DNA of 64,000 bases from positions 32,001 to 96,000 of the IMG/VR virus record IMGVR_UViG_3300042484_001840. One strand, written 5' to 3'. Each line of letters starts with the position of its first letter. Within the stretch, counting starts at the first letter, position 1. Below are positions 1 through 64,000 of this stretch, piece after piece. The stretch is from a virus. Made by a program: the position numbers and the translations under genes. The notes under the pieces were generated by a model. That model worked only from the letters and a program-made list of their open reading frames with translations, was not told the origin of the DNA and did no database searches.

Positions 1-692
1 CCCTCTTCTAGTCTGCGACGCTCAATGGGGTCTAGGGCCTGCAATGCCTGCCGATATGACTCAGCGTCAATACCGGGGTTGTCGTGGAGTTTGGAAGGGA
101 CGAAGATCCGTCCAGTTTGCATTCCCTCAACGATAAATCTTTGGCGAACCCAATTGGGGGCAGGGTTGGATGCGGATCTCATTCGCAGAGGAACCTGCGC
201 TAGGGCACCTTTTGCTGGACGGCGGAGACGAGAGAACATATACCGATAGTCGGATTCTCGGATTTCGGTAACTTCATCCATGCCAATAAATTGGAATTCA
301 GCACCCTTATAGCGAAGGTAGTCCTGCTGGTTATTTAGGTATCCAAATGAGATACGAGCGCCAGAAGGGAAAACAGCAGTATAGTTATTAGCGTTCCACC
401 TAACATTGTCATAGTTTGCCACCCAAGACTGGAATCTATCCATGATTGCACCAGGGAGGGCAAGGTCGGCGTATGTTCTTCGGAAAAGAATGGCTGAATA
501 ATTTGGGATATCAACATACTGTAGGGCAGACATTAATAGAGCCGAACTTTTACCTCCGCCAGCCGCTCCTCCAAAAAGTGCTTCTAGAGCGTAAGTCCGA
601 AGAAAAACCTTCTGAGTCAAGGAAGGCTCCTCAGGGCAAAACTCAGACATTTTTGGTTCTAAATATTTTAGAATTGATTCCCAGTCAGTCAT
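1..692 (-). CDS. terL: Terminase large subunit, N-terminal ATPase part (runs off the left edge of the window)
   Basis: Manual translation of the minus strand from ATG at 692 gives MTDWESILKYLEPK...ALFGGAAGGGKSSALL (Walker A)...FRRTY...GAEFQFIGMDEVT (Walker B)...MRSASNP (coupling motif)...FVPSKLHDNPGID. The frame is open to base 1. It is absent from the ORF track because no stop codon falls in the window. Confidence 0.95.
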   Translation of the reverse strand, partial: MTDWESILKYLEPKMSEFCPEEPSLTQKVFLRTYALEALFGGAAGGGKSSALLMSALQYVDIPNYSAILFRRTYADLALPGAIMDRFQSWVANYDNVRWNANNYTAVFPSGARISFGYLNNQQDYLRYKGAEFQFIGMDEVTEIRESDYRYMFSRLRRPAKGALAQVPLRMRSASNPAPNWVRQRFIVEGMQTGRIFVPSKLHDNPGIDAESYRQALQALDPIERRRLEE

Positions 693-723
693 ACCGTTCC
701 CTCGTAGATCATAAGATACATTA

Positions 724-930
724 GTGTTGACCAAAGCCTCAGAGGTACATGTGAAAAATTTTCTGTCAAAATTTAAAGGCAAACCATGGCGCACAATGGC
801 TGCGGACACTTTAATGATAACATTTATAGTGCTTACAAGTATTGGAGCATACATGATAGCACCGCCAGTTGGACTAATTACTGGTGGGGTATGTTGTGGC
901 TTATACGGCTTTCTTTTGGGGTCTGAATAA
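724..930 (+). CDS. Small two-TM membrane protein upstream of portal
   Basis: Hydrophobic ORF ending 2 nt before the portal start; true start may be GTG at 751 after GAGG. Confidence 0.6.
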   Translation: MLTKASEVHVKNFLSKFKGKPWRTMAADTLMITFIVLTSIGAYMIAPPVGLITGGVCCGLYGFLLGSE

Positions 931-932
931 AT

Positions 933-3203
933 ATGGCTTGGAATTCACGAAACACCAAGGGACTAAATTCATCTGAATCAAAGGCTGCCTCGCTCGGCCC
1001 TGGCGCTCCTGTTGCACAAAACCCCTCAATGGCTGGTAGGGGTTATAAGGATTCTTGGGATATTGAGCGTGCGTACCGAGAGGGTATGCAGAAAGTAACT
1101 TGGGTTTCGCGTTGTATTGATGCAATCTCAGGTAACCAAGCACGGCTTCCAGTCATTCTGCGAAAAGACAATAGTCCTAGTGGTGAAATTTTTACAAAAA
1201 AACATGAAATTTTAACCCTTCTTAATACAAAAGCAAATATTGGCGAAAACTCATTTATTTTTAGGTATCGTTTATCTAGCCAACTTTTAATGTCAAGCCG
1301 TGGCGTTTTCATTGAAAAGATCCGCGGTCGCGATGGACGGTTAATCGCACTCAACTTACTCCCACCGCAACACACTTCCCCGATCCCAGACGCTAAGAAG
1401 TTTGTCTCTGGGTATGAAGTAATGATGCCAAATGGTGGAAAGATCATTATTCCTCCAGACGATGTGACATGGATTCGTCGCCCGCATCCTCTTGACCCTT
1501 ATTTGTCAATGACACCAATGGAATCCGCTGGTATCGCCATTGAAGTAGAAAACTTAGCAAAGTTATACAACCGAAACTTCCTGCTTAATGACGGTAGACC
1601 AGGTGGTCTTTTGGTTCTTCGTTCGGAAATTGACGATGACGACAAAGATGAATTGCGAAGTCGTTTTCGTGGAAATATTAACAAGACTGGTTCAATTACG
1701 GTCATCTCATCTGATGATGGCGCTGACTATATTGACACCTCGTCTAGCCCGCGTGATGCCAGTTACATTGAAATGCGCCAGATAACCAAGGAAGAAATTC
1801 TTGCCGCATTTGGTGTTCCAGAATCTGTTATTGGAAACGCCGCTGGACGAACTTTTAATAATGCCGCTGAGGAACTTCGCGTTTTCTGGATGGAAACAAT
1901 GATGCCTCACCTTGAGCAAATTGCTCGGGCATTAGATGAATTAGACGAAGAATACTATATTGACTTTGAAACTGGGAATATCCCAATTCTAATTATTGCT
2001 AAGCAAGAGCGTGAGCGATATAGCAAAGATGAATTCCAAACTGGTCTTATTAGTATTAATGAATATCGGACCGCCACTGGACGAAAGACCGTAGAGTCAG
2101 ATATTGCCGACAGTCTCCTCCTGTCTCCGAACCTTGCCCCAGTTGCAAATACAGAGAAGCCTTTTGATGCCGCTCAGGTTCAACCTGTTGATATGGCTGG
2201 TGGTCAACCTGGTGCCCAACCTGGTGCCCCTGCTGGTCCTCCAGGCTTACCTATGCTCGGTTCTGAGCCACCGCCAGAAGGAGAGCCAGCCGTGGGCGAG
2301 GCGACTCCAGTGGGCGAACCAGGTCCAACTGACCAGATTGCACCAGGTGCATCGCCGGGGCAAGAAATTGAAGGAATTGCACCTGTTGCCAACGCGGCAC
2401 CGGGTCAACTTTCCGCTCGTCATGGAAGATTTGAAGTCAAAACAGAGAATCAAGCACTTGATGCTTGGGATGTCAAGGCTGAGCAAACCACAGAACGATG
2501 GTCAGAAATTCTTGATCGTAACTTAGAGCGTTATTTTGAAAGACAACAAAGGGTTGTTCTAGAGAAGGCTCTTGGTGCAAAGGCGCGCAAGTTGATGAGT
2601 TCTCGTGAATTGAAGACAGAGGATGTTTTTGATACCCCTGTCTGGAATAGGCAAATTGCCGACGACCTTGGTCCTGTCTATTTGGCAATTCTCCAAGATG
2701 CTTCTGAAATTTCACTAGGCGACTCTCAAAGTAGTAAAGAATTAGATGAGCAACTGGTCAAAGAGTACATTGCACAGCAAGTTGAGCGAACACAAAAGGT
2801 CAACGACACGACCAAAGAGGAAATTGCGGCGGCTTTATTAGTTGCCATGGCAATTGCCAACGAGGACGAATCTGACAGAATGAGCCTATTACGGGCAGCC
2901 TTAGCCGCTATTTTCGCTAATTTACTTGGCAAGCGTCGTCGCGTCATTGCTGAGCATGAGGCTTCTTCGGCTTTTAACGCTGGTACTTACTTTGCTGGTA
3001 AGCAGTTGGGTAAGTCTTCAAAAACTTGGATTACTCGCCGTGACCAGAAGGTTAGGTCTGAGCACACAATTCTTCATGGCAAGAGTATTCCCCTTGGAGA
3101 AGGTTTCATGGAGGATGGCGCTTTATTGAGGTTCCCTGGTGACCCTACCGCTCCGCTTCATTTGACTATCAACTGCCGATGCAGACTGAAATTCAATAAC
3201 TGA
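933..3203 (+). CDS. HK97-family portal protein fused to a C-terminal MuF/SPP1 gp7-like minor head domain
   Basis: Portal motifs (CIDAIS...LPV, HPLDPYLSMTPM, NDGRPGGLL, EEILAAFGVPESVIG), a Pro/Gly-rich linker, then KTWITRRDQKVRSEH...LRFPGDP...INCRC, typical of MuF-like domains. Confidence 0.9.
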   Translation: MAWNSRNTKGLNSSESKAASLGPGAPVAQNPSMAGRGYKDSWDIERAYREGMQKVTWVSRCIDAISGNQARLPVILRKDNSPSGEIFTKKHEILTLLNTKANIGENSFIFRYRLSSQLLMSSRGVFIEKIRGRDGRLIALNLLPPQHTSPIPDAKKFVSGYEVMMPNGGKIIIPPDDVTWIRRPHPLDPYLSMTPMESAGIAIEVENLAKLYNRNFLLNDGRPGGLLVLRSEIDDDDKDELRSRFRGNINKTGSITVISSDDGADYIDTSSSPRDASYIEMRQITKEEILAAFGVPESVIGNAAGRTFNNAAEELRVFWMETMMPHLEQIARALDELDEEYYIDFETGNIPILIIAKQERERYSKDEFQTGLISINEYRTATGRKTVESDIADSLLLSPNLAPVANTEKPFDAAQVQPVDMAGGQPGAQPGAPAGPPGLPMLGSEPPPEGEPAVGEATPVGEPGPTDQIAPGASPGQEIEGIAPVANAAPGQLSARHGRFEVKTENQALDAWDVKAEQTTERWSEILDRNLERYFERQQRVVLEKALGAKARKLMSSRELKTEDVFDTPVWNRQIADDLGPVYLAILQDASEISLGDSQSSKELDEQLVKEYIAQQVERTQKVNDTTKEEIAAALLVAMAIANEDESDRMSLLRAALAAIFANLLGKRRRVIAEHEASSAFNAGTYFAGKQLGKSSKTWITRRDQKVRSEHTILHGKSIPLGEGFMEDGALLRFPGDPTAPLHLTINCRCRLKFNN

Positions 3204-3235
3204 CTTTACTGAAAGTCGTACTTTACTGAAAGTAC
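3202..3235. promoter_or_regulatory. Two tandem palindromes GACTTT-ACTG-AAAGTC / GTACTTT-ACTG-AAAGTAC
   Basis: Seen directly between portal and protease; the core CTTTACTGAAAG recurs at 3434-3445. Confidence 0.5.
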
Positions 3236-3296
3236 CTTCCACTAGCAGTACCCCTATTGCGTTTATGATTAGTGTGTTAGTTACATGAGGTGAAAA

Positions 3297-4982
3297 ATGC
3301 CTGTACAAGAAGCAATAGAATTCAAAGCAATGCCTGGTCAAATTGGTATTGACGAGGCTAAAGGCATCGTTGAATGCTTCGTTGCTGGTGTTGGCAACAA
3401 GGACAGCGTTGGCGATATTGTTCTTTCTGGTGCCTTTACTGAAAGTCTGAAGCGACGCAAGCCACGAGTCGTTTGGGGTCACGACTGGAATCACCCAATT
3501 GGCAAAGTTCTAGAAATTTACGAAGTACCTGCTAATGACCCTCGTTTGCCCGCAAAAATGAAGCGCGCTGGAATTGGTGGTCTTTATGCTCGCGTTCAGT
3601 TTAATTTAAAGGCAGATAAAGGTCGCGAGGCGTTTGCCAATGTCGCGTTCTATGGCGAGGACCAAGAATGGTCAATCGGCTACAAAACTTTAGATGCTAT
3701 TTACGATAATGGTCGCCAAGCAAATCTACTTCGTGAAGTAGAACTATATGAAGTAAGCCCTGTATTGCACGGAGCAAACCAACTGACGGGCACTATTTCT
3801 ATTAAAGCAGCAAAAAAAGACGAGCCAGTAAACTCTTTTGGAAAATCAAAATGGGTGATGTTTGATCGTGAATTTGCAAGTCGCCTGAAAAAGGATTATC
3901 CACAAATTTGGGCGCTTGGTGGAAACATCAAGGGCAATGATCAGTATCGCATATTGACACAGATTGCCGAAGCGGGTGGAGTTGCCAAAAATCAGGCACA
4001 GACAAATGCATTAGAATTGCGTGAAGCATGGGTGGCGCGTCATGCAGGAGATTTCCGACTACCTGGCGTAATTGCTCAAATCAAGTGGTTAGCAGTGGGT
4101 AGTCGCGGTGAAGACCACATGAAAAATGTAGTCCGTGAAGCGATGCAAAAGCAAGATGCCAAAATGAAGGAAAAGACATTCCCAGCAGGGGAAATGGACG
4201 AAGAAGAAATGCCAAAAGGCATGGTAGGTCGTCAAATGGGGATGGCTCGCGCTTTGGCGATGGAACTTGGGAATAGGTTTGGTGGTCCTGCTAAAATTCG
4301 CCATGCTGATTCAAATATGGTTGTTTTTGACCACATCATGAATGGCGTTCCAAGCACCATGCGTGTTGCTTTCCATTTTGACGGTGAACGGTTTATGTTC
4401 GGTAAACCAGACCGCGTAAAGCCTACTGTCGTGTATATGCCAGAAAACGAAGATGAGGAATACTCCAAGCCTTCAAAGCCAATGATGAAACCAACTAATG
4501 CTGGCAATGTTTACGACGATCAGTACGAAGATGAGGATAAGCCCGTCTGGATGAAGCCCAAGGCTTGCGGTTGTGGCGGGAAAACTAATGCGTCTTCAGA
4601 AATTGATGATGCATTTGACAGTTTCAAATCTCTTTTTTCTGAAGAGGTCAAGGCTGGTCGCGCTATCAGTTCTGGCAATCTTGAAAAATTGATGCAGGCT
4701 ATTGAATTGATTCGTGGTGTTGTAGCAGGTGGCGGGCGAGCCGAAATTGAAATGAAAGATCCAAGCGCCAACATCTCAACTAACATTGAAGACTTGTTTG
4801 GAGTTAAGCAATTACTTGACCCAGTTTTTGAATACCATAATTTAAAAACACTCGCAACCGAGACTGGTATTGAAATAAAGGGTATAGTTTCAAGTAGTGC
4901 AATGAGCGCCATCAACACGGCGCTTAGTGTTTCTGATTATGATGCTGAATTAGTAGTGGAAAATAATTACACCGATAACTGA
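3297..4982 (+). CDS. HK97-family prohead protease with long C-terminal extension
   Basis: GNKDSVGDIVLSGAF, WGHDWNHPIG (catalytic His), EWSIGY (catalytic Ser), LYEVSPVLHGAN; lies directly after the portal. Confidence 0.92.
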   Translation: MPVQEAIEFKAMPGQIGIDEAKGIVECFVAGVGNKDSVGDIVLSGAFTESLKRRKPRVVWGHDWNHPIGKVLEIYEVPANDPRLPAKMKRAGIGGLYARVQFNLKADKGREAFANVAFYGEDQEWSIGYKTLDAIYDNGRQANLLREVELYEVSPVLHGANQLTGTISIKAAKKDEPVNSFGKSKWVMFDREFASRLKKDYPQIWALGGNIKGNDQYRILTQIAEAGGVAKNQAQTNALELREAWVARHAGDFRLPGVIAQIKWLAVGSRGEDHMKNVVREAMQKQDAKMKEKTFPAGEMDEEEMPKGMVGRQMGMARALAMELGNRFGGPAKIRHADSNMVVFDHIMNGVPSTMRVAFHFDGERFMFGKPDRVKPTVVYMPENEDEEYSKPSKPMMKPTNAGNVYDDQYEDEDKPVWMKPKACGCGGKTNASSEIDDAFDSFKSLFSEEVKAGRAISSGNLEKLMQAIELIRGVVAGGGRAEIEMKDPSANISTNIEDLFGVKQLLDPVFEYHNLKTLATETGIEIKGIVSSSAMSAINTALSVSDYDAELVVENNYTDN

Positions 4983-4996
4983 TTCAGGAAAGTAAT

Positions 4997-6622
4997 ATGG
5001 ACACAGAAAAATCTTTAGTAAAAATAACAACCAAGTATCACTGCATGGTTTCTGGAAAGAAACAAATGGAACCATGCGACGGATGCACCAACCCACAAGG
5101 CTGTCTTTCAAAAGCCATGCAATACAAGGAGAATGAAGAAATGGACGAACTCAACGAAAAGGCTATCGTCAAACTAGATGCAGACGGTGCTGTCGTAAAG
5201 TGCGCCAAGGGTCTTGAGGCTGCTGAATGTGGCTATAAGGCTGGAGCAAAAGTTTGTGGTGCTTGTGGTGCAATGGCATCAATGACCAAGGCTGACATGA
5301 TGCCAGATGCCGAAGAAGACGAAGAAGAAGAAATGTCGGATGACGACACTTCAATGATGCCCGATAAGAAGAAAAAGGGTGGCATGGGTGGCTACGCAAT
5401 GGGCGAAGATGACGAGGAAGAAATGATTCCCGCAAAGAAGAAGGGCGGGATGGGCGAGTATTCCGAAGATGACGAAGAAGAAGTCATGCCCGCAAAGAAG
5501 CGCGGTATGCCGATGGTGGATGCGGAAATGGCTGACGACGAAGAAATGATGCCTACTCCGAAAAAGAAGAAGCCAATGATGATGGTTGAAGACGAAGAGG
5601 AAATGCCTGAAGACGAAGAAATGGGCAAGACTTGGATGATGAAGCCAAGCAAGCGTTCGCGCATGATGGCAATGAAGTCACTTGAAGTTAAGTCTGAAAA
5701 TGACGATGTTTACATGTGTCAGTTGGAACGCAAGTCATACCCGTCAGCAAGTCAGATTTGCGAGAACTGCCCTGGTGGATGCCAGACAGAAGGCGGCATG
5801 CCTGGTTTGTTGGATGTTGAAGGCGTTGGTCTTGGCATTATCGGCGGAAAAGTACTTGACTCTGGTTACTCGTTTGACGACGACCTTTTTGTTGTTCAAC
5901 TTCAGGCAAAAGATGGCAATACATGGGAAATGATTGCCGATGGTCAAAGTGGTGAAATGTTGCGCATGGAGCGCATTAAGACACCAGACTTTGGCATTGA
6001 AGGCAAGTCGGCATTTGATGAAGAAACTGCTTCAGACTTTGGAATCGTTTCAGCATCAGAAGCAGTTGAGATTGCATTGAAGTCGCTTGAAGCAGAATTT
6101 GATGTAGTTGGCGATGTCGTTTCAACTGACTCGGATGTATTCCTCGGTCATGATGTCTACTCAATTGAAGTGGATGCAATGAATGGCAAGTCATACGATG
6201 TCTATGTTTCGCTTGATGGACAGTTTGTTGGTCTTGACGAGTGGACTGCCGATGAAGCAGAAGAAATTGAAGCAGAGGCTGCTGAAATTGCACTGAAGCG
6301 TGCATACGACGAAGAGTCACGCACAGACATGGCTAAGGGCGGTATGGCAATGCCTGACGGCTCATACCCAATCAAGGATGTTGCTGACCTTCGTAATGCA
6401 ATTCAGGCATACGGACGAGCCAAGGACAAGGAAGCAACCAAGGCACACATCATTAAGCGTGCAATGGCTTTGGGTTCGGAAGATTTGATTCCTGAGAATT
6501 GGGTTCCGAAAGATGTTGCTGACAAGTTCTCTAGCGAAAAATCTGAAGACAATCAATTTATGGCATCTTTGATGGAATTTGAACTTCTCGCACAAGAAGA
6601 GAATCTTAAAGACATTCTCTAA
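4997..6622 (+). CDS. Head-associated/scaffold-like protein: Cys-rich N-terminus, acidic Met/Lys low-complexity repeats, PepSY-like domain, C-terminal PDGSYPI..GRA domain
   Basis: EDDEEEMxPxKKKG repeats; ASEAVEIALKSL...VYSIEVDAMNGKSYDVYVS resembles PepSY; the C-terminal MPDGSYPIKDVADLRNAIQAYGRA...IPENW resembles a small domain recurrent in actinophage head proteins. Confidence 0.55.
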   Translation: MDTEKSLVKITTKYHCMVSGKKQMEPCDGCTNPQGCLSKAMQYKENEEMDELNEKAIVKLDADGAVVKCAKGLEAAECGYKAGAKVCGACGAMASMTKADMMPDAEEDEEEEMSDDDTSMMPDKKKKGGMGGYAMGEDDEEEMIPAKKKGGMGEYSEDDEEEVMPAKKRGMPMVDAEMADDEEMMPTPKKKKPMMMVEDEEEMPEDEEMGKTWMMKPSKRSRMMAMKSLEVKSENDDVYMCQLERKSYPSASQICENCPGGCQTEGGMPGLLDVEGVGLGIIGGKVLDSGYSFDDDLFVVQLQAKDGNTWEMIADGQSGEMLRMERIKTPDFGIEGKSAFDEETASDFGIVSASEAVEIALKSLEAEFDVVGDVVSTDSDVFLGHDVYSIEVDAMNGKSYDVYVSLDGQFVGLDEWTADEAEEIEAEAAEIALKRAYDEESRTDMAKGGMAMPDGSYPIKDVADLRNAIQAYGRAKDKEATKAHIIKRAMALGSEDLIPENWVPKDVADKFSSEKSEDNQFMASLMEFELLAQEENLKDIL

Positions 6623-6652
6623 TTACGAATTCCAATTAAAAAGGAGTCATTC

Positions 6653-7276
6653 GTGTCGTTTGATTTTTCAAAAGTTAACGGTGTCCAAGTAAAATTAGCA
6701 GTATCTCCTGATGCTATTCCTCAAGAACGCATCACTGGGGATATTCTTAAAGGACGCGGACCCCGACGAGGAAACCTAGAACGCTTACTTCGTTATTGGC
6801 GACCCATTATGCGCAAGCCTGGTGGATTTCGCCGTTGTAAAGTCATTTTGGCAGACCATCCCGAATTATTCCCATTGAATAACATTTGCGCTTGGCTTCA
6901 TCATGAGACTACTGGCTTATGGCCAAACGAGGGATGCCATCACCCTGGTATGAAAAATTGCCGTAAGAAAATTCAAGGTGTCGTTAGAGGTTCAGTTATT
7001 AGCGATAATGAATTTGCTCAGCGTCTTTCACGGCTTCGTGGCGATGGAAAGTCTCTTGACTCCATGGATGGTTACGATTCTGAAGTTGTAACTGAATCAG
7101 ACTTTAATCACGCAAAAACTGTCCTTGATGATTTTATTGAAATGGAAAATAAATTCATTATTTTTATTAATGATGATAATAATTGGCTTCACGAAGGTCA
7201 AGACGAAGATGGAAATTGGTCTCCGCATGATTGGATGAAGCCAGAAGGTCACGAAAAAGACTGCGGATGCGGGTGA
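6653..7276 (+). CDS. Hypothetical head-module protein with Cys/His motif
   Basis: LLRYW...PGGFRRC...ICAWLHHETTGLWP; AGGAG RBS before the GTG start. Confidence 0.6.
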   Translation: MSFDFSKVNGVQVKLAVSPDAIPQERITGDILKGRGPRRGNLERLLRYWRPIMRKPGGFRRCKVILADHPELFPLNNICAWLHHETTGLWPNEGCHHPGMKNCRKKIQGVVRGSVISDNEFAQRLSRLRGDGKSLDSMDGYDSEVVTESDFNHAKTVLDDFIEMENKFIIFINDDNNWLHEGQDEDGNWSPHDWMKPEGHEKDCGCG

Positions 7277-7281
7277 TTTAA

Positions 7282-9219
7282 TTGGAAGATAGTGACCGCA
7301 GGGAAAACCATCCTGACTGGGTTCAGGCACGGGTTAAATCATTTATTCAGGATACAAAAGTCGGCACTGTTCGTTCTGGTTCTGGCGTAGGGCAAGCACT
7401 ACAAGGCGCAGTTTCATATGTAACTCCTGGTGATGTTAGTGGTGTAACTAGCCCTGTTCGCTCTCGTCTTTACTCCGCCATTACTCCTGGTGGTCGTGGC
7501 TTGCGCCCTCGTGTCAATAGACCAAATGAGCGCGGATATCGTTGCCCTGAGGGATATCAGTTTGGTGGTCGCTTTACTGACTCCAAGTGGTCCACATGTG
7601 GACGACAGTTATTTGATATCCCATCACTATCACGAACTTTGCTTCAAATTGCCGATAACGCTATTCGTGTAGGGCGTGGTATTGGTTATCAAAATCCTGA
7701 CACAAACCCTCTTGGTGGTGCCGAAGTTACTGGCGGTTCATTGATTCAGAGCCGTATGGCAAATATTCCTCGTGTTAGTGCTTTTGACAAAAAGAAGCGT
7801 GATGATGGCTTAAAGGCGGCAATTGACGAGTTAGTCAATCCATTGGCTCCAGCGTCAATGATGATTCGGCGCGATGGTTTCCCAATGCAACCAGTCGTTT
7901 CTGCTGGAGAATTACGGAAAGTTCCAGACAATCGCAATATGGAAGGCGCAGTCTTTCTATTGTCTGCATCCAATATTGATTCTTTTGGTGGCGATGAATT
8001 GGGTTTATTGTCAAATACTGGCGTGAGCACTTTGATTTATGTTCTACCTAATGGTTCTACTGTTCGTATGGACAAAACCCGTGCGTTAACCGTAGGCGAA
8101 CGGCGCAAGTTGGGCAAGACTGTCAGTTCGGCATCCAAGATTGACAATAGTAATGATCCATTGGCTCGTCTAAAAATGGTCATTTCAGACTCTGGTGGCG
8201 GAATTTCTATCAACAAAGATTTTTCTAAAATTCGCAATGCTGAAGAAGTTGTTGATTCAGGCAAATTTAAAGGAAAGCCTCGCTGGGTTGCTGAAGCGTT
8301 TCGCAATAGTGGCAAAAAGCGTACTGTTTCTCCCCAGTCAATTGTTGATGATTCCAAGTTGGATTCCGAAACAGAAACTCAAGCAAGTAAAAATATTAAT
8401 GATATTGAAACTGCTATTGAACATATAAACAACGGTGGAAATCTTTCTGATATTAATCCCGCTATTTTGCCTCAGGCTATTCGTCGTGCAAAAGTTTATC
8501 GTCAAAAGAATATTGGATCTGGTCGTATTCTTTTTGAGCGTGCTGACGGCGGTGTTTCTTTTATAGAGGTTTCCAATGGAAAGCGCCTTGAGCATCTTGG
8601 TGCCCATTTTTCTGCCGCTATCGCTGAACATCTTGAATTACCTACTCCTAAAGTCCGCATCATGGGCGAAGGAGACAATCGCCCGTACCTCGTTCAAAAC
8701 ATTGATACTGTCGTGCCAAATGGCAAATTACAATCTATGAAGTTGACAGATATGCCCGCAAAAGACCTTGCTGGTATTTTTGTTTCTGATTACTTGACAG
8801 ATGTTCGCAAACGAAATCCTTCTACTGTTTCGGCTGTTTCTGCTGATGGTAAAGTTCGCGCAATTGCAACGATGAATACCCCCTCGTCGTTGGCTGGTTT
8901 ATCTGCTGAAGAAATGATCAAGCGTCGCTCCATTGTTATTGGCGATTGGGTAAAAGCAGATGGGAATAACATGATTAATGCCATCAAAAACCGCAATGAA
9001 GAAGTTCGTCGTCAAATTCTGGCTGTTTATGAAGATTTAATTCAACGAGCACGCGCTTTTAAATGGGATAGATACATTAAGCAACTACGGTTAGACGGTA
9101 AACTTTCTAGTGCAGAACAAAAGCATATGGATATTGTTAAATCTCTATATGACCAAAGACTAGACAATTTAGCCAAGTCTAAGGAATCTTTTGCTAATAT
9201 TTTGGAGTTAGGCAAATGA
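7282..9219 (+). CDS. RCPxG-motif protein with C-terminal degenerate HipA/PI3-PI4K-like (pseudo)kinase
   Basis: RCPEGYQFGGRFTDSKWSTCG near the N-terminus. The C-terminal AAIAEHLELPTP...IFVSDYLTDVRKRNPSTV...AIATMN aligns with the DRHxxN and ID(N/F)G loops of the neighbouring kinases but lacks both Asp residues. Confidence 0.6.
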   Translation: MEDSDRRENHPDWVQARVKSFIQDTKVGTVRSGSGVGQALQGAVSYVTPGDVSGVTSPVRSRLYSAITPGGRGLRPRVNRPNERGYRCPEGYQFGGRFTDSKWSTCGRQLFDIPSLSRTLLQIADNAIRVGRGIGYQNPDTNPLGGAEVTGGSLIQSRMANIPRVSAFDKKKRDDGLKAAIDELVNPLAPASMMIRRDGFPMQPVVSAGELRKVPDNRNMEGAVFLLSASNIDSFGGDELGLLSNTGVSTLIYVLPNGSTVRMDKTRALTVGERRKLGKTVSSASKIDNSNDPLARLKMVISDSGGGISINKDFSKIRNAEEVVDSGKFKGKPRWVAEAFRNSGKKRTVSPQSIVDDSKLDSETETQASKNINDIETAIEHINNGGNLSDINPAILPQAIRRAKVYRQKNIGSGRILFERADGGVSFIEVSNGKRLEHLGAHFSAAIAEHLELPTPKVRIMGEGDNRPYLVQNIDTVVPNGKLQSMKLTDMPAKDLAGIFVSDYLTDVRKRNPSTVSAVSADGKVRAIATMNTPSSLAGLSAEEMIKRRSIVIGDWVKADGNNMINAIKNRNEEVRRQILAVYEDLIQRARAFKWDRYIKQLRLDGKLSSAEQKHMDIVKSLYDQRLDNLAKSKESFANILELGK

Positions 9220-12200
9220 GTAAAATAGTTCTTATTAAAGACGCAATCAAGGATGAGCCATACGCTCTTGTGTCTTACGACTTCATGGAAGTTAAGGCAT
9301 TTGCGTTAACGGACGATGCCGAAGAGTGGTCTGAGTGGGCTAATCAGTCATGTAAAACAATTGACGAGATTCGTGAAAGTCTTACCTATTCACTTCAGAC
9401 AGAACTTCCACGACCAGCAACTGAAATTGAATTAGATGGAATTAAGCAATTCACCACATCTGAGCGTTTTATTCAAATTAAGTCTGCAATTAGTGAATCA
9501 AAACTTGAAATGGTTGGCACATTCAGTCGTCAGAGTCGTCGCTTTGCCGTAAAGACATTGAAAGATTCGGAACTTCCAGAAAGTCCATCTTCATTGCCTT
9601 TGACTTCTTTTAGTGCTCAAAGTCGGCAGGCAATCATTGAGTATAAGGCCTTGTCTTACAGGGCTGACAATAAGTTCTCGGCTACAGCCTTTGAAGCAAA
9701 GGGTGCGCGAGCATTATGGGACCCCTCCCTTGGACCATCTGGCGGATGGCGATGCCCTACTGGTTCTCAGTTCGGTGGATACATCACTGACCGCTTTGGT
9801 CGTGGATGCGGTGGAGGGGTTCTCCGTCGTGTTGGGCGAGCATTAGTTGATGCAGGTCGTGGAATTGACAAATTGGGCGAGGCACGAGGCGCTCGTCGTC
9901 TTGGTCGTGCCGCTGACAAACTCAATAATAAGCCTGGTGGCGGACGCGCTCAGCGTGCCGTTGGTAATGCGGCTAATGCCCTTGAGCGTGGCGCACAGCG
10001 TTTGGTGGGAGACTTTAAGCCTGGTGATGGGCGTGCTCGTCGTCGTGGTATTTCAGCACCAGATATTGCTCCTGAGCGTAAAAAGGAAATTGATGACCGC
10101 TTGATGGCTATTCAGGCAGAACTTGATGATCTGGTTGATCAGCCTCCGACTGGCGATATTGAGAAGCGTATTACAGAACTTACCAATGAAAATAAGAAGT
10201 TGCGTCGCGAGCGAGATGGAGCAATGCCAAAGCGCATTTCTGCCGTTAAGCCTGCTCCATCAAAGCGTCGTGTTGTTAAGCCTGAGGCTGGACGCAACGA
10301 GCGAGTTCAAGGTGCACGCCCTGTAAAGAAGCCAGTTACGCAAGGTCGTCGTCAGGGCGTTCTAGATCGTGCCGCTCAACGACTCGTTGGAGAATATGAC
10401 CCATCAGAGTATAAGCCTGGTGACAAAAAGCGTATCAAAGATCGCGAAAATCGCTACGCAAAAGTTTCTGATGAAGCATTGATTAATGCGCTAAAGATGA
10501 ACTCGCCCAAGGCTGTTAAGCCGGGTCAGAATCGTGACATTGAGGCAAACAAGCGTCAAGAGCGACTTGAAGTTCTTCAGGAAATGCTCAATCGTGGCAT
10601 TGATGTCCCAGAACAATTCAAGAAGGAAGTCAAGCAGTATCGCTTAAAGCCCCAGCGTAAGAAGCGTGGCGCTAAGGCTGGTAGTCGTCGTAGTCGTGCC
10701 GCCAACGCCCTAGAGCGAGCCGCTCAGCGAGTTCTTGCAGGGGACAAGAATAAGAAGCGTCGTGACCGTAGTCGTCGCAAGCGTGCCGCCGATGCTCTTG
10801 AGCGTGGTGCAAAACGGATTCTTGATGGTAAGAAAAAGCCTAAAAAACAAGATAATCGCAAAAAGCCACAACCAAACGGTGGTCTTAACCTACCTGGCGG
10901 TGGTCGTGGGATTATTGAACCGCGAGATACTGAAGGTCTACCAAAACCAGGTATGGGGGGCATGCGAAAGCCTGGTGAAGGTCAACTCAGTCTTGAAGAA
11001 CTTCAAGATTTAATAGATAGTAATGCAGGAATTACTGGTCTTTCTGAATTACGCAAACAGTTTAAAGATTATGACGATGCCCAGATTGACGATTTTTTAA
11101 GTCGTTTTGTTAAAGCACGCGAAAAAATAGATAATGATGATCCAGAAAGATTAAAACTTGACAAGTGGATCATCAATCTTGAAATGGAAAAAACCGCTCG
11201 TGAACTTGATCGCCTAAAGAAGGGCAAGAAAGAACGAGATAATCAGCGTGCCCGTGCTCGTCGTGCCGTTACCGCTCAAAGCGCATTTACCCCCATTCGT
11301 CGTCCACGCCCAAAGAAAATGAAGGGCGACAAGATTGCTTGGGACGATATGGATGCCCAGCAAAAAGCACGCATGCGTAATCGTGCTATTGCCGAACTTG
11401 ATGATCTTGATGCAAGTTGGCGCAAGCGTCTTGGTTTAAAGAGCAATGAACCACTCACTGACAAGATGATTCGTGACTACATTAAAGAACGAGAGAACAA
11501 CAAGCCTGGTGCTTACATTGGCGTTCTTAAGGCTAACGCTAACGACTGGGGCGTTCTTAAGGATTACGCAAATGACCTTGAGAATGGGGATATTCTAAAT
11601 AATCTTGGTCCGAAGCGTCGCAAGACACTTGTTGACGACTTGAATAATGCTTCTGCACCTAAGCGTGTTAAGACACCAAGTTCACCCCGACCCAAGTCTG
11701 CCCCAAGTGCAAAAAAGCGTGATGGTCTAAACGATAATGAAAAGAACCGTCTCAAAGAACTTGACGGACCTGAGTTTGACAACCAAGTAGAAGCATTTGA
11801 CGAAGCAGAGCGTCTGGCTAAAGCAAATAATGAATCTATGGTTGCGTTTGAACAAGATGGAAAATTCCGTGTTGTCAAGGCTCAAGACTTTAACGATCTA
11901 CTAGATGGCATTGATGATGACAGTCGTATGCAAAATGCGATTGGTAGTGTTCGCCATTTTGATGCTAATGGTAACGAAAGCAAAATTGATGTTTCCGAGT
12001 CTGCTCGCGTTAAGCAATCAATTAAAGAATCACTTGGCATTGATGCTCCAGAATCGCTTGGTGGCTCAATACCCGATGATCGGTCACGACGAAATGTGCG
12101 TAATCGGTTCCCGAATAATGGACTCCCCGATAAGGCATTCTGGCGAGACAAGGACTGGAAGCCTCGTACTGGTGGAGATGATGCAGAAAAGCATGAGCGT

Positions 12201-15200
12201 AGGTTTGGTCGCTACTTTGATTCCGATGGCAATATTAATGCTCGTGGTCGCTTTGTTAACGCTCAGTTAGAACAAGAGCGAGCAGAAAAGGCAAAGCCTA
12301 GGTTTAGTAAGACACCAGAATCTGTAATTCCAGAATCTAGTCGTAGAAAAACATCTACTTTTAATTTTGGTAAAGTTGAAGTTTTTGGCGAGGATAATAA
12401 CGGAAGAGTTCTTTGGAAAGACAAAGATGGCTTTGTTATTCCTGACAACATCGTAAATGATGAAGCCGTACGACAACGCTACATGCGTTATGCAAAAGAG
12501 GGGCGAGATGCCTATCTAAATGGAACATTTGCGCAAAATCTTGGCAAAAAGATTGATGATCTTTTAGTCAATAACGACCCCGATAAGCGTCGTGATTTAA
12601 GAACTAATCTCCAAAATCTCATTGAAGATCGTCGTTTTTTAATTGCACGAGATAACCCCGTTGCGGAACGAGGCAAATGGGCTGGGGAATTAGTCGCATT
12701 CCAAAACATGCTTAACGAGTTGGATGCTCATCCAAACGCAGTAGACATTTCCCCAATGAAAAATGAAGGACTTGATTCCTTGCCCAAGGCTTCTATTAAG
12801 CGTCGCGATTTATCCCTTATCAAATTGCCTGAATTTAAAGAAGCAAAAGAAGTATTCGTTCAATATTATGACCTTCGTAATGACAGGTTCAAAGCACATC
12901 TTGAAAACGACAGGCTTGATGATGCAAATATCATGATTGAAGGACTTGCTAACGAAATTGATGGGCATAATAAGATGTTGGCTGACCCTGCAATGCCCGA
13001 AGAAGACAGAATTAAGATTTTAGCGCGCCGTTCAGCCGCTCTTGAAAAAGTAGGTAAGTTTAACCAAGATTTGCAACTTCGTATGGATGAAATCAATAAA
13101 CGAATTGGCGCAGAGAACGCTGCACGATTAGGAATTCCAAGACTAAGCGAAGGCAACATCCCAGATAGTGTTGACGCACGGCGGAGAGCAATCATTGGAA
13201 ACAATTATGAAATAAGGCTTTTGGACAATATCAACCTTGAAAGAGCAAAGGAACGCGCTGCGGAACTTGCAAAAGAAAAAAATGATGGCGAAGGCATCTA
13301 TGTTACACAGGATAAAAAGAGTGGCAAATTCTTCTTACTAACTCGGGCTAATTTTGAAGAAGCAGTTAAAAACGATGCTTTTTCTGAAAATTATGTCGTT
13401 GATGCTGTCGTCTATGCCGCAAAGACCCCAGCGCCACCAAAGCCTCCTAGCGTTGCAAGAATTCCTGATCTAAATGATCCGTTTGATGGATTTAAATTGT
13501 GGAACATGCCAATGAGTTTTGATGCGGACGATAAAGGTAATGCAATCAACGCAGCAAAAAGATATGCTGTTGAATTTGATAGCGATTTTGTAGTAGCACA
13601 ACGCATAAGTGATGGAAAGAAATTTGTTCTTGATGCTCGTGACTGGAATGACTTTGTAAACTCTCCAAAAGTAAATAGTGATGATTTCACTGGCGTGGCA
13701 ATTTTTGGCGGATATGGAAGAGATACCGACGGAATGCCTCGGCTAAACGCTGGCAAAAAACAACTTATTAATGAAATGCAAAGTAGAGATTTAGGTCGCG
13801 TTTTCCCTAAGGGTAATCGCATTTTTGGTAGTGGTGATAAGAAAGCAAAAGAACGCGCTCAAAAGTTTGCCAAAGAACAAGCAGATGCCGATGGTCGGAA
13901 TCGTTATGTTATTGACACTGGCAAAGAATATATGGTTGTCAATGAAAAAGAATATAAAGAACTGCTAGCAGAATTCAATAACAAGGAACAACGCCTAAAT
14001 GCAACGCTATCTCCAGAGAAGTTCATTAGAGAACGAAAAGGGAATAATGGAGTAGGTAGGGGCGCTCTTTCTGGTCCAAGGGAAATGGATATTGATTCCG
14101 ACGAATATAAAGACGCTGTTGTAGCAGTACATCAACAGAAGGGGTCAATTCAAGATATTCCAGACCCACTATTTGCTGCTGTTGTATTTGACGAAAACAT
14201 TACGGACGGTAAGGGCAATTCATTAGAAATGCCAGATGGAAGTGGCGTTGTTCAATTTGAGGACATTTTTTCTGGACGCTTTCAGCCAGATGAAAATTTT
14301 AGATTTGAAAATTTAAGATTTAAGTTTACGCAGAAAAAGCCAAATAATTACAGAGACCCAGACTATGGCGGGGTCTGGGCTGTTTATAAAGTTGAAGACA
14401 AGCAAACTGGCGAAACTTGGTGGATTAAATCTTCGGCATATGGAGTTCATGACGCACTACTTGAAGACATTGGCATGGAAGGTGCTGGTATCTTTAATTT
14501 TGCCGCTGCAAATAACGCAAAGAACATAAGAATTAGTGGTGAAATTCCGCTTGAGCAAAATGGTAGAAAAGTCAGATGGACTGCCATGCGTGATATTGAT
14601 GCATGGGAAGCCCCAGAGGGTCAAGAGCAACTCAGTTGGGTAGATGCCAATAATGGTGGCATTGACGGCAATAATGTCAGTCTAGAAGATATGGCTAATA
14701 TTTTTGTTATGGATTTTGTCTTGGATAATCAAGATAGGCATGGCGGAAACTTCAAAATTGCAACTGATAATAATGGTGTTCAGCGTCTAGGCATTATTGA
14801 TAATGGTTTAATGTTTGGTGGTCGCGGATATGACATTATTGGTATGAGCCGTGATAACCCATTATCAAAAGCAGACATTAATCAAATTGCTGCAGAACGA
14901 GAAGCGTTAGACATGAAGGGATATGCAGAGGGTGATGGAAATATTTTAATAAGAGGATACAGTCTTCCTTCTTCATTCAAGAATCGCCTAGCGTCAAGTC
15001 AATTTGCTAGAGATGAATTCAATCTTCAGGTTAAATACTCAATTGAAACAATGCGAGAAAATATTGACAGAATTCTTGATGAGCAAAGAATTAAAGGAAA
15101 AGGTATTAAACTTTCAGAAACAGAACTAGCACATCTAAAAGCAATGAAATTAGTTGCTGATGCTCGCTTGAAATATCTTGAAGCAAACCCAACTGCTGTG

Positions 15201-15341
15201 ACTGACTATTTGTTGAAAGACCTACAAGTTAATCAGTCTTCTTCAACTCCCAGTCCAATAAATGCCCCAATGTCTCCAATTCGTCGCCCAAGGGGATTAA
15301 CTGGTCGTCAGGTTGGCTCGCCTTTTGCTGGAGGATTGTAA
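9216..15341 (+). CDS. 2041-aa putative virion cargo protein with C-terminal HipA/CtkA/PI3-PI4K-like kinase
   Basis: KGARALWDPSLGPSGGWRCPTGSQFGGYITDRFGRGCG motif, Arg/Lys-rich ALERxAQRLVG repeats and four internal alpha/beta repeats. Kinase motifs: WWIKSS, ALLEDIG, DFVLDNQDRHGGN (about 14733), IIDNG. Confidence 0.8.
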   Translation: MSKIVLIKDAIKDEPYALVSYDFMEVKAFALTDDAEEWSEWANQSCKTIDEIRESLTYSLQTELPRPATEIELDGIKQFTTSERFIQIKSAISESKLEMVGTFSRQSRRFAVKTLKDSELPESPSSLPLTSFSAQSRQAIIEYKALSYRADNKFSATAFEAKGARALWDPSLGPSGGWRCPTGSQFGGYITDRFGRGCGGGVLRRVGRALVDAGRGIDKLGEARGARRLGRAADKLNNKPGGGRAQRAVGNAANALERGAQRLVGDFKPGDGRARRRGISAPDIAPERKKEIDDRLMAIQAELDDLVDQPPTGDIEKRITELTNENKKLRRERDGAMPKRISAVKPAPSKRRVVKPEAGRNERVQGARPVKKPVTQGRRQGVLDRAAQRLVGEYDPSEYKPGDKKRIKDRENRYAKVSDEALINALKMNSPKAVKPGQNRDIEANKRQERLEVLQEMLNRGIDVPEQFKKEVKQYRLKPQRKKRGAKAGSRRSRAANALERAAQRVLAGDKNKKRRDRSRRKRAADALERGAKRILDGKKKPKKQDNRKKPQPNGGLNLPGGGRGIIEPRDTEGLPKPGMGGMRKPGEGQLSLEELQDLIDSNAGITGLSELRKQFKDYDDAQIDDFLSRFVKAREKIDNDDPERLKLDKWIINLEMEKTARELDRLKKGKKERDNQRARARRAVTAQSAFTPIRRPRPKKMKGDKIAWDDMDAQQKARMRNRAIAELDDLDASWRKRLGLKSNEPLTDKMIRDYIKERENNKPGAYIGVLKANANDWGVLKDYANDLENGDILNNLGPKRRKTLVDDLNNASAPKRVKTPSSPRPKSAPSAKKRDGLNDNEKNRLKELDGPEFDNQVEAFDEAERLAKANNESMVAFEQDGKFRVVKAQDFNDLLDGIDDDSRMQNAIGSVRHFDANGNESKIDVSESARVKQSIKESLGIDAPESLGGSIPDDRSRRNVRNRFPNNGLPDKAFWRDKDWKPRTGGDDAEKHERRFGRYFDSDGNINARGRFVNAQLEQERAEKAKPRFSKTPESVIPESSRRKTSTFNFGKVEVFGEDNNGRVLWKDKDGFVIPDNIVNDEAVRQRYMRYAKEGRDAYLNGTFAQNLGKKIDDLLVNNDPDKRRDLRTNLQNLIEDRRFLIARDNPVAERGKWAGELVAFQNMLNELDAHPNAVDISPMKNEGLDSLPKASIKRRDLSLIKLPEFKEAKEVFVQYYDLRNDRFKAHLENDRLDDANIMIEGLANEIDGHNKMLADPAMPEEDRIKILARRSAALEKVGKFNQDLQLRMDEINKRIGAENAARLGIPRLSEGNIPDSVDARRRAIIGNNYEIRLLDNINLERAKERAAELAKEKNDGEGIYVTQDKKSGKFFLLTRANFEEAVKNDAFSENYVVDAVVYAAKTPAPPKPPSVARIPDLNDPFDGFKLWNMPMSFDADDKGNAINAAKRYAVEFDSDFVVAQRISDGKKFVLDARDWNDFVNSPKVNSDDFTGVAIFGGYGRDTDGMPRLNAGKKQLINEMQSRDLGRVFPKGNRIFGSGDKKAKERAQKFAKEQADADGRNRYVIDTGKEYMVVNEKEYKELLAEFNNKEQRLNATLSPEKFIRERKGNNGVGRGALSGPREMDIDSDEYKDAVVAVHQQKGSIQDIPDPLFAAVVFDENITDGKGNSLEMPDGSGVVQFEDIFSGRFQPDENFRFENLRFKFTQKKPNNYRDPDYGGVWAVYKVEDKQTGETWWIKSSAYGVHDALLEDIGMEGAGIFNFAAANNAKNIRISGEIPLEQNGRKVRWTAMRDIDAWEAPEGQEQLSWVDANNGGIDGNNVSLEDMANIFVMDFVLDNQDRHGGNFKIATDNNGVQRLGIIDNGLMFGGRGYDIIGMSRDNPLSKADINQIAAEREALDMKGYAEGDGNILIRGYSLPSSFKNRLASSQFARDEFNLQVKYSIETMRENIDRILDEQRIKGKGIKLSETELAHLKAMKLVADARLKYLEANPTAVTDYLLKDLQVNQSSSTPSPINAPMSPIRRPRGLTGRQVGSPFAGGL

Positions 15342-15342
15342 A

Positions 15343-15690
15343 ATGGAACAAGATATTGAAAGAACAGAAAAATCTTTAAAGGATTTAAAGAAAGAAATCA
15401 CATATCCTGCTGTTATTTATGTTGAGACAGAACAGGGAAATATTGCTCCAATTTTAGTTCTTGAACGAAAAGGTAGAATTACTTCTTATTTTTGGGGCGA
15501 TGTTAAACGCTATGATTCAAATGAGTATAATGTTGTTGGTGATACTGTAAGACTATCTATAGGTTCGCAGTCGTCAGCAAAACTATTTTTTATTGATAAT
15601 GCCACTCCTGTGGACATTGACAGACTTATAGATCAGGCTAAGAAAAATAAGATAGTCAAACCAGAACCTAAAGGCAAAACATCAAAATGA
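15343..15690 (+). CDS. Small protein immediately downstream of kinase gene (candidate immunity/partner)
   Basis: ATG 1 nt after the kinase stop with GGAGG upstream; overlaps the start of the next gene. Confidence 0.6.
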   Translation: MEQDIERTEKSLKDLKKEITYPAVIYVETEQGNIAPILVLERKGRITSYFWGDVKRYDSNEYNVVGDTVRLSIGSQSSAKLFFIDNATPVDIDRLIDQAKKNKIVKPEPKGKTSK

Positions 15691-18600
15691 CTACCGATTG
15701 CGAAACTTGTCGTCCGCTTGTAAAAGTCATGAACCCCCAAATGTCTACGGACCGTAGGCGGTTTATGATTGAGAGCAAGGCTGCCGAATATCGCAAACAC
15801 ATGGGTCAGCCAAGCGGTTTATTGCAAAAGGGTGCTCGGGCAATATTTGACCCTAAACTTGGTCCGTCTGGTGGATATCGCTGTCCTGAGGGGAGTCAGT
15901 TTGGTGGTTACATTACCGACCGCTTTGGCAGAGGCTGTGGTGGGGGTATTATTCGCCGTGTCGGGCGAGCCTTTGGAAAACTAGGTCGTGGATTAGATAA
16001 CATTGCAGACAGGCGTGACCGTAGTCGTTTGGGTCGTGCCGTCAATCGCCGTAGTAAGCCTAATCGCGTTGCTCGTGCCGCTGGTGCGCTAGAGCGTGGA
16101 GCACAAAGACTTGTTGGCGAATACAAGCCCGGTGACTACAAACCAGGTGACGGTGGTCGTCGTAATAGGCGCAACCTACCTGGTGGACCCTCTTTGCGTC
16201 GTTCTGCTGTTCCACGCAAACCTAAGCGTGAACGCAAACTGCCCAAAGACGGGGACAAGAAGCCTCGCACCCAAGGGGCAACTCCCAAAAAGCGCCCCAT
16301 TATTGAGCGCGCTGCTGAAGGGCTAGAACGCGCTGCTCAGCGTGTTTTGGATGAAGATCGCAAGAAAAGAACACAAGGCGCTAAGCCTGCCAAGCCGAAG
16401 AAGCCTGTTGCTCCCAAGGTTCCTTCACTGAAGCCAAATGTTTCAGAAGATAAAAAACGAAACATCACCGACATTAATGATATTGACTGGGATAATTTAA
16501 CTCCCGAACAGCGTGACGAAATTCAAGGGATTCGTTGGGATGCCATTAGTGACCTTGAAGACAAAATGTCTAAGTATATTGGCGTTCCAAAAGAGCGCAT
16601 GGACCCTGTTCTATTTTTAGACAGAAATGAACGAAACAGAAATAATAAAAAATACCAAGCAGATGTGCTTAAGTGGAGACAATTACACAACAACTTTCAA
16701 GATATGCCAGCAGAAGCAATTAAAGAAATTGACTGGACCGATGGAGAACGCAAGAAGATTCTTGATGTTGTTAATGGGGATGTAAAGCCCGATCTTGCAA
16801 AAGACGGTGGAGAATTTGACTGGGATAATTTAACTCCAGAACAGCGTGGCAAAATCAAGGACATTGCAAACAATGCGCTAGAAGACGACAAAAAAGCACT
16901 TCTGAAACATTTTGGTGCTGCGAGTTGGAATAATGACAGAGTTAATCGTGCTATAGATTTAGCAGACAAAGGATTCATAAAGAAGGATAAAGCCAACGAA
17001 ATAGAAAAAATTGCATTGAGATGGAATCTGTTGCAAACCCAGTGGAATGACGAACCTAATCTTGCTATTAACGACATTAATTGGACAGACGACCAGCGTC
17101 AACAAATCCGTGATGCAATTGGCATAGAGGCTCCTAAGAAGCCCAAGACCCGTGGTGCTGACTTCTGGGAACGACGCAAGAATAACAAGCCGATCAAGCC
17201 TGAAGAATTAGATGTTGAGGATGCTCCAGAGATTTTCTCAAGCAAGCCAGACGGCACATCTGAAAGTAATCGTCTTGTCAAGGCTTGGGAACAAGCATAT
17301 GGAGACGAAATAGATAAATACTTTGCTGAGAAAAATGTAGATCGCCTTGAAAAATTAAAAAATTCAATAGATTTTATTCTCAATAAAAAAGAAATGAATC
17401 TATCTCCTGCTATGCGTCGGATGCTTCAAGAAAAAATTAATGACATAGACAAGAAGGTTGCTGCTCTCCGTGTGCGAAAAGCACGAGGTGCACGCACTGC
17501 CACACCAAAGCCAAAACTTCCCAGTCTTGTAGGTAAGCCAGTAAGCCGTCAATCAAAAATTACTCGTATTAAAGATAATGTCATTGATGCTTTGCGCATT
17601 AAAAACAGGCGTGAGAATGCTATGGGCGACTTTGCTCCAGACGCAATTGGTGATGGCGTACTTGCTTTCCCTGAAAACATTGTTAACGATGACATTAAAA
17701 ATGTGGCAGATGCAGTCAAGTGGCTTGATGACGGAAAATCATTATACGAAATTCCACAACATTATTGGCTAGAGGCAGTGACTGAGCATGTAGATAATGC
17801 AAGAAATCCACAATACAATAAAATTCCAATTAATAACCCTGGTGTTATTAAAAAGATTTTCATGTTTGAAAAATTAGACAAAGATGGAAAAGGCACTGGA
17901 ACTGGTGTCGTTTTTGCTCGTGCTCCAGGTAATGCAAGAGACGGCATGGGCGAGGTTATGGGTCAACAAGTCCTTAATGCTCTTGGTATGAATGTTGCTC
18001 CTGCGCGATTTGACGGAATTGTAAGAGACCCCGGCGGTGAAACTCCTGTTGCCGTAATGCCATTTGCTTGGAATAGGGCAGCACAAGGAGACATGCAACG
18101 ACCAGTAGCGATGAATTTTGACCGAAAGTTGTTTGATCAATTTGAAGATAAAGGATTCCCTGTACGACTAGGAAATTTATTAGGCAACTATTTCATGGGT
18201 GTTGGGGATAGGCACACAAATAACGCAATGATGGCAATTGTTGATGGTCAGCCTCATATTGTTCCTATTGACTTGGGCTGGAATGGTAACAGAAAAGATT
18301 TTTACCTTTATGCAAAGGGTGGATTTCAAGGTTTCTCAATGGACCCTGACTTATATGACAATATTGCAAATCACTTAGCCACACTTGATCCCGCAGAAGC
18401 AAAAAAACAACGCGATAAACTTGTTGAAGTTTTTGATGGAATGGTCTTGCGTGGTGATGCAATTGTTGCCCAAGGTAAAGATAAATTCATTAAAGATGCT
18501 GTAGCAATGATGCATCTTGGTGCTGATCCAGTTAAGAACGAGTCTTTTGTAGTAGAAATTGACAGAAAAGAACTTGAATCTACGATGGAGAAAAAAGCAT

Positions 18601-19937
18601 CGGATATATTTGATGCTTTAGAAGCAAATGTTGCGCAGGCGAAAAATGAAAGAGCGCGTTTATTTGATGCATGGGGAATGGAAGATGTTCCTTCATTGGG
18701 AGTACTTGAAGTAGTCCGCCCCACTAAGCCAAAGACACCAAAGGTATCTACACCCAAGGTATCCACACCTAAGGCACCTACCTCAAATGCATCCAAACCA
18801 AAAAGTGCTCTAGAAAGAATTATTGCACCACTTCGTATCAGTAATCCACAGAAAAGAAACCCACGAGTACCAATCTTGGCGGAAGTAAAATCTGGTGAAT
18901 TAATTGCTCGTCCAAAAATGATAGAAAATCCAAAAATTAAAAACCGCCAAAATGCCAAAGACTGGCTTGACAATGGTGGGCTAATTGAGGAAGTTCCGCA
19001 AAGATTTTGGGCACAAGCACTTTCTGACCATGTAAATGGTAACGCGGCAGTGAAACAGTATAAAGAAATTGACCCATCTGATGAAGTAGGTCAAGGTGCA
19101 GTTAAGACTACAAGAATTTACTTGGCACTTGATGAAAATGGTAAACCAACTGCCCAAGGGTTCCTCATTCAACGCGAAGGTGGAGTAGATAAACTCGGTG
19201 GGGCATTAGACAGAAATAATGTGGCAGAGTTGGTTGTAGCAAACATGCTCAATGCCTTTGGACTTAACTACGAACCAGCAAGACTAGATGGTCAACTTGA
19301 CGAAGATGGAAAAGAAGATTTAAATAAAGTTCCTGCTGTTGTTATTCCATTTGCATGGAATGGCGGACCAAACTATGTGAATGTTCAAAAGCCAAGTGGG
19401 TGGAATGCCGCCAACTTTGACAGGGATATTTTTGATGGTCTTGCTGATAAGGCATACCCACAGCGACTAGCAGCCTTTTTGGGAAATCTTGCTTTTGCCA
19501 TTCCTGATAGGCATGACCAAAATCAAATGGGTCAAATTATTGATGGTGTTCCTATGGTCGTTCCAATTGACTTTGGTTGGGCAGGCAAATACGGTCCAAT
19601 GGATTTCTATGATTATTTAGATGGCGAATTTGAAGAACTTGAACCTGACTTTTTTATGGACATGCAAAATCATTTGAATGGTTTAGACAAACAAACAAAA
19701 ATTGAACAAACACAAGCAATCAAACAAGTTTGGGACAATATTGAATCAAAACTAGAAGAAACATTTAATCGCGGGAAAGATCAATTTATTAACGATTTCC
19801 TTGATTTCTTAACACCAGAACAACGAGCAAACACAAGAGTGGTTGATCAGGCAACATATAAACTTAAGCAAATGTATGAACTTTTAGAAACACAATACAA
19901 TGAAATTCAAATTAATCGTCCTGAATTTCTTAAGTAA
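15687..19937 (+). CDS. 1416-aa putative virion cargo protein with two tandem HipA/PI3-PI4K-like kinase domains
   Basis: KGARAIFDPKLGPSGGYRCPEGSQFGGYITDRFGRGCG motif and WDNLTPEQR repeats. Kinase 1: GNYFMGVGDRHTNN...VPIDLG (about 18207). Kinase 2: GNLAFAIPDRHDQN...VPIDFG (about 19506). Confidence 0.8.
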   Translation: MTTDCETCRPLVKVMNPQMSTDRRRFMIESKAAEYRKHMGQPSGLLQKGARAIFDPKLGPSGGYRCPEGSQFGGYITDRFGRGCGGGIIRRVGRAFGKLGRGLDNIADRRDRSRLGRAVNRRSKPNRVARAAGALERGAQRLVGEYKPGDYKPGDGGRRNRRNLPGGPSLRRSAVPRKPKRERKLPKDGDKKPRTQGATPKKRPIIERAAEGLERAAQRVLDEDRKKRTQGAKPAKPKKPVAPKVPSLKPNVSEDKKRNITDINDIDWDNLTPEQRDEIQGIRWDAISDLEDKMSKYIGVPKERMDPVLFLDRNERNRNNKKYQADVLKWRQLHNNFQDMPAEAIKEIDWTDGERKKILDVVNGDVKPDLAKDGGEFDWDNLTPEQRGKIKDIANNALEDDKKALLKHFGAASWNNDRVNRAIDLADKGFIKKDKANEIEKIALRWNLLQTQWNDEPNLAINDINWTDDQRQQIRDAIGIEAPKKPKTRGADFWERRKNNKPIKPEELDVEDAPEIFSSKPDGTSESNRLVKAWEQAYGDEIDKYFAEKNVDRLEKLKNSIDFILNKKEMNLSPAMRRMLQEKINDIDKKVAALRVRKARGARTATPKPKLPSLVGKPVSRQSKITRIKDNVIDALRIKNRRENAMGDFAPDAIGDGVLAFPENIVNDDIKNVADAVKWLDDGKSLYEIPQHYWLEAVTEHVDNARNPQYNKIPINNPGVIKKIFMFEKLDKDGKGTGTGVVFARAPGNARDGMGEVMGQQVLNALGMNVAPARFDGIVRDPGGETPVAVMPFAWNRAAQGDMQRPVAMNFDRKLFDQFEDKGFPVRLGNLLGNYFMGVGDRHTNNAMMAIVDGQPHIVPIDLGWNGNRKDFYLYAKGGFQGFSMDPDLYDNIANHLATLDPAEAKKQRDKLVEVFDGMVLRGDAIVAQGKDKFIKDAVAMMHLGADPVKNESFVVEIDRKELESTMEKKASDIFDALEANVAQAKNERARLFDAWGMEDVPSLGVLEVVRPTKPKTPKVSTPKVSTPKAPTSNASKPKSALERIIAPLRISNPQKRNPRVPILAEVKSGELIARPKMIENPKIKNRQNAKDWLDNGGLIEEVPQRFWAQALSDHVNGNAAVKQYKEIDPSDEVGQGAVKTTRIYLALDENGKPTAQGFLIQREGGVDKLGGALDRNNVAELVVANMLNAFGLNYEPARLDGQLDEDGKEDLNKVPAVVIPFAWNGGPNYVNVQKPSGWNAANFDRDIFDGLADKAYPQRLAAFLGNLAFAIPDRHDQNQMGQIIDGVPMVVPIDFGWAGKYGPMDFYDYLDGEFEELEPDFFMDMQNHLNGLDKQTKIEQTQAIKQVWDNIESKLEETFNRGKDQFINDFLDFLTPEQRANTRVVDQATYKLKQMYELLETQYNEIQINRPEFLK

Positions 19938-19954
19938 GGTAACAAGGAACTGAC

Positions 19955-20380
19955 ATGGCTCAATATTTAATAGTTTACTCAGCAATTAATCCTGACTATA
20001 AACGAGGCGCTCCGTCTGGTTCTATTAAGTTTGACGGAGTTTCTGCAACAATTGTTGGACCTGATAGATTTGTAAAAGATTGGTCAAAGAAATTATCTAT
20101 TTCCTCGGTCTTGGCTTCAAGCATTAATGACAACAAAGTGGATATTTCAAGTTTTGTTTCAACAAACACCTATGTTGACATGATCTTTTTTGATGACGAT
20201 AGCGCATCTAAGAGTGATGATGGAAAATTAAAAAAGTTATACGATTCCATTTCTGGAAGTAAAAGAAAAATCACCCTTGAACGACTTCCAACTTTTGATG
20301 ATCCAGACTTTACAATTGAAAAACGAAATGCTTTTTTCAAAAAGGCACGCAAAATCAAAGAACAAAGTAGAAAAAAATAA
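19955..20380 (+). CDS. Small partner protein 1 (candidate immunity), paralog of next gene
   Basis: MAQYLI...SIKFDGV...W...SSVLASSINDNKVDI aligns with 20380-20709; AAGGA RBS. Confidence 0.65.
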   Translation: MAQYLIVYSAINPDYKRGAPSGSIKFDGVSATIVGPDRFVKDWSKKLSISSVLASSINDNKVDISSFVSTNTYVDMIFFDDDSASKSDDGKLKKLYDSISGSKRKITLERLPTFDDPDFTIEKRNAFFKKARKIKEQSRKK

Positions 20381-20709
20381 TGGCTGAATATCTTATTTAT
20401 CATGGCGATTTTGGCTCCAGTATTGACGACCCCGGTCTGATGTCAATTAAGGCTGATGGGGTCAAATTAACTATTCGGACCTCTCGTGACATGATGGAAG
20501 AGTGGAAAGATCGCATTGAAAATTCTATGGTTTTGCAGGGTTCAATAAAAGATGGACAAGTAGACCTTGAAAGATATATTTTTGCTAATAAGTATTCCAC
20601 ATGGACATTCTTTACTCAAGAAGAATTTGATGACTATAAAAAAGTGTACAATTCTGTAAAGGGTTCATCAGTAGTTGTGACTATTAAGCCAGAGAAAAAG
20701 AGCAACTAA
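20380..20709 (+). CDS. Small partner protein 2 (candidate immunity), paralog of previous gene
   Basis: MAEYLI...SIKADGV...W...NSMVLQGSIKDGQVDL; translationally coupled. Confidence 0.65.
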   Translation: MAEYLIYHGDFGSSIDDPGLMSIKADGVKLTIRTSRDMMEEWKDRIENSMVLQGSIKDGQVDLERYIFANKYSTWTFFTQEEFDDYKKVYNSVKGSSVVVTIKPEKKSN

Positions 20710-20710
20710 A

Positions 20711-23700
20711 ATGGCAAAGATGCGCGCGTCATCCAAAGAAGATGCAATGAAGATTGCACGCTATGTTGGCTGTTCTGGCGCACACCAAGATAAGAAGGGG
20801 AATTGGATACCTTGTGCCAATCCCGAAGATCTGGTGGAGATCCTAGATAAATCTGCAAGAAACTCTACTGAAAAGTTAACCAAGAAAAAGCGTCGTCGGT
20901 TTGTTAATGGTCAATGGGAAAGACTCGGAGAACGAGGTCCTATCAGTATTGACACAATTGACGGCGGTGGACTTGTGTCTGGTATGGGCAAGTCATTAAC
21001 TGAATGGTTCAAAGAGGAATGGGTTGATATTTCAAGACCCAAAAAGGGTGGCGGGTTTGAGGCGTGCGGACGAGATGACGCAGACAAGGGCAAATACCCT
21101 AAATGCGTACCAGCGTCACGAGCAAGCAATATGTCAGAGGAAGAAATTCGTTCTGCGGTTTCACGAAAAAGAAGAGCAGAATCTACACAAAGTAGAGATG
21201 GCAAAAAACCGATTTATGTTCCTACTGATAAAAAGAACGACCCATTTGTTTTGAACGAAAAATCAGCAATACCCACAAATCCAGAACTTTATGCACGGGT
21301 TAAGGCTGAAGCAAAAAAGAAGTTTGATGTTTATCCTTCTGCTTACGCAAACGCTTGGTTAGTAAGGGAATACAAAAAACGGGGTGGCGGATATCGTTCT
21401 GAAAAAGCAGACGATGGCGATTATGAAGACTTTGTTGAAGACCTCACAGAAATGCAACTATCCGATTTTATTGATTGGGTAGATCAAAAAGAAAAAGCAG
21501 AAAAGGTCTGCCCGCCAGCAACATCAGATATTGGCTTAAATATCAAGAATCGTCAGAATGCTATCAACACGGCTGGTTATGGTCCCCTAAACCCTAAAGA
21601 ACCCAATGTGGACTTTTGGGAAAAGAAGGCAAAACGCTGGTCTGTAACGATTGAAGAATCCAAGAAACAAAAGTGCGGAAACTGTGCTGTCTTTATTAAG
21701 ACTCCTCGGATTCTTGAATGCATTGAGTCGGGTCTTGGTAATGAGGCTGGAGACACTGCTTGGGATGCAATCAATGCTGGTGACCTTGGATACTGCGAGG
21801 CATTTGACTTCAAGTGTGCTTCTGCCCGTACCTGTGATGCATGGGTCGGTGGAGGTCCAGTAACTGTTGAAAAGGGTAAGCAAGAGGAAAAGGCTGATAC
21901 TTCCACGATTATTATTGGTCGTGCTAAGCCTCGCATTGGTGACCCCGATGTCTACACCGACCCCAACTCTGCTCGTCTGCGTTCTCGTAAACTTGGTTGC
22001 ATTGGTATCGCTCGTAGAGAAACGCCAGATGGAGAAGTTGTCTGGACACCCTGCACAAATATCTCAGATCAACGCAGATACCAAGGCGAAACACCCTTAG
22101 GTCAGCGAGATGAGGCTCGGCGTTTTGCTGACAGACTTGCTGAAGTTGGCGGTCCTGATCGTAAGCGCCGACGCATGCGTAAGTACAAGAGCCTTGAATA
22201 CACGACAGATATAAAGGCTTTTCGGACTTTGGGTTCAAGTATGGGCGGTCGCGGGATCAGTGGTAGTTGTCGTGAATTTACTGGAGTTGATGGCGATGGT
22301 GATGGATTCGTATGTAATCCCGCCTCTCGCGAGGACGACCTACCCCTTGCGGACACCCGAAAAATTTTTAAGCGTGGCGGTAAAATGCTGTCAAGACAAG
22401 AATTGGTAGAGCAAGATGAAACAATTCTTAATATGTTTGGCAAAGGTGAATCTTTATCAAAAATCGGTAAAGAAGTAGATCTTGACCCAAAAGAAGTTGA
22501 TTTTTTAATCAATGGTTTCCGCAAAAATAATCCAAAATCTGCATTCACATTATTCAATAATCGCAATATCAATATTCAAAAAAAGCGTGAAGAGCGCAGG
22601 AAATTAGTACTTGAGAATGTTAGAAAAGCCACAGATGCCAACCGCAAGTTAAATGCAAGAGGCGAAGACCCTACGCCAGAATCTGATGATGATCTTGATT
22701 TTACCCTTGATCCAGATAAGGTTCCTCAATATCTTAAAAAGAATTTTGCTAAATATATGCAACGCTTAAAAGACCCTGAATTTGCTGATGAAATAAAAAA
22801 AATTGCTGATGATTTGCGTGCTGGTCTTGGTTTGGCTGGAACGGCAAAAAAATACAAACGAGACTCAGCATTTATAGAAATTGTTCGTAGAAATGAAAAA
22901 ATTACAAAAACAAAAAAACTACAAAAAAACATTAGAGAATCAGAAGTTCCTGATTTTAATAATGATACTGATGACCCCGATTTTACTCTTGACCCAGAAA
23001 AAATTCCTCAATTTTTAAAAAGGGGTTTTGCTGGTAATGTTAGGCTAGCAAGAAGTCCTGAGTTTGCGGAAGAAAGAAAGAAAATTGCTGATGACTTGCT
23101 CCTTGGTCTTGGAATTAATGCCGTAAGATTAAAATATAATCGCGATACTTCATTGGTAGATGTAGTTCGCAGGCTTGAAAAAATTCCAAAATCAAAAGAA
23201 CTCAAAAAAGTTGATCCTAAAATTAGACAGGATGTTGTTGACCTTGTAGATAAATTGATTAAAGATGATAATCCATTCATGTCGGTTGCCGAAATCGCAA
23301 AAGAATTTAAAATTACTGGAATGGATGCGCGTCGGATTATTAATGCTGCAAAATTGGAAAAATATTTTGATTTGCACAATAAATATACAGACGCAAAAAG
23401 AAAAAAACTTTTTGCTGAAGTTGCTGAACTTCATAAACTTGATCTTACATATGAAGAAATAGGCAAACGCTTAGGAATTAGTGGTGATGCAGTAAATCAT
23501 ATTGTAAAAAAAATGAAACTACCCCTAAGACGACCTGGCGGGGGAGGTGGTCTTCCTGGAGTAATAAAAAGAGGTGGCGTAATGATTCCTCGTTCATTGG
23601 CAATGAAACAAAACAAGGAAATGCTTGACTTGTATCAGCGTGGCTATTCTCTTACAGATATTGCTAAAGAAATGGGAATCGGTGTTGCTACCGTTAGGGA

Positions 23701-23959
23701 AATTATTAAAAAATTTGCAGACAATGACAAAGTTCGTATTCGTGGAAATAATGTTACTGAAAAAGAAAATCAAATAAGAAAACTTTTGAAAGAAGGTTTG
23801 CACCCTCGTGAAATTATGCGAGACATTATAGGTAATGTTACATATAGTAGAATTTTAGAAATTGCAAAAGAAGAAGATATTAAAATTCCTCCTATGCGTA
23901 AATTTAAATCCGACAATCAAAACTTCAATTCATTTGAGAACAATGATTATTTTTACTAA
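20711..23959 (+). CDS. 1082-aa modular protein: string of small Cys-containing phage domains plus about 7 tandem HTH-like repeats
   Basis: Two GCxG...WxPC modules, a WFKEEWVD module, a YPSAYANAWLVREYKKRGG module, a CPPATSD...CGNC...YCEAFDFKC module and DGDGDG, then HTH-like segments (LTYEEIGKRLGIS, YSLTDIAKEMGIG, MSVAEIAKEFKIT). Confidence 0.65.
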   Translation: MAKMRASSKEDAMKIARYVGCSGAHQDKKGNWIPCANPEDLVEILDKSARNSTEKLTKKKRRRFVNGQWERLGERGPISIDTIDGGGLVSGMGKSLTEWFKEEWVDISRPKKGGGFEACGRDDADKGKYPKCVPASRASNMSEEEIRSAVSRKRRAESTQSRDGKKPIYVPTDKKNDPFVLNEKSAIPTNPELYARVKAEAKKKFDVYPSAYANAWLVREYKKRGGGYRSEKADDGDYEDFVEDLTEMQLSDFIDWVDQKEKAEKVCPPATSDIGLNIKNRQNAINTAGYGPLNPKEPNVDFWEKKAKRWSVTIEESKKQKCGNCAVFIKTPRILECIESGLGNEAGDTAWDAINAGDLGYCEAFDFKCASARTCDAWVGGGPVTVEKGKQEEKADTSTIIIGRAKPRIGDPDVYTDPNSARLRSRKLGCIGIARRETPDGEVVWTPCTNISDQRRYQGETPLGQRDEARRFADRLAEVGGPDRKRRRMRKYKSLEYTTDIKAFRTLGSSMGGRGISGSCREFTGVDGDGDGFVCNPASREDDLPLADTRKIFKRGGKMLSRQELVEQDETILNMFGKGESLSKIGKEVDLDPKEVDFLINGFRKNNPKSAFTLFNNRNINIQKKREERRKLVLENVRKATDANRKLNARGEDPTPESDDDLDFTLDPDKVPQYLKKNFAKYMQRLKDPEFADEIKKIADDLRAGLGLAGTAKKYKRDSAFIEIVRRNEKITKTKKLQKNIRESEVPDFNNDTDDPDFTLDPEKIPQFLKRGFAGNVRLARSPEFAEERKKIADDLLLGLGINAVRLKYNRDTSLVDVVRRLEKIPKSKELKKVDPKIRQDVVDLVDKLIKDDNPFMSVAEIAKEFKITGMDARRIINAAKLEKYFDLHNKYTDAKRKKLFAEVAELHKLDLTYEEIGKRLGISGDAVNHIVKKMKLPLRRPGGGGGLPGVIKRGGVMIPRSLAMKQNKEMLDLYQRGYSLTDIAKEMGIGVATVREIIKKFADNDKVRIRGNNVTEKENQIRKLLKEGLHPREIMRDIIGNVTYSRILEIAKEEDIKIPPMRKFKSDNQNFNSFENNDYFY

Positions 23960-24121
23960 TATTTAACAATTTTTGTAATATAACTGTCAAAAAGTGCGGT
24001 GTTACACTAGAAGCACTTACATATCTGTTATTGTAAATTGAGACGCGGTAACTGGGTGCTTACCTGAGCATTACTGGTCAGAACAACCAAACCAAATCAA
24101 CATTCTCAAGGAGAGAAAATT

Positions 24122-25420
24122 ATGTCAGTAGACGAAGGTCGCCTCACAGAATTGCAGTCTGCACTGCGTTCAAAAATGGCTGATAACAAGGCTATCGCTG
24201 ATTCGTTCAGCATTGAAGATGGCGTTGTACAGGTCACCACCCAGCAAAAGTCAGCGTTTGACAAGAACATGTCAGACATCAAGGAAATCAAGAGCCTCAT
24301 TGAGGGTCTTGAGTCCATGCGTCAGGTTGAGCAGTGGGGTTCCGCCCCTATCAGCGATTCAATCGCTGCTACTGCCGCTGCTGCAGGATTCCACATTCCC
24401 CGTGGCGCTAAGAGCCTCGGTGAATTGTTTATTGATTCGCCTGAATTCAAGTCGCTTGCTGGCGGTAAGAATGGCGCAAACATGCCCAGCCCGTTCCAGT
24501 TGAACGGTAGCGTTGCAGGACTCGGTTCATTCAGCCAGAAGGACTTGTACTCGTCATTGCCGAGCGGTACCCCTGGTTCGTTCGGTAGCATCCAACGCGA
24601 CCCGATTGTTGTGCCCCCCATGCGTACCAAGCGCGTTCGTGACTTGTTCCCAACCCGCACCACCACTGCCGCCGTTATTGAATACTTCCGTATGACTGGC
24701 TTCACCAACGCCGCTTCAACCGTTGCCGAGCGCAATGGTGGAAACACTGCATTCGGTGCAAAGCCACAGTCGGGCTTCACTTTCGCTGGCGCTCAAGCCC
24801 CCGTTCGTACCTTGGCTCACTGGGAAGCCGCTCACCGCAATGTTCTTGCCGATGAACCGCAATTGCGTTCAATCATTGACAACGAATTGATGTACGGTCT
24901 GCGTCTTGCCGAAGATGACCAAATCCTCAACGGTGACGGAACTGGCGAAAACCTTGAAGGTGTTCTCCAGACCTCGGGCATCCAGACATACGCAAAGGGC
25001 GACAGTGGCGTTGCTTCTGACAACTATGCTGACGCGATTCGTCGTGCGGCTACCTTGTCGTTCCTCGCTTACTACGAGCCAACGGGCGTTGTCATGCACC
25101 CGAATGACTGGGAGCAGATTGAATTGTCCAAGGACGACAATGGTCAGTACCTCGTTGCTGTCAGCGTCGCCCTCGGTGGCGAACCCCGCTTGTGGCGCAT
25201 CCCCGTTGTGGAAACTCCAGCAATTGCTGAAGGAACCGCTTTGGTTGGTGCCTTCGGTACGGGCGCACAGTTGTACGACCGTGAGCAGGCTTCAATTCGC
25301 ATCAGCGAACAGCATGCTGACTTCTTCGTGCGTAACGCCATCGTGATTCTTGCCGAACAGCGCCTTGCGCTCGCCGTCAAGCGTCCTGAGGCATTCGTTT
25401 CTGTGGACTTCACTTCCTGA
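24122..25420 (+). CDS. HK97-fold major capsid protein with N-terminal delta domain
   Basis: Coiled-coil N-terminus, VRTLAHW, EDDQILNGDGTGENLEG, VMHPNDW, RLWRIPVVET, FVRNAIVILAEQRLALAVKRPEAF; AGGAG RBS. Confidence 0.95.
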   Translation: MSVDEGRLTELQSALRSKMADNKAIADSFSIEDGVVQVTTQQKSAFDKNMSDIKEIKSLIEGLESMRQVEQWGSAPISDSIAATAAAAGFHIPRGAKSLGELFIDSPEFKSLAGGKNGANMPSPFQLNGSVAGLGSFSQKDLYSSLPSGTPGSFGSIQRDPIVVPPMRTKRVRDLFPTRTTTAAVIEYFRMTGFTNAASTVAERNGGNTAFGAKPQSGFTFAGAQAPVRTLAHWEAAHRNVLADEPQLRSIIDNELMYGLRLAEDDQILNGDGTGENLEGVLQTSGIQTYAKGDSGVASDNYADAIRRAATLSFLAYYEPTGVVMHPNDWEQIELSKDDNGQYLVAVSVALGGEPRLWRIPVVETPAIAEGTALVGAFGTGAQLYDREQASIRISEQHADFFVRNAIVILAEQRLALAVKRPEAFVSVDFTS

Positions 25421-25442
25421 TTCTAGAACGAATCAAGTGATT

Positions 25443-25467
25443 AGCCCCCCAGCAATGGGGGGCTTTT
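25443..25467 (+). terminator. Rho-independent terminator after capsid gene
   Basis: AGCCCCCCA-GCAA-TGGGGGGCT followed by TTT. Confidence 0.85.
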
Positions 25468-25522
25468 CGCTGTTCTGGGGCAGGTTTAGGTTGTATAATT
25501 AGGTAGTCGTTTTAGGGAGAGT

Positions 25523-26419
25523 TTGATGGCAGTTACTCAAAGTGCACGCTTACAGGTTTATAGGTGGACTGAAGATACCGATGAGTTCACTCGCGCCTAC
25601 ATGGACACCAGTCATGAAAATCTAGAATCTTATGCTGCCAAGTTAACAACTGGCATTAGTTTGCCCGCTGTTTCGTCTGCATATGCTCGTTCTTTCTTTT
25701 TTAACACCGCCACAGATAAACTTTATTTTTATGACACAGGTGACGCTTCTGGGGATTGGCGAGAAATCACCCTAGATCCGTCAGTTAATAAGTCAATCTT
25801 TACTGGCGCTGGTCAGATTCTTTATTCAACTGGTTCGGCTACCCCAGCGGTACTAGCCTCTGGGACTAGTGGGCAGTTTTTAACAACCAATGGCACTGCC
25901 CCAAGTTGGACTAGTGCTGTAGTTACTCCTACGGGCACTCAGACTCTTACTAACAAGACGCTGACATCACCAACGATCAATACCGCACCAATAAACCGTT
26001 CTGTATTGGGCGCTCCTTTTGAGAAGTGGGCAGTCTCTACTTCCGCAATTAGTACAAGTCTCAATACTGGCGTAAACCTATACATAGAAAACAACTCTGG
26101 CGCTTTTATGTATACGGGAAGCGCAACAAATACTTGGATTCCAAACATTAGTTATAGTGCTGCTCTAACGCTAAATAACAATATGGCAATTAATAACACT
26201 TTAACTGTCTCAGTTATTGCAAACATTGGCTCTACTGCCGCTTTTGCAAGTACTTTAAAGATTGATGATTCAACAGTGACGGTTCAATGGCAGGGAGGAC
26301 TCGTGCCCTCAACTGGCAACTCAAGTGCTTATGATGTTTATTCATACGCAATTGTTAAGACAGATACCTCTACTTACACTGTCTTTGGCTCAAGAACCAA
26401 ATTTGACACGGTTCCGTAA
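25523..26419 (+). CDS. Tail-fibre-like/structural protein
   Basis: Thr/Ser/Gly-rich; GTSGQFLTTNGTAPSW, TQTLTNKTLTSP and C-terminal WQGG..P......DVYSY motifs common in phage fibres. Confidence 0.65.
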   Translation: MMAVTQSARLQVYRWTEDTDEFTRAYMDTSHENLESYAAKLTTGISLPAVSSAYARSFFFNTATDKLYFYDTGDASGDWREITLDPSVNKSIFTGAGQILYSTGSATPAVLASGTSGQFLTTNGTAPSWTSAVVTPTGTQTLTNKTLTSPTINTAPINRSVLGAPFEKWAVSTSAISTSLNTGVNLYIENNSGAFMYTGSATNTWIPNISYSAALTLNNNMAINNTLTVSVIANIGSTAAFASTLKIDDSTVTVQWQGGLVPSTGNSSAYDVYSYAIVKTDTSTYTVFGSRTKFDTVP

Positions 26420-26421
26420 CT

Positions 26422-28143
26422 ATGCCTCTATTTTCTAGTTTTTCCGCGAGTTCTGCTCGCTCGTTAGGCTTGACGAGTGGAGCGCCTCCTGGTCCCCCAG
26501 TTATTACCAGTAATTCTTCAACCGCAACAACGCTTACTATTGGTATTACGCCAGTTCTTGGTTCTTTTGAAATTTCAAGATTTGAATACAGTCTCAATGG
26601 TGCGTCGTATACGGGTAATATTTCTGGCTCTGCTACCACATTTCAATTTACTGGACTAGTACCAAGTACTTCATACACAGTTCGTATTCGTGCCGTTGAT
26701 GCTTCTAGTCAGATTAGTGATGTGTCTAATCAGATAACACGAAGTACAACTGCCGAAATTCCACCTTCTGCTCCAAGCGTTAGCCTTACTCAAAGAGAGT
26801 CGGCTGTAGGTTCTGGTGGAACTGCAATTAATGCAACAAAACTTAATTTTTCGTATGGTGTCGCCACTGCTGGAACTTATCCAGTTACTTCCTATGAGTA
26901 CATTCTCTATCGGGGGGCAACGCTCATAACTGCGGCGGCGGTGCCGATGGCTCCGAATACAAATCACATCATTGAGGGCTTGACTCCAGGATCTTCGCAT
27001 ACTGTTTATGTCCGCGCTATTGCTACTGCGAATGGGACAACCCCTGGGGATTACGGTTCTGCAACTGCATCAACGGATACAGAAATTGCAAATAGCCCCC
27101 CTAGTCTAACTATCACGAGCCAAGATACAGTTAATGTCACATTTAGTGTTAGCGGCAGTACTGGCGGAACATACGGCGTAAGGGCATATCTTTGGCTTGT
27201 TGTCCGTAACTCCGATGGAGTGTGGGTTAATTCAGGTGAAACAACAAATACTTCAAACACAGTTAACGCTGGAACTCCACCTGATGGTAGTTTTACAATA
27301 TATGCAGCCGCAAAAAGTTTAGTAAGTAATCTACAAGGTAATAATTCATCTGTTGGCGGTCAGTTGAACCCACTAGTGCCAGCCCCCCCCATTATTTATT
27401 TCTCGTCTGAAAGTGCAAGCGAGCGAGGTACTGCCTATTTAGCATGGAATGCTGTTCCATACGCAACGCAATATCAGGTATTTAGAAATGGAGTTCATTA
27501 CGCCACAACTGGTTCAACATCGTACAATGTCCCAGTTTCTGCTGGCAGTAATTGGAACTTTTTTGTTAGGGCAGGCAATAGACTAGACCAGTTCTCTGGT
27601 AATTCCAATACCAAGTACATGACCACTGGCGCTACGGGTGTTCCGTGGTCCAGTACGGTTTCAACAGCAAGATACATTCAAAACTATGGTTCTTGCGTTC
27701 AGGGCGACTCAATTAGTAGTCTTGTTATCCAAGCACCAGCGTCTGCCAGTAATGAAAATGACGCTGGGCATTACTTTATTGAAAAAATCGGTTTTGAGGG
27801 TTTAAAAACTCCAGGTGGTTTTAATTTTATTCGCTCTTCAACCCGCCTTCTTTATATACAAAAAACATCAGGACCTTCACCAACCGTTCCTGAATGGTCG
27901 GCTGGGAAGCACACTATTAATAACTTTGCATTAAGTGAAACAACTGGGTTCATTTATGAATGGGGCGTTTATCAGGGTGGTGCAGACATTTCAAATGTGG
28001 TTTTTAAAGTGACTACAACACTGCAATACGGAGGCGGATGGGGTGCCTTTAATAGTGGTTGTTCACCACAAGCAGAATATTCTGTTATTGGTAGAAATAT
28101 AAAATTAACTGGAACTGTAGTAACAGCAACTACATATGGTTAA
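26422..28143 (+). CDS. Fibronectin type III repeat structural protein
   Basis: FTGLVPSTSYTVRIRAVD, IEGLTPGSSHTVYVRA, LAWNAVPYATQYQVFRNG. Confidence 0.75.
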   Translation: MPLFSSFSASSARSLGLTSGAPPGPPVITSNSSTATTLTIGITPVLGSFEISRFEYSLNGASYTGNISGSATTFQFTGLVPSTSYTVRIRAVDASSQISDVSNQITRSTTAEIPPSAPSVSLTQRESAVGSGGTAINATKLNFSYGVATAGTYPVTSYEYILYRGATLITAAAVPMAPNTNHIIEGLTPGSSHTVYVRAIATANGTTPGDYGSATASTDTEIANSPPSLTITSQDTVNVTFSVSGSTGGTYGVRAYLWLVVRNSDGVWVNSGETTNTSNTVNAGTPPDGSFTIYAAAKSLVSNLQGNNSSVGGQLNPLVPAPPIIYFSSESASERGTAYLAWNAVPYATQYQVFRNGVHYATTGSTSYNVPVSAGSNWNFFVRAGNRLDQFSGNSNTKYMTTGATGVPWSSTVSTARYIQNYGSCVQGDSISSLVIQAPASASNENDAGHYFIEKIGFEGLKTPGGFNFIRSSTRLLYIQKTSGPSPTVPEWSAGKHTINNFALSETTGFIYEWGVYQGGADISNVVFKVTTTLQYGGGWGAFNSGCSPQAEYSVIGRNIKLTGTVVTATTYG

Positions 28144-28184
28144 AACTATCACTATAAAGTAAATACCTATGTCATAATATAGGT

Positions 28185-28415
28185 GTGAAAACAATTCTTC
28201 TCCGCATCCTAGCAACATTCGCTGCTTCTGGTCTTGGCGTTATTGGAGCAGGCGCAATCGCTAATGTACCCATTTGGCAATCAATGCTTATGGCTGGAAT
28301 TGGTGGAGTTGCGCTAGTCGTAGAAGGTCTTTCACGGGCATATCTGGATGACGGCAAATTAACTAAAGATGAAATTAATGCCGTTTTCAGTAAGGTAGAC
28401 AAGAAGGCTAAGTGA
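28185..28415 (+). CDS. Holin-like membrane protein
   Basis: Two hydrophobic helices followed by DDGKLTKDEINAVF and a basic tail. Confidence 0.55.
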   Translation: MKTILLRILATFAASGLGVIGAGAIANVPIWQSMLMAGIGGVALVVEGLSRAYLDDGKLTKDEINAVFSKVDKKAK

Positions 28416-28416
28416 C

Positions 28417-30447
28417 ATGACGGGCTTTTTTGACCGTCTGAAAAATATAGCAAAAACGCTATTTCGTCATGGTGGGCTTATTTATATACCAGTAGCAATC
28501 CTTGGCTTCTTTGCCCCTACTAACGCTAAAGCAGAAGTTCAATATGGCTTATCTGTGACTTTTTGGGATAACTACACGGGTCAAAATGGGCAGTTTAACA
28601 ATGCTCCGCCAATTCCTCCAACAACTCCCATCTGCTTAGAAACTACATACTTTTCCCTAGTTCATAACTTTAGTAACACCCCTGTCTGTGGAATTTATGA
28701 TGATTTTGTTATGCGTGCCGAAGGGTACATAACAGCACCCGTTAGCGGAACATACAGGCTATATCTGCACGGCGATGATGGTGTAAAACTTTACCTAGAT
28801 GATTCCATAATTATTGATGCTTGGTACGATTCTGGCAACGCTGGATACGCCGTAGATGTTGAGTTCACCGAAGGAGTCTCTAAGTCTTTGACGGCTTGGT
28901 ACTACGAAAATGGCGGCGGCGCACAAGTAAGGCTTGATTACCTAGTTGATGGTCAGTGGATTGCAGTCCCAGATTCTTGGTTTACTCAGAACATTCAAAC
29001 TCCCCCAACAACTACAACCACACTTCCCCCATACCTCAATCCAGTAACAAATTTAATTGCTGTTGCAAAACCAGATGGGAGCGTAGACCTAGGTTGGGAC
29101 GCACCAACATCAAGTAATGTTGATATCTACGCTTACTCAGTTAGTTTTTATGACCTTGACGAGATTGGTGGAACCACATCTGGTGGCTGGGGAGTTTGGA
29201 CTAATCAAGGAACAATTTATTCACTTGCTGAATATATGTTTTCTGGAAGTAATCCTGTCACGACTGGATACGGACCTGTACGCTTTGGTGTCAAAGCGGG
29301 AAATCAAAGTTGCTTTTCTAGTGAGGGCGTAGGTCCGTGTGTGTACGGTCCTGAATTAACTGTTGATGCGACTGTTTTTGACCCAACTCCACCCACAACA
29401 ACTACTCCAGAAATTCCAGAAACGACGACAACATGGGTTCCAGATACAACATCCACAATCCCTCCGATGACGAGTACTACTACTGTCCCCATAGAGACTG
29501 TCCCTGTAACGACGACAGAGCCGACGACAGAGCCACCTACAGAAACGACAGTGGCGGAAGAACCAGAGACCACACCGACAACTGAAGCGGAGGTTCCAGT
29601 TGAAACCAGTGCCCCAGAACCAGAACAAGAGGGACCCGACTCAACGCTACCTGAATCAACAGAACCACCCGAAACAACGCCAACGACGAGTGAAGCGCCG
29701 ATAGATGTCCCTGAGGATGTTCAAGATGCCGCTGAAGAGGCTGTTGATGAAATTCTAGCATCATCTGAAAATATTGAAGAACTATCTAATGCTGTTGATG
29801 AACTGGTTGCTGAGGCTGATACACCAGAAGAACTAGTAGCGGTTATTGACGCTCTTCTTGGGACTGACCTGACAGATGAGCAGTTTGACGCAGTTATTGA
29901 CTCTGTGTTCTCTGAGCCTTTGACGGATGAAAACTTCTCTGCTGCCCTTGACGCAGTATTTGAAGAACCTCTTTCTGATGAGCAGTTTGATTCTGTTATC
30001 ACTGCAATTTTAGACGAGCCATTATCTGACGAGCAATTTGAGGAACTTGTTAGCGTTCTTGAATCAGACTCCGTTACTGAAGAGCAGGTTTCATCTGCTG
30101 TTGATGAAATCATTGCTAATGAAATTTCAGAAGAGCAAGCAGTTGATCTTGCCACTAGTGCAAAAGTTTTGGAAAGCATTGATGGCGAGCAGGCAACAGA
30201 AATTTTTGATGCGGTTGAAATTTCTGCCGTGTCAGAAGAAGAAGCCGCCCAACTTGTAGAGGCTGTTCAAGATGCTCCAACTGAAGTAAAAGAAGCATTT
30301 GAAACTGAAATCAATATTTTCCAAGGCGCTATTGATATATATGTTCCGCTTGGCTCAAGTATTTCAGTTGGCGGACGGCGTGTAGTCGTTGCAGTCAGTA
30401 CCGTCATTGTTATTGCCCCTGCCCCAATTATATCTAGGAGACGCTAG
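28417..30447 (+). CDS. Membrane-anchored surface protein with PA14 domain, Thr/Pro linker and acidic repeats
   Basis: Signal-like N-terminus (AKA|E), PA14 motifs (GYITAPVSGTYRLYLHGDDGVKLYLD, YYENGGGA), LSDEQFxxVI repeats, C-terminal TM plus RRR. Confidence 0.75.
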   Translation: MTGFFDRLKNIAKTLFRHGGLIYIPVAILGFFAPTNAKAEVQYGLSVTFWDNYTGQNGQFNNAPPIPPTTPICLETTYFSLVHNFSNTPVCGIYDDFVMRAEGYITAPVSGTYRLYLHGDDGVKLYLDDSIIIDAWYDSGNAGYAVDVEFTEGVSKSLTAWYYENGGGAQVRLDYLVDGQWIAVPDSWFTQNIQTPPTTTTTLPPYLNPVTNLIAVAKPDGSVDLGWDAPTSSNVDIYAYSVSFYDLDEIGGTTSGGWGVWTNQGTIYSLAEYMFSGSNPVTTGYGPVRFGVKAGNQSCFSSEGVGPCVYGPELTVDATVFDPTPPTTTTPEIPETTTTWVPDTTSTIPPMTSTTTVPIETVPVTTTEPTTEPPTETTVAEEPETTPTTEAEVPVETSAPEPEQEGPDSTLPESTEPPETTPTTSEAPIDVPEDVQDAAEEAVDEILASSENIEELSNAVDELVAEADTPEELVAVIDALLGTDLTDEQFDAVIDSVFSEPLTDENFSAALDAVFEEPLSDEQFDSVITAILDEPLSDEQFEELVSVLESDSVTEEQVSSAVDEIIANEISEEQAVDLATSAKVLESIDGEQATEIFDAVEISAVSEEEAAQLVEAVQDAPTEVKEAFETEINIFQGAIDIYVPLGSSISVGGRRVVVAVSTVIVIAPAPIISRRR

Positions 30448-31631
30448 TGAAAAAGTTTAAATATGTGTTTGTTTTAGTTGCTGTTGTTTTTGGATTGACT
30501 GCATCTCAATCTTTTGCAACAACAACTTCAATTGGCGATTCAGATTTTGAAAATGGCTCTTTGTCTGGATGGGAAAAAGGAACACAAACTGGTTCGCTTT
30601 CTAGCGGTCAAGTTAGCGGAAGCGGAAGTGGCGTTACATTAATCAATAGTTCTGTAACTTTTTCTGCTGGATCTAAGAATGCCGTTGGAAGCCCCACTAT
30701 TGGAGGTTTGCCCAACCCTTATTATGCTCCTGCCGTTGAGCCGACTACATGGACATTCTCCCCTTATGGGACATACGGGGTTGCGCTTCAGCCTAATGGT
30801 CAACAAACATTTGATAATGCAACATCAGCATTGGGATTGAGTTCATCTGAAAATACTGCTATTAAGTCAATGCTTTCAACGCAAGCATCACAATCAGGAA
30901 ATGGCAGTGGTGCGCCAACGGACGCTTCGTGGATTACAAAAGTAGTTACTCTTAATGCTGGAACGACATACACAATGTCATGGAACTACATTGGTACGGA
31001 CTATGTTCCATTCAATGATGGTTCTATTACTTCTCTTGTCTACCAAGGAAGTGGCACGCCTCCAGTAGTTACAGTCAATAACGGAGTATCAAAGTATGCC
31101 CTATTAGGTTTTACAAACCCAGGTACTGGAGATTACTCAACTGGAACCTTTGGTTCAACTGGGTGGCAAGTTTCAACATATCAAGTTTCTATTACGGGGA
31201 CTTACCTTTTAGGATTTGTTGTATTCAACCTAGATGACAATTCACTTTCTCCTGTTCTTTTGGTTGACAGTCAACCAGGTCTAACTTTAAAAAATGGTGA
31301 GAATTTTGGCGCAGTAACGCCAAATAATCCAGATGCACCTGTCGTCACGACATCCCCTCCAACAACTGTTCCCGCAGTAACAACTGCTCCGCCAACTACG
31401 GTTCCAGAAACCACGACCACAACACCGACTGTAACGATTGCTCCAGAAACAACAAGTCCTGAAGTTGTAGTTACCCCTGTAACGGAGCCAGTGGTAACCG
31501 TTCCTATTGAATCATTGCCAGTTACTGGAAATAGCGTCAATTTATTGTTTGTTTTTAGTTTGATATCAACCTTGATTGGACTCGGTTGTATTTGGATTCG
31601 CAAAGAAGGGATTAGTAAAGAAAATGTTTAA
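30447..31631 (+). CDS. Secreted protein with LPXTG-type sorting signal
   Basis: Signal peptide MKKFK...SFA, Thr/Pro-rich stalk, LPVTG followed by a hydrophobic helix and RK tail. Confidence 0.75.
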   Translation: MKKFKYVFVLVAVVFGLTASQSFATTTSIGDSDFENGSLSGWEKGTQTGSLSSGQVSGSGSGVTLINSSVTFSAGSKNAVGSPTIGGLPNPYYAPAVEPTTWTFSPYGTYGVALQPNGQQTFDNATSALGLSSSENTAIKSMLSTQASQSGNGSGAPTDASWITKVVTLNAGTTYTMSWNYIGTDYVPFNDGSITSLVYQGSGTPPVVTVNNGVSKYALLGFTNPGTGDYSTGTFGSTGWQVSTYQVSITGTYLLGFVVFNLDDNSLSPVLLVDSQPGLTLKNGENFGAVTPNNPDAPVVTTSPPTTVPAVTTAPPTTVPETTTTTPTVTIAPETTSPEVVVTPVTEPVVTVPIESLPVTGNSVNLLFVFSLISTLIGLGCIWIRKEGISKENV

Positions 31632-31800
31632 AAAATTTCGTAGAGAGATTGCCGCACTTGCATGGACTCTTGGCGGAACCGCAATGGTTCTCATTACGCT
31701 GAGCGGTCAAACTTTGAATCAAGGTTTGTGGATTGTGCTTTTTTCATTTATTTTGCACATGATTGGCGTATTATTTACCAAAGATGATAACGATAAATAA
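31624..31800 (+). CDS. Small two-TM membrane protein (holin candidate)
   Basis: Two hydrophobic segments; directly upstream of the endolysin. Confidence 0.5.
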   Translation: MFKKFRREIAALAWTLGGTAMVLITLSGQTLNQGLWIVLFSFILHMIGVLFTKDDNDK

Positions 31801-31832
31801 TGTATAATATATAAAACACTTCTGGAGAAAAA

Positions 31833-32636
31833 ATGACACTTCCTTTCATTAAACTCGTCGTACCAACCGCTCTTAAGCAGTATAAGAATGGTCAGTTGGC
31901 AGAGAGTGTGCTTGCGCCAGTTAAAACAGGCGGAAAAATGTATGCACCTGTTGCTGCTGAATTCAACAAGATGTACGACGCGGCGCTTGCTGCTGGGTTC
32001 AAACTGAAGAATGTTGGTGACTATCGCTCTTTTCAGGGTCAGTTGTCAATGTTTATGGACCGCTATGTCACGACAGACACTGGCACTGGCGTGACTCGTC
32101 AATATGAGGGTAAGACTTGGTATCTCAAGAAGGGCAAGGCTCCTTCAGCCGCTCCAGACCCAACTGGTCTTAAGGGTTCTAATCATGGCTGGGGACTAGC
32201 AATTGACCTTGGTTACGATGTCAACGGCAAACTCACCTCAATGGGCGGTGCTTGCTTTGATTGGATGTGCGCTAACGCCCCTAAGTATGGTTTCTACCTT
32301 CAGGGCAACAATAAGGCATCCAAGGAATTTGAGGCTTGGCACTGGCAGTACTGCCTCGGTGATGCATCGCCAGACGGTTCAGTTCAAGCCGCTCCAGCGT
32401 CCGCTCCCGCACCTGCCCCTGCTGGCAGTGGAATGAAGTTTGATTACCCCGGCACGCCAGTTTCGCTAGGTTCAAAAGGACCAGCCGCTTCTCTTGTTCA
32501 AGCAATCATTGGTGCAAAGGCAGATGGAGACTTTGGTCCGAAGTCTGTTGCTTCACTGAAGGCTTGGCAAACTGCAAATGGCTTAACTGCCGATGGTTCA
32601 GTTGGTCCTGTTACATGGAAGAAAATGTTCGGCTAA
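31833..32636 (+). CDS. Endolysin: M15/VanY-type peptidase plus peptidoglycan-binding domain
   Basis: YRS...SNHGWGLAID...EAWHW zinc-peptidase motifs; C-terminal DGDFGPKS...WQTANGLTADGSVGPVTW. Confidence 0.9.
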   Translation: MTLPFIKLVVPTALKQYKNGQLAESVLAPVKTGGKMYAPVAAEFNKMYDAALAAGFKLKNVGDYRSFQGQLSMFMDRYVTTDTGTGVTRQYEGKTWYLKKGKAPSAAPDPTGLKGSNHGWGLAIDLGYDVNGKLTSMGGACFDWMCANAPKYGFYLQGNNKASKEFEAWHWQYCLGDASPDGSVQAAPASAPAPAPAGSGMKFDYPGTPVSLGSKGPAASLVQAIIGAKADGDFGPKSVASLKAWQTANGLTADGSVGPVTWKKMFG

Positions 32637-32641
32637 GAATC

Positions 32642-32989
32642 ATGGAACCATCTAAAATTGCATTAATTCAAGCACTTCTTAATGGCGCGCAGATCAATGT
32701 CGTTCCAGATCAAATTCGTTTAAATCCAGCAGAAAAGGATTTGGCTGAATCTCTTCTGCGCATTGCTACAACTTACGGAAAATTTGACGAAGTAGGCGGA
32801 GGAATCTACGCGGCTTATGATTCTGGCGCACTGAATGAAACACAAAACATTGGCGTTAAATGCTCAAATTGTGTTTTGTATGCTGGTGGAGATCGTTGTA
32901 AAATTATTTCGCTAGCAGTTGAACCAACTGGTAAATGTAGATTTGCTGTTATCCCCGATGGAGTGGTTAAGGGATATGGCAAAATATGA
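32642..32989 (+). CDS. Hypothetical protein with HiPIP-like four-Cys motif
   Basis: KCSNCVLY...CKII...VEPTGKCRF. Confidence 0.55.
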   Translation: MEPSKIALIQALLNGAQINVVPDQIRLNPAEKDLAESLLRIATTYGKFDEVGGGIYAAYDSGALNETQNIGVKCSNCVLYAGGDRCKIISLAVEPTGKCRFAVIPDGVVKGYGKI

Positions 32990-33366
32990 GCGACAGGTTC
33001 TTCTATCAAGCAAAGGTTGTGAATGTTGTTGACGGTGACACTCTGGACCTCTTGGTGGACCTTGGTTTCAATGTACATCACAATATCCGCGTTCGTTTGC
33101 ATGGCATCAATACGCCTGAATCAAAGACGACGGATATCAAAGAAAAAGAACTCGGACTAAAGGCAAAAGACTATACAAAAGACTGGATTGCTCGGCATCC
33201 CGTAGTTTTTGTTAGCACGGTTAAAGATAAGAAAGAAAAGTTTGGTCGCATACTTGCAAATATCTATAGCGACGAAACTAAGAATGTTTCACTAAATGAT
33301 TCTTTAGTAGATGCTGGCTACGCTCGCGTTTACAATGGCGAGAAAAGAACTGGGTGGTTTGATTGA
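32986..33366 (+). CDS. Thermonuclease (SNase-like)
   Basis: VVDGDT, RVRLHGINTPE, KFGRILA, LVDAGYARVY. Confidence 0.9.
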   Translation: MSDRFFYQAKVVNVVDGDTLDLLVDLGFNVHHNIRVRLHGINTPESKTTDIKEKELGLKAKDYTKDWIARHPVVFVSTVKDKKEKFGRILANIYSDETKNVSLNDSLVDAGYARVYNGEKRTGWFD

Positions 33367-33406
33367 CATGGGACTCCAAAACCTACAGAAACAGTGGTAT
33401 TAAATC

Positions 33407-33925
33407 ATGGCAGATAGAAATGGTGACCTTATTGTTTATCATCGCTCAGACTGCGGTTCTGGCTATGTAAGAATGTATGGCTTCGGCGGAGATGGCACAG
33501 GTCAATCTTGCGGAAAATGGGGATTAGAAGATTGGCAAATAGACATCATTCATCAATATGACTGGAACTTCAAAGCGGAAGACCTGAACCAATTGAAAAT
33601 CTATCGCGATGGTGATTTATTTGGCAACGGGAAGTTATCCCCAGAGCAATTTCAGTTGGCAGTGAATTATGTAGCAGGATGCCATACGGATGCATATGGT
33701 CACCTACTCAACGACGATGGGAGTAGGCAGGATGGACAAAATCCTCAAGATTCCCAAGGTTTCTATTTGGCATTTAATGTAAACAATAGATGTCCAGATA
33801 GCACAAGAAGGGAATGCCCTGAGAATCACGCCCGTTGGAAAAGTTTAGAGGCATCAATGGGAGGGGACATGAGCGCTTTTGGCGGTGGACCCGAGACTTG
33901 GAAATTAATTCCGTACAACGGATAA
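33407..33925 (+). CDS. Hypothetical protein
   Basis: 172-aa ORF in gene order; no motif recognised. Confidence 0.6.
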   Translation: MADRNGDLIVYHRSDCGSGYVRMYGFGGDGTGQSCGKWGLEDWQIDIIHQYDWNFKAEDLNQLKIYRDGDLFGNGKLSPEQFQLAVNYVAGCHTDAYGHLLNDDGSRQDGQNPQDSQGFYLAFNVNNRCPDSTRRECPENHARWKSLEASMGGDMSAFGGGPETWKLIPYNG

Positions 33926-33942
33926 TAAAAGTTTGGATTGAT

Positions 33943-34143
33943 ATGGGACTACAAGAAGCACTTATTGGTTTTGCTGTAGCATTTATTGGCTTATTGACGG
34001 CACTTGTTGAAAAAGGTCGTCGCGAAAATTCCCGTGATCACAATACGGTTCGTGACCGCCTAGACGACATCAAGTTAGATGTTCGCGAGGTTCGCACTGT
34101 GTTAACCGACCATCTTCAGGCTCACTCAGAAGATAAAAAGTAA
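33943..34143 (+). CDS. Small membrane/coiled-coil protein
   Basis: N-terminal TM then RRENSRDH...HLQAH. Confidence 0.55.
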   Translation: MGLQEALIGFAVAFIGLLTALVEKGRRENSRDHNTVRDRLDDIKLDVREVRTVLTDHLQAHSEDKK

Positions 34144-34365
34144 TTACTTTTTAGTTTTCTTCTTTTTCTTCTTAGTAAATTCAGCATCCTGCTGGCGCTT
34201 CCACGCCAAATATTCTGGCGGATACTTTCTTTTTTCTGGATGCATCAAGTATTCGTGAATATCAAATGATTGCTTTGTGTCCTTATTGCAGTGAGGACAA
34301 ATTTGAGTACTGGCAGGGTAGTCGCTAGTTTGCCAAGTCACTGGTACTCTCCGCAGGATGGGCAC
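34144..34365 (-). CDS. Hypothetical basic protein with CPHC
   Basis: Convergent ORF with Lys-rich tail. Confidence 0.45.
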   Translation of the reverse strand: MPILRRVPVTWQTSDYPASTQICPHCNKDTKQSFDIHEYLMHPEKRKYPPEYLAWKRQQDAEFTKKKKKKTKK

Positions 34366-34567
34366 TTATCATCGCCCCATTTTAGCGGCTGACCGCAGTC
34401 ATAGCAATACAGGATTTCTTCTTCGGCGTTATTGTTTTCTTTACTGTCCACAGTTGGATTGTACCGCATGATAAGTTTTACCTAGGTGAATGCAGACTAT
34501 GTAATAATAGGTATGCATGCCGAATTGAGCAAGATGAGCCTGTATTTTCTAATTTATATGGAGTAAA

Positions 34568-34900
34568 ATGAATGATGTAATTAGTAATGATGTTTTCTGG
34601 CATAAAGACAATCATGTCATTCATTTGCAACTAAACAAAAGCGAAGTATCTATCGTCCATGTTCACTGCCCTCATACTGAAGACAGAGAATGCCGTATTG
34701 GGAAATTTGAATGTATCGTTTCTTGGTTCTTGGATAGGTACGGACTTGAATGCAATGTTGGCATTTGTGAGATTTCGTCCGAGATTGAAATAGCATGGTC
34801 TGCGGTCGGGGAAGACTTTGACGATCCAGAACTATGCCAAGTTTGGGTAATCCCAGTAAACGATGAAGCGTTCTCCGCTTGGCTGATTACTCAGGCGTAA
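34568..34900 (+). CDS. Hypothetical Cys-containing protein
   Basis: GGAG RBS, 110 aa. Confidence 0.6.
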   Translation: MNDVISNDVFWHKDNHVIHLQLNKSEVSIVHVHCPHTEDRECRIGKFECIVSWFLDRYGLECNVGICEISSEIEIAWSAVGEDFDDPELCQVWVIPVNDEAFSAWLITQA

Positions 34901-35369
34901 CTTCAGTATCTGTATATCTTTCGGCTTCTTCCACATACTTCTTAACCTCAGGCATAAGCGTGTCTAGGAACCTACTGATATCAGGGTGATTTAAGCCCTC
35001 TTTGAAATTGAACGAATAAGTGTTTCTGTTTTTGACTTTTGTCTTTGTTATGAGTTTACTTTTCAAAAGCAGTTTCACTGAGTGATTAATATTTGATTCT
35101 GAGACTCCGATGTATTTTGATAATGCTCGTTGAGTAATTCCAGAATCTTCAATGATTGCTATGAGAACTCGCCCATGACTATTGAGTAGTTGTACCTGAT
35201 TAGGTTTGGCGTAAGTAACAAGATGATGCCTGTCCAGTAAGTGCATGATCCTGTCGGTAACTGCTTCAGCAGATTCACCTTTATCCATTGCAATTTGAAT
35301 AGTGATCTTAAGTGGTTCAAAAATTTCAAGTTTACTATTAATTGACACTGGTTCAGCAGAATTAATCAT
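34887..35369 (-). CDS. MarR-like winged-helix DNA-binding protein
   Basis: RVLIAI...GITQRALSKYIGVSESNINHSVKLLLKSKLITKTK...NTY. Confidence 0.75.
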   Translation of the reverse strand: MINSAEPVSINSKLEIFEPLKITIQIAMDKGESAEAVTDRIMHLLDRHHLVTYAKPNQVQLLNSHGRVLIAIIEDSGITQRALSKYIGVSESNINHSVKLLLKSKLITKTKVKNRNTYSFNFKEGLNHPDISRFLDTLMPEVKKYVEEAERYTDTEVTPE

Positions 35370-35437
35370 ACAAATGCACTATAGTACATTGGACAACCAC
35401 GGCACGCCCATTGAGCCTCAATTTATGGAGACAGTAA

Positions 35438-35680
35438 ATGAGCCTTGAAAACAAACTCAATAGCCTCAAGCAAATTAGGGATCTGAAGAATGTGTGTACC
35501 GTTGGCGGCATTATCAATGAGTTACCAGAAGTAGAGAAGAAGGCGCTAGTCAGTGCCCTTAGTTCTAAAGCCTCAACACGAGGAATCTACGATGCTCTCA
35601 AATCTGAAGGTTTCAAGATTGATAGACAAACAATAACTCTTCACCGTAAGGGCTATTGCCGATGTAAGGAGCAAGAATGA
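35438..35680 (+). CDS. Small Zn-binding/HTH-like protein coupled to phosphoesterase
   Basis: CTVG...HRKGYCRC; overlaps the next start. Confidence 0.6.
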   Translation: MSLENKLNSLKQIRDLKNVCTVGGIINELPEVEKKALVSALSSKASTRGIYDALKSEGFKIDRQTITLHRKGYCRCKEQE

Positions 35681-36900
35681 CCGATCTATCCAAGCGCCTC
35701 GCTGCTGTAGAGAATCAAGCAGAACTTGAGGACGCAGTAAAGAAGAAGAAGTCACCCCAAGGATGGGAACCTGGTGTTGTCTGGGAAGGCACAAAAGGAA
35801 CTATCACCACAAGTGCGGTATATGAACCGCCGAAGGAATGGTCATCACTCCTGAAAGAACGAGGACTAGACCCCGACCTTTACGAGATCGTCGGAGACAC
35901 AATTCGCTGGACATCTTTTGATGGATGGAAGCGAGATGCACCTGGCGACGAGGCATATAGCACTATTTGTTATTCTTACAAGGCTGATATACGCCTGAAG
36001 TCCCCAGAACGACCCAATTTGGACGAGATATATCAGGCTATAAAGAAGGCAAAAAAGCCCTCTAAAGAAGCACCCTCTGGAGACACCACTTTTGTCATTG
36101 CTCTGTCGGATTGGCAGACAGGAAACCGTGATGGTGGCGGAGTACAAAAGCAGGTAGAAGAGATCGCCGCGCTTCCAGATAAATTAGTTAAAAGAGTTCG
36201 TGACCTGCGCAAATGCGGTACGAAAATCAACCATATCCTTATTGTTGGCTTAGGCGACCTAGTAGAAGGAACTTGCGGACACTACCCAGCCCAGCAATTC
36301 CGTATTGAAGTAGACCGCCGAGAGCAGATGAAGATTGTCCGAAGGGGAATCCGCGACATCATTATGGCTCTAGCCCCCTTAGTAGAGCGCGTCACCGTTA
36401 CTGCTGTTGGTGGAAACCACGGTGAAAACAGAGGATTGAGCGGAAAAGCCTTCACCACAACTGGAGACAACGACGATGTTGCCATCTTTGAGCAGATTGC
36501 CGAAGCCTTCCAGATGAACAAAGAAGCCTTTCCCAATGTCAGTTGGCGTATTCCGCTAGAACGATTGACCACTTCTGTTGAGATTAACGGCAAGATCATC
36601 GCCTTTACTCACGGACACCTTAGTAAGCCTTCTGGGAACGCCGCACAATCTGTATGGAATTGGTGGAAAGACCAGGCTCACGGACGCGCTCACCCAGGTG
36701 TTGCCGATGCCGACATCCTCGTAACAGGGCATTATCACCACTTCAATGCCAAAGAACAGGAAGGGCGAGCACTATTCGTCTGCCCAAGCATCGTATCTGT
36801 TGGTGAATACTTCCAAGATACCTATGGAGTCAAGACTCGTGCAGGCACTTTGACCTTCTGTGTCAATAGCGTCGGATGGACAGAAATGTCAATTGTCTAA
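35677..36900 (+). CDS. Metallophosphoesterase (calcineurin-like/Mre11 fold)
   Basis: SDWQ, GLGDLVEG, GGNHG, FTHGH, TGHYHH. Confidence 0.88.
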   Translation: MTDLSKRLAAVENQAELEDAVKKKKSPQGWEPGVVWEGTKGTITTSAVYEPPKEWSSLLKERGLDPDLYEIVGDTIRWTSFDGWKRDAPGDEAYSTICYSYKADIRLKSPERPNLDEIYQAIKKAKKPSKEAPSGDTTFVIALSDWQTGNRDGGGVQKQVEEIAALPDKLVKRVRDLRKCGTKINHILIVGLGDLVEGTCGHYPAQQFRIEVDRREQMKIVRRGIRDIIMALAPLVERVTVTAVGGNHGENRGLSGKAFTTTGDNDDVAIFEQIAEAFQMNKEAFPNVSWRIPLERLTTSVEINGKIIAFTHGHLSKPSGNAAQSVWNWWKDQAHGRAHPGVADADILVTGHYHHFNAKEQEGRALFVCPSIVSVGEYFQDTYGVKTRAGTLTFCVNSVGWTEMSIV

Positions 36901-36936
36901 GAAGTTCATATAAATCTAACGGAGAATTAGGGAAGT

Positions 36937-37548
36937 ATGACAACTATTATTGGACTACAAGGTGACCGCTGGTGTGCAGTAGGAGCGGACAGCCTCATTA
37001 CATCAATGGACGAAAGCGGGTTCATTACTAGTCAACAAGTCCTGTCTAGCACTTCATCTAAACTTATCTCAAAGAACGGTTACATCATAGGAGCGGCAGG
37101 AGATGTCAGAGCAATCAACATCCTGCATCATGTCTACGAACCGCCCACTATACCTAGAACACTAGTACCAAGCAGAATAGATCAGTTCGTCACTAAGGAA
37201 GTCATCCCAAGCCTAAGAGAGTGCTTTGACAACCAAGGCTACAGCCCTCCAGATAAATCTGACCGAGAACACCAAGCCCAACAAGACTCAACAATCCTCA
37301 TAGCAGTCAAAGCCCGTATCTACATTATTGACAACGACTACTCATGGGCACAAGACGAACGAGGCATTTACACCATTGGTACAGGTTGCCAGTATGCAAC
37401 AGCAACATTGCATCTACTTACAGGGAACACAACCAAAGCCCTTACCCAAGATAAGGCAATCTCCCATATACAGAAAGCCCTGTCCATCGCGTCTCACCAC
37501 GACCCGTACACAGGACCGCCACACCACATCCACACCCAGACCACATGA
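36937..37548 (+). CDS. HslV/proteasome beta-type N-terminal threonine protease
   Basis: MTTIIG...GADS...SKL...GAAG...IGTG, characteristic of Ntn proteases with Thr1. Confidence 0.8.
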   Translation: MTTIIGLQGDRWCAVGADSLITSMDESGFITSQQVLSSTSSKLISKNGYIIGAAGDVRAINILHHVYEPPTIPRTLVPSRIDQFVTKEVIPSLRECFDNQGYSPPDKSDREHQAQQDSTILIAVKARIYIIDNDYSWAQDERGIYTIGTGCQYATATLHLLTGNTTKALTQDKAISHIQKALSIASHHDPYTGPPHHIHTQTT

Positions 37549-37566
37549 AAGCCACACTTTTACCAC

Positions 37567-37857
37567 ATGTTTCCCATAAGCCAACCAGTGTTCTTCAAGA
37601 AGGCTAACTGCCTAGGACAGACACACTTAATGTTCCCCCAACACCATAAGGACATTACTTACATCCAACAAGCACGAGAACTCTGTAGTACTTGCAGTGT
37701 GAGCAAACAATGCCTAGAATATGCTCTTGAGTTTCCAGCAGCAGACATGCACGGAGTATGGGCAGGTTTGACAAGTAGGCAGTTATCTGCGGAACAAAAG
37801 CGCAGGGGAATCAAGGCAACACGACCCACATTGGCTCAAATGTGGGGAGATAAGTAA
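37567..37857 (+). CDS. whiB: WhiB-family transcription factor
   Basis: ANC...ARELCSTCSVSKQCLEYAL...GVWAGLT; four Cys plus the GVWxG turn. Confidence 0.9.
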   Translation: MFPISQPVFFKKANCLGQTHLMFPQHHKDITYIQQARELCSTCSVSKQCLEYALEFPAADMHGVWAGLTSRQLSAEQKRRGIKATRPTLAQMWGDK

Positions 37858-37941
37858 GTATCCCAATAAGTAACATAGATTTTACACAAAACACTACAAA
37901 TTCATGTAATTTACCACTATACAAACAATAGAAGGATAGTT

Positions 37942-38172
37942 ATGTCTACAACCCTCACCTACAACCAGTGGATAGCAATCGGAATAGAACAAGGATGGTG
38001 CGGACCAGCAGTCTGCTACACCCATGATGGACTACCGACTACGGCTGATGAGGACGACGAGTTTCAAGAGAGCGACCCGTGCATCCATATCATCAGACTG
38101 TATGAGGATCACGAGACGAGACTGGCGATAGAGAACAACCATTCGGCTAGCAACTGGCGCAAACCGATATGA
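37942..38172 (+). CDS. Hypothetical protein
   Basis: GWCGPAVCYTHDGLP...DPCIHIIRLY; AAGGA RBS. Confidence 0.6.
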   Translation: MSTTLTYNQWIAIGIEQGWCGPAVCYTHDGLPTTADEDDEFQESDPCIHIIRLYEDHETRLAIENNHSASNWRKPI

Positions 38173-38375
38173 GCATCCTTGACGACCTCAAGGCGAGGAT
38201 AGATCAACTCATGAAGGACACTGAGGCTCTTGATGAGGAGTTGGATGAGTGGCAGATCACCAACAACAAGAACTGCATTGCGGAGTTGAAGAGTGACCTA
38301 GTGAGGTTACAGAAACTCATTGACGGGCACTTGAGTACTAAGCAACCCGAATCCGACACTCAGGGCAAAAACTAG
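38169..38375 (+). CDS. Hypothetical coiled-coil protein
   Basis: Coupled to the previous gene; heptad pattern. Confidence 0.5.
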   Translation: MSILDDLKARIDQLMKDTEALDEELDEWQITNNKNCIAELKSDLVRLQKLIDGHLSTKQPESDTQGKN

Positions 38376-38691
38376 CACCGCCGAAACGCTCAGGGGAATC
38401 TGTGCCAGCACACCCCACGCCCTCGCGTCCGCACGGGAGCAGAATTTTGTCGCCAGTGAGGTAGGCGTGAATCATGTCGGTCTGAGTTGGGATCGGCACT
38501 CGCGCTGGCGGAGGCTCTGGTAATCCCAGTTCCTCGTCCAGTGCGCGCATCAGCGTCTGGATGCACCAGTTCGTGTAGGCTACACCTAACTTCTCTGCGT
38601 GCTCTACAAGTCGGTTCTTCTGTTTGCCCGGCAAGCGGAGAACGATTGTTGCTGGCTGGGTCTCGTTAGACTTGCGGGGTTTGGCGGGCAT
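38338..38691 (-). CDS. Ribbon-helix-helix-like protein with C-terminal Zn finger
   Basis: TIVLRLPGKQKNRLVEHAEKLGVAYTNW; PCG...C...FCPEC. Confidence 0.6.
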   Translation of the reverse strand: MPAKPRKSNETQPATIVLRLPGKQKNRLVEHAEKLGVAYTNWCIQTLMRALDEELGLPEPPPARVPIPTQTDMIHAYLTGDKILLPCGREGVGCAGTDSPERFGGASFCPECRIRVA

Positions 38692-38839
38692 CGCGCTCCA
38701 CTAGCGTCAGCAGGTATTCGGTGATGGTCATGTCGTATCCTTCGGCTAGGGCGAGGATCTGGTTCTTCGTTTTGCCAGCGATCTTGAGAGTGATAGTCGT
38801 CTTAGGGGAGGCAGTTGGTTTTGGGGGTCGTCCGATCAT
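38666..38839 (-). CDS. 57-aa ribbon-helix-helix protein (not in ORF track)
   Basis: Manual translation MIGRPPKPTASPKTTITLKIAGKTKNQILALAEGYDMTITEYLLTLVERDARQTPQV; similar pattern to the adjacent RHH gene. Confidence 0.7.
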   Translation of the reverse strand: MIGRPPKPTASPKTTITLKIAGKTKNQILALAEGYDMTITEYLLTLVERDARQTPQV

Positions 38840-38939
38840 GTTGGTAGTTTACTGAAAGGAGGTTGCTTTTTGGGGATGGGTCCTGTATAATAGTGTTATA
38901 CCGAAAAGTGTTCGGTTTAAATTACTAAGGAGTATTACT

Positions 38940-39494
38940 ATGAACCGTTTAGATTTAGGCGACTTCAAGTTCGCAGAGAGTCTTGAACGACTCGTCACCC
39001 GACCGAAGGCATTGAATGGCATCGCCCTTCCGACTGTCCGTAACCTAGTTGAGTCGCGTCTTATCAACGCTGACTTTGACGCAGTGATTACATCAGGACC
39101 AAAGGAACGCGAAGTCAACTGGGATCACCCCAACCATCGCGTCTGGGAGTTTGACGATTCGGAAGATAGTTACGGTCCTAAGTTGGAACAAGTAGAAGAG
39201 ATGATCTTTTGGGGTGCACAGCAAGACGATGTTCTCGTTCACTGTCACGCAGGGATGAGTCGCTCTACTGCTACGGCTTGGGGTATCTGTATCGCTAAGG
39301 GCTTGGATGCCAAGGAGAGTCTTGTGGCTCTACTGGATGCTCACCCTAATGATGATGGATACGACGAGAAGCGTTGGTTCTGCCCGAATGGACTTCTTGT
39401 CCGCCACATGCAGACCATCTTCAATGATCCGACTCTCTTGGATATCCGTGAAGAAGTGCTACGCGACGACAAGCGCATCAGCCACTGGCTGTGA
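38940..39494 (+). CDS. Cys-dependent (PTP/dual-specificity-like) phosphatase
   Basis: VLVHCHAGMSRSTA (HCx5R), upstream FDD acid loop and downstream PN motif; TATAAT and AGGAG upstream. Confidence 0.85.
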   Translation: MNRLDLGDFKFAESLERLVTRPKALNGIALPTVRNLVESRLINADFDAVITSGPKEREVNWDHPNHRVWEFDDSEDSYGPKLEQVEEMIFWGAQQDDVLVHCHAGMSRSTATAWGICIAKGLDAKESLVALLDAHPNDDGYDEKRWFCPNGLLVRHMQTIFNDPTLLDIREEVLRDDKRISHWL

Positions 39495-39947
39495 GAGTGC
39501 GTATAACTGTTTCTCATATTCCTTGACAATCTTGTCGTAGGTAGAGAGGAACATCTCTCGGTCCCCATTCGTGTGGAGGTTGTAGGAACTAACTCCTCCT
39601 AGAGCCTTCACCGTTTGGGAGACTAGAGCGTGGATAGATTCAGATGAATAGTTGCCAGAGTGTGCCGCATCAGCAGCACGCCTGAACTGCTGCCATGCTT
39701 CTCCGCCACTGGGTACTGATTCGCCGTGGATCAAATCAACAGTTCTCCGACGCACTTCGCCTACGCGAGGCATGTAACTGTTTTCTATAACAAGGTCGTC
39801 AAGCACGAGGTCAACATCATCCTTGTTTAAATCTTTGAGAATGCGCCACCACGCTTCGTACGCCTGCTTCTGATAGACAGGGTTAATCTGCTGGTTCCAA
39901 CTCAGATAAATTCTGTCAACAATTTGACACAGTTCTGTTTTAGTCAT
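39459..39947 (-). CDS. Replicative helicase loader/inhibitor-like (G39P-like) protein
   Basis: MTKTE...AWWRILKDL...YMPRVGEVRR...EAWQ pattern; coupled to the upstream replication-type gene. Confidence 0.55.
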   Translation of the reverse strand: MTKTELCQIVDRIYLSWNQQINPVYQKQAYEAWWRILKDLNKDDVDLVLDDLVIENSYMPRVGEVRRRTVDLIHGESVPSGGEAWQQFRRAADAAHSGNYSSESIHALVSQTVKALGGVSSYNLHTNGDREMFLSTYDKIVKEYEKQLYALSQPVADALVVA

Positions 39948-40347
39948 CTAAGAAGCCACCCTTGCTGTCATCCGCCACCGTGAGGTTAGAGAACCGCTCA
40001 ATGTGAGCCGAGTCCCGCAGGATTAATTCTAGCGAGTTGTAAACCGTTCCGCTTGGATTTTGTCCCATGTGCCAAGGAGATAGGGCACAGCCCCGTATCG
40101 CATCCTTAACAATGTCCGATCCAAATTGGTTGACTGCCACTGTGATCAACTTCGTCCGCTCGTCGGAGAGGCGGGGCTTCCTACCTTTACCTTGGAAAAA
40201 AGTATCTACATAGGTTTGCCAGACCTGAAGAATGATTGCGGGGCTAACAGGTTGTAGATAGTTAGCGCGCTTCTTCTCGGTGCGGGACTGTTTAGTTGGT
40301 TCATCTAAATCAAATAGACTTGGTTGTTCTGAAATAATTTCAGGCAT
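39940..40347 (-). CDS. Replication initiator C-terminal-like protein
   Basis: VWQTY...LSDERTKLI...AIRGCALSPWHMGQN...LELILRD; start at 40347 follows AGGGGAG. Confidence 0.5.
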   Translation of the reverse strand: MPEIISEQPSLFDLDEPTKQSRTEKKRANYLQPVSPAIILQVWQTYVDTFFQGKGRKPRLSDERTKLITVAVNQFGSDIVKDAIRGCALSPWHMGQNPSGTVYNSLELILRDSAHIERFSNLTVADDSKGGFLDD

Positions 40348-40800
40348 AATTCTCCCCTTAACTTTAGTAATTCTTAGTTTACCAACAAGGATAAACATAT
40401 ATCAACTTATTCCACGGAATATTTAACAAGAAGAAAAGAACACATTACCCTGGAGTAATACGAAACTTGTTTCGTTTTACGACACCAGTAAAGAGTGCAA
40501 CATAACTAAAGAGAGATTAGGTAAGACCTGGAGGGGGGTCTGGGGGGAACCATCGTCTTTTGCTGTCGTACTTTGGGGTACGCTCAAGCAAGCCCTTCGG
40601 ACTAGAGTATGTTGTTCTGACGGGTATGAGGCCTCGTCGTGTTTGTAAGATACTGACTATAGCGCGAGTCATACGCCACCGTCGCATATAGGACATTTTT
40701 TTTGAAAAAGTTTTGCAACTGTAACATTCGTTGCGTGTTTTAGTGTAATGTAGTTACGCGGGGAATGTTTCGCCCCCTTATATTCACCGCATGGTTGAGG

Positions 40801-40844
40801 TGGTGGAGGTTAAGTGCGTCATGAGCGTTCTTTAACCTCCACCA
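40801..40844. terminator. 13-bp inverted repeat (hairpin) just downstream of the 40853-41323 gene
   Basis: TGGTGGAGGTTAA...TTAACCTCCACCA. Confidence 0.55.
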
Positions 40845-40852
40845 ACTCCCAC

Positions 40853-41323
40853 TTAGATGATGGGGAGATTGAACTCTCGTCGTTCTACCATGATGCCAAG
40901 AGCGCAGTAGTTCACTAGATCTAAGAATGTATCTTGCATTGCTTCGTGATTAGGCTGTCTTCCGTCACCGTCAAGATTTTCTAAGCGCGCCACTTTGTCG
41001 TGGATGCGTACTAGCAATCCTTGTCGTCCAAAGCGAGTGATTGCATCTGGACCATAATCTTTTTGCTTTGATACAAGAATATTTACACATTCTTTTTTGT
41101 TTAGATCTAGTTCTCTCAATCGCGCTACTTCAATTGCTTCCGCACCAATCTGTGAGAAGAACACACAGGCTTGGATGTTTCCACCTCGTCGGTCGTAGAG
41201 TGATTCAATAAACCCATCTAGATACTTGCGTATCATTGCTGGTGATTTATCTTTCCTCTTTAAGACGAGTGAGAAGATGGCATCAATTGCTGACTCTGCT
41301 GATTCGTTCCATGTTTGTGGCAT
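40853..41323 (-). CDS. DUF1599/nucleotide-modification-associated (dNTP pyrophosphatase-like) protein
   Basis: LVSKQKDYG...GLLVRIHDKVARLENL...DTFLDLVNY. Confidence 0.7.
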   Translation of the reverse strand: MPQTWNESAESAIDAIFSLVLKRKDKSPAMIRKYLDGFIESLYDRRGGNIQACVFFSQIGAEAIEVARLRELDLNKKECVNILVSKQKDYGPDAITRFGRQGLLVRIHDKVARLENLDGDGRQPNHEAMQDTFLDLVNYCALGIMVERREFNLPII

Positions 41324-41370
41324 GAATCTATTTTTATCACAGAGTCATACACCACCGTCGTTTGTTGAGA

Positions 41371-41595
41371 TCAGCCCTGCCAGATTTTTTGGTATGACAG
41401 TGGCCACTGAGACACTGGTTCGCATCCCTTGTCAAAGTGATCCTTGAGTGCTTCGTCGGTACCGCATGCGGAGCAGATCTCCGTCTTGTTATCCGCTCGC
41501 GAGATCGCGCCAGGGTATGCGCCTGGTGTTTCATTGTTCGGAATGTGGTTATTCACACAGCGCGGACAGATCTTGTGGACTGTTTTAGTATTCAT
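41371..41595 (-). CDS. Small Zn-finger protein
   Basis: CPRC...AISRADNKTEICSACGTDEA; AGGAG RBS. Confidence 0.7.
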   Translation of the reverse strand: MNTKTVHKICPRCVNNHIPNNETPGAYPGAISRADNKTEICSACGTDEALKDHFDKGCEPVSQWPLSYQKIWQG

Positions 41596-41653
41596 TTTTA
41601 CTCCTAGTTAGTAGATTATTTATTGTTAGTAGATGATTTATTAGATAAGTTTA

Positions 41654-41941
41654 TCAGGACTCTTCAAAGTAGTCAACAATCATTTCAAACTTGAGTGATG
41701 TCAAGTGTGCGATCACTGTGTCGGTTAGGCATATCCAGAGTTCTTGATCCTCAAGGATCTGCTCTCCTAATATTTCTAAATCCAAATCAGTGAGTTCATA
41801 CACAAAGTCATACAGGCTGTTTGGTACTACTGGCTCAAAGTTGTCGTTAACAATGCTTCGTATTAGTTGTGGGGAAAGAACAAGCGCGTTAGACGGTGGT
41901 GTCCGATCCCTCTTCCACCACCGTCGCTTGTTGAGAGTCAC
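41654..41941 (-). CDS. Hypothetical protein
   Basis: Coupled ORF in a minus-strand run. Confidence 0.55.
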   Translation of the reverse strand: MTLNKRRWWKRDRTPPSNALVLSPQLIRSIVNDNFEPVVPNSLYDFVYELTDLDLEILGEQILEDQELWICLTDTVIAHLTSLKFEMIVDYFEES

Positions 41942-42216
41942 TCTTCTCCGACCCAGCGGGCGAAGATGTCATAACGCTGTTTGCCGTCTTCCGATTGGAT
42001 GTATCGGCAAGTTGTTTCAATGCCGGGGTAAGCAATCTTCAGTCGTGTTGAGAATGTTGGCGATGATGCTCGCTTGAACACTGCCCATGACTTCGGCTTT
42101 TGCTTCAGTTCCTCCACGAATGGGAGATACTTCTTCATTGACTTTTCGGATGTGTCTTTTTTTTCTGTGCTCTTGCTGTGGGAAGGCTTTGGGTCTTCCC
42201 ATTGAATGTCAATCAT
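41938..42216 (-). CDS. Hypothetical protein
   Basis: MIDIQWEDP...IFARWVG; AAGGA RBS, coupled to neighbours. Confidence 0.6.
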   Translation of the reverse strand: MIDIQWEDPKPSHSKSTEKKDTSEKSMKKYLPFVEELKQKPKSWAVFKRASSPTFSTRLKIAYPGIETTCRYIQSEDGKQRYDIFARWVGEE

Positions 42217-42401
42217 TTCCTTGTTTCCTTGTTCTGTGTAATCCCCATTAACCATGGGGTGTATTGGCTTGCGTACATTGACGCTTCAAAGAATGTTCTG
42301 AAGCGTCTCACTGTATCACTATGAGGAAAGTCTACACACCAATTGCGTGTGTCGCCATCCTTCTGAGTGATTTCTTCGTAGTAAATCGTAACCTTTCTCA
42401 C
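42213..42401 (-). CDS. Hypothetical protein
   Basis: Overlaps both neighbours by 4 nt. Confidence 0.5.
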   Translation of the reverse strand: MRKVTIYYEEITQKDGDTRNWCVDFPHSDTVRRFRTFFEASMYASQYTPWLMGITQNKETRK

Positions 42402-42853
42402 TTCACCCCTCTTCCCTTAAACCTGTCGTGGGCTTCACGGATACCTTCCATGAATGAGAGATTGTAGGTTTCCCATAAATCGTCATCGCTCAAAATCCAA
42501 CTACCTGTCTCTTGGAGTTCTTCGTCAGTTGCGATACCAGCAACCCACAGGAGTGCGTCCTTGGTATCGGGGAATAAATCATAAGCACCAATGCCAATCA
42601 CTTCCCGTGCGTTCTCACGAAGCGCAGAGGGAGAGAACAGCATGGCATTGCCGTAGGTGACATCTGCTGGTACAGATGTATTGACAGGGCGACCGAGCCG
42701 TTCGGCAAGTTCGCACACGACACCATCGTCAAAGTAGTCGTCGCCAGTAATGCGAGCCTCGTCGTGGTCGTCAAGGTCGTCCATATCTATGATGACGCAT
42801 TCGCTAGCGTCAATGATTGTCTCAGTTCCTAAGTGAACAATAAACTTTGCCAT
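42398..42853 (-). CDS. Acidic hypothetical protein
   Basis: Start moved to 42853, directly after the conserved promoter/leader cassette. Confidence 0.65.
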   Translation of the reverse strand: MAKFIVHLGTETIIDASECVIIDMDDLDDHDEARITGDDYFDDGVVCELAERLGRPVNTSVPADVTYGNAMLFSPSALRENAREVIGIGAYDLFPDTKDALLWVAGIATDEELQETGSWILSDDDLWETYNLSFMEGIREAHDRFKGRGVK

Positions 42854-42934
42854 AAGTAATCCTTTGTTAGTAGTTGCGTGTGTAATCATTATAGCAGGGT
42901 TATGTAGATTACACAACCCTGCTACTTAGATTTA

Positions 42935-43633
42935 TCAGATTATTTGTTCTGCTCGCTCTTTTATTTTGACTAGAGCGTCGTCAAAGAAATTATAGAACTG
43001 TTCATAACCGTCATCGTCATCAAGGTCAATGTCTCCCGATGGTGATGGCTCTTCGCTTTCGTCAAACATGACATCGCCATCCATGACGACGACATAGCCG
43101 ACATAGCCCATACCCGTTTCGCTGTACGCAACACTAAATGTAAGCGTCGGATACATCTCGGAGATTTTGACGAGGAAACCATTTGAGAATGGACTCCAAG
43201 CAGTGTTGTAGAAAATCTCCAACTGTCCGATTGGGGTAGCAGTTCCTATGGGTGCGTTTGTAATTTCAGTATCGTAGTCGCCCCACTTAGTTCCCCAGTT
43301 ACTATTTGCCCAGTCATACCAGTTGCTGTAGCCAGTCTCGGCTAGAGACTTCTGCCCAGCCTCGTACTTTTCCACTGTGTCTTTGACTAGGTGGTCGTAC
43401 CATTCCTGAGTCATCTTGCCATCGTCCAGCATGACCTTCCAATTTGGGTGAGGTTCAGGGGATGTTGGGGTTGGTGACTGCGTGCCATCTAGAGCACTAG
43501 GCATTGGGACTAATGAGGCAATTTTGACAATTCGGTTGCCATCCTTGTCGGTAGATTGGATATCGTTCCAAAAACGAGATAGTAGGGCATTGTCACCCTT
43601 GACTGTCATAGTGTTATCGCAATGGTTAGGCAT
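42935..43633 (-). CDS. DUF1281/YubB ferredoxin-like family protein
   Basis: MPNHCDN...WYDWANSNWGTKW...NTAWSP...YSETG. Confidence 0.75.
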   Translation of the reverse strand: MPNHCDNTMTVKGDNALLSRFWNDIQSTDKDGNRIVKIASLVPMPSALDGTQSPTPTSPEPHPNWKVMLDDGKMTQEWYDHLVKDTVEKYEAGQKSLAETGYSNWYDWANSNWGTKWGDYDTEITNAPIGTATPIGQLEIFYNTAWSPFSNGFLVKISEMYPTLTFSVAYSETGMGYVGYVVVMDGDVMFDESEEPSPSGDIDLDDDDGYEQFYNFFDDALVKIKERAEQII

Positions 43634-43690
43634 TGTGTGTCCTTTCGGTAGTAGTTGATTGTATAAGTATACACTGTATTTTGTGTAATG

Positions 43691-43987
43691 TCAACACGCA
43701 GAGTTAATAAAATCCTGAGCGAGGACACTAAAATCTTGATTGTCGTGCTTGAAAAATCTTTCCCAATCGCTATCCCCACAAGCAAGCAATACAGCAAGCC
43801 CTGCTAAAGCGACGGGGAGTGAGTCATATGTTTCGGTGTAATCGTTAGCAACGAAGTCTGTCCACCAAAGCGAATACTTGCCATCGTTCTCGTGGAGTTC
43901 TATGCCGATATGGTACTTGTCCACGATGAATGAGTAGAGGGAAATACCGTTCTCATTGTCTGTGCTGAAATCTTTGAAAATCTTCAT
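43691..43987 (-). CDS. Hypothetical protein
   Basis: AGGAG RBS, coupled to the upstream gene. Confidence 0.6.
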   Translation of the reverse strand: MKIFKDFSTDNENGISLYSFIVDKYHIGIELHENDGKYSLWWTDFVANDYTETYDSLPVALAGLAVLLACGDSDWERFFKHDNQDFSVLAQDFINSAC

Positions 43988-44295
43988 TTGTAGTTTCTCC
44001 TTAGTGAGTTAGTACGGCTTTTTGCGTCCATTGCTTCTTTGCCCCACAGACTGTGGAGTGTGTAATGTTGGATAAGTAACCCAACAGCCTTCCAGATATC
44101 CTCTGCTGTCCATTCACTGTCGTCGCCCATGTCAGGGTTATCAAAGTCAATGTCGTAGATAAATCCATCTAAAGCAACTTCAGGAGTGCTGACAAGCGTG
44201 TAGTAGTGCTCGTCAATAATCTCAGCGAGTTCGTGAATTGCCCGACTTTCGTTGGCAAGTTCTTCCATCTCTGCGTGCTGTTCCCATGAAATCAT
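43984..44295 (-). CDS. Acidic hypothetical protein
   Basis: Has its own promoter cassette. Confidence 0.65.
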   Translation of the reverse strand: MISWEQHAEMEELANESRAIHELAEIIDEHYYTLVSTPEVALDGFIYDIDFDNPDMGDDSEWTAEDIWKAVGLLIQHYTLHSLWGKEAMDAKSRTNSLRRNYK

Positions 44296-44381
44296 TACTG
44301 TGTCCTTTCGTAGTAGGTATAGGTGTAAGTATACACGCTGAGAAGCAATAAAGCAACCCAGCGTGTAAACTTTTTAAAAAA

Positions 44382-44846
44382 TCACCAAGATGATGAGTAG
44401 TTAAACTCCCAGTCTTCGGGGAGTGTCAGCAACTTCCCAATAGCGTCGGCGGTGTATTGGACATTGCCCATATACCACTCGTCGTATTCTGTGCCCCCAA
44501 AGAAAAAGCCCTCTTGGACTGGCAGGAGTTCGCTAGCGAGAGAGTTGTCAGCGAGAACCTTTTTGCAAATGTCCACGAGTTCCGTTAGTTGGTCTCGTGA
44601 CACATAGGAAGTCTGACAGTTGTCTAAACCGTCTTGACAGTTCTTGACGAACCAGCCGTGAACGGCATTAGCCTTTCGCCAGTAGGCAACCTTAACTTCA
44701 ATAGAAGCAGATGGAAGTTCGTCGCTAACGAAATCGCCAATCTTGGAAAGTTCCATAAGTGACTGATAGAGAGCATTGCTCTCAGGTGTGCTCCACTTCG
44801 TTCCCGAAGCGTATTTGCGTGCGTATAAAAATTGGTCAAGTCCCAT
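44382..44846 (-). CDS. Conserved phage protein (MGLD...YWRKAN family)
   Basis: MGLDQFLY...YWRKANAVHGWFV...GFFFGGTEYDEWY...YSSSW; own cassette. Confidence 0.75.
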   Translation of the reverse strand: MGLDQFLYARKYASGTKWSTPESNALYQSLMELSKIGDFVSDELPSASIEVKVAYWRKANAVHGWFVKNCQDGLDNCQTSYVSRDQLTELVDICKKVLADNSLASELLPVQEGFFFGGTEYDEWYMGNVQYTADAIGKLLTLPEDWEFNYSSSW

Positions 44847-44928
44847 TGTTGTGTCCTTTGTTAGTAGTTGTGTGTGTAATCATTATACAGTATCTGTAGG
44901 GGTTTTGCAACCCCTACAGAAAGATTTA

Positions 44929-45240
44929 TCAGAGTGACCGAAAGTAATAGCCGTCTGTTTCCCAAAAGTCGCCACCTTGGAATAGGTCATGGGCATACTT
45001 GGCGAAATCAAAGTATCGCCAAACTCGCTCGTGAATGCCATCCATAAAGCAACTCTCATAAGCATGGAACTCTCCGAACTCTTTATGCGAGCCGAAGTAC
45101 CCATAATAGGAGTCGGTATAGTCACTGATTTCGCCCTCTGCGTCCTCGGCAGAAATATGGTAATTGAGACAAAACTCAGTGAATGAATTGACATCTAAAC
45201 CGTTGTCCTCGGCAATGCTTTCATAAGTAATGGTGTCCAT
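44929..45240 (-). CDS. ArdA-like antirestriction protein (short form)
   Basis: Acidic; YYGYFGSHKEFGE...RYFDFAKYAHDLF..GDFWETDGYYFR matches the ArdA C-terminal pattern. Confidence 0.65.
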   Translation of the reverse strand: MDTITYESIAEDNGLDVNSFTEFCLNYHISAEDAEGEISDYTDSYYGYFGSHKEFGEFHAYESCFMDGIHERVWRYFDFAKYAHDLFQGGDFWETDGYYFRSL

Positions 45241-45318
45241 AGTAATCCCTTCGTAGTGGTGTTAGATAAGTATAGCAGGTCTGTGTAAGGTTTACAACCT
45301 TATCATCAGATTTCTTTC

Positions 45319-45615
45319 TCAGAGCCGACCACCGTAGTCTCGCTCGTTGTAGTAGCGATTTTCCCACTGTGCTTGCTTTTCAGCATCAGCGATTTCGGTT
45401 TCCAACTCTTCAAAGATTTCCTTCATTGCTTCAATGACGAGTGAGTGGATATCGGCAACAGTGCCGTGGTTTTTAATTCCGATACCGACATTCTGTGCTT
45501 CTCGCACTTCGTCATACCAATTGAAAAGTGCTTGCCACTCTCCAATGTTGCGAGCGTTGTATTCGTCAGCAATAAGTTGCTTGATGACTTCCGTAAAGTT
45601 AGTGGTGGTTTCCAT
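45319..45615 (-). CDS. Hypothetical protein
   Basis: Start 45615 after the cassette; a second promoter copy lies at about 45730-45762. Confidence 0.65.
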   Translation of the reverse strand: METTTNFTEVIKQLIADEYNARNIGEWQALFNWYDEVREAQNVGIGIKNHGTVADIHSLVIEAMKEIFEELETEIADAEKQAQWENRYYNERDYGGRL

Positions 45616-45777
45616 AGTTGTCCTTTTCCGTAGTAGTGGCTTACCAGATAAGTATAGCAGATATGTGTAACAATTACAACATCTAAATAGATATTTATTA
45701 GATTTTTTTTTGCGCCGTAACCTATAGGACAAGTATAGCAGATGGGTGTAACAATTACAACCTATTTATAGATAAAG

Positions 45778-45810
45778 TTATCCACAAAGTTATCCACAGA
45801 CTTATTCACA
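45778..45810 (+). promoter_or_regulatory. Three DnaA boxes at 12-bp spacing
   Basis: TTATCCACA (45778), TTATCCACA (45790), TTATTCACA (45802). Confidence 0.75.
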
Positions 45811-45940
45811 GGCAAAAAATAGGGGGTCATCCGCCACCGTACGAAAAAGAGACACACAGTCCCGTACCCCAAATCGGGGAGCGGGGCTATCAACCTTCAT
45901 GACAAATTCTGTCAATACTTGCAAGCATTAGCCCCGCAAC

Positions 45941-45954
45941 CGAACTAATGTTCG
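45941..45954. promoter_or_regulatory. LexA (Gram-positive type SOS) box
   Basis: CGAAC-TAAT-GTTCG 4 nt before the ATG at 45959. Confidence 0.65.
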
Positions 45955-45958
45955 TAGC

Positions 45959-46324
45959 ATGATCAACCAGAATAAGTGGACAACCCACATCACAGCACTC
46001 CGCTCATATGCGGAACGAACAGGAACTACGCGAGTCCCGCGGACTCATGTAGAAAATACAGAAACAGGTGAAGTGCGCCTCGGCGCTTGGGTGTCGTATG
46101 TTCGTCACCGCCAGCGCAAGGGACACTTGTCAGTTGTGCAGATTCAGGAACTTGCAACACTCCCGAATTGGCACTACGAACCACTGCCCGCAGGACGGAC
46201 AGGCGACTCTGCCCGTGACGCTCTCATTCAAGCACGGTCTGAAGATGGCGCACGAGTCCGTGAACTCTCACAAGAGTTTGGTCTTACTCGTCAGCGGATT
46301 CATCAAATTATTTCAGCCAAGTGA
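45959..46324 (+). CDS. Helicase-associated (HA) domain plus HTH protein
   Basis: W...LRSYAERTGTTRVP...LGAWVSYVR...L; C-terminal RELSQEFGLTRQRIHQI. Confidence 0.75.
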   Translation: MINQNKWTTHITALRSYAERTGTTRVPRTHVENTETGEVRLGAWVSYVRHRQRKGHLSVVQIQELATLPNWHYEPLPAGRTGDSARDALIQARSEDGARVRELSQEFGLTRQRIHQIISAK

Positions 46325-46608
46325 ACAAGATGAATGAGTCATACGCCGAGTGGCAGAGAGAGTTTAGGAAGTCACAACAGGTGAAGCCGAAGAGTGAGAA
46401 AGTGAAACCAAAAGGTTTCGTACTGTTTCTCGCAATGATCTTCTACTCGCTCATAGTGTCTGTGATTTTTTTCGTTGTCGTCACTCTTGCCCTAAGTATT
46501 GCAGGGTGGTCAGACTTCCTGTCTGCTCGTGAAGTGTTCGGTATATGTTTTGGCATCTCTTCACTCAGGGGACTTGACAGAGTTTTCTACGGTAGGAATC
46601 CTTTTTAG
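46321..46608 (+). CDS. Membrane protein
   Basis: Two hydrophobic segments. Confidence 0.55.
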   Translation: MNKMNESYAEWQREFRKSQQVKPKSEKVKPKGFVLFLAMIFYSLIVSVIFFVVVTLALSIAGWSDFLSAREVFGICFGISSLRGLDRVFYGRNPF

Positions 46609-46615
46609 ATATAGC

Positions 46616-46651
46616 AAAGAGCGGTAGGTGATAAACACCTACCGCTCTTTT
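46616..46651. terminator. Bidirectional terminator between convergent genes
   Basis: AAAGAGCGGTAGGTG-ATAAA-CACCTACCGCTCTTT. Confidence 0.85.
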
Positions 46652-46694
46652 GTGAAGCAGAGAGGAAAGGACAAGTAACCCTCTGCTAAGAAAG

Positions 46695-48044
46695 TCAGTC
46701 GTCTAAGTTTCGTTCTTTCCAAACTGACGAGTTCTTGATTTCACCAACAGCGTTAGCCTTAAGTCTCTTGCCTTGCTTGACTTGTTTCAATGCCTTGATA
46801 GCACCTTCAACATCATTAACTTGGTGAATACTGTGCTTAATAACAAGGTTCGCACACTCATCAGTCAGGTTGGCAAAGTTATTGTCGCCCTTGCCATCGG
46901 TAACATAACCATCGCAAACCCAAATGAATGGTTCGCCTTGCTTACGCTTGGCTTGTGCGAAACGAATAGCAGGACCATCAACGCCGTTACCGCCGTTGCC
47001 AGTAGGAACTTTCTCAACAACCTTGCCTCGTTCTGCCATTACCCAAACATTCGGGATTTCCTCAGAACCAACTCGGTGAGAGTAACCAATGATTACGCAA
47101 CCGGGCGCTTCCTCAATAATCTCCCACAAGTTTTCTGTTTCCAAACGCATTGAACCTGATTGGTCAATAAGAACAACACCGCCTCGTCCCTTAGCACGAC
47201 GATCAAAAATGCGTCGCTCAGGGTCTGTCAACATTCGTCCAATGCGACGAGGGTTGCGACCAATGTTAGTAGCAACTCTTTTTCGTCCAAGGTTTCCGTC
47301 AACAGCACGAGGCTTTGGAAGTTCTAATTCAATGAGTCTAGCGAACGCACCAGCGCCTGATTTTGCAATGTTCTTGACATCAGGAATTTCCTCGTTACCA
47401 AACTCATCAGGAGTTCCATCGTTACCTTCAGGCTTTAGCAAACTTTCAAGAAGTCGTGCGATAGGAACGGTCAACTTGTTGAAACCTTGCGGTAGACCAT
47501 TCTCATCCGCCACCGTGGAAGCAACAGCAGGTGTTTTTTTCCATATCTTGGCGAGTGCTTTTTGCAATTCTCGTGCTTGCTTCTCAAACTCAGGATTCGT
47601 TGTCTTGAGTCCTCGTAAGAAGTTTGCACCAGCCTTAGTGCCAGCGACAGCAGGAAGGAAACGAACAACTCCGTTCCAATCTCCGTTCTCGCCAATGATT
47701 TTTCCTGTCTGCGATTCAGAACCGTCTGCTAGTGCGTCAATAGGGAAGCCCTGTTTTGCAACCAACATATTCACACGAAACTCCTCTGCCATCATAAGCA
47801 GGTCAGTTTCAATTCCTAGTGCCAGCATTGCTTCAGGATTCGTTGGCGAAACTTTTGCGTGCATAAGTTCGTGAGCACGAACGACACGAGAAGTGTCGTC
47901 AGCGCCGTACGGTACTCGCATTTTTGCCGCTCGCATTTCTGTCCAAGCGTCACCTCGCACGGGGTTGCCCTCTTGGACTTCCCACGCACGAGGCTCAATG
48001 TCACGCCTGTTGATAAATTCGGGCATTGCTTTCATAACCTGCAT
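46695..48044 (-). CDS. Metallopeptidase-like (HExxH) plus vWA domain protein
   Basis: RAHELMH...EE; MIDAS VLIDQSGSM...GGNG...WVCDG. Confidence 0.8.
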   Translation of the reverse strand: MQVMKAMPEFINRRDIEPRAWEVQEGNPVRGDAWTEMRAAKMRVPYGADDTSRVVRAHELMHAKVSPTNPEAMLALGIETDLLMMAEEFRVNMLVAKQGFPIDALADGSESQTGKIIGENGDWNGVVRFLPAVAGTKAGANFLRGLKTTNPEFEKQARELQKALAKIWKKTPAVASTVADENGLPQGFNKLTVPIARLLESLLKPEGNDGTPDEFGNEEIPDVKNIAKSGAGAFARLIELELPKPRAVDGNLGRKRVATNIGRNPRRIGRMLTDPERRIFDRRAKGRGGVVLIDQSGSMRLETENLWEIIEEAPGCVIIGYSHRVGSEEIPNVWVMAERGKVVEKVPTGNGGNGVDGPAIRFAQAKRKQGEPFIWVCDGYVTDGKGDNNFANLTDECANLVIKHSIHQVNDVEGAIKALKQVKQGKRLKANAVGEIKNSSVWKERNLDD

Positions 48045-48045
48045 A

Positions 48046-48765
48046 TCAAGAAACTCCGTTCACTAAGATTGCGTCTAATACGGACTGATAGTGTTTTCCG
48101 AAAGTTAGGCGTGCCGCCTTCTCCACAGAAACTGTTTTGCGTAGAGTGTCAAACGCCATAAATGCTCGGATAGAGAAACGCCTATCCTTGTCAGCGTCAG
48201 CCGAAGCGGCCGCCGCTCCTCGCAAATCAGGCGAGAGCATTGTCAGAGCGTCAGGGTGAGGCGTGTTGATTCGCACAGCAACGGGAAAGCGGTCTTTGAG
48301 AGCCTGAGGCAACTCACGCATATCCTCAATGTTCGTGGTCATAAACACCGAGAAGCCTTTTTTCGGCTTCAAGATTCGTCCTGTCTCAGGATGTTCCCAA
48401 GAGGCAGATTCCTCACTGTCAAACATCGCAAGTAGTTGCGACATAACATCGCCTGACGCACGGTCAATTTCGTCAGCGACAACTCGTCCGCCGTTGATAC
48501 CGTCGCCTTGCCACGCCTTGATAACAGTGCCATCTTGCCATTTCCAAGTGCCATCGCCTGATGGCTTGAAGTGACCAGTAACATCGGCACTCGTCATATC
48601 CTCGTTACAGATAAGACGGTGAGCACCTGCCGAAACATTGCCAAATGTAAGACCAGCGAATGTTTTGCCCGTTCCTGGCGGTCCGAACAGAATTAGTTTG
48701 TTGATTCCTGAGTCAAGAATGTCGTTGACATCTTGCCAGCATTCGGGGAGATTAGTAGTAGTCAT
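48046..48765 (-). CDS. MoxR/CbbQ-type AAA+ ATPase
   Basis: GPPGTGKT, VVADEIDRA, MTTN, LPQALKDRF, FSIR; paired with the vWA gene. Confidence 0.88.
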   Translation of the reverse strand: MTTTNLPECWQDVNDILDSGINKLILFGPPGTGKTFAGLTFGNVSAGAHRLICNEDMTSADVTGHFKPSGDGTWKWQDGTVIKAWQGDGINGGRVVADEIDRASGDVMSQLLAMFDSEESASWEHPETGRILKPKKGFSVFMTTNIEDMRELPQALKDRFPVAVRINTPHPDALTMLSPDLRGAAAASADADKDRRFSIRAFMAFDTLRKTVSVEKAARLTFGKHYQSVLDAILVNGVS

Positions 48766-48874
48766 AGTTTGTCCTTTGCTAGTAGCGGGTTTTCCCGTGT
48801 TTGATAAGTATACACCCTGTGTGTAGAAATTGCAACTTTATTTCAGAAATTATTTGACATTTTTTTTAGAATGT

Positions 48875-48903
48875 AGTGGCAGGGAGATTTCCCCCCTGCC
48901 ACT
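48875..48903 (-). terminator. Hairpin terminator
   Basis: AGTGGCAGGG...CCCTGCCACT immediately after the 48910 stop. Confidence 0.6.
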
Positions 48904-48909
48904 CACTCA

Positions 48910-49308
48910 TCAGGCGACCTGAGAGATATTGACTACATTCTCAGTGTCGTTGGCGATTTCCGTGACTCGTACTTGGTCGTACTTAGTGACGGTAGTAATC
49001 GCCTCAGCAATATCGCTGGGGATAACGCCCAACTCAACGGCGGACTTGAATTTCTTACCGTCCACTTCAAGTTTGGTAACTTGCTTGAGAACGATAGGCG
49101 AGACAAGTTCGGTCAATGCCTTCAGGTTGTACTTGGGTCGCTCACCATTGACGATGAGAACCTTTTGTCCGTCCACGACATTGAAGTTGAGTCCCTTTTC
49201 AGCGTAGGCAAGTTTCAAGTCTGCCTCTGCTTGGGCTTTAGCCTTTTCAGCATTTTCCAATGCTTGCTTGGCATTCAAGTAGTTGAGAGTGATTTGTGTG
49301 AGATTCAT
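48910..49308 (-). CDS. Hypothetical protein with N-terminal coiled coil
   Basis: Own cassette; YLNAKQALENAEKAKAQAEADLK. Confidence 0.7.
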   Translation of the reverse strand: MNLTQITLNYLNAKQALENAEKAKAQAEADLKLAYAEKGLNFNVVDGQKVLIVNGERPKYNLKALTELVSPIVLKQVTKLEVDGKKFKSAVELGVIPSDIAEAITTVTKYDQVRVTEIANDTENVVNISQVA

Positions 49309-49387
49309 AATTTGTCCCTTTCAGTAGTGGTGTGTATTCATTATACAGGTTGTGCGTAACAATTGCAACCTTATTTCTAAATTATTT

Positions 49388-49615
49388 TCAGAATTCGTAT
49401 TCGTCGCCTGTTGATACCCAACAGATTTCGCCATCTTGAAAACCTTGGCGGTAAAGTTTGCCAAGAACAACAAGTAAGCCGTTAGAGATACTCCCCAACT
49501 TGCTTGTGATGTATTCCTCGGCGGTAGCGTCGGTACTAAACAACTCGTAATTAGTGGCAATGTAATCGCCGTGCATTTCTCCATAAAGAACCGCTTGAAA
49601 GAAATTCGTACTCAT
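49388..49615 (-). CDS. Hypothetical protein
   Basis: Own cassette. Confidence 0.65.
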   Translation of the reverse strand: MSTNFFQAVLYGEMHGDYIATNYELFSTDATAEEYITSKLGSISNGLLVVLGKLYRQGFQDGEICWVSTGDEYEF

Positions 49616-49698
49616 ATTGTGTCCCTTCGTTAGTAATTGCTTGCGGAAATAAGTATATCAGGTGGGTGTATGAATTACAACATTATTACTTAGATTTA

Positions 49699-49764
49699 TC
49701 AGATATTTTTCAGAACCATAGATAATGTTCCGAGTAGGTATAGACCAACGAATAAGAGTCCCAT
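49699..49764 (-). CDS. 21-aa hydrophobic microprotein (not in ORF track)
   Basis: MGLLFVGLYLLGTLSMVLKNI directly after a full promoter/leader cassette (49765-49822). Confidence 0.55.
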   Translation of the reverse strand: MGLLFVGLYLLGTLSMVLKNI

Positions 49765-49947
49765 AGTAATCCTTCTGTAGTAGGTGAAATATAAGTATAC
49801 AGGTTGGGTGTAAGAATTACAACCTTATTTATGTTACAGAATGATTACAATAATTGTAACAGAAATGTTATATTAAAATGTTGTATTTGTTACACAGAAG
49901 TGCTATACTTATATTCGTAAGTTACTACTACCGAAAAGGACAAAACT

Positions 49948-50145
49948 ATGGAAGCGAAATGTTGCGCCGATAAGCCGATGCTAGAAGTTTATGGTTACGA
50001 GGGTTGTGCGGATTGTTACGATAAATGGTGCGAGGGCGAACTTATCGCCTATGAAGATTTACGCCGTGCAGAGTTCGCAAACTCTTGGGTGATTGGTGGC
50101 GGTTACGCCTCAGACGCTGATCTCGCTTACGAACAGTTTGCGTGA
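49948..50145 (+). CDS. Hypothetical Cys-rich protein
   Basis: Own cassette, divergent from 49764. Confidence 0.65.
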   Translation: MEAKCCADKPMLEVYGYEGCADCYDKWCEGELIAYEDLRRAEFANSWVIGGGYASDADLAYEQFA

Positions 50146-50298
50146 TGGCGAGTCCCACTGCTGAAAGGCGGTGGGACAACCACTTAGTCCCGCTTGGGCA
50201 GTCTCATCCGCCACCGTCATTCATTGGGAGCGCGCGTGCGGGGCTATCTCGGTATACCCCACCCCTAAAGCCCCGTATCCCCCAAAAATTTCTGGGGG

Positions 50299-50330
50299 TT
50301 ATCCACAGGCTGGGGATAACCTGTGGATAA
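50299..50330. promoter_or_regulatory. Three DnaA boxes (one with a mismatch)
   Basis: TTATCCACA 50299, TGGGGATAA 50311, TGTGGATAA 50322. Confidence 0.7.
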
Positions 50331-50340
50331 CTTTGACCCG

Positions 50341-50517
50341 TCAGCAAGCCCCCTCACAATACTCGCAAGTGGTCTCGTCAACTTCGTGACAGCCATTCCA
50401 GCCTTCGTCAACTTTGTTGTTGTCGGCGCAATACTGTATGCGACACCAGTCAGAACAGAAAACAATTCTGTCAACGATGTCGCCACTCTTATCTTCAATC
50501 AAAAGTAGGTGAGCCAT
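50341..50517 (-). CDS. 58-aa Cys-rich protein (not in ORF track)
   Basis: MAHLLLIEDKSGDIVDRIVFCSDWC...GWNGCHE...CEYCEGAC after a cassette. Confidence 0.7.
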   Translation of the reverse strand: MAHLLLIEDKSGDIVDRIVFCSDWCRIQYCADNNKVDEGWNGCHEVDETTCEYCEGAC

Positions 50518-50647
50518 TATTTTGTCCCTTCGGTAGTAGTGCCTTACCTTATCTATTATAGCAGGCGGGTGTAGAAATTACAACTCGATTTGTTAAATTT
50601 ATTTAGAACTTTGGGGGCGGACTTTCGCCCGCCCCCAACGCTCATGA

Positions 50648-50935
50648 TCAGGCTTCGCACTCGCAGTCGTAGTGGAGTTCTTCGCACCAACCGCAGTGGT
50701 CACGATCCCACTCTTCGTCTTCGTCTTCTTCGTCCTGAATGTCAAAAGACACCCAAGCCATGACGGTACGAAGCAAGTGGTCGTAATCGCCAGCAGTGGC
50801 GTTCTGAGTGAACTCAGCGATTACTTCCCGTGATACGCCGTGATTACGGAGCGCACCACAAACTCTTGCGATAATGCTGAACGCATTACCGTCCTGCCCG
50901 ACGAGCAGAACCGAAACTTCAGGATACTTAACCAT
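50648..50935 (-). CDS. Conserved phage protein
   Basis: LVGQDGNAFSIIARV...ATAGDYDHLL; own cassette; hairpin 50611-50638 follows. Confidence 0.75.
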   Translation of the reverse strand: MVKYPEVSVLLVGQDGNAFSIIARVCGALRNHGVSREVIAEFTQNATAGDYDHLLRTVMAWVSFDIQDEEDEDEEWDRDHCGWCEELHYDCECEA

Positions 50936-51108
50936 AATTTGTCCCTTCGTTAGTAGTTTTTCCTTACCTGATAAGTATAGCAGATAGGTGTAACAACTAC
51001 ACCATTGTAGAGCGTGTCATTTGTCACATAAGATTTATTCGTAAAAGTGTGTAAATGCTACACCCACCTGCTATAATATATATATCACCTACTACGAAAG
51101 GAAAAAAT

Positions 51109-51441
51109 ATGATTTGGAAAGCAAAAGCCTCCGACATTATTGACCACCTTGTTTACTCAGGGGCAGACACCTATGAGTGGTATCACGAACTCACCGAAAC
51201 CAAAGACGGACAAATTGTCTGTACGATGGAAACGGGCGAGTACGACGATGAGTCTGAACCGTTGACAGCGAGTGTTGCGTTCTCCCCCACTCACGCCTTG
51301 ACAGTCGCCAATGCGATTATCAAGGGACAGGGAGCGGGTTGGCGCACCGTTCAGTCAGCAGTCGCTAATGACGACTTTGACTCCGATGCCGCGGACATCG
51401 TTCTCCAGCACATCGTGCTGAGCGACTTGGTGTTCGGCTGA
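51109..51441 (+). CDS. Acidic hypothetical protein
   Basis: Start 51109 after a cassette; ends DAADIVLQHIVLSDLVFG. Confidence 0.7.
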   Translation: MIWKAKASDIIDHLVYSGADTYEWYHELTETKDGQIVCTMETGEYDDESEPLTASVAFSPTHALTVANAIIKGQGAGWRTVQSAVANDDFDSDAADIVLQHIVLSDLVFG

Positions 51442-51479
51442 GACTTCAGGGCGGGGGAGGGAAACCTCCCCCAAGACCC

Positions 51480-51523
51480 TGTGGATAACCTTTTCCACAG
51501 CCTGTGGATAACCCTGTGGATAA
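51480..51523. promoter_or_regulatory. Four DnaA boxes
   Basis: TGTGGATAA 51480, TTTTCCACA 51491, TGTGGATAA 51503, TGTGGATAA 51515. Confidence 0.78.
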
Positions 51524-51638
51524 CTTTCCCGATAGCCCCGTATACAAAGTGCGGGTGCGGGACTGTCACGATAAATAGTCGTGGAAATTCTTGAATTGAA
51601 AAAACGGGAAGCGGGGCTAACAAACTAAATAGCAGGGG

Positions 51639-51806
51639 TCAAGCCCCTGCCACACTAGTCACTCGGTCCACGAGAACCCGCAAATCCAACAGAATGTCTG
51701 TCATTTTGCCCGCCTCGGCAATACTGACTCCCCGCAAATCACGGAGAGTCTCGTCAATGAGGTTATATATTTCCTCGGTTGGCGTGAGTAAATTTAACTG
51801 ACTCAT
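51639..51806 (-). CDS. 55-aa hypothetical protein (not in ORF track)
   Basis: MSQLNLLTPTEEIYNLIDETLRDLRG...; overlaps the stop of the upstream gene by 4 nt with a GGGG RBS. Confidence 0.55.
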   Translation of the reverse strand: MSQLNLLTPTEEIYNLIDETLRDLRGVSIAEAGKMTDILLDLRVLVDRVTSVAGA

Positions 51807-52195
51807 ACTGTCGCCCCTTCCTTGATCTTGGCTAGTTGTTCGGCACGAATTGCGTTTACTTCCTCGGCTGAGAATACCTTACCGAACACGCTCAACATGG
51901 TACGAATGTCGTCGTCCACGCCCGTAGTGTTACCTTCCTCGTCGTACCCTGCGATAACAGCAGGTCCGACAAGTCGGTAACCTTCGCCAGCCAAAGTAGA
52001 AGCGAACTCGTTTAAGGCGAAGTCAGAACGGAATAAACCTTCCTCGTTCAACCACAAGTCAAGACCGTTCACCAATTGAACGCTCTCAATGAGTCCCTGA
52101 ACGAGACTCTGGAGAAACTCCAAAGACTTTTGACCTTCGGGCTTCTGAACAATGTACGGCGAACCGTCTAAATCGTTGATGTAAATGACTTGCAT
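51803..52195 (-). CDS. DUF3846-like protein
   Basis: LEFLQSLVQGLIESV...LWLNEEG...N..AS...LVGPAVIAG.D.EG. Confidence 0.75.
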   Translation of the reverse strand: MQVIYINDLDGSPYIVQKPEGQKSLEFLQSLVQGLIESVQLVNGLDLWLNEEGLFRSDFALNEFASTLAGEGYRLVGPAVIAGYDEEGNTTGVDDDIRTMLSVFGKVFSAEEVNAIRAEQLAKIKEGATV

Positions 52196-52287
52196 AATTA
52201 GTCCCTTTCGTAGTAGTGTTTATATATTATAGCCTTGTGGGGCAGGAAAGTCAAATCCTGCCCCACAATTATTTCATTTCTTTAGGC

Positions 52288-52476
52288 TCAGACCGTGACC
52301 TTGCGTGCCTTGCGTCGCGCGCGGACATTGCGGATCTCTGCGCGAAGTGATGCGGTGAGTCCAGCCTTGATCCAAATGGCGGTTATCAAAGAAGCGTTGA
52401 TCATAACCAGCAAGCCTCTGATGACTTCCAAAGTGTAATCCGAGAGAGTGAAGTTGATAGTGTATTGAGCAATCAT
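52288..52476 (-). CDS. Small membrane protein
   Basis: Own cassette; TM plus basic tail. Confidence 0.6.
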   Translation of the reverse strand: MIAQYTINFTLSDYTLEVIRGLLVMINASLITAIWIKAGLTASLRAEIRNVRARRKARKVTV

Positions 52477-52630
52477 TTTGTGCCTTTCGTAGTAGGTATG
52501 AGATAAGTATAGCGACTTTGTGTAACTTTTACAACCTTCTAGTAAGTGTCATTTGTCACACTACTCAATGTTGTAATTTCTACACAGACTCGCTATAATA
52601 TACTTGTACACAACTACTAAAGGAGAAAAT

Positions 52631-52864
52631 ATGCTCAGCACCAAAATTGGAAATAGTGACTGGTACTTCGTTCTCAACAACGGAGCGACTCGCAAGTTCT
52701 CAGTTCAGTTTCTCGGCAGACGACGAGGAGACGACAAGCGAGACATCGTGACATTCCGTGAAGGTGCGCCACACTACGAGGCGTACACGACCGAGACGGG
52801 CAAAGCAATTCCGAAGTTTGTCGCAAAAGCAATTTGGGAAGCAATGGAAAAGTCCCCCGCCTGA
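52631..52864 (+). CDS. Hypothetical protein
   Basis: Start 52631 after a cassette. Confidence 0.65.
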   Translation: MLSTKIGNSDWYFVLNNGATRKFSVQFLGRRRGDDKRDIVTFREGAPHYEAYTTETGKAIPKFVAKAIWEAMEKSPA

Positions 52865-53045
52865 CAAGCGGGGGAAACCCTTTAGCCCCGTTGGATATAT
52901 GCGTGCGTGGAAAGTTTTGACGCTTCTCTTCCGCCACCGTCAATAGTAGGGAACACAGGGGCGGGGCTGTCACCCCTAAATAGGGGTGTTCAGGGGGCGT
53001 ACCTCACGATACGCCCCCTTCGGGTGGCCAAACTCGCCACTCGCC

Positions 53046-53492
53046 TCACTCCTCGTTGAACAAGTCGTTCAGCATTTGCGTTTCTAAGTTCCGCATACTA
53101 GAACTTTCCACGATGTCACTAACCATCTTGCCTAGGTCAAAGCCCGCTTCTGCGAGTTCTGCTAGAAGTTCCTCAGACGGTTCTTCCTCAACTTCGGCGT
53201 AGTGTTGTTGCTTCTCGTCGTCGCTCATCGCTTGGATACTGCGGTCATAGCCAACCCAATTCCCAATGTTTGAGTACTCGTCTAGTTGCTCGTGAGTAAG
53301 ATTGAACTCACGCATAACACGCTCGGTCATGACCGATGAAGGTATGCCTTCACCTAACTCCACGCTTCGCTTAGCGTTCTCTATGAGAAGGCTCGTACGG
53401 TAGTTACAAAGCCGTACGAAGTGGTCAGGGTAGTAGAACGATACTCCATTGGGGAATTCGCTATCAGGGAAAAAATCGGACTTGGTAATCAT
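53046..53492 (-). CDS. Acidic hypothetical protein
   Basis: GAAAGGA RBS before 53492. Confidence 0.65.
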   Translation of the reverse strand: MITKSDFFPDSEFPNGVSFYYPDHFVRLCNYRTSLLIENAKRSVELGEGIPSSVMTERVMREFNLTHEQLDEYSNIGNWVGYDRSIQAMSDDEKQQHYAEVEEEPSEELLAELAEAGFDLGKMVSDIVESSSMRNLETQMLNDLFNEE

Positions 53493-53508
53493 TAGTAATC
53501 CTTTCGGG

Positions 53509-53736
53509 TCAGAGGTCTGGTAAGTAATCAAATTCTACGGTTGTCTCCCAAGAGATATCTTTCATTTCCCAACCGTAGTGGTAGCGAAGGTTCTTGGTTG
53601 CCATGTCAATGGCGACTTCTGTTAGTTGGTCATTATCCAAGTTGGTGAATGACGGCTCCTCTAAATCTATCTCAACAAAGTGAGTCAGAGAAAAGAAATC
53701 TCCAACAAAGGTGACATTACAACTTGCGTGCTTCAT
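53509..53736 (-). CDS. Hypothetical protein
   Basis: ACTAC..CGAAAGGA leader. Confidence 0.6.
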   Translation of the reverse strand: MKHASCNVTFVGDFFSLTHFVEIDLEEPSFTNLDNDQLTEVAIDMATKNLRYHYGWEMKDISWETTVEFDYLPDL

Positions 53737-53779
53737 AGTAATCCTTTCGGTTGTAGTTGGTATGGGGTGAAGTTGGGGG

Positions 53780-54295
53780 TCAGACCCCCAACTCCTCGGC
53801 TAGTTGCTTCTGAGTCTTACCTAGGTGCTTCTTAGCGCACACAGGGCCGACTCCGACACGATGACCGTAGCCATCCTTGTCGTCTAGTTCGGCACTACAG
53901 AACAAACAAACGCCCGTACGCACGCCGTACTCCATAGCGACGAGTGCGGTGACCTTTTCGGTTGGCGAGAGCAGGGAGATCGCTCCACGCTCGTAAATCC
54001 AACCGCTTTCGCCACGACGCATTGCGTAGAGATTGCCACCTTCGGATTGCTTCACCTTGTAGATCAAGTGACCGACGAGGTAGAAACCGACTTCGGTAAC
54101 CTTCTCGGCAGGCTTGACTTCCGTAGCAGGCTTAGCCATAACCTTGGCGAACATTGAACGGATAGCCTTTTCTTGCGCTTCGCTCAATGCGCCCTTGTTC
54201 TCAAAAGTCTTAGCGATTGAGATTGCGAACGCACTCCACTGTTGGGCTTTCGCCCATTCAATGACGGAAGTAATCGGGGTCAATGTGGTAGTCAT
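53780..54295 (-). CDS. DUF6011-like Zn-finger protein
   Basis: GVCLFCSAELDD...GVGPVCAKK; own cassette. Confidence 0.75.
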   Translation of the reverse strand: MTTTLTPITSVIEWAKAQQWSAFAISIAKTFENKGALSEAQEKAIRSMFAKVMAKPATEVKPAEKVTEVGFYLVGHLIYKVKQSEGGNLYAMRRGESGWIYERGAISLLSPTEKVTALVAMEYGVRTGVCLFCSAELDDKDGYGHRVGVGPVCAKKHLGKTQKQLAEELGV

Positions 54296-54370
54296 AATTT
54301 CTCCTTAGTAGTAGTGGTGATAAATACAAGTATACAGCAGGGGTGTATGAATTACAACCCCTGCCTCGGC

Positions 54371-54493
54371 TCACCAAGTTGGTGGCCGACCGATGAAGTT
54401 GCCATCGGAGTCGTAGCAACCATTGTCGGGGTCAAGGTAGCCCTGAGCGTCGTAGCGGTCAGGATCGTTGTAGTCGTCATGATCGTTATTCAT
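54371..54493 (-). CDS. 40-aa Asp-rich microprotein (not in ORF track)
   Basis: MNNDHDDYNDPDRYDAQGYLDPDNGCYDSDGNFIGRPPTW after a full cassette. Confidence 0.65.
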   Translation of the reverse strand: MNNDHDDYNDPDRYDAQGYLDPDNGCYDSDGNFIGRPPTW

Positions 54494-54575
54494 AATTTCC
54501 CCTTTGTAGTAGTTGGTATTTAATAAGTATACAGGCTTCGTGTAAGAATTACAACCTTATTCGCAAGATTATTGG

Positions 54576-54591
54576 TGTGACATTGGTCACA
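54576..54591. promoter_or_regulatory. CRP/GlxR-type site
   Basis: Perfect TGTGA-CATTGG-TCACA; related sites at 51013, 52545, 55269, 56857, 59460, 60612. Confidence 0.55.
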
Positions 54592-54816
54592 GGCCAGTCG
54601 TCTGGGGGCTTGGGGGTCGTCGGCCGGGTTTGGGGAGTTTGGCCACCCTGCTTCGGAGGCATTTAGTCCCGCTTGGTTATGGCGAGTTTCCCGTGTTTGT
54701 CGCAAGCCCCGCAGGTGAAAACGGCAAAGCGGAGATGCGGGGCTAGTGGTGGTTTTCGGATTAGCAATTATATGTAAGGGGTGGGGCAGGGTTTCCCCCG
54801 CCCCACCATGCCCCTG

Positions 54817-55185
54817 TCACCACACAGGAGTAAATCGTCGCTCGTCGGCGTTGTAAGCGTGTTCGTAGTGAGTGCCTTTATTCTCAAGGTTACGAACTTC
54901 AATTTCTTGAACGAGACGCTTGGCAATTGCGCTGAAGTTCAAGCCATCAGTGCCTGCCACCATTCGCTTGCGTCGGTGGGCGATAACCGAAGCGGTAACC
55001 AATTCCGAACGCTTGAGTGCGTTCTCGTCGGCGTACACCTTCGTTACTGCGTCGGCTACTTGTTGGTAATCCCAACAGGCGTTGTACATTCCGCCGAGCA
55101 GTGTAATTAAATCAAATCGTGACGGAAGTGAATAGTAATCGCCCTGTAATTTGGTGGGCTTATTCTTATGCCATTTGGTAAGCAT
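54817..55185 (-). CDS. Hypothetical protein
   Basis: Own cassette. Confidence 0.65.
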   Translation of the reverse strand: MLTKWHKNKPTKLQGDYYSLPSRFDLITLLGGMYNACWDYQQVADAVTKVYADENALKRSELVTASVIAHRRKRMVAGTDGLNFSAIAKRLVQEIEVRNLENKGTHYEHAYNADERRFTPVW

Positions 55186-55358
55186 ATTTTTTCCTTTCGT
55201 AGTAGTGGTTATGAATATAAGTATACACCTTCTGTGTAGGAATTACAACTTCTAGCGTCAAATAATTGTGTGACAAATGACACTAGGCAGAACTGTGTAA
55301 ATGCTACACCCACCTGCTATACTTGTATATGTAAGGAAAACCTACCGAAAGGAATACT

Positions 55359-55541
55359 ATGAATAACGCAGAATTGTTCGTGTGGAATGAAATTGAAGAG
55401 GGCTTCATTCGTGAGTATGGAATTGAAGACGGTATACGAGTGTGCGATTACGCACAGCGTGTATATTACAGGAGTGGCAAGATGACCCTAGCCGTCAAGG
55501 CGGCAACGGAATGGGCTAGCAGAATGAGAATGGGAGTCTGA
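55359..55541 (+). CDS. Small protein, paralog of 57375-57554
   Basis: FVWNEIEEGFIREYGIEDGIR...AV..A.EW. Confidence 0.7.
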   Translation: MNNAELFVWNEIEEGFIREYGIEDGIRVCDYAQRVYYRSGKMTLAVKAATEWASRMRMGV

Positions 55542-55542
55542 T

Positions 55543-55743
55543 ATGGCAAGTGTTTCAGTAAGCGGTGTCGCCCTACTAGGTAAGACAACGGCAGTAGGTT
55601 CTCATATAGATTTACGAGAACGCCTAGCCTACCTAGAGGGCGTTCTCAGCGGGCTAGAGAACGCTGGAGTAGTTCTGCCTACGGGAGACTACGAGACGCT
55701 CTACAGGACGCTCAAAGATACCAAAGAATTTCTTTACGAATAA
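55543..55743 (+). CDS. Hypothetical protein
   Basis: GGAG RBS, coupled. Confidence 0.55.
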   Translation: MASVSVSGVALLGKTTAVGSHIDLRERLAYLEGVLSGLENAGVVLPTGDYETLYRTLKDTKEFLYE

Positions 55744-55808
55744 CTTGACATTCCTACACCTAGGGTGTATAATATACCTATAACGAAAACTAACCGAAAG
55801 GACTACTA

Positions 55809-55979
55809 ATGGCTACCGTTCCCAACTACGAAATTGAACGACTAAATGAGTTTGTCGCAGAAATTGAAATTGCGATTAAGGAACACGGTTACGCATATGC
55901 GTACGGTGCGACAATGTTCAACTTGAAGTCTTTGCTCAACCAAATTACCCGTGAGCCAGCACCTTGGGAGAACCTATGA
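55809..55979 (+). CDS. 56-aa hypothetical protein (not in ORF track)
   Basis: MATVPNYEIERLNEF... after a consensus TTGACA-17-TATAAT cassette. Confidence 0.7.
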   Translation: MATVPNYEIERLNEFVAEIEIAIKEHGYAYAYGATMFNLKSLLNQITREPAPWENL

Positions 55980-56098
55980 AATACAAATGGAATGAACTAG
56001 AAAAGTTCGCCTTCGCCACGCAGAAGTTGCGGGCGAACCGAATTCCTGACAAGAAAAAAGAGTCAAACCGAAAAGCGTGTAGGAAGCGAGACTACTGA
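55976..56098 (+). CDS. 40-aa basic protein (not in ORF track)
   Basis: MKYKWNELEKFAFATQKLRANRIPDKKKESNRKACRKRDY; ATGA overlap and GGAG RBS. Confidence 0.55.
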   Translation: MKYKWNELEKFAFATQKLRANRIPDKKKESNRKACRKRDY

Positions 56099-56364
56099 GT
56101 CTCGCCAACTACTCCGCTAGCCCCGCCCTCATCTTGAGCGTGCGGGGCTTTTGCTTTCCATAAACCAATTGGACATTCTGCATTGGACAGGGTTGTCTTC
56201 AATGGCATGAAGCACCCGCAAATTCCGCAAGTGCTTAGACGCTTACTGAAGTGGTCACAGCCCCGACAGATGTCTAAGCGTTCTTTTCGTTCCAAGCGGG
56301 TCAAGCGGGGGATTGACGGGCGTAGTAAATCCGTGAATTGCGCAGGAGATTGTTCTTCGTTCAT
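56092..56364 (-). CDS. DUF6171-like Cys-rich protein
   Basis: RLDICRGC...TCGICGCFMPLKT...CPIGLW. Confidence 0.7.
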   Translation of the reverse strand: MNEEQSPAQFTDLLRPSIPRLTRLERKERLDICRGCDHFSKRLSTCGICGCFMPLKTTLSNAECPIGLWKAKAPHAQDEGGASGVVGETQ

Positions 56365-56434
56365 ACGCTAATTGTATCCACGGAAGTATACCTAAGGGGT
56401 ATGACATAGTTGCCCATGCCATACCCCTTGATTA

Positions 56435-56788
56435 TCACAATTGGATAAACCTACCCAATTTGAATATCTGCTGGATAAGTGCGCCCCATGAGCAGTAGTA
56501 GTGCATGACTACCAATTTCTTGCTCGCTGGGTAATACTTGCCCGTACCCCAAGTATCTGTCTTAGTGGGGTTCTCGCCTTGATTAACAGCATACGGTTGA
56601 TTGAGTGCCACTCCGCAACAGGAACAGGGTAGTGAACCAAATTCGCCATCAAGGGCTAAGTGGATCATCTGCATGTTGCGCTTACGCTTCATGCCTTGGC
56701 GGAGTGCTTCAAGCGTGTCTGCTTCGGCGTATGCCTTAGCACCGTGTTCCCACGGTTTACGGTAAGCGGGTTTAGTAATGGTAGTCAT
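56435..56788 (-). CDS. Hypothetical Zn-binding protein
   Basis: Start 56788 after a cassette; CSCCG...HYYC. Confidence 0.65.
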   Translation of the reverse strand: MTTITKPAYRKPWEHGAKAYAEADTLEALRQGMKRKRNMQMIHLALDGEFGSLPCSCCGVALNQPYAVNQGENPTKTDTWGTGKYYPASKKLVVMHYYCSWGALIQQIFKLGRFIQL

Positions 56789-57187
56789 TAGTAGTCCTCT
56801 CAGTAGTTGTAAATATAAGTATACAGGAGAAGTGTAACAATTACAACATTGCATAGTATGACAATTGTCACTATCGGTATTGCGCCTAATTACTTATGAG
56901 TATATTATACACGATAGGTGAATGAATGTCAAGTATTTACACAAAATAATTTATTATATTTAGTTTTATAAATAATATCTATAATATATAAATGTCTTCC
57001 GCCACCGTCAATAGTAGAAGCGCTTAGCCCCGTTCATTTTTTGGCAAATTTATATCATTTCTACCAATTTCATATCAGTTCGGGTGCGGGGCTGTCAGCC
57101 TTCTGAAATACTTTGTAATACAAGGTGATACAGGGAATTACTGCGTGCGGGGCTAATAGTTTTCTTTCCCGCCAATCAAGTCGCCCC

Positions 57188-57292
57188 TCATTCCATCAAA
57201 TCTTTAAAATCATCCCAAAACAGAGCGACAATAATTCCCGCAACCATTCCAAGCGCCCCAAGTCCAATCAAAAAGTCGTTTAGCAATTCCAT
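57188..57292 (-). CDS. 34-aa single-TM microprotein
   Basis: MELLNDFLIGLGALGMVAGIIVALFWDDFKDLME after a cassette. Confidence 0.65.
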   Translation of the reverse strand: MELLNDFLIGLGALGMVAGIIVALFWDDFKDLME

Positions 57293-57374
57293 AATTTCTC
57301 CTTTGTAGTAGTTGGTTACATAGACAATTATACAGGAGGGGTGTGGCAGAGTTTCCCCTGCCACCCCCAAGCGA

Positions 57375-57554
57375 TCAGTAGACCGCTCGCTCTCGGCGTT
57401 CCCACTCAATCGCATTGGCGACTGCCTTGGCAATCCCCTTGGCGGTTTGGCTATGAGTACGACTGGCTCGTTCACCAATTCGCAACCCTCGCTCTAACCC
57501 GTACTGGCGGATTAGGTTTTCGTGGATCTCATCCCATAAGAATTTGGTATTCAT
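57375..57554 (-). CDS. Small protein, paralog of 55359-55541
   Basis: MNTKFLWDEIHENLIRQYGLERGLR...AVANAIEW. Confidence 0.7.
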   Translation of the reverse strand: MNTKFLWDEIHENLIRQYGLERGLRIGERASRTHSQTAKGIAKAVANAIEWERRERAVY

Positions 57555-57642
57555 ATTTTCTCCCTTAGTAGTGGTGACTTCCTTACATATATAAGTATAC
57601 ACAAGGGGTGTGGCAGAGTTCCCTCCGCCACGCCCCCAGCGA

Positions 57643-58008
57643 TCAGTAATCCTCATCCTCATCGTCCTCGTCCTCTTGGCTGAGAAACTCCTCATCGTCC
57701 ATCCATTCGCCCTGCCCGATGAGACTCACGAAACCTGCGTTGGGGTTCTCGTGGTTGGTTGTGACTGCGTTGATGAACTTCAGACCACACGACTCGTCCC
57801 ACCAAACTTTGAGCGTGGTGAGCATTTCCTCAGAAGTGCCCTCAAAAGTGCGGTCATCGCAGTGAACGCCGTTATAGTTCTCACGGAACCAGCCCGCCTG
57901 CTCCTCGTCCATTGCGAGGTAGATTTTGTGGCAACCGTCCCAAGCGATAAGGAGAGCGCCCTCAAGAGCGTCCTCAACTGGGTCAAATAAATTGTCTAAG
58001 GTTTTCAT
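57643..58008 (-). CDS. Acidic conserved phage protein
   Basis: IAWDGCHKIYLAMD...WWDESCGLKFI; own cassette. Confidence 0.7.
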   Translation of the reverse strand: MKTLDNLFDPVEDALEGALLIAWDGCHKIYLAMDEEQAGWFRENYNGVHCDDRTFEGTSEEMLTTLKVWWDESCGLKFINAVTTNHENPNAGFVSLIGQGEWMDDEEFLSQEDEDDEDEDY

Positions 58009-58098
58009 AGTTTGTCCCTTTCAGTAGTTGTTGCTTACTTAGTAATTATACACAAGGGGTGTGGCAGAGTTTCCTCCGCCACCCCCTGACGCTTGAGA

Positions 58099-58314
58099 TC
58101 AGATCTCAGCCTCCCACATACGGCAGATCTCCTTGGTGATATGGAGACCCTGAACAAGTGCCAAGCCAATGGCTCGCTTTAGTTCGTTGGGCGTTGCCAA
58201 GGGGAGGTAGTTGTCAATGTCCTCCCAAGCCTTGAGACCAGCAAGGATTTCCTCGTAGGTCTTGCTGGCATAAGCCTTGTCATTACTAGTTGGGAACTTG
58301 GTTTCGGTAGTCAT
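58099..58314 (-). CDS. Hypothetical protein
   Basis: Own cassette. Confidence 0.65.
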   Translation of the reverse strand: MTTETKFPTSNDKAYASKTYEEILAGLKAWEDIDNYLPLATPNELKRAIGLALVQGLHITKEICRMWEAEI

Positions 58315-58549
58315 AATTTGTCCTCTCGGTAGTGGTTTTCCTTACCTAGTAAGTATACACCTTGGGTGTAGCACTTACACCATTATTCGTGTTACAGAAT
58401 GGTTACAGATTTATGACGGAAATGTAATGGAGAGCCAAAATGCCGATATGGGCAATGTGTCACCATTACACGCTAGAACGCCCCCTAAGCGCCTGACCCC
58501 CCTCTCCGCCCCTAGCACCCAATCCTGAGCCTGAAACGGCTGAGAGACG

Positions 58550-59147
58550 ATTTCCACAGATTTATACACAGCCTCTGAGCAGGGGAAATGTGGCAAAACC
58601 CCAGCGTGAGGGCACTTTTTGCATAACCCCTGCTAGTGGGCTTACACACGGTGGTTATCCACAGAAGTGACCACTTACCACCAGATTTCACCAGTAGTTA
58701 TCCACAGGGGTGTGTATAAAGTTGGGGATAAGGTTATCCACAGGATATCCACAGGGTGTGGATAAAGTAGTTGTACTGTGCAAGTAAGTTATCCACAGGG
58801 GGTGTGGATAAAGGTGTGGATAAAGTTTTCCACAGGGTGTGGATAAACCTGTGGAAAAGATAGTTGTAGTCTACAAGTAAGTTTTCCACAGGATGGGGAT
58901 AAAGTTGTGGATAAAGTTATCAACAGGGCTGTGGATAAAGTTGTGGATAACTTTTTGCTCTGTAAAAAATTCTCTTCCGCCACCGTCAAAGTTTTAGAAA
59001 CGAGGGGGCGGGGCTAGTCCCCTACTAACAAGAATTGAAAAATCTGAACTTATAAAAAAAAGCATTAGCCCCGTTTGTTTTTTCAAGAAGCATTAGCCCC
59101 GTTTGTTTTTTGAGTTTTCCACAGGTTTTTCCACAGGCTGTGGATAA
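58550..59147. repeat. Large DnaA-box array (oriC-like or DnaA-titration locus)
   Basis: 16 perfect TT(A/T)TNCACA boxes plus 5 one-mismatch boxes in 58550-58950, and 3 more at 59115-59147; 11-14 bp spacing within blocks. Confidence 0.85.
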
Positions 59148-59179
59148 GGGGGTAGGGTTTGACCCCCACCCCCACTCAA

Positions 59180-59377
59180 TCACCAAGGGCACTCGTTGTG
59201 TCCTTTTCTCATTATCCATCGCGATTTCATTTCGCTGACGAATCGGTAGGCAACTTTGTGCGGACTCCATAAGTAAGCGAGTCGCCTGATGCCTGTCATG
59301 TCCTCAGCCTCGTCCAATTCGCAATTGGCGGGCATGTAAAGCGAACCGCTCCACTCTAGTCCTTTGAGCCATTTCAT
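59180..59377 (-). CDS. Hypothetical protein
   Basis: Start 59377 after a cassette. Confidence 0.65.
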   Translation of the reverse strand: MKWLKGLEWSGSLYMPANCELDEAEDMTGIRRLAYLWSPHKVAYRFVSEMKSRWIMRKGHNECPW

Positions 59378-59555
59378 ATTTTCTCCTTCTAGTAGTTCCT
59401 TACATATACAAGTATAGCAGACTTGTGTAACCATTACAACATTTATCAACAAATATCTTTGTGACAAAAGACACGCCGTACAATGGTGTAAACTCTACAC
59501 CCTCATGCTATACTTATGGAGTACGGAAAACCTACTACTAAACAAGGGAGACAGT

Positions 59556-59834
59556 ATGAAGTTCATGACCGAAACGCTAGTGACAGACACGCTCTGCTAC
59601 GAAGTAATTGCCGAGACAGCCAAGACGCTGACAATCAGGTCAATGGCACGAGGCGAGCAGGTGTACACCGATGGCGCACCATTGCCAGTAATCGGACTCC
59701 GAGCGATTTCTGATCCGAACGGAGACACCAAAGTGGTGAGACTCCGTAAAGACGGAACTTACCGCAAGGCTCAGGGATACAACCCCCTGCGGTTCACCGA
59801 GACTCCGATCTTCTACACGGACTACAAGTACTGA
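59556..59834 (+). CDS. Hypothetical protein
   Basis: Start 59556 after a cassette; YEVIAETAKTLTIR. Confidence 0.7.
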   Translation: MKFMTETLVTDTLCYEVIAETAKTLTIRSMARGEQVYTDGAPLPVIGLRAISDPNGDTKVVRLRKDGTYRKAQGYNPLRFTETPIFYTDYKY

Positions 59835-60008
59835 GAGATGGGCGGGGGGCGAAAGCCCCCCCCCCCCCAGTTATCCACAGGGCTGTGGACAACTTTGCGC
59901 GGAAAATCCGTGCGGGGCTATGGGCTTCCCGACGCGCCCGCTAGCCCCGTTGCTTCAAAATCTGGAGACTCACGGTATGGGCAGAACCCCGCAGGGCTTA
60001 GCGCCCCC

Positions 60009-60296
60009 TCAATCGGGGACGCTTGCCCATGCTTCGGCTTCGGTACTGAACTCGCCAAACTCGGAGACGGTACGAACTTCGGTCAGGCTTACGGCTTGAC
60101 GGACAGTAAAGCGACGCTCGCCGTCCCAAGCGAAGCCGTTAGGGTCTTGCTCAGAAGTGACAAAGTAGCCATCGCCGTAGATATCTCCGTGAACCCTTGA
60201 CGCAAACCAGCGCATAGTGCTATCGGAGAAAAAGTGGTAGCCAGCGTCTTTACTAGCCTCCACGAACTCACTTAGTGTCATGGTTGAAATACTCAT
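60009..60296 (-). CDS. Conserved phage protein
   Basis: AGYHFFSDSTMRWFASRV...YFVTSE...RRFTVR...FGEFST; own cassette. Confidence 0.75.
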   Translation of the reverse strand: MSISTMTLSEFVEASKDAGYHFFSDSTMRWFASRVHGDIYGDGYFVTSEQDPNGFAWDGERRFTVRQAVSLTEVRTVSEFGEFSTEAEAWASVPD

Positions 60297-60373
60297 AGTT
60301 ATCTCCTTAGTAGTTGATGGATAAATTATACCGAGGGGGTGTGGCTCAGTTCCCCAAGCCACACCGAAGCCCC

Positions 60374-60541
60374 TCAGAACCGAGGTAGTTGGCTTAGGAC
60401 ATAATCCTCGGCACGGGTGATGTACTTAGCCGTAACAGCGCCTCGTGCTTTTCTATAAGCGAGGTCATAGATACGGTCAGCAACTTCAAAGCCATGCTTA
60501 CGGATAAGAGCCTCGTAAAGTTCATTTTCTGAGAATGTCAT
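60374..60541 (-). CDS. Small protein, distant paralog of 55359/57554 family
   Basis: NELYEALIRKHGFEVADRI...A.R. Confidence 0.6.
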   Translation of the reverse strand: MTFSENELYEALIRKHGFEVADRIYDLAYRKARGAVTAKYITRAEDYVLSQLPRF

Positions 60542-60636
60542 TATTTTCTCCTTAGTAGTGGTGACAGATATAAGTATACACCCGCCGAGTGTAGAAACTA
60601 CAACCATACGGTGTGTCTCTTGTCACACTACCTAAC

Positions 60637-60772
60637 CGAACAGGTGTTCGCACGGAGACACCGAACAAGTGTTCCCCGAACGGGTGTTCGTACCGAACAA
60701 GTGTTCGCTTGATAAAAATACGCACCGACGCATAAAAATACACCGAACAGGTGTTCTACGAACAGGTGTTCG
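60637..60772. promoter_or_regulatory. Array of six LexA (SOS) boxes
   Basis: CGAAC-N4-GTTC(G/C/T) at 60637, 60662, 60677, 60694, 60744, 60759; TTGACA follows at 60774. Confidence 0.8.
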
Positions 60773-60858
60773 CTTGACAAATGTAGCCACATTACGGAGG
60801 GAATGTGGACACAATAAAAGCACAGAACTAGAACCGATAGCCCCGCTAGACTAAAGAT

Positions 60859-62766
60859 ATGAATGGGCAACTAATACTAGGAACGGACACGCTTGTTGCC
60901 GTGTTCCCGTACGATAAGGCGCAAGTTGCGCGGATCAGAACCATACGCGGGGCTGTATGGGACAACGCATCTAAAACATGGCGGATACCCCTTACTCAAT
61001 TCTCCAAGGCAACAGAATTGGCGTTGGAACTCGGCTGGTGGATTAGCCCCGAAGTAGCAATGCTGAACATACCCAGTGAACCCGTGGACATGATGACGGT
61101 GAACAGCAAAACCGTGAGGCTTTCGTTCTCGTTTGACCCAGTAAAAGTGCGTGCGGTTAAGCGGATACCAGGCATAACTTGGGACAAAAAGACGGCATCG
61201 TGGGAAGCCCCGCTCTCGTCACTATCGGAATGTGCTGACTGGGCGAAGCAGTTTGACATGGAAGTAAGCGAAGATACGCAGACGCAAATATCAGAAATAA
61301 CCGAAACCAGGTCAAAACTGATTGAGCAGTCAAGGCAAACCGATGCTGACCTTGAAGTGGCGGGACTACCACTGCTTCCGTACCAAAGAGCGGGCGTGAA
61401 GTACGCTGCTGAGGCACGCAGATGCTTCATTGCTGACGACATGGGACTTGGTAAAACACTCCAAGCAATCGCAACTCTTGAGTATGTTATGGATAGTTAC
61501 CCCGCAGTTGTTGTCTGCCCACCCACGCTGGTACTGAACTGGAAGAACGAGTACAACAAGTGGCTACCAGGTAGAAATGTTGTCACGGTGAAGAACCGAA
61601 GCGAATTCCCAGACGGGGCTTATGATGTTGTCGTTGTTGGTTACTCAAACATCAACGCATGGGCGAACAAACTCCAAAAGCACCGAAGTTATGTGTTTGA
61701 CGAGTCGCATTACTGCAAAAGTGCTGATGCGCAGCGCACGAAGGCTGCCATCAAGATGGCGAAGTCGGCACCGAAAGAAGGAATTGTTCTTTGTTTGACT
61801 GGTACGCCCGTAACCAACCGCCCCGCTGAATACGCCCCGCAGTTGGACATGCTTGGAAAACTTTCTGATTTTGGTGGCAAATGGGGCTTTTACCGACGAT
61901 ATTGCGCGGCTTTCCGAGACAGATTTGGGCAATGGAACATCTCAGGCAACTCCAACTTGGAAGAACTCAACGACAGACTCCGAGGAAACTGTTATATCCG
62001 AAGAACTAAGGACCAGGTACTGGAAGAACTCCCACCCGTGCGTCACAACACGATCCTGATTGAAGGAACTGATGCGGGGCTGAAGGAGTATCGCAAGGCG
62101 GAAAACGACATCGTAAAATATCTAATGGAGCGTGCACGGCAAATCGCTGAAGAACTTGGTGAATCACCGAACTCCGCTGCTGTGCGAGCAAAAATGAGGG
62201 CAGAACGGAACGAACATTTGATTCGCATCGGCGTTCTTCGGAAGTTAGCCGCTAAAGCGAAGATGCCCGCTGTTATTGAATGGGTTGATGGGCGCATTGA
62301 AGCGGGGCAAAAGGTGGTTATCGCCGCTCACCACCGTGAAATCGTTGATGAACTTGCTCAGAAGTATGGGAACATAAAGATTCAGGGAGGCATGGATGTC
62401 AATGATGTGGAAGCAAACAAGAAGATGTTTCAAGAGAAAAGTGTCACAGAAAGCCCCGTTATCGTTCTTTCCATCCAAGCAGCGAAAACAGGTCACACGC
62501 TGACCGCTTCTCAAGATGTTCTCTTCGTGGAACTTCCATGGACACCGAGCGATGTGGATCAAACTTACTCAAGATGCCACCGACTGGGACAAAAGGGCAG
62601 TGTAACAGCAACTTATCTGCTTTGTCAAGGAACTGTTGATGAAAAAATCTACGATGTCATTGAGCAGAAGCGTGGAGTTGTGAACGCTGCGACTGAAGGA
62701 ACCGAAGTGAGCGGGGCTGGTGGAGAATTGTTTGACCATTACCTCCAACTGTCAATGAAATACTGA
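60859..62766 (+). CDS. SNF2-family helicase with two N-terminal HARP-like domains (SMARCAL1-like)
   Basis: Two repeats F.YD...V..I..I.G..WD...KTW..P; IADDMGLGKT, FDESH, LTGTP, QTYSRCHRLGQ. Confidence 0.9.
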   Translation: MNGQLILGTDTLVAVFPYDKAQVARIRTIRGAVWDNASKTWRIPLTQFSKATELALELGWWISPEVAMLNIPSEPVDMMTVNSKTVRLSFSFDPVKVRAVKRIPGITWDKKTASWEAPLSSLSECADWAKQFDMEVSEDTQTQISEITETRSKLIEQSRQTDADLEVAGLPLLPYQRAGVKYAAEARRCFIADDMGLGKTLQAIATLEYVMDSYPAVVVCPPTLVLNWKNEYNKWLPGRNVVTVKNRSEFPDGAYDVVVVGYSNINAWANKLQKHRSYVFDESHYCKSADAQRTKAAIKMAKSAPKEGIVLCLTGTPVTNRPAEYAPQLDMLGKLSDFGGKWGFYRRYCAAFRDRFGQWNISGNSNLEELNDRLRGNCYIRRTKDQVLEELPPVRHNTILIEGTDAGLKEYRKAENDIVKYLMERARQIAEELGESPNSAAVRAKMRAERNEHLIRIGVLRKLAAKAKMPAVIEWVDGRIEAGQKVVIAAHHREIVDELAQKYGNIKIQGGMDVNDVEANKKMFQEKSVTESPVIVLSIQAAKTGHTLTASQDVLFVELPWTPSDVDQTYSRCHRLGQKGSVTATYLLCQGTVDEKIYDVIEQKRGVVNAATEGTEVSGAGGELFDHYLQLSMKY

Positions 62767-62874
62767 AATCACCCCACCCGTAGTATTCATTTGATAAACT
62801 ATAGGGGCACAGAAAAACTACTACTTGCTATCGGCGTATGCGCCTGACCTTATCCACCGAACAACGGAGCAAAA

Positions 62875-63426
62875 TTGAAACCATCAACTGTAGCGAAGCA
62901 TTATCTAATACCAATTTCTATCATCGCAAGTGCCATCATATTCATCTCAAGTACATTTGGAAGTAATCCAAGTAATCAAACATCGGTCTCTATAACCCCA
63001 ACAGAAACACCAACAACTACTAGCGTTTTGACAACCGAAGCCCCGTCAACTACTACGACAACGCTTCTTCCCCCGAACTGGACTCCACCGACATTGCCGT
63101 CTGATGTTCCATGTCAAGAGTGGACTCAAACAGCACTTGATGCTGGCTGGCATTGGGCGCTCCTACCCGACCTGCTCCGTATTGTATGGCGTGAATCTCG
63201 CTGTCAGAATGTGATTGAAGGTCACCCTCAATGGAATGGACATGACCGAGGACCGCTTCAGATCAATCAGGTGTGGCTTGACGAGATTGAGGCGAAGTAT
63301 GGCACTTGGGAAGTGGTTGACGATCCCCACTACAACTTTGCTTGGGCGTGGGAAATGTACATCTGGTTTGAGGCTAATCGTGGGTGTGGATTTGACCCGT
63401 GGTACAAAACACATTCGTGTAAGTGA
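62875..63426 (+). CDS. Secreted lytic transglycosylase (SLT)-like protein
   Basis: Signal/TM, Thr-rich linker, IVWRESRC...DRGPLQINQVW...N...A...PW. Confidence 0.75.
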   Translation: MKPSTVAKHYLIPISIIASAIIFISSTFGSNPSNQTSVSITPTETPTTTSVLTTEAPSTTTTTLLPPNWTPPTLPSDVPCQEWTQTALDAGWHWALLPDLLRIVWRESRCQNVIEGHPQWNGHDRGPLQINQVWLDEIEAKYGTWEVVDDPHYNFAWAWEMYIWFEANRGCGFDPWYKTHSCK

Positions 63427-63435
63427 GGAGCAAAA

Positions 63436-63948
63436 ATGAACATATTCAACAAATGGATCATCGGAGTCACCCTCTCCTTCGCAGTCATCGGCGTTTCCTT
63501 ATGCGGGACTGCGGACAACAAGGCAAATGCTGAAAAAATAGTTCCAGCAACAGCACCGATTGACCTTTCGGGAGTGAATTGGACTGAACTCGCTCGTTTT
63601 ATGTATGGAAGATGCGGGGAATACCATGACCTCGCCATCGCAGTCGGCTGGACTGAAGCGCATTGGAAGAAGTTGAGTTTCGTCATGTACCGCGAGTCCC
63701 GCTGTAACACGATGTCGTTCAACAAGAAGGACCCAAACGGTGGAAGTCGTGGACTTATCCAGATCAACGGTTTCTGGTGTAAACCAAGCAAGTACAACAA
63801 ATCTGGCTGGTTACAGGCGCAAGGAATACTTAACACTTGCGAGGATCTGTTCATTCCCGAAGTAAACCTCCGTGCGGGGCTAGCGATGTGGAACTACAGC
63901 CAACAGCGCAACAAGTGCGGCTGGCAGCCATGGGCAACACGGTGCTGA
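63436..63948 (+). CDS. Secreted lytic transglycosylase (SLT)-like protein, paralog
   Basis: VMYRESRC...SRGLIQINGFW...DLFIPEVNLRAG...GWQPW. Confidence 0.8.
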   Translation: MNIFNKWIIGVTLSFAVIGVSLCGTADNKANAEKIVPATAPIDLSGVNWTELARFMYGRCGEYHDLAIAVGWTEAHWKKLSFVMYRESRCNTMSFNKKDPNGGSRGLIQINGFWCKPSKYNKSGWLQAQGILNTCEDLFIPEVNLRAGLAMWNYSQQRNKCGWQPWATRC

Positions 63949-64000
63949 CCCCATTGTTCTGATAAATCTAACGGAACACAAAAGTGCTGGTCAGAGGCTT

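Follow-up and report, generated by a model that had tools for sequence, protein, structure and literature searches.

The stretch of phage DNA analysed here (the window) comprises 64,000 nucleotides, positions 32,001 to 96,000 of IMG/VR record IMGVR_UViG_3300042484_001840; coordinates are those of the window unless the genome is named. Boxes of the DnaA and LexA types are present in its early region at the following places:

45778..45810, plus strand: tandem triplet of DnaA boxes, two of them perfect, with a 12-bp period, located upstream of the cassette promoter at 45732-45760 (minus strand), 18 bp from its -35
45941..45954: single LexA-type box, CGAAC-N4-GTTCG, with the ATG of a 121-aa gene (45959-46324) 5 nt downstream
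50299..50330: DnaA-box triplet, one forward and two reverse, hairpin-flanked, between convergent 3' ends
51480..51523: four DnaA boxes, three of them perfect, between two convergent terminator hairpins
58655..58950: main DnaA array, 19 boxes (11 perfect), in a stretch of about 770 bp without a credible gene
58951..59114: interval separating the main array from the cluster after it, in which motif C occurs three times, beside motif B and an 80% A+T 40-mer (at 59023)
59115..59147: DnaA-box triplet with two forward boxes and a single reverse box, beyond the 3' end of gene 59180-59377 (minus strand)
59871..59892: convergent pair of DnaA boxes, directly 3' of a G+C hairpin and between convergent genes
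60637..60772: array of six LexA-type boxes in 136 bp, mostly 15-17 bp from start to start

A DnaA box was scored as perfect when it read TTATCCACA, a second count allowed up to one mismatch, and expectations were obtained from dinucleotide shuffles. Between 45778 and 60780 there are 20 perfect boxes (0.15 expected) and 40 boxes with at most one mismatch (3.4 expected, sd 1.8, maximum 7), which bears out the first-pass annotation, where about 36 boxes had been reported in 15 kb. Six clusters hold 34 of these 40 boxes, and two more clusters lie outside the window, at genome positions 101746-101778 and 103794-103968. The whole genome contains about 50 DnaA boxes, 31 of them (about 60%) of perfect consensus, in eight clusters across 26 kb. 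In the main array, 18 of the 19 boxes constitute six triplets, paired as three blocks that are separated by palindromic spacers of about 22 bp. Convergent terminators enclose three small clusters, which have no promoter in their vicinity. The genes converging on the triplet at 50299..50330 are 49948-50145 (+) and 50341-50517 (-), the terminators around 51480..51523 come after 51055-51441 (+) and 51639-51806 (-), and the pair at 59871..59892 is located between 59505-59834 (+) and about 60009-60297 (-); an ORF spanning this pair (59838-60200, +) is probably spurious.

The LexA-type boxes follow a Gram-positive-type consensus. The 12-mer GAAC-N4-GTTC occurs seven times between 45778 and 60780 (0.38 expected), exactly the number first noted, and five of the full 14-mers CGAAC-N4-GTTCG, the Gram-positive/actinobacterial SOS box, are present where 0.03 are expected; the whole genome has nine LexA boxes. 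The single box at 45941 is retained in the near-identical phage G002, and the gene behind it codes for a product with weak HTH similarity. The six-box array is flanked by a divergent cassette promoter near 60570-60606 (-) and by a SNF2/HARP helicase gene (60859-62766, +). The distance to DnaA clusters is 0.7-1.5 kb for this array and 130 bp for the single box. Copy numbers differ between the two near-identical phages through the gain or loss of whole units in the main DnaA array, which has 19 boxes here and 21 in G002; the 12-box DnaA array beyond the window has 10 boxes in G002, and the LexA array six and eight, respectively.

The same region contains the promoters and the other motifs to which the first-pass annotation had assigned host regulators:

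45269..59514: about 18 copies of a phage early promoter cassette, with -35 TTGTAA, 17 nt that include a conserved TACAC, and -10 TATACT
49833..49849, plus strand: 'OmpR-type' direct repeat (17-mer), with a cassette -35 11 nt downstream of it
54576..54591: TGTGA-N6-TCACA, the sole canonical palindrome in the region
55269..55283, plus strand: 'CRP-like' 15-mer, centred between divergent cassette promoters

The more than 20 sigma-A promoters reported previously are real but were mis-described, since they are about 18 copies of the phage cassette, which share a 5'UTR and a ribosome-binding site, and about five consensus promoters, each driving a small gene; downstream of almost all of them, at +28 to +41 nt, come a ribosome-binding site, an ATG and an ORF. 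A generic sigma-70 scan gives 27 matches against 19.5 ± 4.8 expected. The seven CRP-like sites are weak: one is canonical and the rest are five copies of one 15-mer, found also at 51014, 52546, 59460 and 60613, with a right half that is poor with respect to the CRP palindrome, a fixed position inside the promoter cassette and, in four of the five copies, a centre between divergent cassette promoters. CRP/GlxR palindromes with up to two mismatches number 14 against 7.2 ± 2.7 expected, and a set of CRP/GlxR operators was rejected, there being no excess of TGTGA-N6-TCACA and a single perfect site. The 17-mer does occur twice, the second copy (58391-58407) being likewise just upstream of a cassette -35, but its assignment to OmpR is without support. 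Local expression explains the CRP-like and OmpR-like motifs and the promoters, since all are built at fixed places into repeated promoter-UTR-gene cassettes: they are the phage's own early promoter architecture, outside the DnaA/LexA element, and CRP, OmpR and RNA polymerase are not supported as titration targets. The proposal that the sites exceed what local gene control needs thus holds for DnaA and LexA, by number and placement, and is not supported for the cassette parts.

The DnaA and LexA boxes could themselves be regulatory, DnaA reporting the replication or growth state and LexA reporting DNA damage as transcription factors on early promoters. Consistent with this, the triplet at 45778 is placed close upstream of a cassette -35, LexA box 45941 overlaps the start region of the HTH-like gene, the final box of the LexA array abuts a TTGACA hexamer ahead of the helicase gene, and a composite array of a relative (L072) lies about 120 bp upstream of a strong promoter. 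There is also a precedent in GIL01, whose repressor is the host LexA (PMC4551915). Both phages carry SOS boxes on their DNA, with host LexA binding established in GIL01 and predicted here. However, GIL01 is small and temperate, with few boxes on a lysogeny promoter and the co-repressor gp7 (PMC4551915, PMC6182141), whereas in the present genome no tyrosine-type integrase (PF00589) was found and the LexA boxes form arrays of six to eight and go together with DnaA boxes. For most clusters there is no promoter in reach, and 6-8 operators or 19-21 boxes are far beyond regulatory need. Moreover, the arrays are not kept with particular genes in relatives; for instance, the position of the LexA array is independent of the helicase gene, since L009 has none in the 1.4 kb upstream of this gene and in L012 the distance is 5.4 kb. 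A sensor function is therefore improbable.

The genome is that of a large, uncultured and lytic phage whose host group is probably the actinobacteria, the kinship with actinophages being based on 50% capsid identity. The nearest cultured phages by capsid (48-50% identity) are Brevibacterium phage Cantare and Gordonia phages GMA6 and DalanDe; a box scan revealed no DnaA-box enrichment in these three, so there is no cultured model among them. No close phage was found in the INPHARED collection by DNA comparison, capsid relatives were assigned to MAG bins of three different phyla, which are in conflict over the host, and a protein atlas query for the host returned viral clusters alone. The genome is 98% complete, and both long assemblies circularise (end overlaps of 11.3 kb and about 190 bp), so the entry order and the physical ends are not readable from them. 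It encodes a primase-helicase (Toprim and AAA_25), but Pfam searches for DNA_pol_A, DNA_pol_B and DNA_pol3_alpha gave zero matches. A domain search of the genome detected no DnaA domains, including domain IV; the genome has no tRNAs and there is no Rfam match within 44000-64000. The early genes are nearly all ORFans with respect to Pfam and PHROGs, and no candidate partner protein emerged. Further repeated motifs without explanation are also present in the early region, beside the many ORFans.

LexA and DnaA boxes adjoin each other in gene-free DNA in at least five diverged relatives (L012, L072, L080, G006 and G007), with gaps of 0-55 bp. Four LexA boxes are followed by four DnaA boxes in L012; L072 has a DnaA-DnaA-LexA unit three times in tandem with 3-bp gaps; the four DnaA boxes of L080 (three perfect, one degenerate) have one LexA box about 50 bp before them and another about 55 bp after them; and G006 and G007 show four LexA, four tandem DnaA and two LexA boxes, one LexA box directly abutting the last DnaA box. 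The compact elements among these contain four DnaA and six LexA boxes, or six and three, with LexA-DnaA gaps of 0-18 bp, and the relatives overall have 4-6 DnaA and 3-6 LexA boxes per ordered unit. The arrays are patchy across relatives and hence accessory. Among 119 IMG/VR contigs selected for tandem DnaA boxes, only three have LexA boxes near the DnaA clusters, two of which share a few homologous genes with this phage; the pairing is thus lineage-specific rather than universal. A forward-reverse-reverse triplet was rejected as a general feature, since these contigs, selected for tandem pairs, gave 15 all-tandem, five convergent and one divergent arrangements. In four relatives the contig stops less than 1 kb from the composite element, but a location at the genome terminus was discarded because G007 reads 4.9 kb beyond it; these ends are probably assembly breaks. 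The pairing is found again in these relatives and in T5, and the proposed panel of five regulators shrinks to DnaA plus LexA.

The left terminal repeat of T5 contains near-consensus E. coli-type LexA boxes at 6213 and 9411, beside DnaA-box tandems, and one of these LexA/DnaA sites falls inside the annotated injection stop signal. The T5 repeats have been described as IRC-spacer-IRD and IRD'-spacer-IRC', in relation to the first-step-transfer DNA and the injection stop signal, T5-like phages retain eight DnaA boxes of this kind, and the origins of T5 are reported to lie elsewhere (Davison, bioRxiv 10.1101/866236). We found no paper naming the T5 LexA boxes. Both phages have non-coding, repeat-rich DNA amid short early genes, with DnaA boxes that form pairs or tandems at a spacing of about 12 bp in gene-free DNA and that in T5 are not tied to a known origin. 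The LexA operator type matches the host, being the E. coli form in T5 and the Gram-positive form in this lineage, whose host here is a probable actinobacterium. However, the two phages belong to separate lineages with hosts of different phyla, and LexA-DnaA adjacency is shared by T5 and the relatives of this phage, whereas in this phage itself the arrays are 0.7-1.5 kb apart. T5 has eight DnaA and two LexA boxes in a defined terminal repeat that enters first, near the injection pause, while this phage has about 50 and nine, in eight clusters over 26 kb of a genome with circular assemblies.

Host DnaA bound to the arrays could also open the DNA and recruit the host replisome together with the phage primase-helicase, which would make them replication origins. 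The encoded primase-helicase and the lack of a DNA polymerase match would suit this, as would the succession of main array, 80% A+T stretch and second box cluster, the A+T-rich DNA (about 80 bp) that precedes the 12-box array beyond the window, the two T-rich direct repeats of about 45 bp that precede the 3-box cluster there, and the short direct repeats after the four tandem DnaA boxes of G006, as in iteron plasmid origins. Nevertheless, eight clusters over 26 kb, three of them between convergent terminators, are too many for an oriC-like system of one or few loci; regulated origins mix strong and weak sites, whereas 60% of the boxes are perfect here; interleaved LexA boxes have no known origin role; and in T5 the corresponding element is distinct from the origin. 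No DnaA box is near the segment at 56954, which has the highest A+T content in the region (95% A+T), and array sizes vary between near-identical phages, in contrast to the conserved architecture of oriC-like origins. The cumulative GC-skew minimum is also about 45 kb away, although skew was rejected as an origin locator because it tracks gene direction. An origin function is possible but on the unlikely side.

About ten triplets of this phage follow the plan of DARS, which is defined by three DnaA boxes with box I opposite boxes II and III (PMC6868365). The DARS1 core, read from the K-12 bioD-uvrB spacer, shows the same plan; its I-II gap is 5 bp, compared with 3-5 bp (mostly 3-4 bp) here, where boxes II and III are 3 bp apart (2 bp in two triplets). 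DARS1 is about 300 bp from the uvrB LexA box. However, DARS elements are known solely from E. coli and close relatives, the triplets of this phage were multiplied by duplication and are not independent, their likeness to DARS is one of sequence, and L072 and G006 have plain tandem boxes. Chromosomal clusters of DnaA boxes, such as E. coli datA and the six B. subtilis DBCs, restrain initiation (PMC3245932). Like the phage arrays, they are clusters of high-affinity boxes outside an origin, with stable DnaA binding known for datA and the DBCs and predicted here, but they are host loci of about 5-10 boxes that tune the host cell cycle, and the phage arrays are denser and paired with LexA sites.

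These precedents bear on the first-pass proposal as narrowed to DnaA and LexA, in which the arrays would act in trans as a DNA sponge for both proteins while phage DNA multiplies; host initiations would stop, the host polymerase on which the phage relies would be freed and the SOS response would be switched on without damage. The about 50 DnaA and nine LexA boxes per genome, the non-transcribed pockets, which would favour occupancy, the copy numbers in flux, as expected of a dosage trait, and the patchy, accessory arrays in a phage without a recognisable polymerase all speak for it. On the other hand, the units of the relatives are smaller and more ordered than a sponge needs, T5 keeps the pairing although it destroys host DNA within minutes (bioRxiv 10.1101/866236), over-initiation in B. 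subtilis persisted despite a multicopy DnaA-box cluster (PMC3245932), and no paper was found describing such a phage decoy. We consider a trans-acting sponge rather unlikely. It is likewise doubtful, on the sequence evidence, that the arrays are translation-independent effectors that would either soak up DnaA and LexA or, through DARS-like triplets, catalytically reset the DnaA nucleotide state.

The 9-mers and 14-mers might instead be operators of phage proteins with a mere resemblance to host consensuses. Phage DNA-binding proteins certainly exist, given the many ORFans and other repeated motifs. However, two unrelated consensuses are matched exactly and many times, the LexA-box form follows the host type, as host binding predicts, and DnaA domain IV is not encoded, which leaves this explanation very improbable.

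The reading that we tentatively prefer (probability about 0.4) is that of a composite, T5-type, cis-acting and non-coding element on which host DnaA and LexA would dock and which is strongly amplified here. The sites match both consensuses, far above chance, in pockets that are free of genes and mostly of promoters, within an early region of short cassettes. Host DnaA and LexA dimers would bind the arrays on DNA entry, ahead of any phage protein, and would build stable nucleoprotein blocks. These blocks may act mainly in cis, by holding, pausing or anchoring the early region (the role suggested for the injection stop signal of T5), and could insulate neighbouring convergent transcription units. 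A cis nucleoprotein element fits better than a bulk sponge because the units of the relatives are compact and T5 shows the adjacency in non-origin DNA. The about 50 DnaA boxes of this phage could add a sponge effect; as each genome also has nine LexA sites, both proteins would probably be sequestered as a secondary effect while the genome is amplified. Counting against a docking element, eight clusters, with 19-21 boxes in one array, exceed the apparent need of pausing or anchoring, the LexA and DnaA arrays are not adjacent in this phage, and the function of the T5 element is itself unproven.

Since two unrelated phage groups converge on the pairing, each with the LexA-box version of its own host, the pairing appears to have a function. 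It provides a comparative handle on a 40-year-old puzzle, the role of the DnaA-box repeats at the T5 injection stop signal. If the arrays were origins, a large lytic phage would be replicating through host DnaA; if they were effectors, the phage would control host initiation and the SOS switch through its DNA, with no protein of its own involved. With about 50 DnaA boxes and no recognisable DNA polymerase, this phage is a natural test case for phage DNA as a sink or modulator of the host initiator.

Perfect DnaA boxes (TTATCCACA) number 31 in the genome of this phage (G000), against 1.3 expected, and 29 of the 31 fall in its early region. Between window positions 45778 and 60780, where the first-pass annotation had reported about 36 DnaA boxes, 20 perfect copies (0.15 expected) and 40 with at most one mismatch (3.4 expected, shuffle maximum 7) are present, far above the shuffles. 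The seven LexA boxes reported for the same span were recovered in full, GAAC-N4-GTTC occurring seven times (0.38 expected) and the complete CGAAC-N4-GTTCG five times (0.03 expected). Six DnaA clusters lie in the span and two just past the window. The arrays referred to below are these (window positions unless stated otherwise):

58655-58950, main array: 19 DnaA boxes, 18 of the 19 in six triplets, arranged in three blocks
Genome 101746-101778, beyond the window: cluster of 3 DnaA boxes
Genome 103794-103968, beyond the window: cluster of 12 DnaA boxes
60637-60772: array of six LexA boxes, in the divergent region ahead of the SNF2 helicase gene
45941: single LexA box, 5 nt ahead of the ATG of a small HTH-like gene

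The repeated DnaA unit is a triplet in which two tandem boxes are faced by a third, with gaps of 2-5 bp. The main array is placed in a stretch of about 770 bp without any credible gene, and its blocks are parted by palindromic spacers of about 22 bp. The clusters at 50299, 51480 and 59871 lie where convergent genes end, in promoter-free DNA flanked by their terminator hairpins, and the cluster at 45778 is on the upstream side of a cassette promoter (described below) whose -35 lies 18 bp away. On the evidence as a whole, host DnaA and LexA are predicted to bind the arrays, with a probability of about 0.85.

The panel of host targets first proposed for this DNA was wider, including CRP, OmpR and RNA polymerase as well as DnaA and LexA. 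Only the last two are supported by the site evidence; the others dissolve into parts of promoter modules. Short genes, nearly all of them ORFans, fill window 45.2-60.8 kb, and most carry their own copy of a cassette that combines a -35 (TTGTAA), a 17-nt spacer in which TACAC is conserved, a -10 (TATACT), a conserved 5'UTR and a ribosome-binding site. Within 45269-59514 there are eighteen copies, and the rest of the genome has only one more; about five other consensus promoters are present. Downstream of nearly all promoters, at +28 to +41 nt, come a ribosome-binding site, an ATG and an ORF of 40 codons or more, the exceptions being four upstream tandem duplicates and the promoter at 59486, which the automated scan left unassigned. 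The layout is that of a phage early region with one promoter per gene, so the more than 20 sigma-A promoters need no decoy reading. A single 15-mer, present five times, makes up the "CRP-like" sites; its copies are located as follows:

51014, 52546, 55269 and 59460: exactly between divergent cassette promoters
Fifth copy: upstream of the cassette at 60606

These copies are parts of duplicated promoter modules, and only one canonical CRP palindrome is present, at 54576. The "OmpR repeats" belong to such modules too: a 17-mer direct repeat is present twice, each time 11 nt upstream of a cassette -35.

Other repeated elements accompany the cassettes. A unit of about 53 bp, with six copies in window 54756-60366 (e.g., 57316-57368), joins a G+C hairpin to a TATAAT-like hexamer and looks like a terminator fused to the promoter of the next gene. 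The cassette leader (e.g., window 54298-54328) has a conserved CTACTAC just upstream of the ribosome-binding site, which on the opposite strand repeats, over a short stretch, the trinucleotide of bacterial DnaA-trio elements. Its role is probably that of a translation signal, and the likeness may be due to chance. The main-array spacers (58766-58788 and 58859-58881) are TTGTA-N3-TACAA-type palindromes resembling the cassette -35 region and a palindrome beside the array of the relative G006, which suggests a site for a third protein in the element.

The G000 record (IMG/VR; 145,042 bp, rated 98% complete), of which the window covers bases 32001-96000, repeats positions 1-11341 directly at 133702-145042 with 99.6% identity. 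This 11.3-kb repeat, which includes large structural genes, gives a unit genome of about 133.7 kb and lets the assembly close into a circle; although the record is entered as linear in IMG/VR, its repeated ends probably reflect wrap-around in a circular or permuted assembly and not a genuine terminal repeat. Brevibacterium phage Cantare and Gordonia phages GMA6 and DalanDe have capsid proteins 48-50% identical to that of G000, and the best matches of the primase-helicase and the SNF2 helicase are in Arthrobacter phages, so the phage groups with actinophages. MAG bins holding capsid relatives are spread over three phyla and so do not agree on a host. The genome encodes a Toprim + AAA_25 primase-helicase, ThyX, a class II ribonucleotide reductase, a DNA methylase and a SNF2/HARP helicase; searches of it found neither a DnaA domain nor a tyrosine integrase.

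No DNA polymerase of Pfam families A, B or PolIII-alpha was found in this ~134-kb, 98%-complete genome, which would suit a DnaA-dependent replication origin, as would the A+T-rich flanks of the arrays. Such an origin is nevertheless doubtful: the clusters are numerous, LexA boxes are interleaved, the array architecture is fluid, and phage T5 sets a precedent, its origins being placed away from its DnaA-box-bearing injection-stop repeats (10.1101/866236). The most origin-like local arrangement seen is at genome 101620-101745 (window-equivalent 69620-69745, beyond the window), where two T-rich direct repeats of about 45 bp and an A-run directly precede the DnaA-box triplet. Among 40-mers of the early region, the richest in A+T (window 56954-56993, 95% A+T) lies in a 333-bp gap that holds three consensus promoters and two further motifs but no DnaA box. 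Of one of these motifs, CGGGGCTR, the early region (window 40078-64000, on to genome 103996) has 33 copies against 1.0 expected, and the rest of the genome has none. The copies are found in both orientations, frequently as inverted pairs spaced 20-70 bp and mostly adjoining DnaA clusters, and the 7-mer core of the motif is enriched in the relatives L012 (11 against 1.1) and G007 (7 against 1.5). The other, TCnTCCGCCACCGT, has seven copies against 0.04 expected, with CGGGGCTR about 30 bp further on at several of them and a DnaA cluster within 70 bp at three:

39964, 45823, 47499, 50200, 52923, 56991 and 58969, plus strand only: TCnTCCGCCACCGT

According to a preprint, all T5-like phages have eight conserved DnaA boxes in their injection-stop repeats (10.1101/866236). 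The T5 left terminal repeat (NC_005859) also contains two near-consensus E. coli-type LexA boxes, at 6213 and 9411; one is 1 nt from a DnaA-box run of 12-bp period; the other has a perfect DnaA box 10 nt away, and this second one falls within the annotated injection stop signal. Our search of the literature outside subscription journals found no paper naming LexA boxes in the T5 repeats, nor one on phage DNA as a DnaA or LexA decoy. T5 and the G000 lineage each use the LexA-box form of their own host. This fits binding by host proteins and speaks against the very unlikely alternative that the sites are look-alike operators of phage-encoded proteins.

A second likeness is to the core of E. coli DARS1, whose sequence was taken from the K-12 bioD-uvrB spacer: its box I is opposite boxes II and III as in the G000 triplets, most of which share its 3-bp II-III gap. 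The triplets are copies of one another, so the likeness is only a lead, and the relatives L072 and G006 have plain tandem DnaA boxes, unlike DARS1. To our knowledge, DARS are not known outside E. coli and its close relatives. That the arrays act as a regulatory sensor is highly unlikely.

Several relatives combine both site types. A second long assembly, G002 (129 kb, end overlap of about 190 bp), has a helicase 99% identical to that of G000 and is 86-96% identical in the early region sampled around the arrays beyond the window. It retains all clusters with different counts (main array 21 vs 19 boxes, last array 10 vs 12, LexA boxes 8 vs 6), the differences being indels of whole units. More distant relatives carry compact composites:

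L012 (helicase 59% identical): four LexA boxes, 18 bp, four DnaA boxes
L072 (reductase 75% identical): DnaA-DnaA-LexA unit three times in tandem, 3-bp gaps; strong promoter about 120 bp downstream
L080 (homology limited to two weakly similar genes, 33-38% identity): LexA, about 50 bp, four DnaA boxes (three perfect, one degenerate), about 55 bp, LexA
G006 and G007 (DUF932 protein 83%, primase-helicase 74% identical): four LexA, four perfect tandem DnaA boxes, two LexA, one LexA directly against the last DnaA box; the element lies in DNA without genes, and a palindrome resembling the G000 main-array spacer comes after it

No arrays were seen in the available DNA of fragments L009, G004 and G008 or in cultured capsid relatives. 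The contigs of L012, L072, L080 and G006 (also L157) end 0.2-0.9 kb from the composite; these ends are probably assembly breaks, since the G007 contig continues for 4.9 kb beyond the composite, though a genome terminus may lie nearby.

The box numbers and the flux in copy number would agree with the idea of the first-pass annotation that the DNA is a bulk sponge for host regulators. This is unlikely, because the small, ordered elements of the relatives call for no sponge and in B. subtilis a multicopy DnaA-box cluster failed to titrate (PMC3245932). We tentatively favour a cis-acting docking element of the T5 type: in compact elements the close adjacency of both site types is conserved, T5 offers a parallel, and the sites are placed in promoter-free pockets.

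Phage-borne DnaA arrays are not rare, since at least 119 IMG/VR contigs have tandem box pairs and about 20 of these contigs carry at least six boxes within 300 bp; the array of G000 is the densest seen among the contigs examined. LexA boxes near the pairs occur in only 3 of the 119, two of which share a few homologous genes with G000. The patterns across relatives show that the composite of DnaA and LexA boxes is a recurrent, movable and accessory element of this lineage that is not tied to the helicase gene.

Follow-up and report, generated by a model that had tools for sequence, protein, structure and literature searches.

An ordered, non-coding array of DnaA-box triplets in an uncultured phage, a possible sink for host DnaA

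DnaA is the near-universal initiator of bacterial DNA replication. We analysed a gene-free gap in the genome of an uncultured phage that holds three blocks of six predicted DnaA boxes, together with outlying boxes and a pair of direct repeats. Unless given as genome positions, coordinates are those of the window, by which we mean the whole 64,000-nucleotide stretch analysed (positions 32001-96000 of IMG/VR record IMGVR_UViG_3300042484_001840). In genome coordinates, the array lies at ~90.7 kb. The features are listed below, with box orientations given as + and -.

58099 to 58314, minus strand: gene of 71 aa, downstream of the array, with no PHROG or Pfam family
58315 to 59179, no strand assigned: gene-free gap of 865 bp enclosing the complete element and flanked by two small leftward genes (ORF map)
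About 58352-58380, near the 71-aa gene: putative early-family promoter, read by eye
58550 to 58570, plus strand: two outlying boxes, one two bases off the consensus and one within TTWTNCACA (consensus scan)
58655 to 58663, plus strand: single perfect DnaA box (consensus scan)
58698 to 58765, no strand assigned: Block 1, six boxes (+ - - + + -) with gaps of 4, 3, 2, 2 and 3 bp
58766 to 58788, no strand assigned: Spacer 1, an imperfect 13-bp palindrome at the centre of an inverted repeat with 20-nt arms
58789 to 58858, no strand assigned: Block 2, six boxes (+ - - + - -) with gaps of 5, 3, 2, 3 and 3 bp; the first triplet has the geometry of a DARS core
58859 to 58881, no strand assigned: Spacer 2, a perfect 13-bp palindrome at the centre of an inverted repeat with 22-nt arms
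58882 to 58950, no strand assigned: Block 3, six boxes (+ - - + - -) with gaps of 3, 3, 2, 4 and 3 bp
58970 to 59022, plus strand: one instance of a repeated phage module, in which CGGGGCT comes 20 nt after a 16-nt motif with CCGCCACCGT
59057 to 59111, plus strand: two 27-nt direct repeats, each with the complement of CGGGGCT; the surrounding 82 bp (59030-59111) are 70% A+T
59115 to 59147, no strand assigned: three-box cluster (+ + -, the triplet read from the other strand) with gaps of 3 and 3 bp
59180 to 59377, minus strand: gene of 65 aa with no PHROG or Pfam family, reading toward the array; promoter-like site at 59411-59439
45778 to 45810, plus strand: separate cluster of three tandem boxes
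50299 to 50330, no strand assigned: isolated + - - triplet between convergent genes, its middle box one base off
51480 to 51523, no strand assigned: four-box cluster (- + - -) between convergent genes

The record is 145,042 bp long and rated 98% complete. Since its first 11,341 bases are repeated at its end with 42 mismatches, the unique genome is ~133.7 kb. This assembly (G000) closes into a circle, as does that of a sister phage, G001 (193-bp overlap). Structural genes encode a portal protein, a prohead protease and an HK97-type capsid protein that is ~50% identical to capsid proteins of Brevibacterium and Gordonia phages. Other genes encode an SSB, ThyX, an SNF2 helicase, a DUF932 protein, a DNA methylase, a Toprim/AAA_25 primase-helicase, a class II ribonucleotide reductase, two DUF732 proteins and, in three copies, WhiB. 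The WhiB genes, DUF732 domains and actinophage-like capsid protein point to an actinobacterial host, and since the phage itself has a G+C content of 44%, the host is plausibly an actinobacterium with an unusually low G+C content for its phylum. When the ribonucleotide reductase was used to search for the host, the sole match was a 26-kb contig in a bin labelled Bacteroidia (75% identical), which is possibly a mis-binned relative of the phage. At genome positions 121.8-130.2 kb (L010 5828-14231), a tryptophan halogenase (Pfam E = 4e-99), a C-methyltransferase and a glycine-rich-domain protein are encoded together, an unusual set resembling that of a natural-product pathway.

The three blocks occupy 253 bp (58698-58950). 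Each of their 18 predicted boxes has at most one mismatch to TTATCCACA: 10 are perfect, four more fall within TTWTNCACA and four are one base outside the consensus. Boxes are packed 11-14 bp start to start, in the orientations + - - + + - / + - - + - - / + - - + - -, and six extra boxes lie in the same 865-bp gap. Tandem Repeats Finder reported a period of 92 bp (2.8 copies, 80% matches) and, within it, shorter periods of 35-36 and 12 bp. An earlier note on this DNA had described three blocks of six boxes, and we recovered every one of its 18 positions with no more than one mismatch, the block starts 91 and 93 bp apart and both 23-bp spacers as quoted. Of the outlying boxes it listed, we confirmed those at 58562 and 58655 and, in its range 59115-59147, boxes at 59115, 59127 and 59139; its box at 58550 is two bases off the consensus. 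The A/T-rich direct repeat it reported at 59060-59111 is present as two 27-nt copies (59057-59111) that are 96% alike, but the region is only 70% A+T and lies only ~1.4 sd below mean stability.

Orientations and gaps in the array obey a fixed rule, with 3-5 bp between facing boxes, 3 bp between boxes in tandem and 2 bp between those placed back to back. The basic unit is therefore a 36-bp triplet in which one box faces two tandem boxes. A facing pair followed by a tandem box was seen in five of the six array triplets; at 58789 the gaps are exactly 5 bp and 3 bp, while elsewhere they are 3-4 bp and 3 bp. Outside the array, the same triplet occurs at 50299, 51491 (within the 51480 cluster), 59115 (on the other strand) and genome position 101746. 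Each 23-bp spacer is the centre of an inverted repeat whose 20-22-nt arms take in the flanking boxes, and the 13-bp core palindrome is preserved by paired changes among the spacer copies of G000 and G001. The array region matched no Rfam family or tRNA.

Boxes are far more frequent than expected. The window contains 35 matches to TTWTNCACA, compared with 8.1 +/- 2.7 in shuffles, and the perfect 9-mer occurs 31 times in the whole record (~1.5 expected). The unique genome has 76 boxes with one mismatch or fewer, of which 60 fall at 77-105 kb, a 28-kb early region, where they form about nine intergenic clusters. The remaining 106 kb contain 16 such boxes, below the ~30 predicted from composition. 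Some early-region clusters lie between convergent genes, with no promoter and no unwinding element there.

Other motifs are also concentrated in this part of the genome. All 43 genome copies of CGGGGCT or its complement (~9 expected genome-wide) fall in 32 kb shared with the DnaA boxes (window 40089 to genome 103989), often as inverted pairs 30-80 bp apart and adjoining DnaA clusters. The 16-nt motif containing CCGCCACCGT belongs to a repeated non-coding module and has ~10 copies, all on the plus strand (window positions 39972, 45831, 47507, 50208, 52931, 56999, 58977 and others); in three copies CGGGGCT follows 19-20 nt on, and some copies lie inside ORFs. Palindromes of the form TGTA-N5-TACA also accumulate, with 21 of 23 in the early region (genome 70-107 kb; window 45284-60590) where 3 are expected. 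Most read GTGTAA-N3-TTACAAC and overlap a -35-like hexamer, and they look like a family of phage early promoters or operators. We considered whether the spacer palindrome of the array is such an operator and rejected this, as its half-sites are alike but separated by 3 rather than 5 bases and this form is confined to the array. Six LexA-type boxes (GAAC-N4-GTTC) are crowded into 134 bp at 60638-60771, immediately upstream of a TTGACA hexamer and of the gene for the SNF2 helicase; the window holds 7 LexA-type sites compared with 1.3 expected.

The sister phage offered an independent view of the array. G001, a 129-kb assembly from a different sample, is 92-96% identical to G000 and carries the array between the same genes. 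There, a 22-bp insertion adds two boxes and a 21-bp insertion adds one spacer, while the flanking genes are unchanged between the two phages. From these indels we conclude that the array is non-coding and evolves by gain and loss of units, growing by duplication. Two ORFs, of 51 and 66 aa, cross the array without a ribosome-binding site (judged by eye), and the 66-aa ORF is broken by the 22-bp indel in G001; we therefore rejected a protein-coding array. A more distant relative, G002, has small triplets at syntenic places and lacks the array at this site. By blastn, the array region had no relatives among cultured phages.

We also rejected the idea, which the earlier note had raised against its own reading, that the segment is a chimeric fragment of a host oriC, because G001 carries the array at the same place, in the same phage gene context, and no dnaA lies nearby. 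Taken with the shuffles and the ORF map, the G001 assembly bears out the description of the element as phage-borne, non-coding, far beyond chance and built of host-type boxes. That note had also seen no dnaA gene in the window, and this extends further: no DnaA domain was detected at E <= 1 across the whole 145-kb record, nor was DnaA domain IV.

Since the boxes lie between genes, one could imagine that bound DnaA blocks transcriptional read-through or tunes early promoters according to the replication state of the host. All clusters are intergenic, several sit at the 3′ ends of convergent genes, and the gene that reads into the array has no intrinsic terminator after it. DnaA is known to act as a transcription factor, and in B. 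subtilis its clusters control the genes next to them (PMC2533591). However, 18 boxes far exceed what a barrier or operator requires, ~180 bp separate the first box from the nearest promoter-like site, and array size differs between close relatives whose flanking genes are unchanged. We regard a role as a DnaA-dependent barrier or regulator as improbable. Between the downstream promoter and the first DnaA box lies a direct repeat, GTTACAG-N4-GTTACAG (58391-58408), with an 11-bp period; it resembles the tandem site of a response regulator, and a similar repeat occurs near 49826.

A stronger alternative is that the array is a DnaA-dependent phage origin or helicase-loading site, where DnaA would open 59030-59111 and the phage primase-helicase and host polymerase would start replication. 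Consistent with this, the phage has a primase-helicase and SSB, and neither an initiator nor a DNA polymerase was found (family A, family B and Pol III alpha were searched in record G000). The lack of a polymerase is uninformative with respect to box richness, as searches of G001 and G002 for family A and Pol III alpha polymerases also found neither, whatever their box count. No other gene-free gap nearby is as long as the one that contains the array, which borders the divergent promoters of the SNF2 helicase/DUF932/SSB operon. The array is missing from the syntenic site of G002. Its boxes flank the moderately A+T-rich repeat (70% A+T, two 27-nt copies), but this flank is only ~1.4 sd less stable than average (60-bp stability of -72.9, compared with a genome mean of -80.9 and an sd of 5.7) and not among the 25 least stable sites, which makes it a weak unwinding-element candidate. 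In the basal unwinding system of bacterial origins, DnaA-trios lie within about 16 bp of a box (PMC8287927). In the phage, no box has a run of four or more trios within 60 bp; the runs of three that occur up to 20 bp from a box were only A-runs, at two small clusters elsewhere.

The arrangement of the boxes also differs from that of an origin. In the array they face each other, unlike the one-directional run that feeds an unwinding element. Like an oriC with a basal unwinding system (PMC8287927), the phage has many DnaA boxes in a non-coding region (18 + 6 in 865 bp), but it lacks DnaA-trios, a strong A+T-rich unwinding element, dnaA or dnaN neighbours and a skew inflection. Along the genome, cumulative GC skew is lowest at 32 kb and highest at 106 kb and stays level through 90.7 kb, a weak test as skew follows the direction of transcription; the inflection that the earlier note had proposed to look for at ~58.8 kb was thus not seen. 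With no trios, no strongly unstable flank, no inflection and no array in G002, its suggestion of an oriC mimic loses ground, and we consider an origin at this site rather unlikely.

A second cluster looks more origin-like; it lies outside the window at genome 103794-103968 (L009 7794-7968), where ~12 boxes, nearly all in one orientation, abut a ~100-bp tract of 82% A+T that is the third least stable site of the genome. Because this tract is partly deleted in G001, the cluster is not clearly indispensable, and neither it nor the 90.7-kb array looks like an origin that the phage could not do without. The least stable 60 bp of the genome (56933-56993, 92% A+T) belong to a gene-free gap of 552 bp, 1.7 kb to the left of the array, with no DnaA box and then copies of the heptamer; they are a candidate unwinding site or strong promoter region.

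Extra copies of DnaA-box clusters, beyond those of datA, disturb initiation of chromosome replication. We compared the array with known clusters outside origins. Multicopy datA disturbs initiation (PMC2533591), and in the non-origin DnaA clusters of B. subtilis, local density and affinity are reported to decide whether DnaA binds stably (PMC2533591). The same work cites a high-affinity DnaA-binding region with a part in the regulation of initiation in Streptomyces coelicolor. By sequence, the array has the properties of such titration clusters, namely dense boxes of the high-affinity type that are intergenic and outside an origin (PMC2533591). Like E. coli datA and the B. subtilis clusters, it is intergenic, has high-affinity boxes (as judged from their sequence) and has no strong unwinding element. 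The known clusters, however, are chromosomal and consist of 4-8 more widely spaced boxes (five in datA), whereas the phage has 18 boxes at the closest packing, a 36/92-bp higher-order repeat and ~40 further boxes, all in a lytic-type genome.

The triplet itself resembles the cores of E. coli DARS1 and DARS2, which, when read from genomic DNA, consist of a box, 5 bp, an opposed box, 3 bp and a tandem box. This agrees with the published description of the DARS core, where boxes I and II face each other and II and III are in tandem (PMC6868365). The triplet at 58789-58823 has the DARS orientations and the 5-bp and 3-bp gaps, the remaining array triplets differ by a first gap of 3-4 bp, and isolated triplets of the same type lie at three other genome sites. 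The triplets might therefore strip nucleotide from DnaA so that it can reload with ATP, altering the activity of DnaA rather than its amount. We think this quite improbable. To our knowledge, no recycling of ADP-DnaA to ATP-DnaA has been described for actinobacteria, and the geometry may simply be the tightest stable packing. DARS function, characterised in E. coli (PMC6868365), also requires flanking DNA or IHF and Fis sites, and the 5-bp gap is present in only one of the six triplets. DARS1 and DARS2 are, moreover, single three-box units, whereas the phage has six in tandem with a first gap of 3-4 bp in five, no IHF or Fis regions and a putative host from a phylum without a known DARS cycle.

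Equivalent arrays, for which the earlier note had suggested searching related phages, were present in sister G001 and also in unrelated IMG/VR contigs. Scanning IMG/VR for perfect boxes with 3-bp gaps unless stated otherwise, we detected the opposed triplet in 36 stretches and the all-tandem form in at least 120. The alternating form was present in one stretch, G001 itself, and the back-to-back triplet (perfect boxes) in none; two tandem boxes followed after 2 bp by a back-to-back box were present in 6. Four contigs (L293, L299, L300 and L301) have arrays of 10-12 boxes that repeat the same triplet with nearly identical gaps (L293 5923-6040; L299 7131-7295). L121 has 26 boxes (6642-7202) and, like L082 (185-374), consists mostly of same-orientation runs. 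Translated searches revealed no similarity to this phage in L082, L293, L299, L300 or L301. Thus the triplet grammar, as predicted from box sequences, is common to arrays of unrelated uncultured phages. The 36-bp triplet as basic unit, its fixed gaps, the DARS-core geometry and its recurrence in unrelated phages are new here.

This recurrence bears on whether the sites could belong to a phage-encoded protein, as iterons or a partition centromere that merely resemble DnaA boxes. Plasmid centromeres and iterons typically show arrays of helically phased repeats, both direct and inverted, and most genes near the array have no known family (PHROG, Pfam). Nevertheless, 29 of the 60 early-region boxes match the universal 9-mer exactly, and variation occurs mainly at positions 3 and 5, the two positions that the DnaA consensus leaves open and DnaA tolerates. 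The boxes and their grammar recur in phages that share no genes with this one, and the phage encodes no DnaA domain IV-like protein. Sites for a phage protein are, in our judgement, scarcely to be expected.

The surroundings of the arrays in other contigs vary. In L082 the array adjoins terminase and portal genes, as it does in L041 and L042, judged by the same gene order; in L293 it lies 300 bp upstream of a VapE-type primase-helicase gene, a position that favours an origin. Proximity to packaging genes in these three unrelated contigs would fit a genome-end, injection-stop or membrane-anchoring signal, as proposed for the DnaA-box pairs of T5 and the third reading offered by the earlier note. 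The T5 injection-stop region has few boxes, eight in all, arranged as four pairs 3 bp apart inside the terminal repeat (bioRxiv 10.1101/866236), and T5-like phages carry these eight paired boxes in the left terminal repeat, with the same variants, TTATCAACA and TTATCCCCA. As here, the T5 boxes are phage-borne, non-coding, 3 bp apart, of the same variants and within inverted repeats. Unlike T5, this phage has 18 + 6 boxes in one gap and about 60 genome-wide, with no known link to a genome end: its packaging genes are ~58 kb from the array, the G000 and G001 assemblies are both circular and so have no known end, and the boxes extend over 28 kb rather than one site. We consider such a signal very unlikely.

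Of the three readings in the earlier note, a DnaA sponge would best fit the anatomy. We infer that host DnaA binds the array and that selection has favoured capture over initiation; it is more likely that the array captures or redirects DnaA than that it is an ordinary replication start. We tentatively favour a model, to which we give somewhat less than even chances, in which the array is an amplifiable trap for host DnaA. It would be a non-coding, tandemly amplified docking site for the host initiator, with boxes packed as closely as DnaA can sit and six triplets that would favour cooperative, stable binding. Together with the ~40 further early-region boxes, the array would form a sink. As phage genomes multiply, DnaA would be captured and withheld from the host origin, shutting down new rounds of host replication. 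The gain for the phage would be access to the host replisome, which it must use if it has no DNA polymerase of its own; that blocking host initiation is of benefit is an argument and not an observation.

Several features argue for a dosage-dependent sink over a regulated origin: the boxes are of the high-affinity type and at the tightest packing, clusters occur in any free intergenic DNA, and the array grows by tandem duplication and shows no clear opening module. The sink is further supported because the clusters are position-independent, including those between convergent genes, because neither DnaA nor a polymerase of family A, family B or the Pol III alpha type was found in the phage, and because the same grammar is fixed and common to unrelated phages. 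The six-box LexA array 1.5 kb away suggests that arrays of sites for host regulators are a theme in this genome. Counting against the sink, the phage needs an origin somewhere, its genome revealed no initiator gene, the array is next to the divergent promoters that open the SNF2 helicase/SSB operon, a typical place for a phage origin, and the L293 array is close to a primase-helicase gene. The boxes are also of the E. coli/Bacillus type, while the characterised actinobacterial (high-GC) box, TTGTCCACA, differs by one base at position 3. Since TTGTCCACA boxes are the sole characterised actinobacterial ones, affinity for the DnaA of the real host is an assumption of this model.

More broadly, and with a little more reserve than for the trap itself, we suggest that these arrays may be a widespread, undescribed class of phage element. 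Their DARS-core-like triplets would be decoys that capture host DnaA, perhaps also resetting its nucleotide, and thereby exert DNA-level control over replication of the host chromosome. The phage-DnaA interactions known to us depend on proteins or on small numbers of boxes, as in origins like that of P1 and in the T5 injection-stop region. If the model is correct, a phage with ~60 strong sites, including 18 in a single array that can be amplified, would control or exploit host initiation through DNA alone, and the effect of the phage boxes on the host would rise of its own accord with the number of phage copies. The triplet grammar is a concrete, searchable signature that E. coli DARS cores and unrelated uncultured phages have in common, and with it one could test directly whether the function of opposed DnaA protomers is conserved beyond E. 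coli. The array is relevant, too, to the question of how a phage of 134 kb that lacks a polymerase may recruit or free the host replisome.
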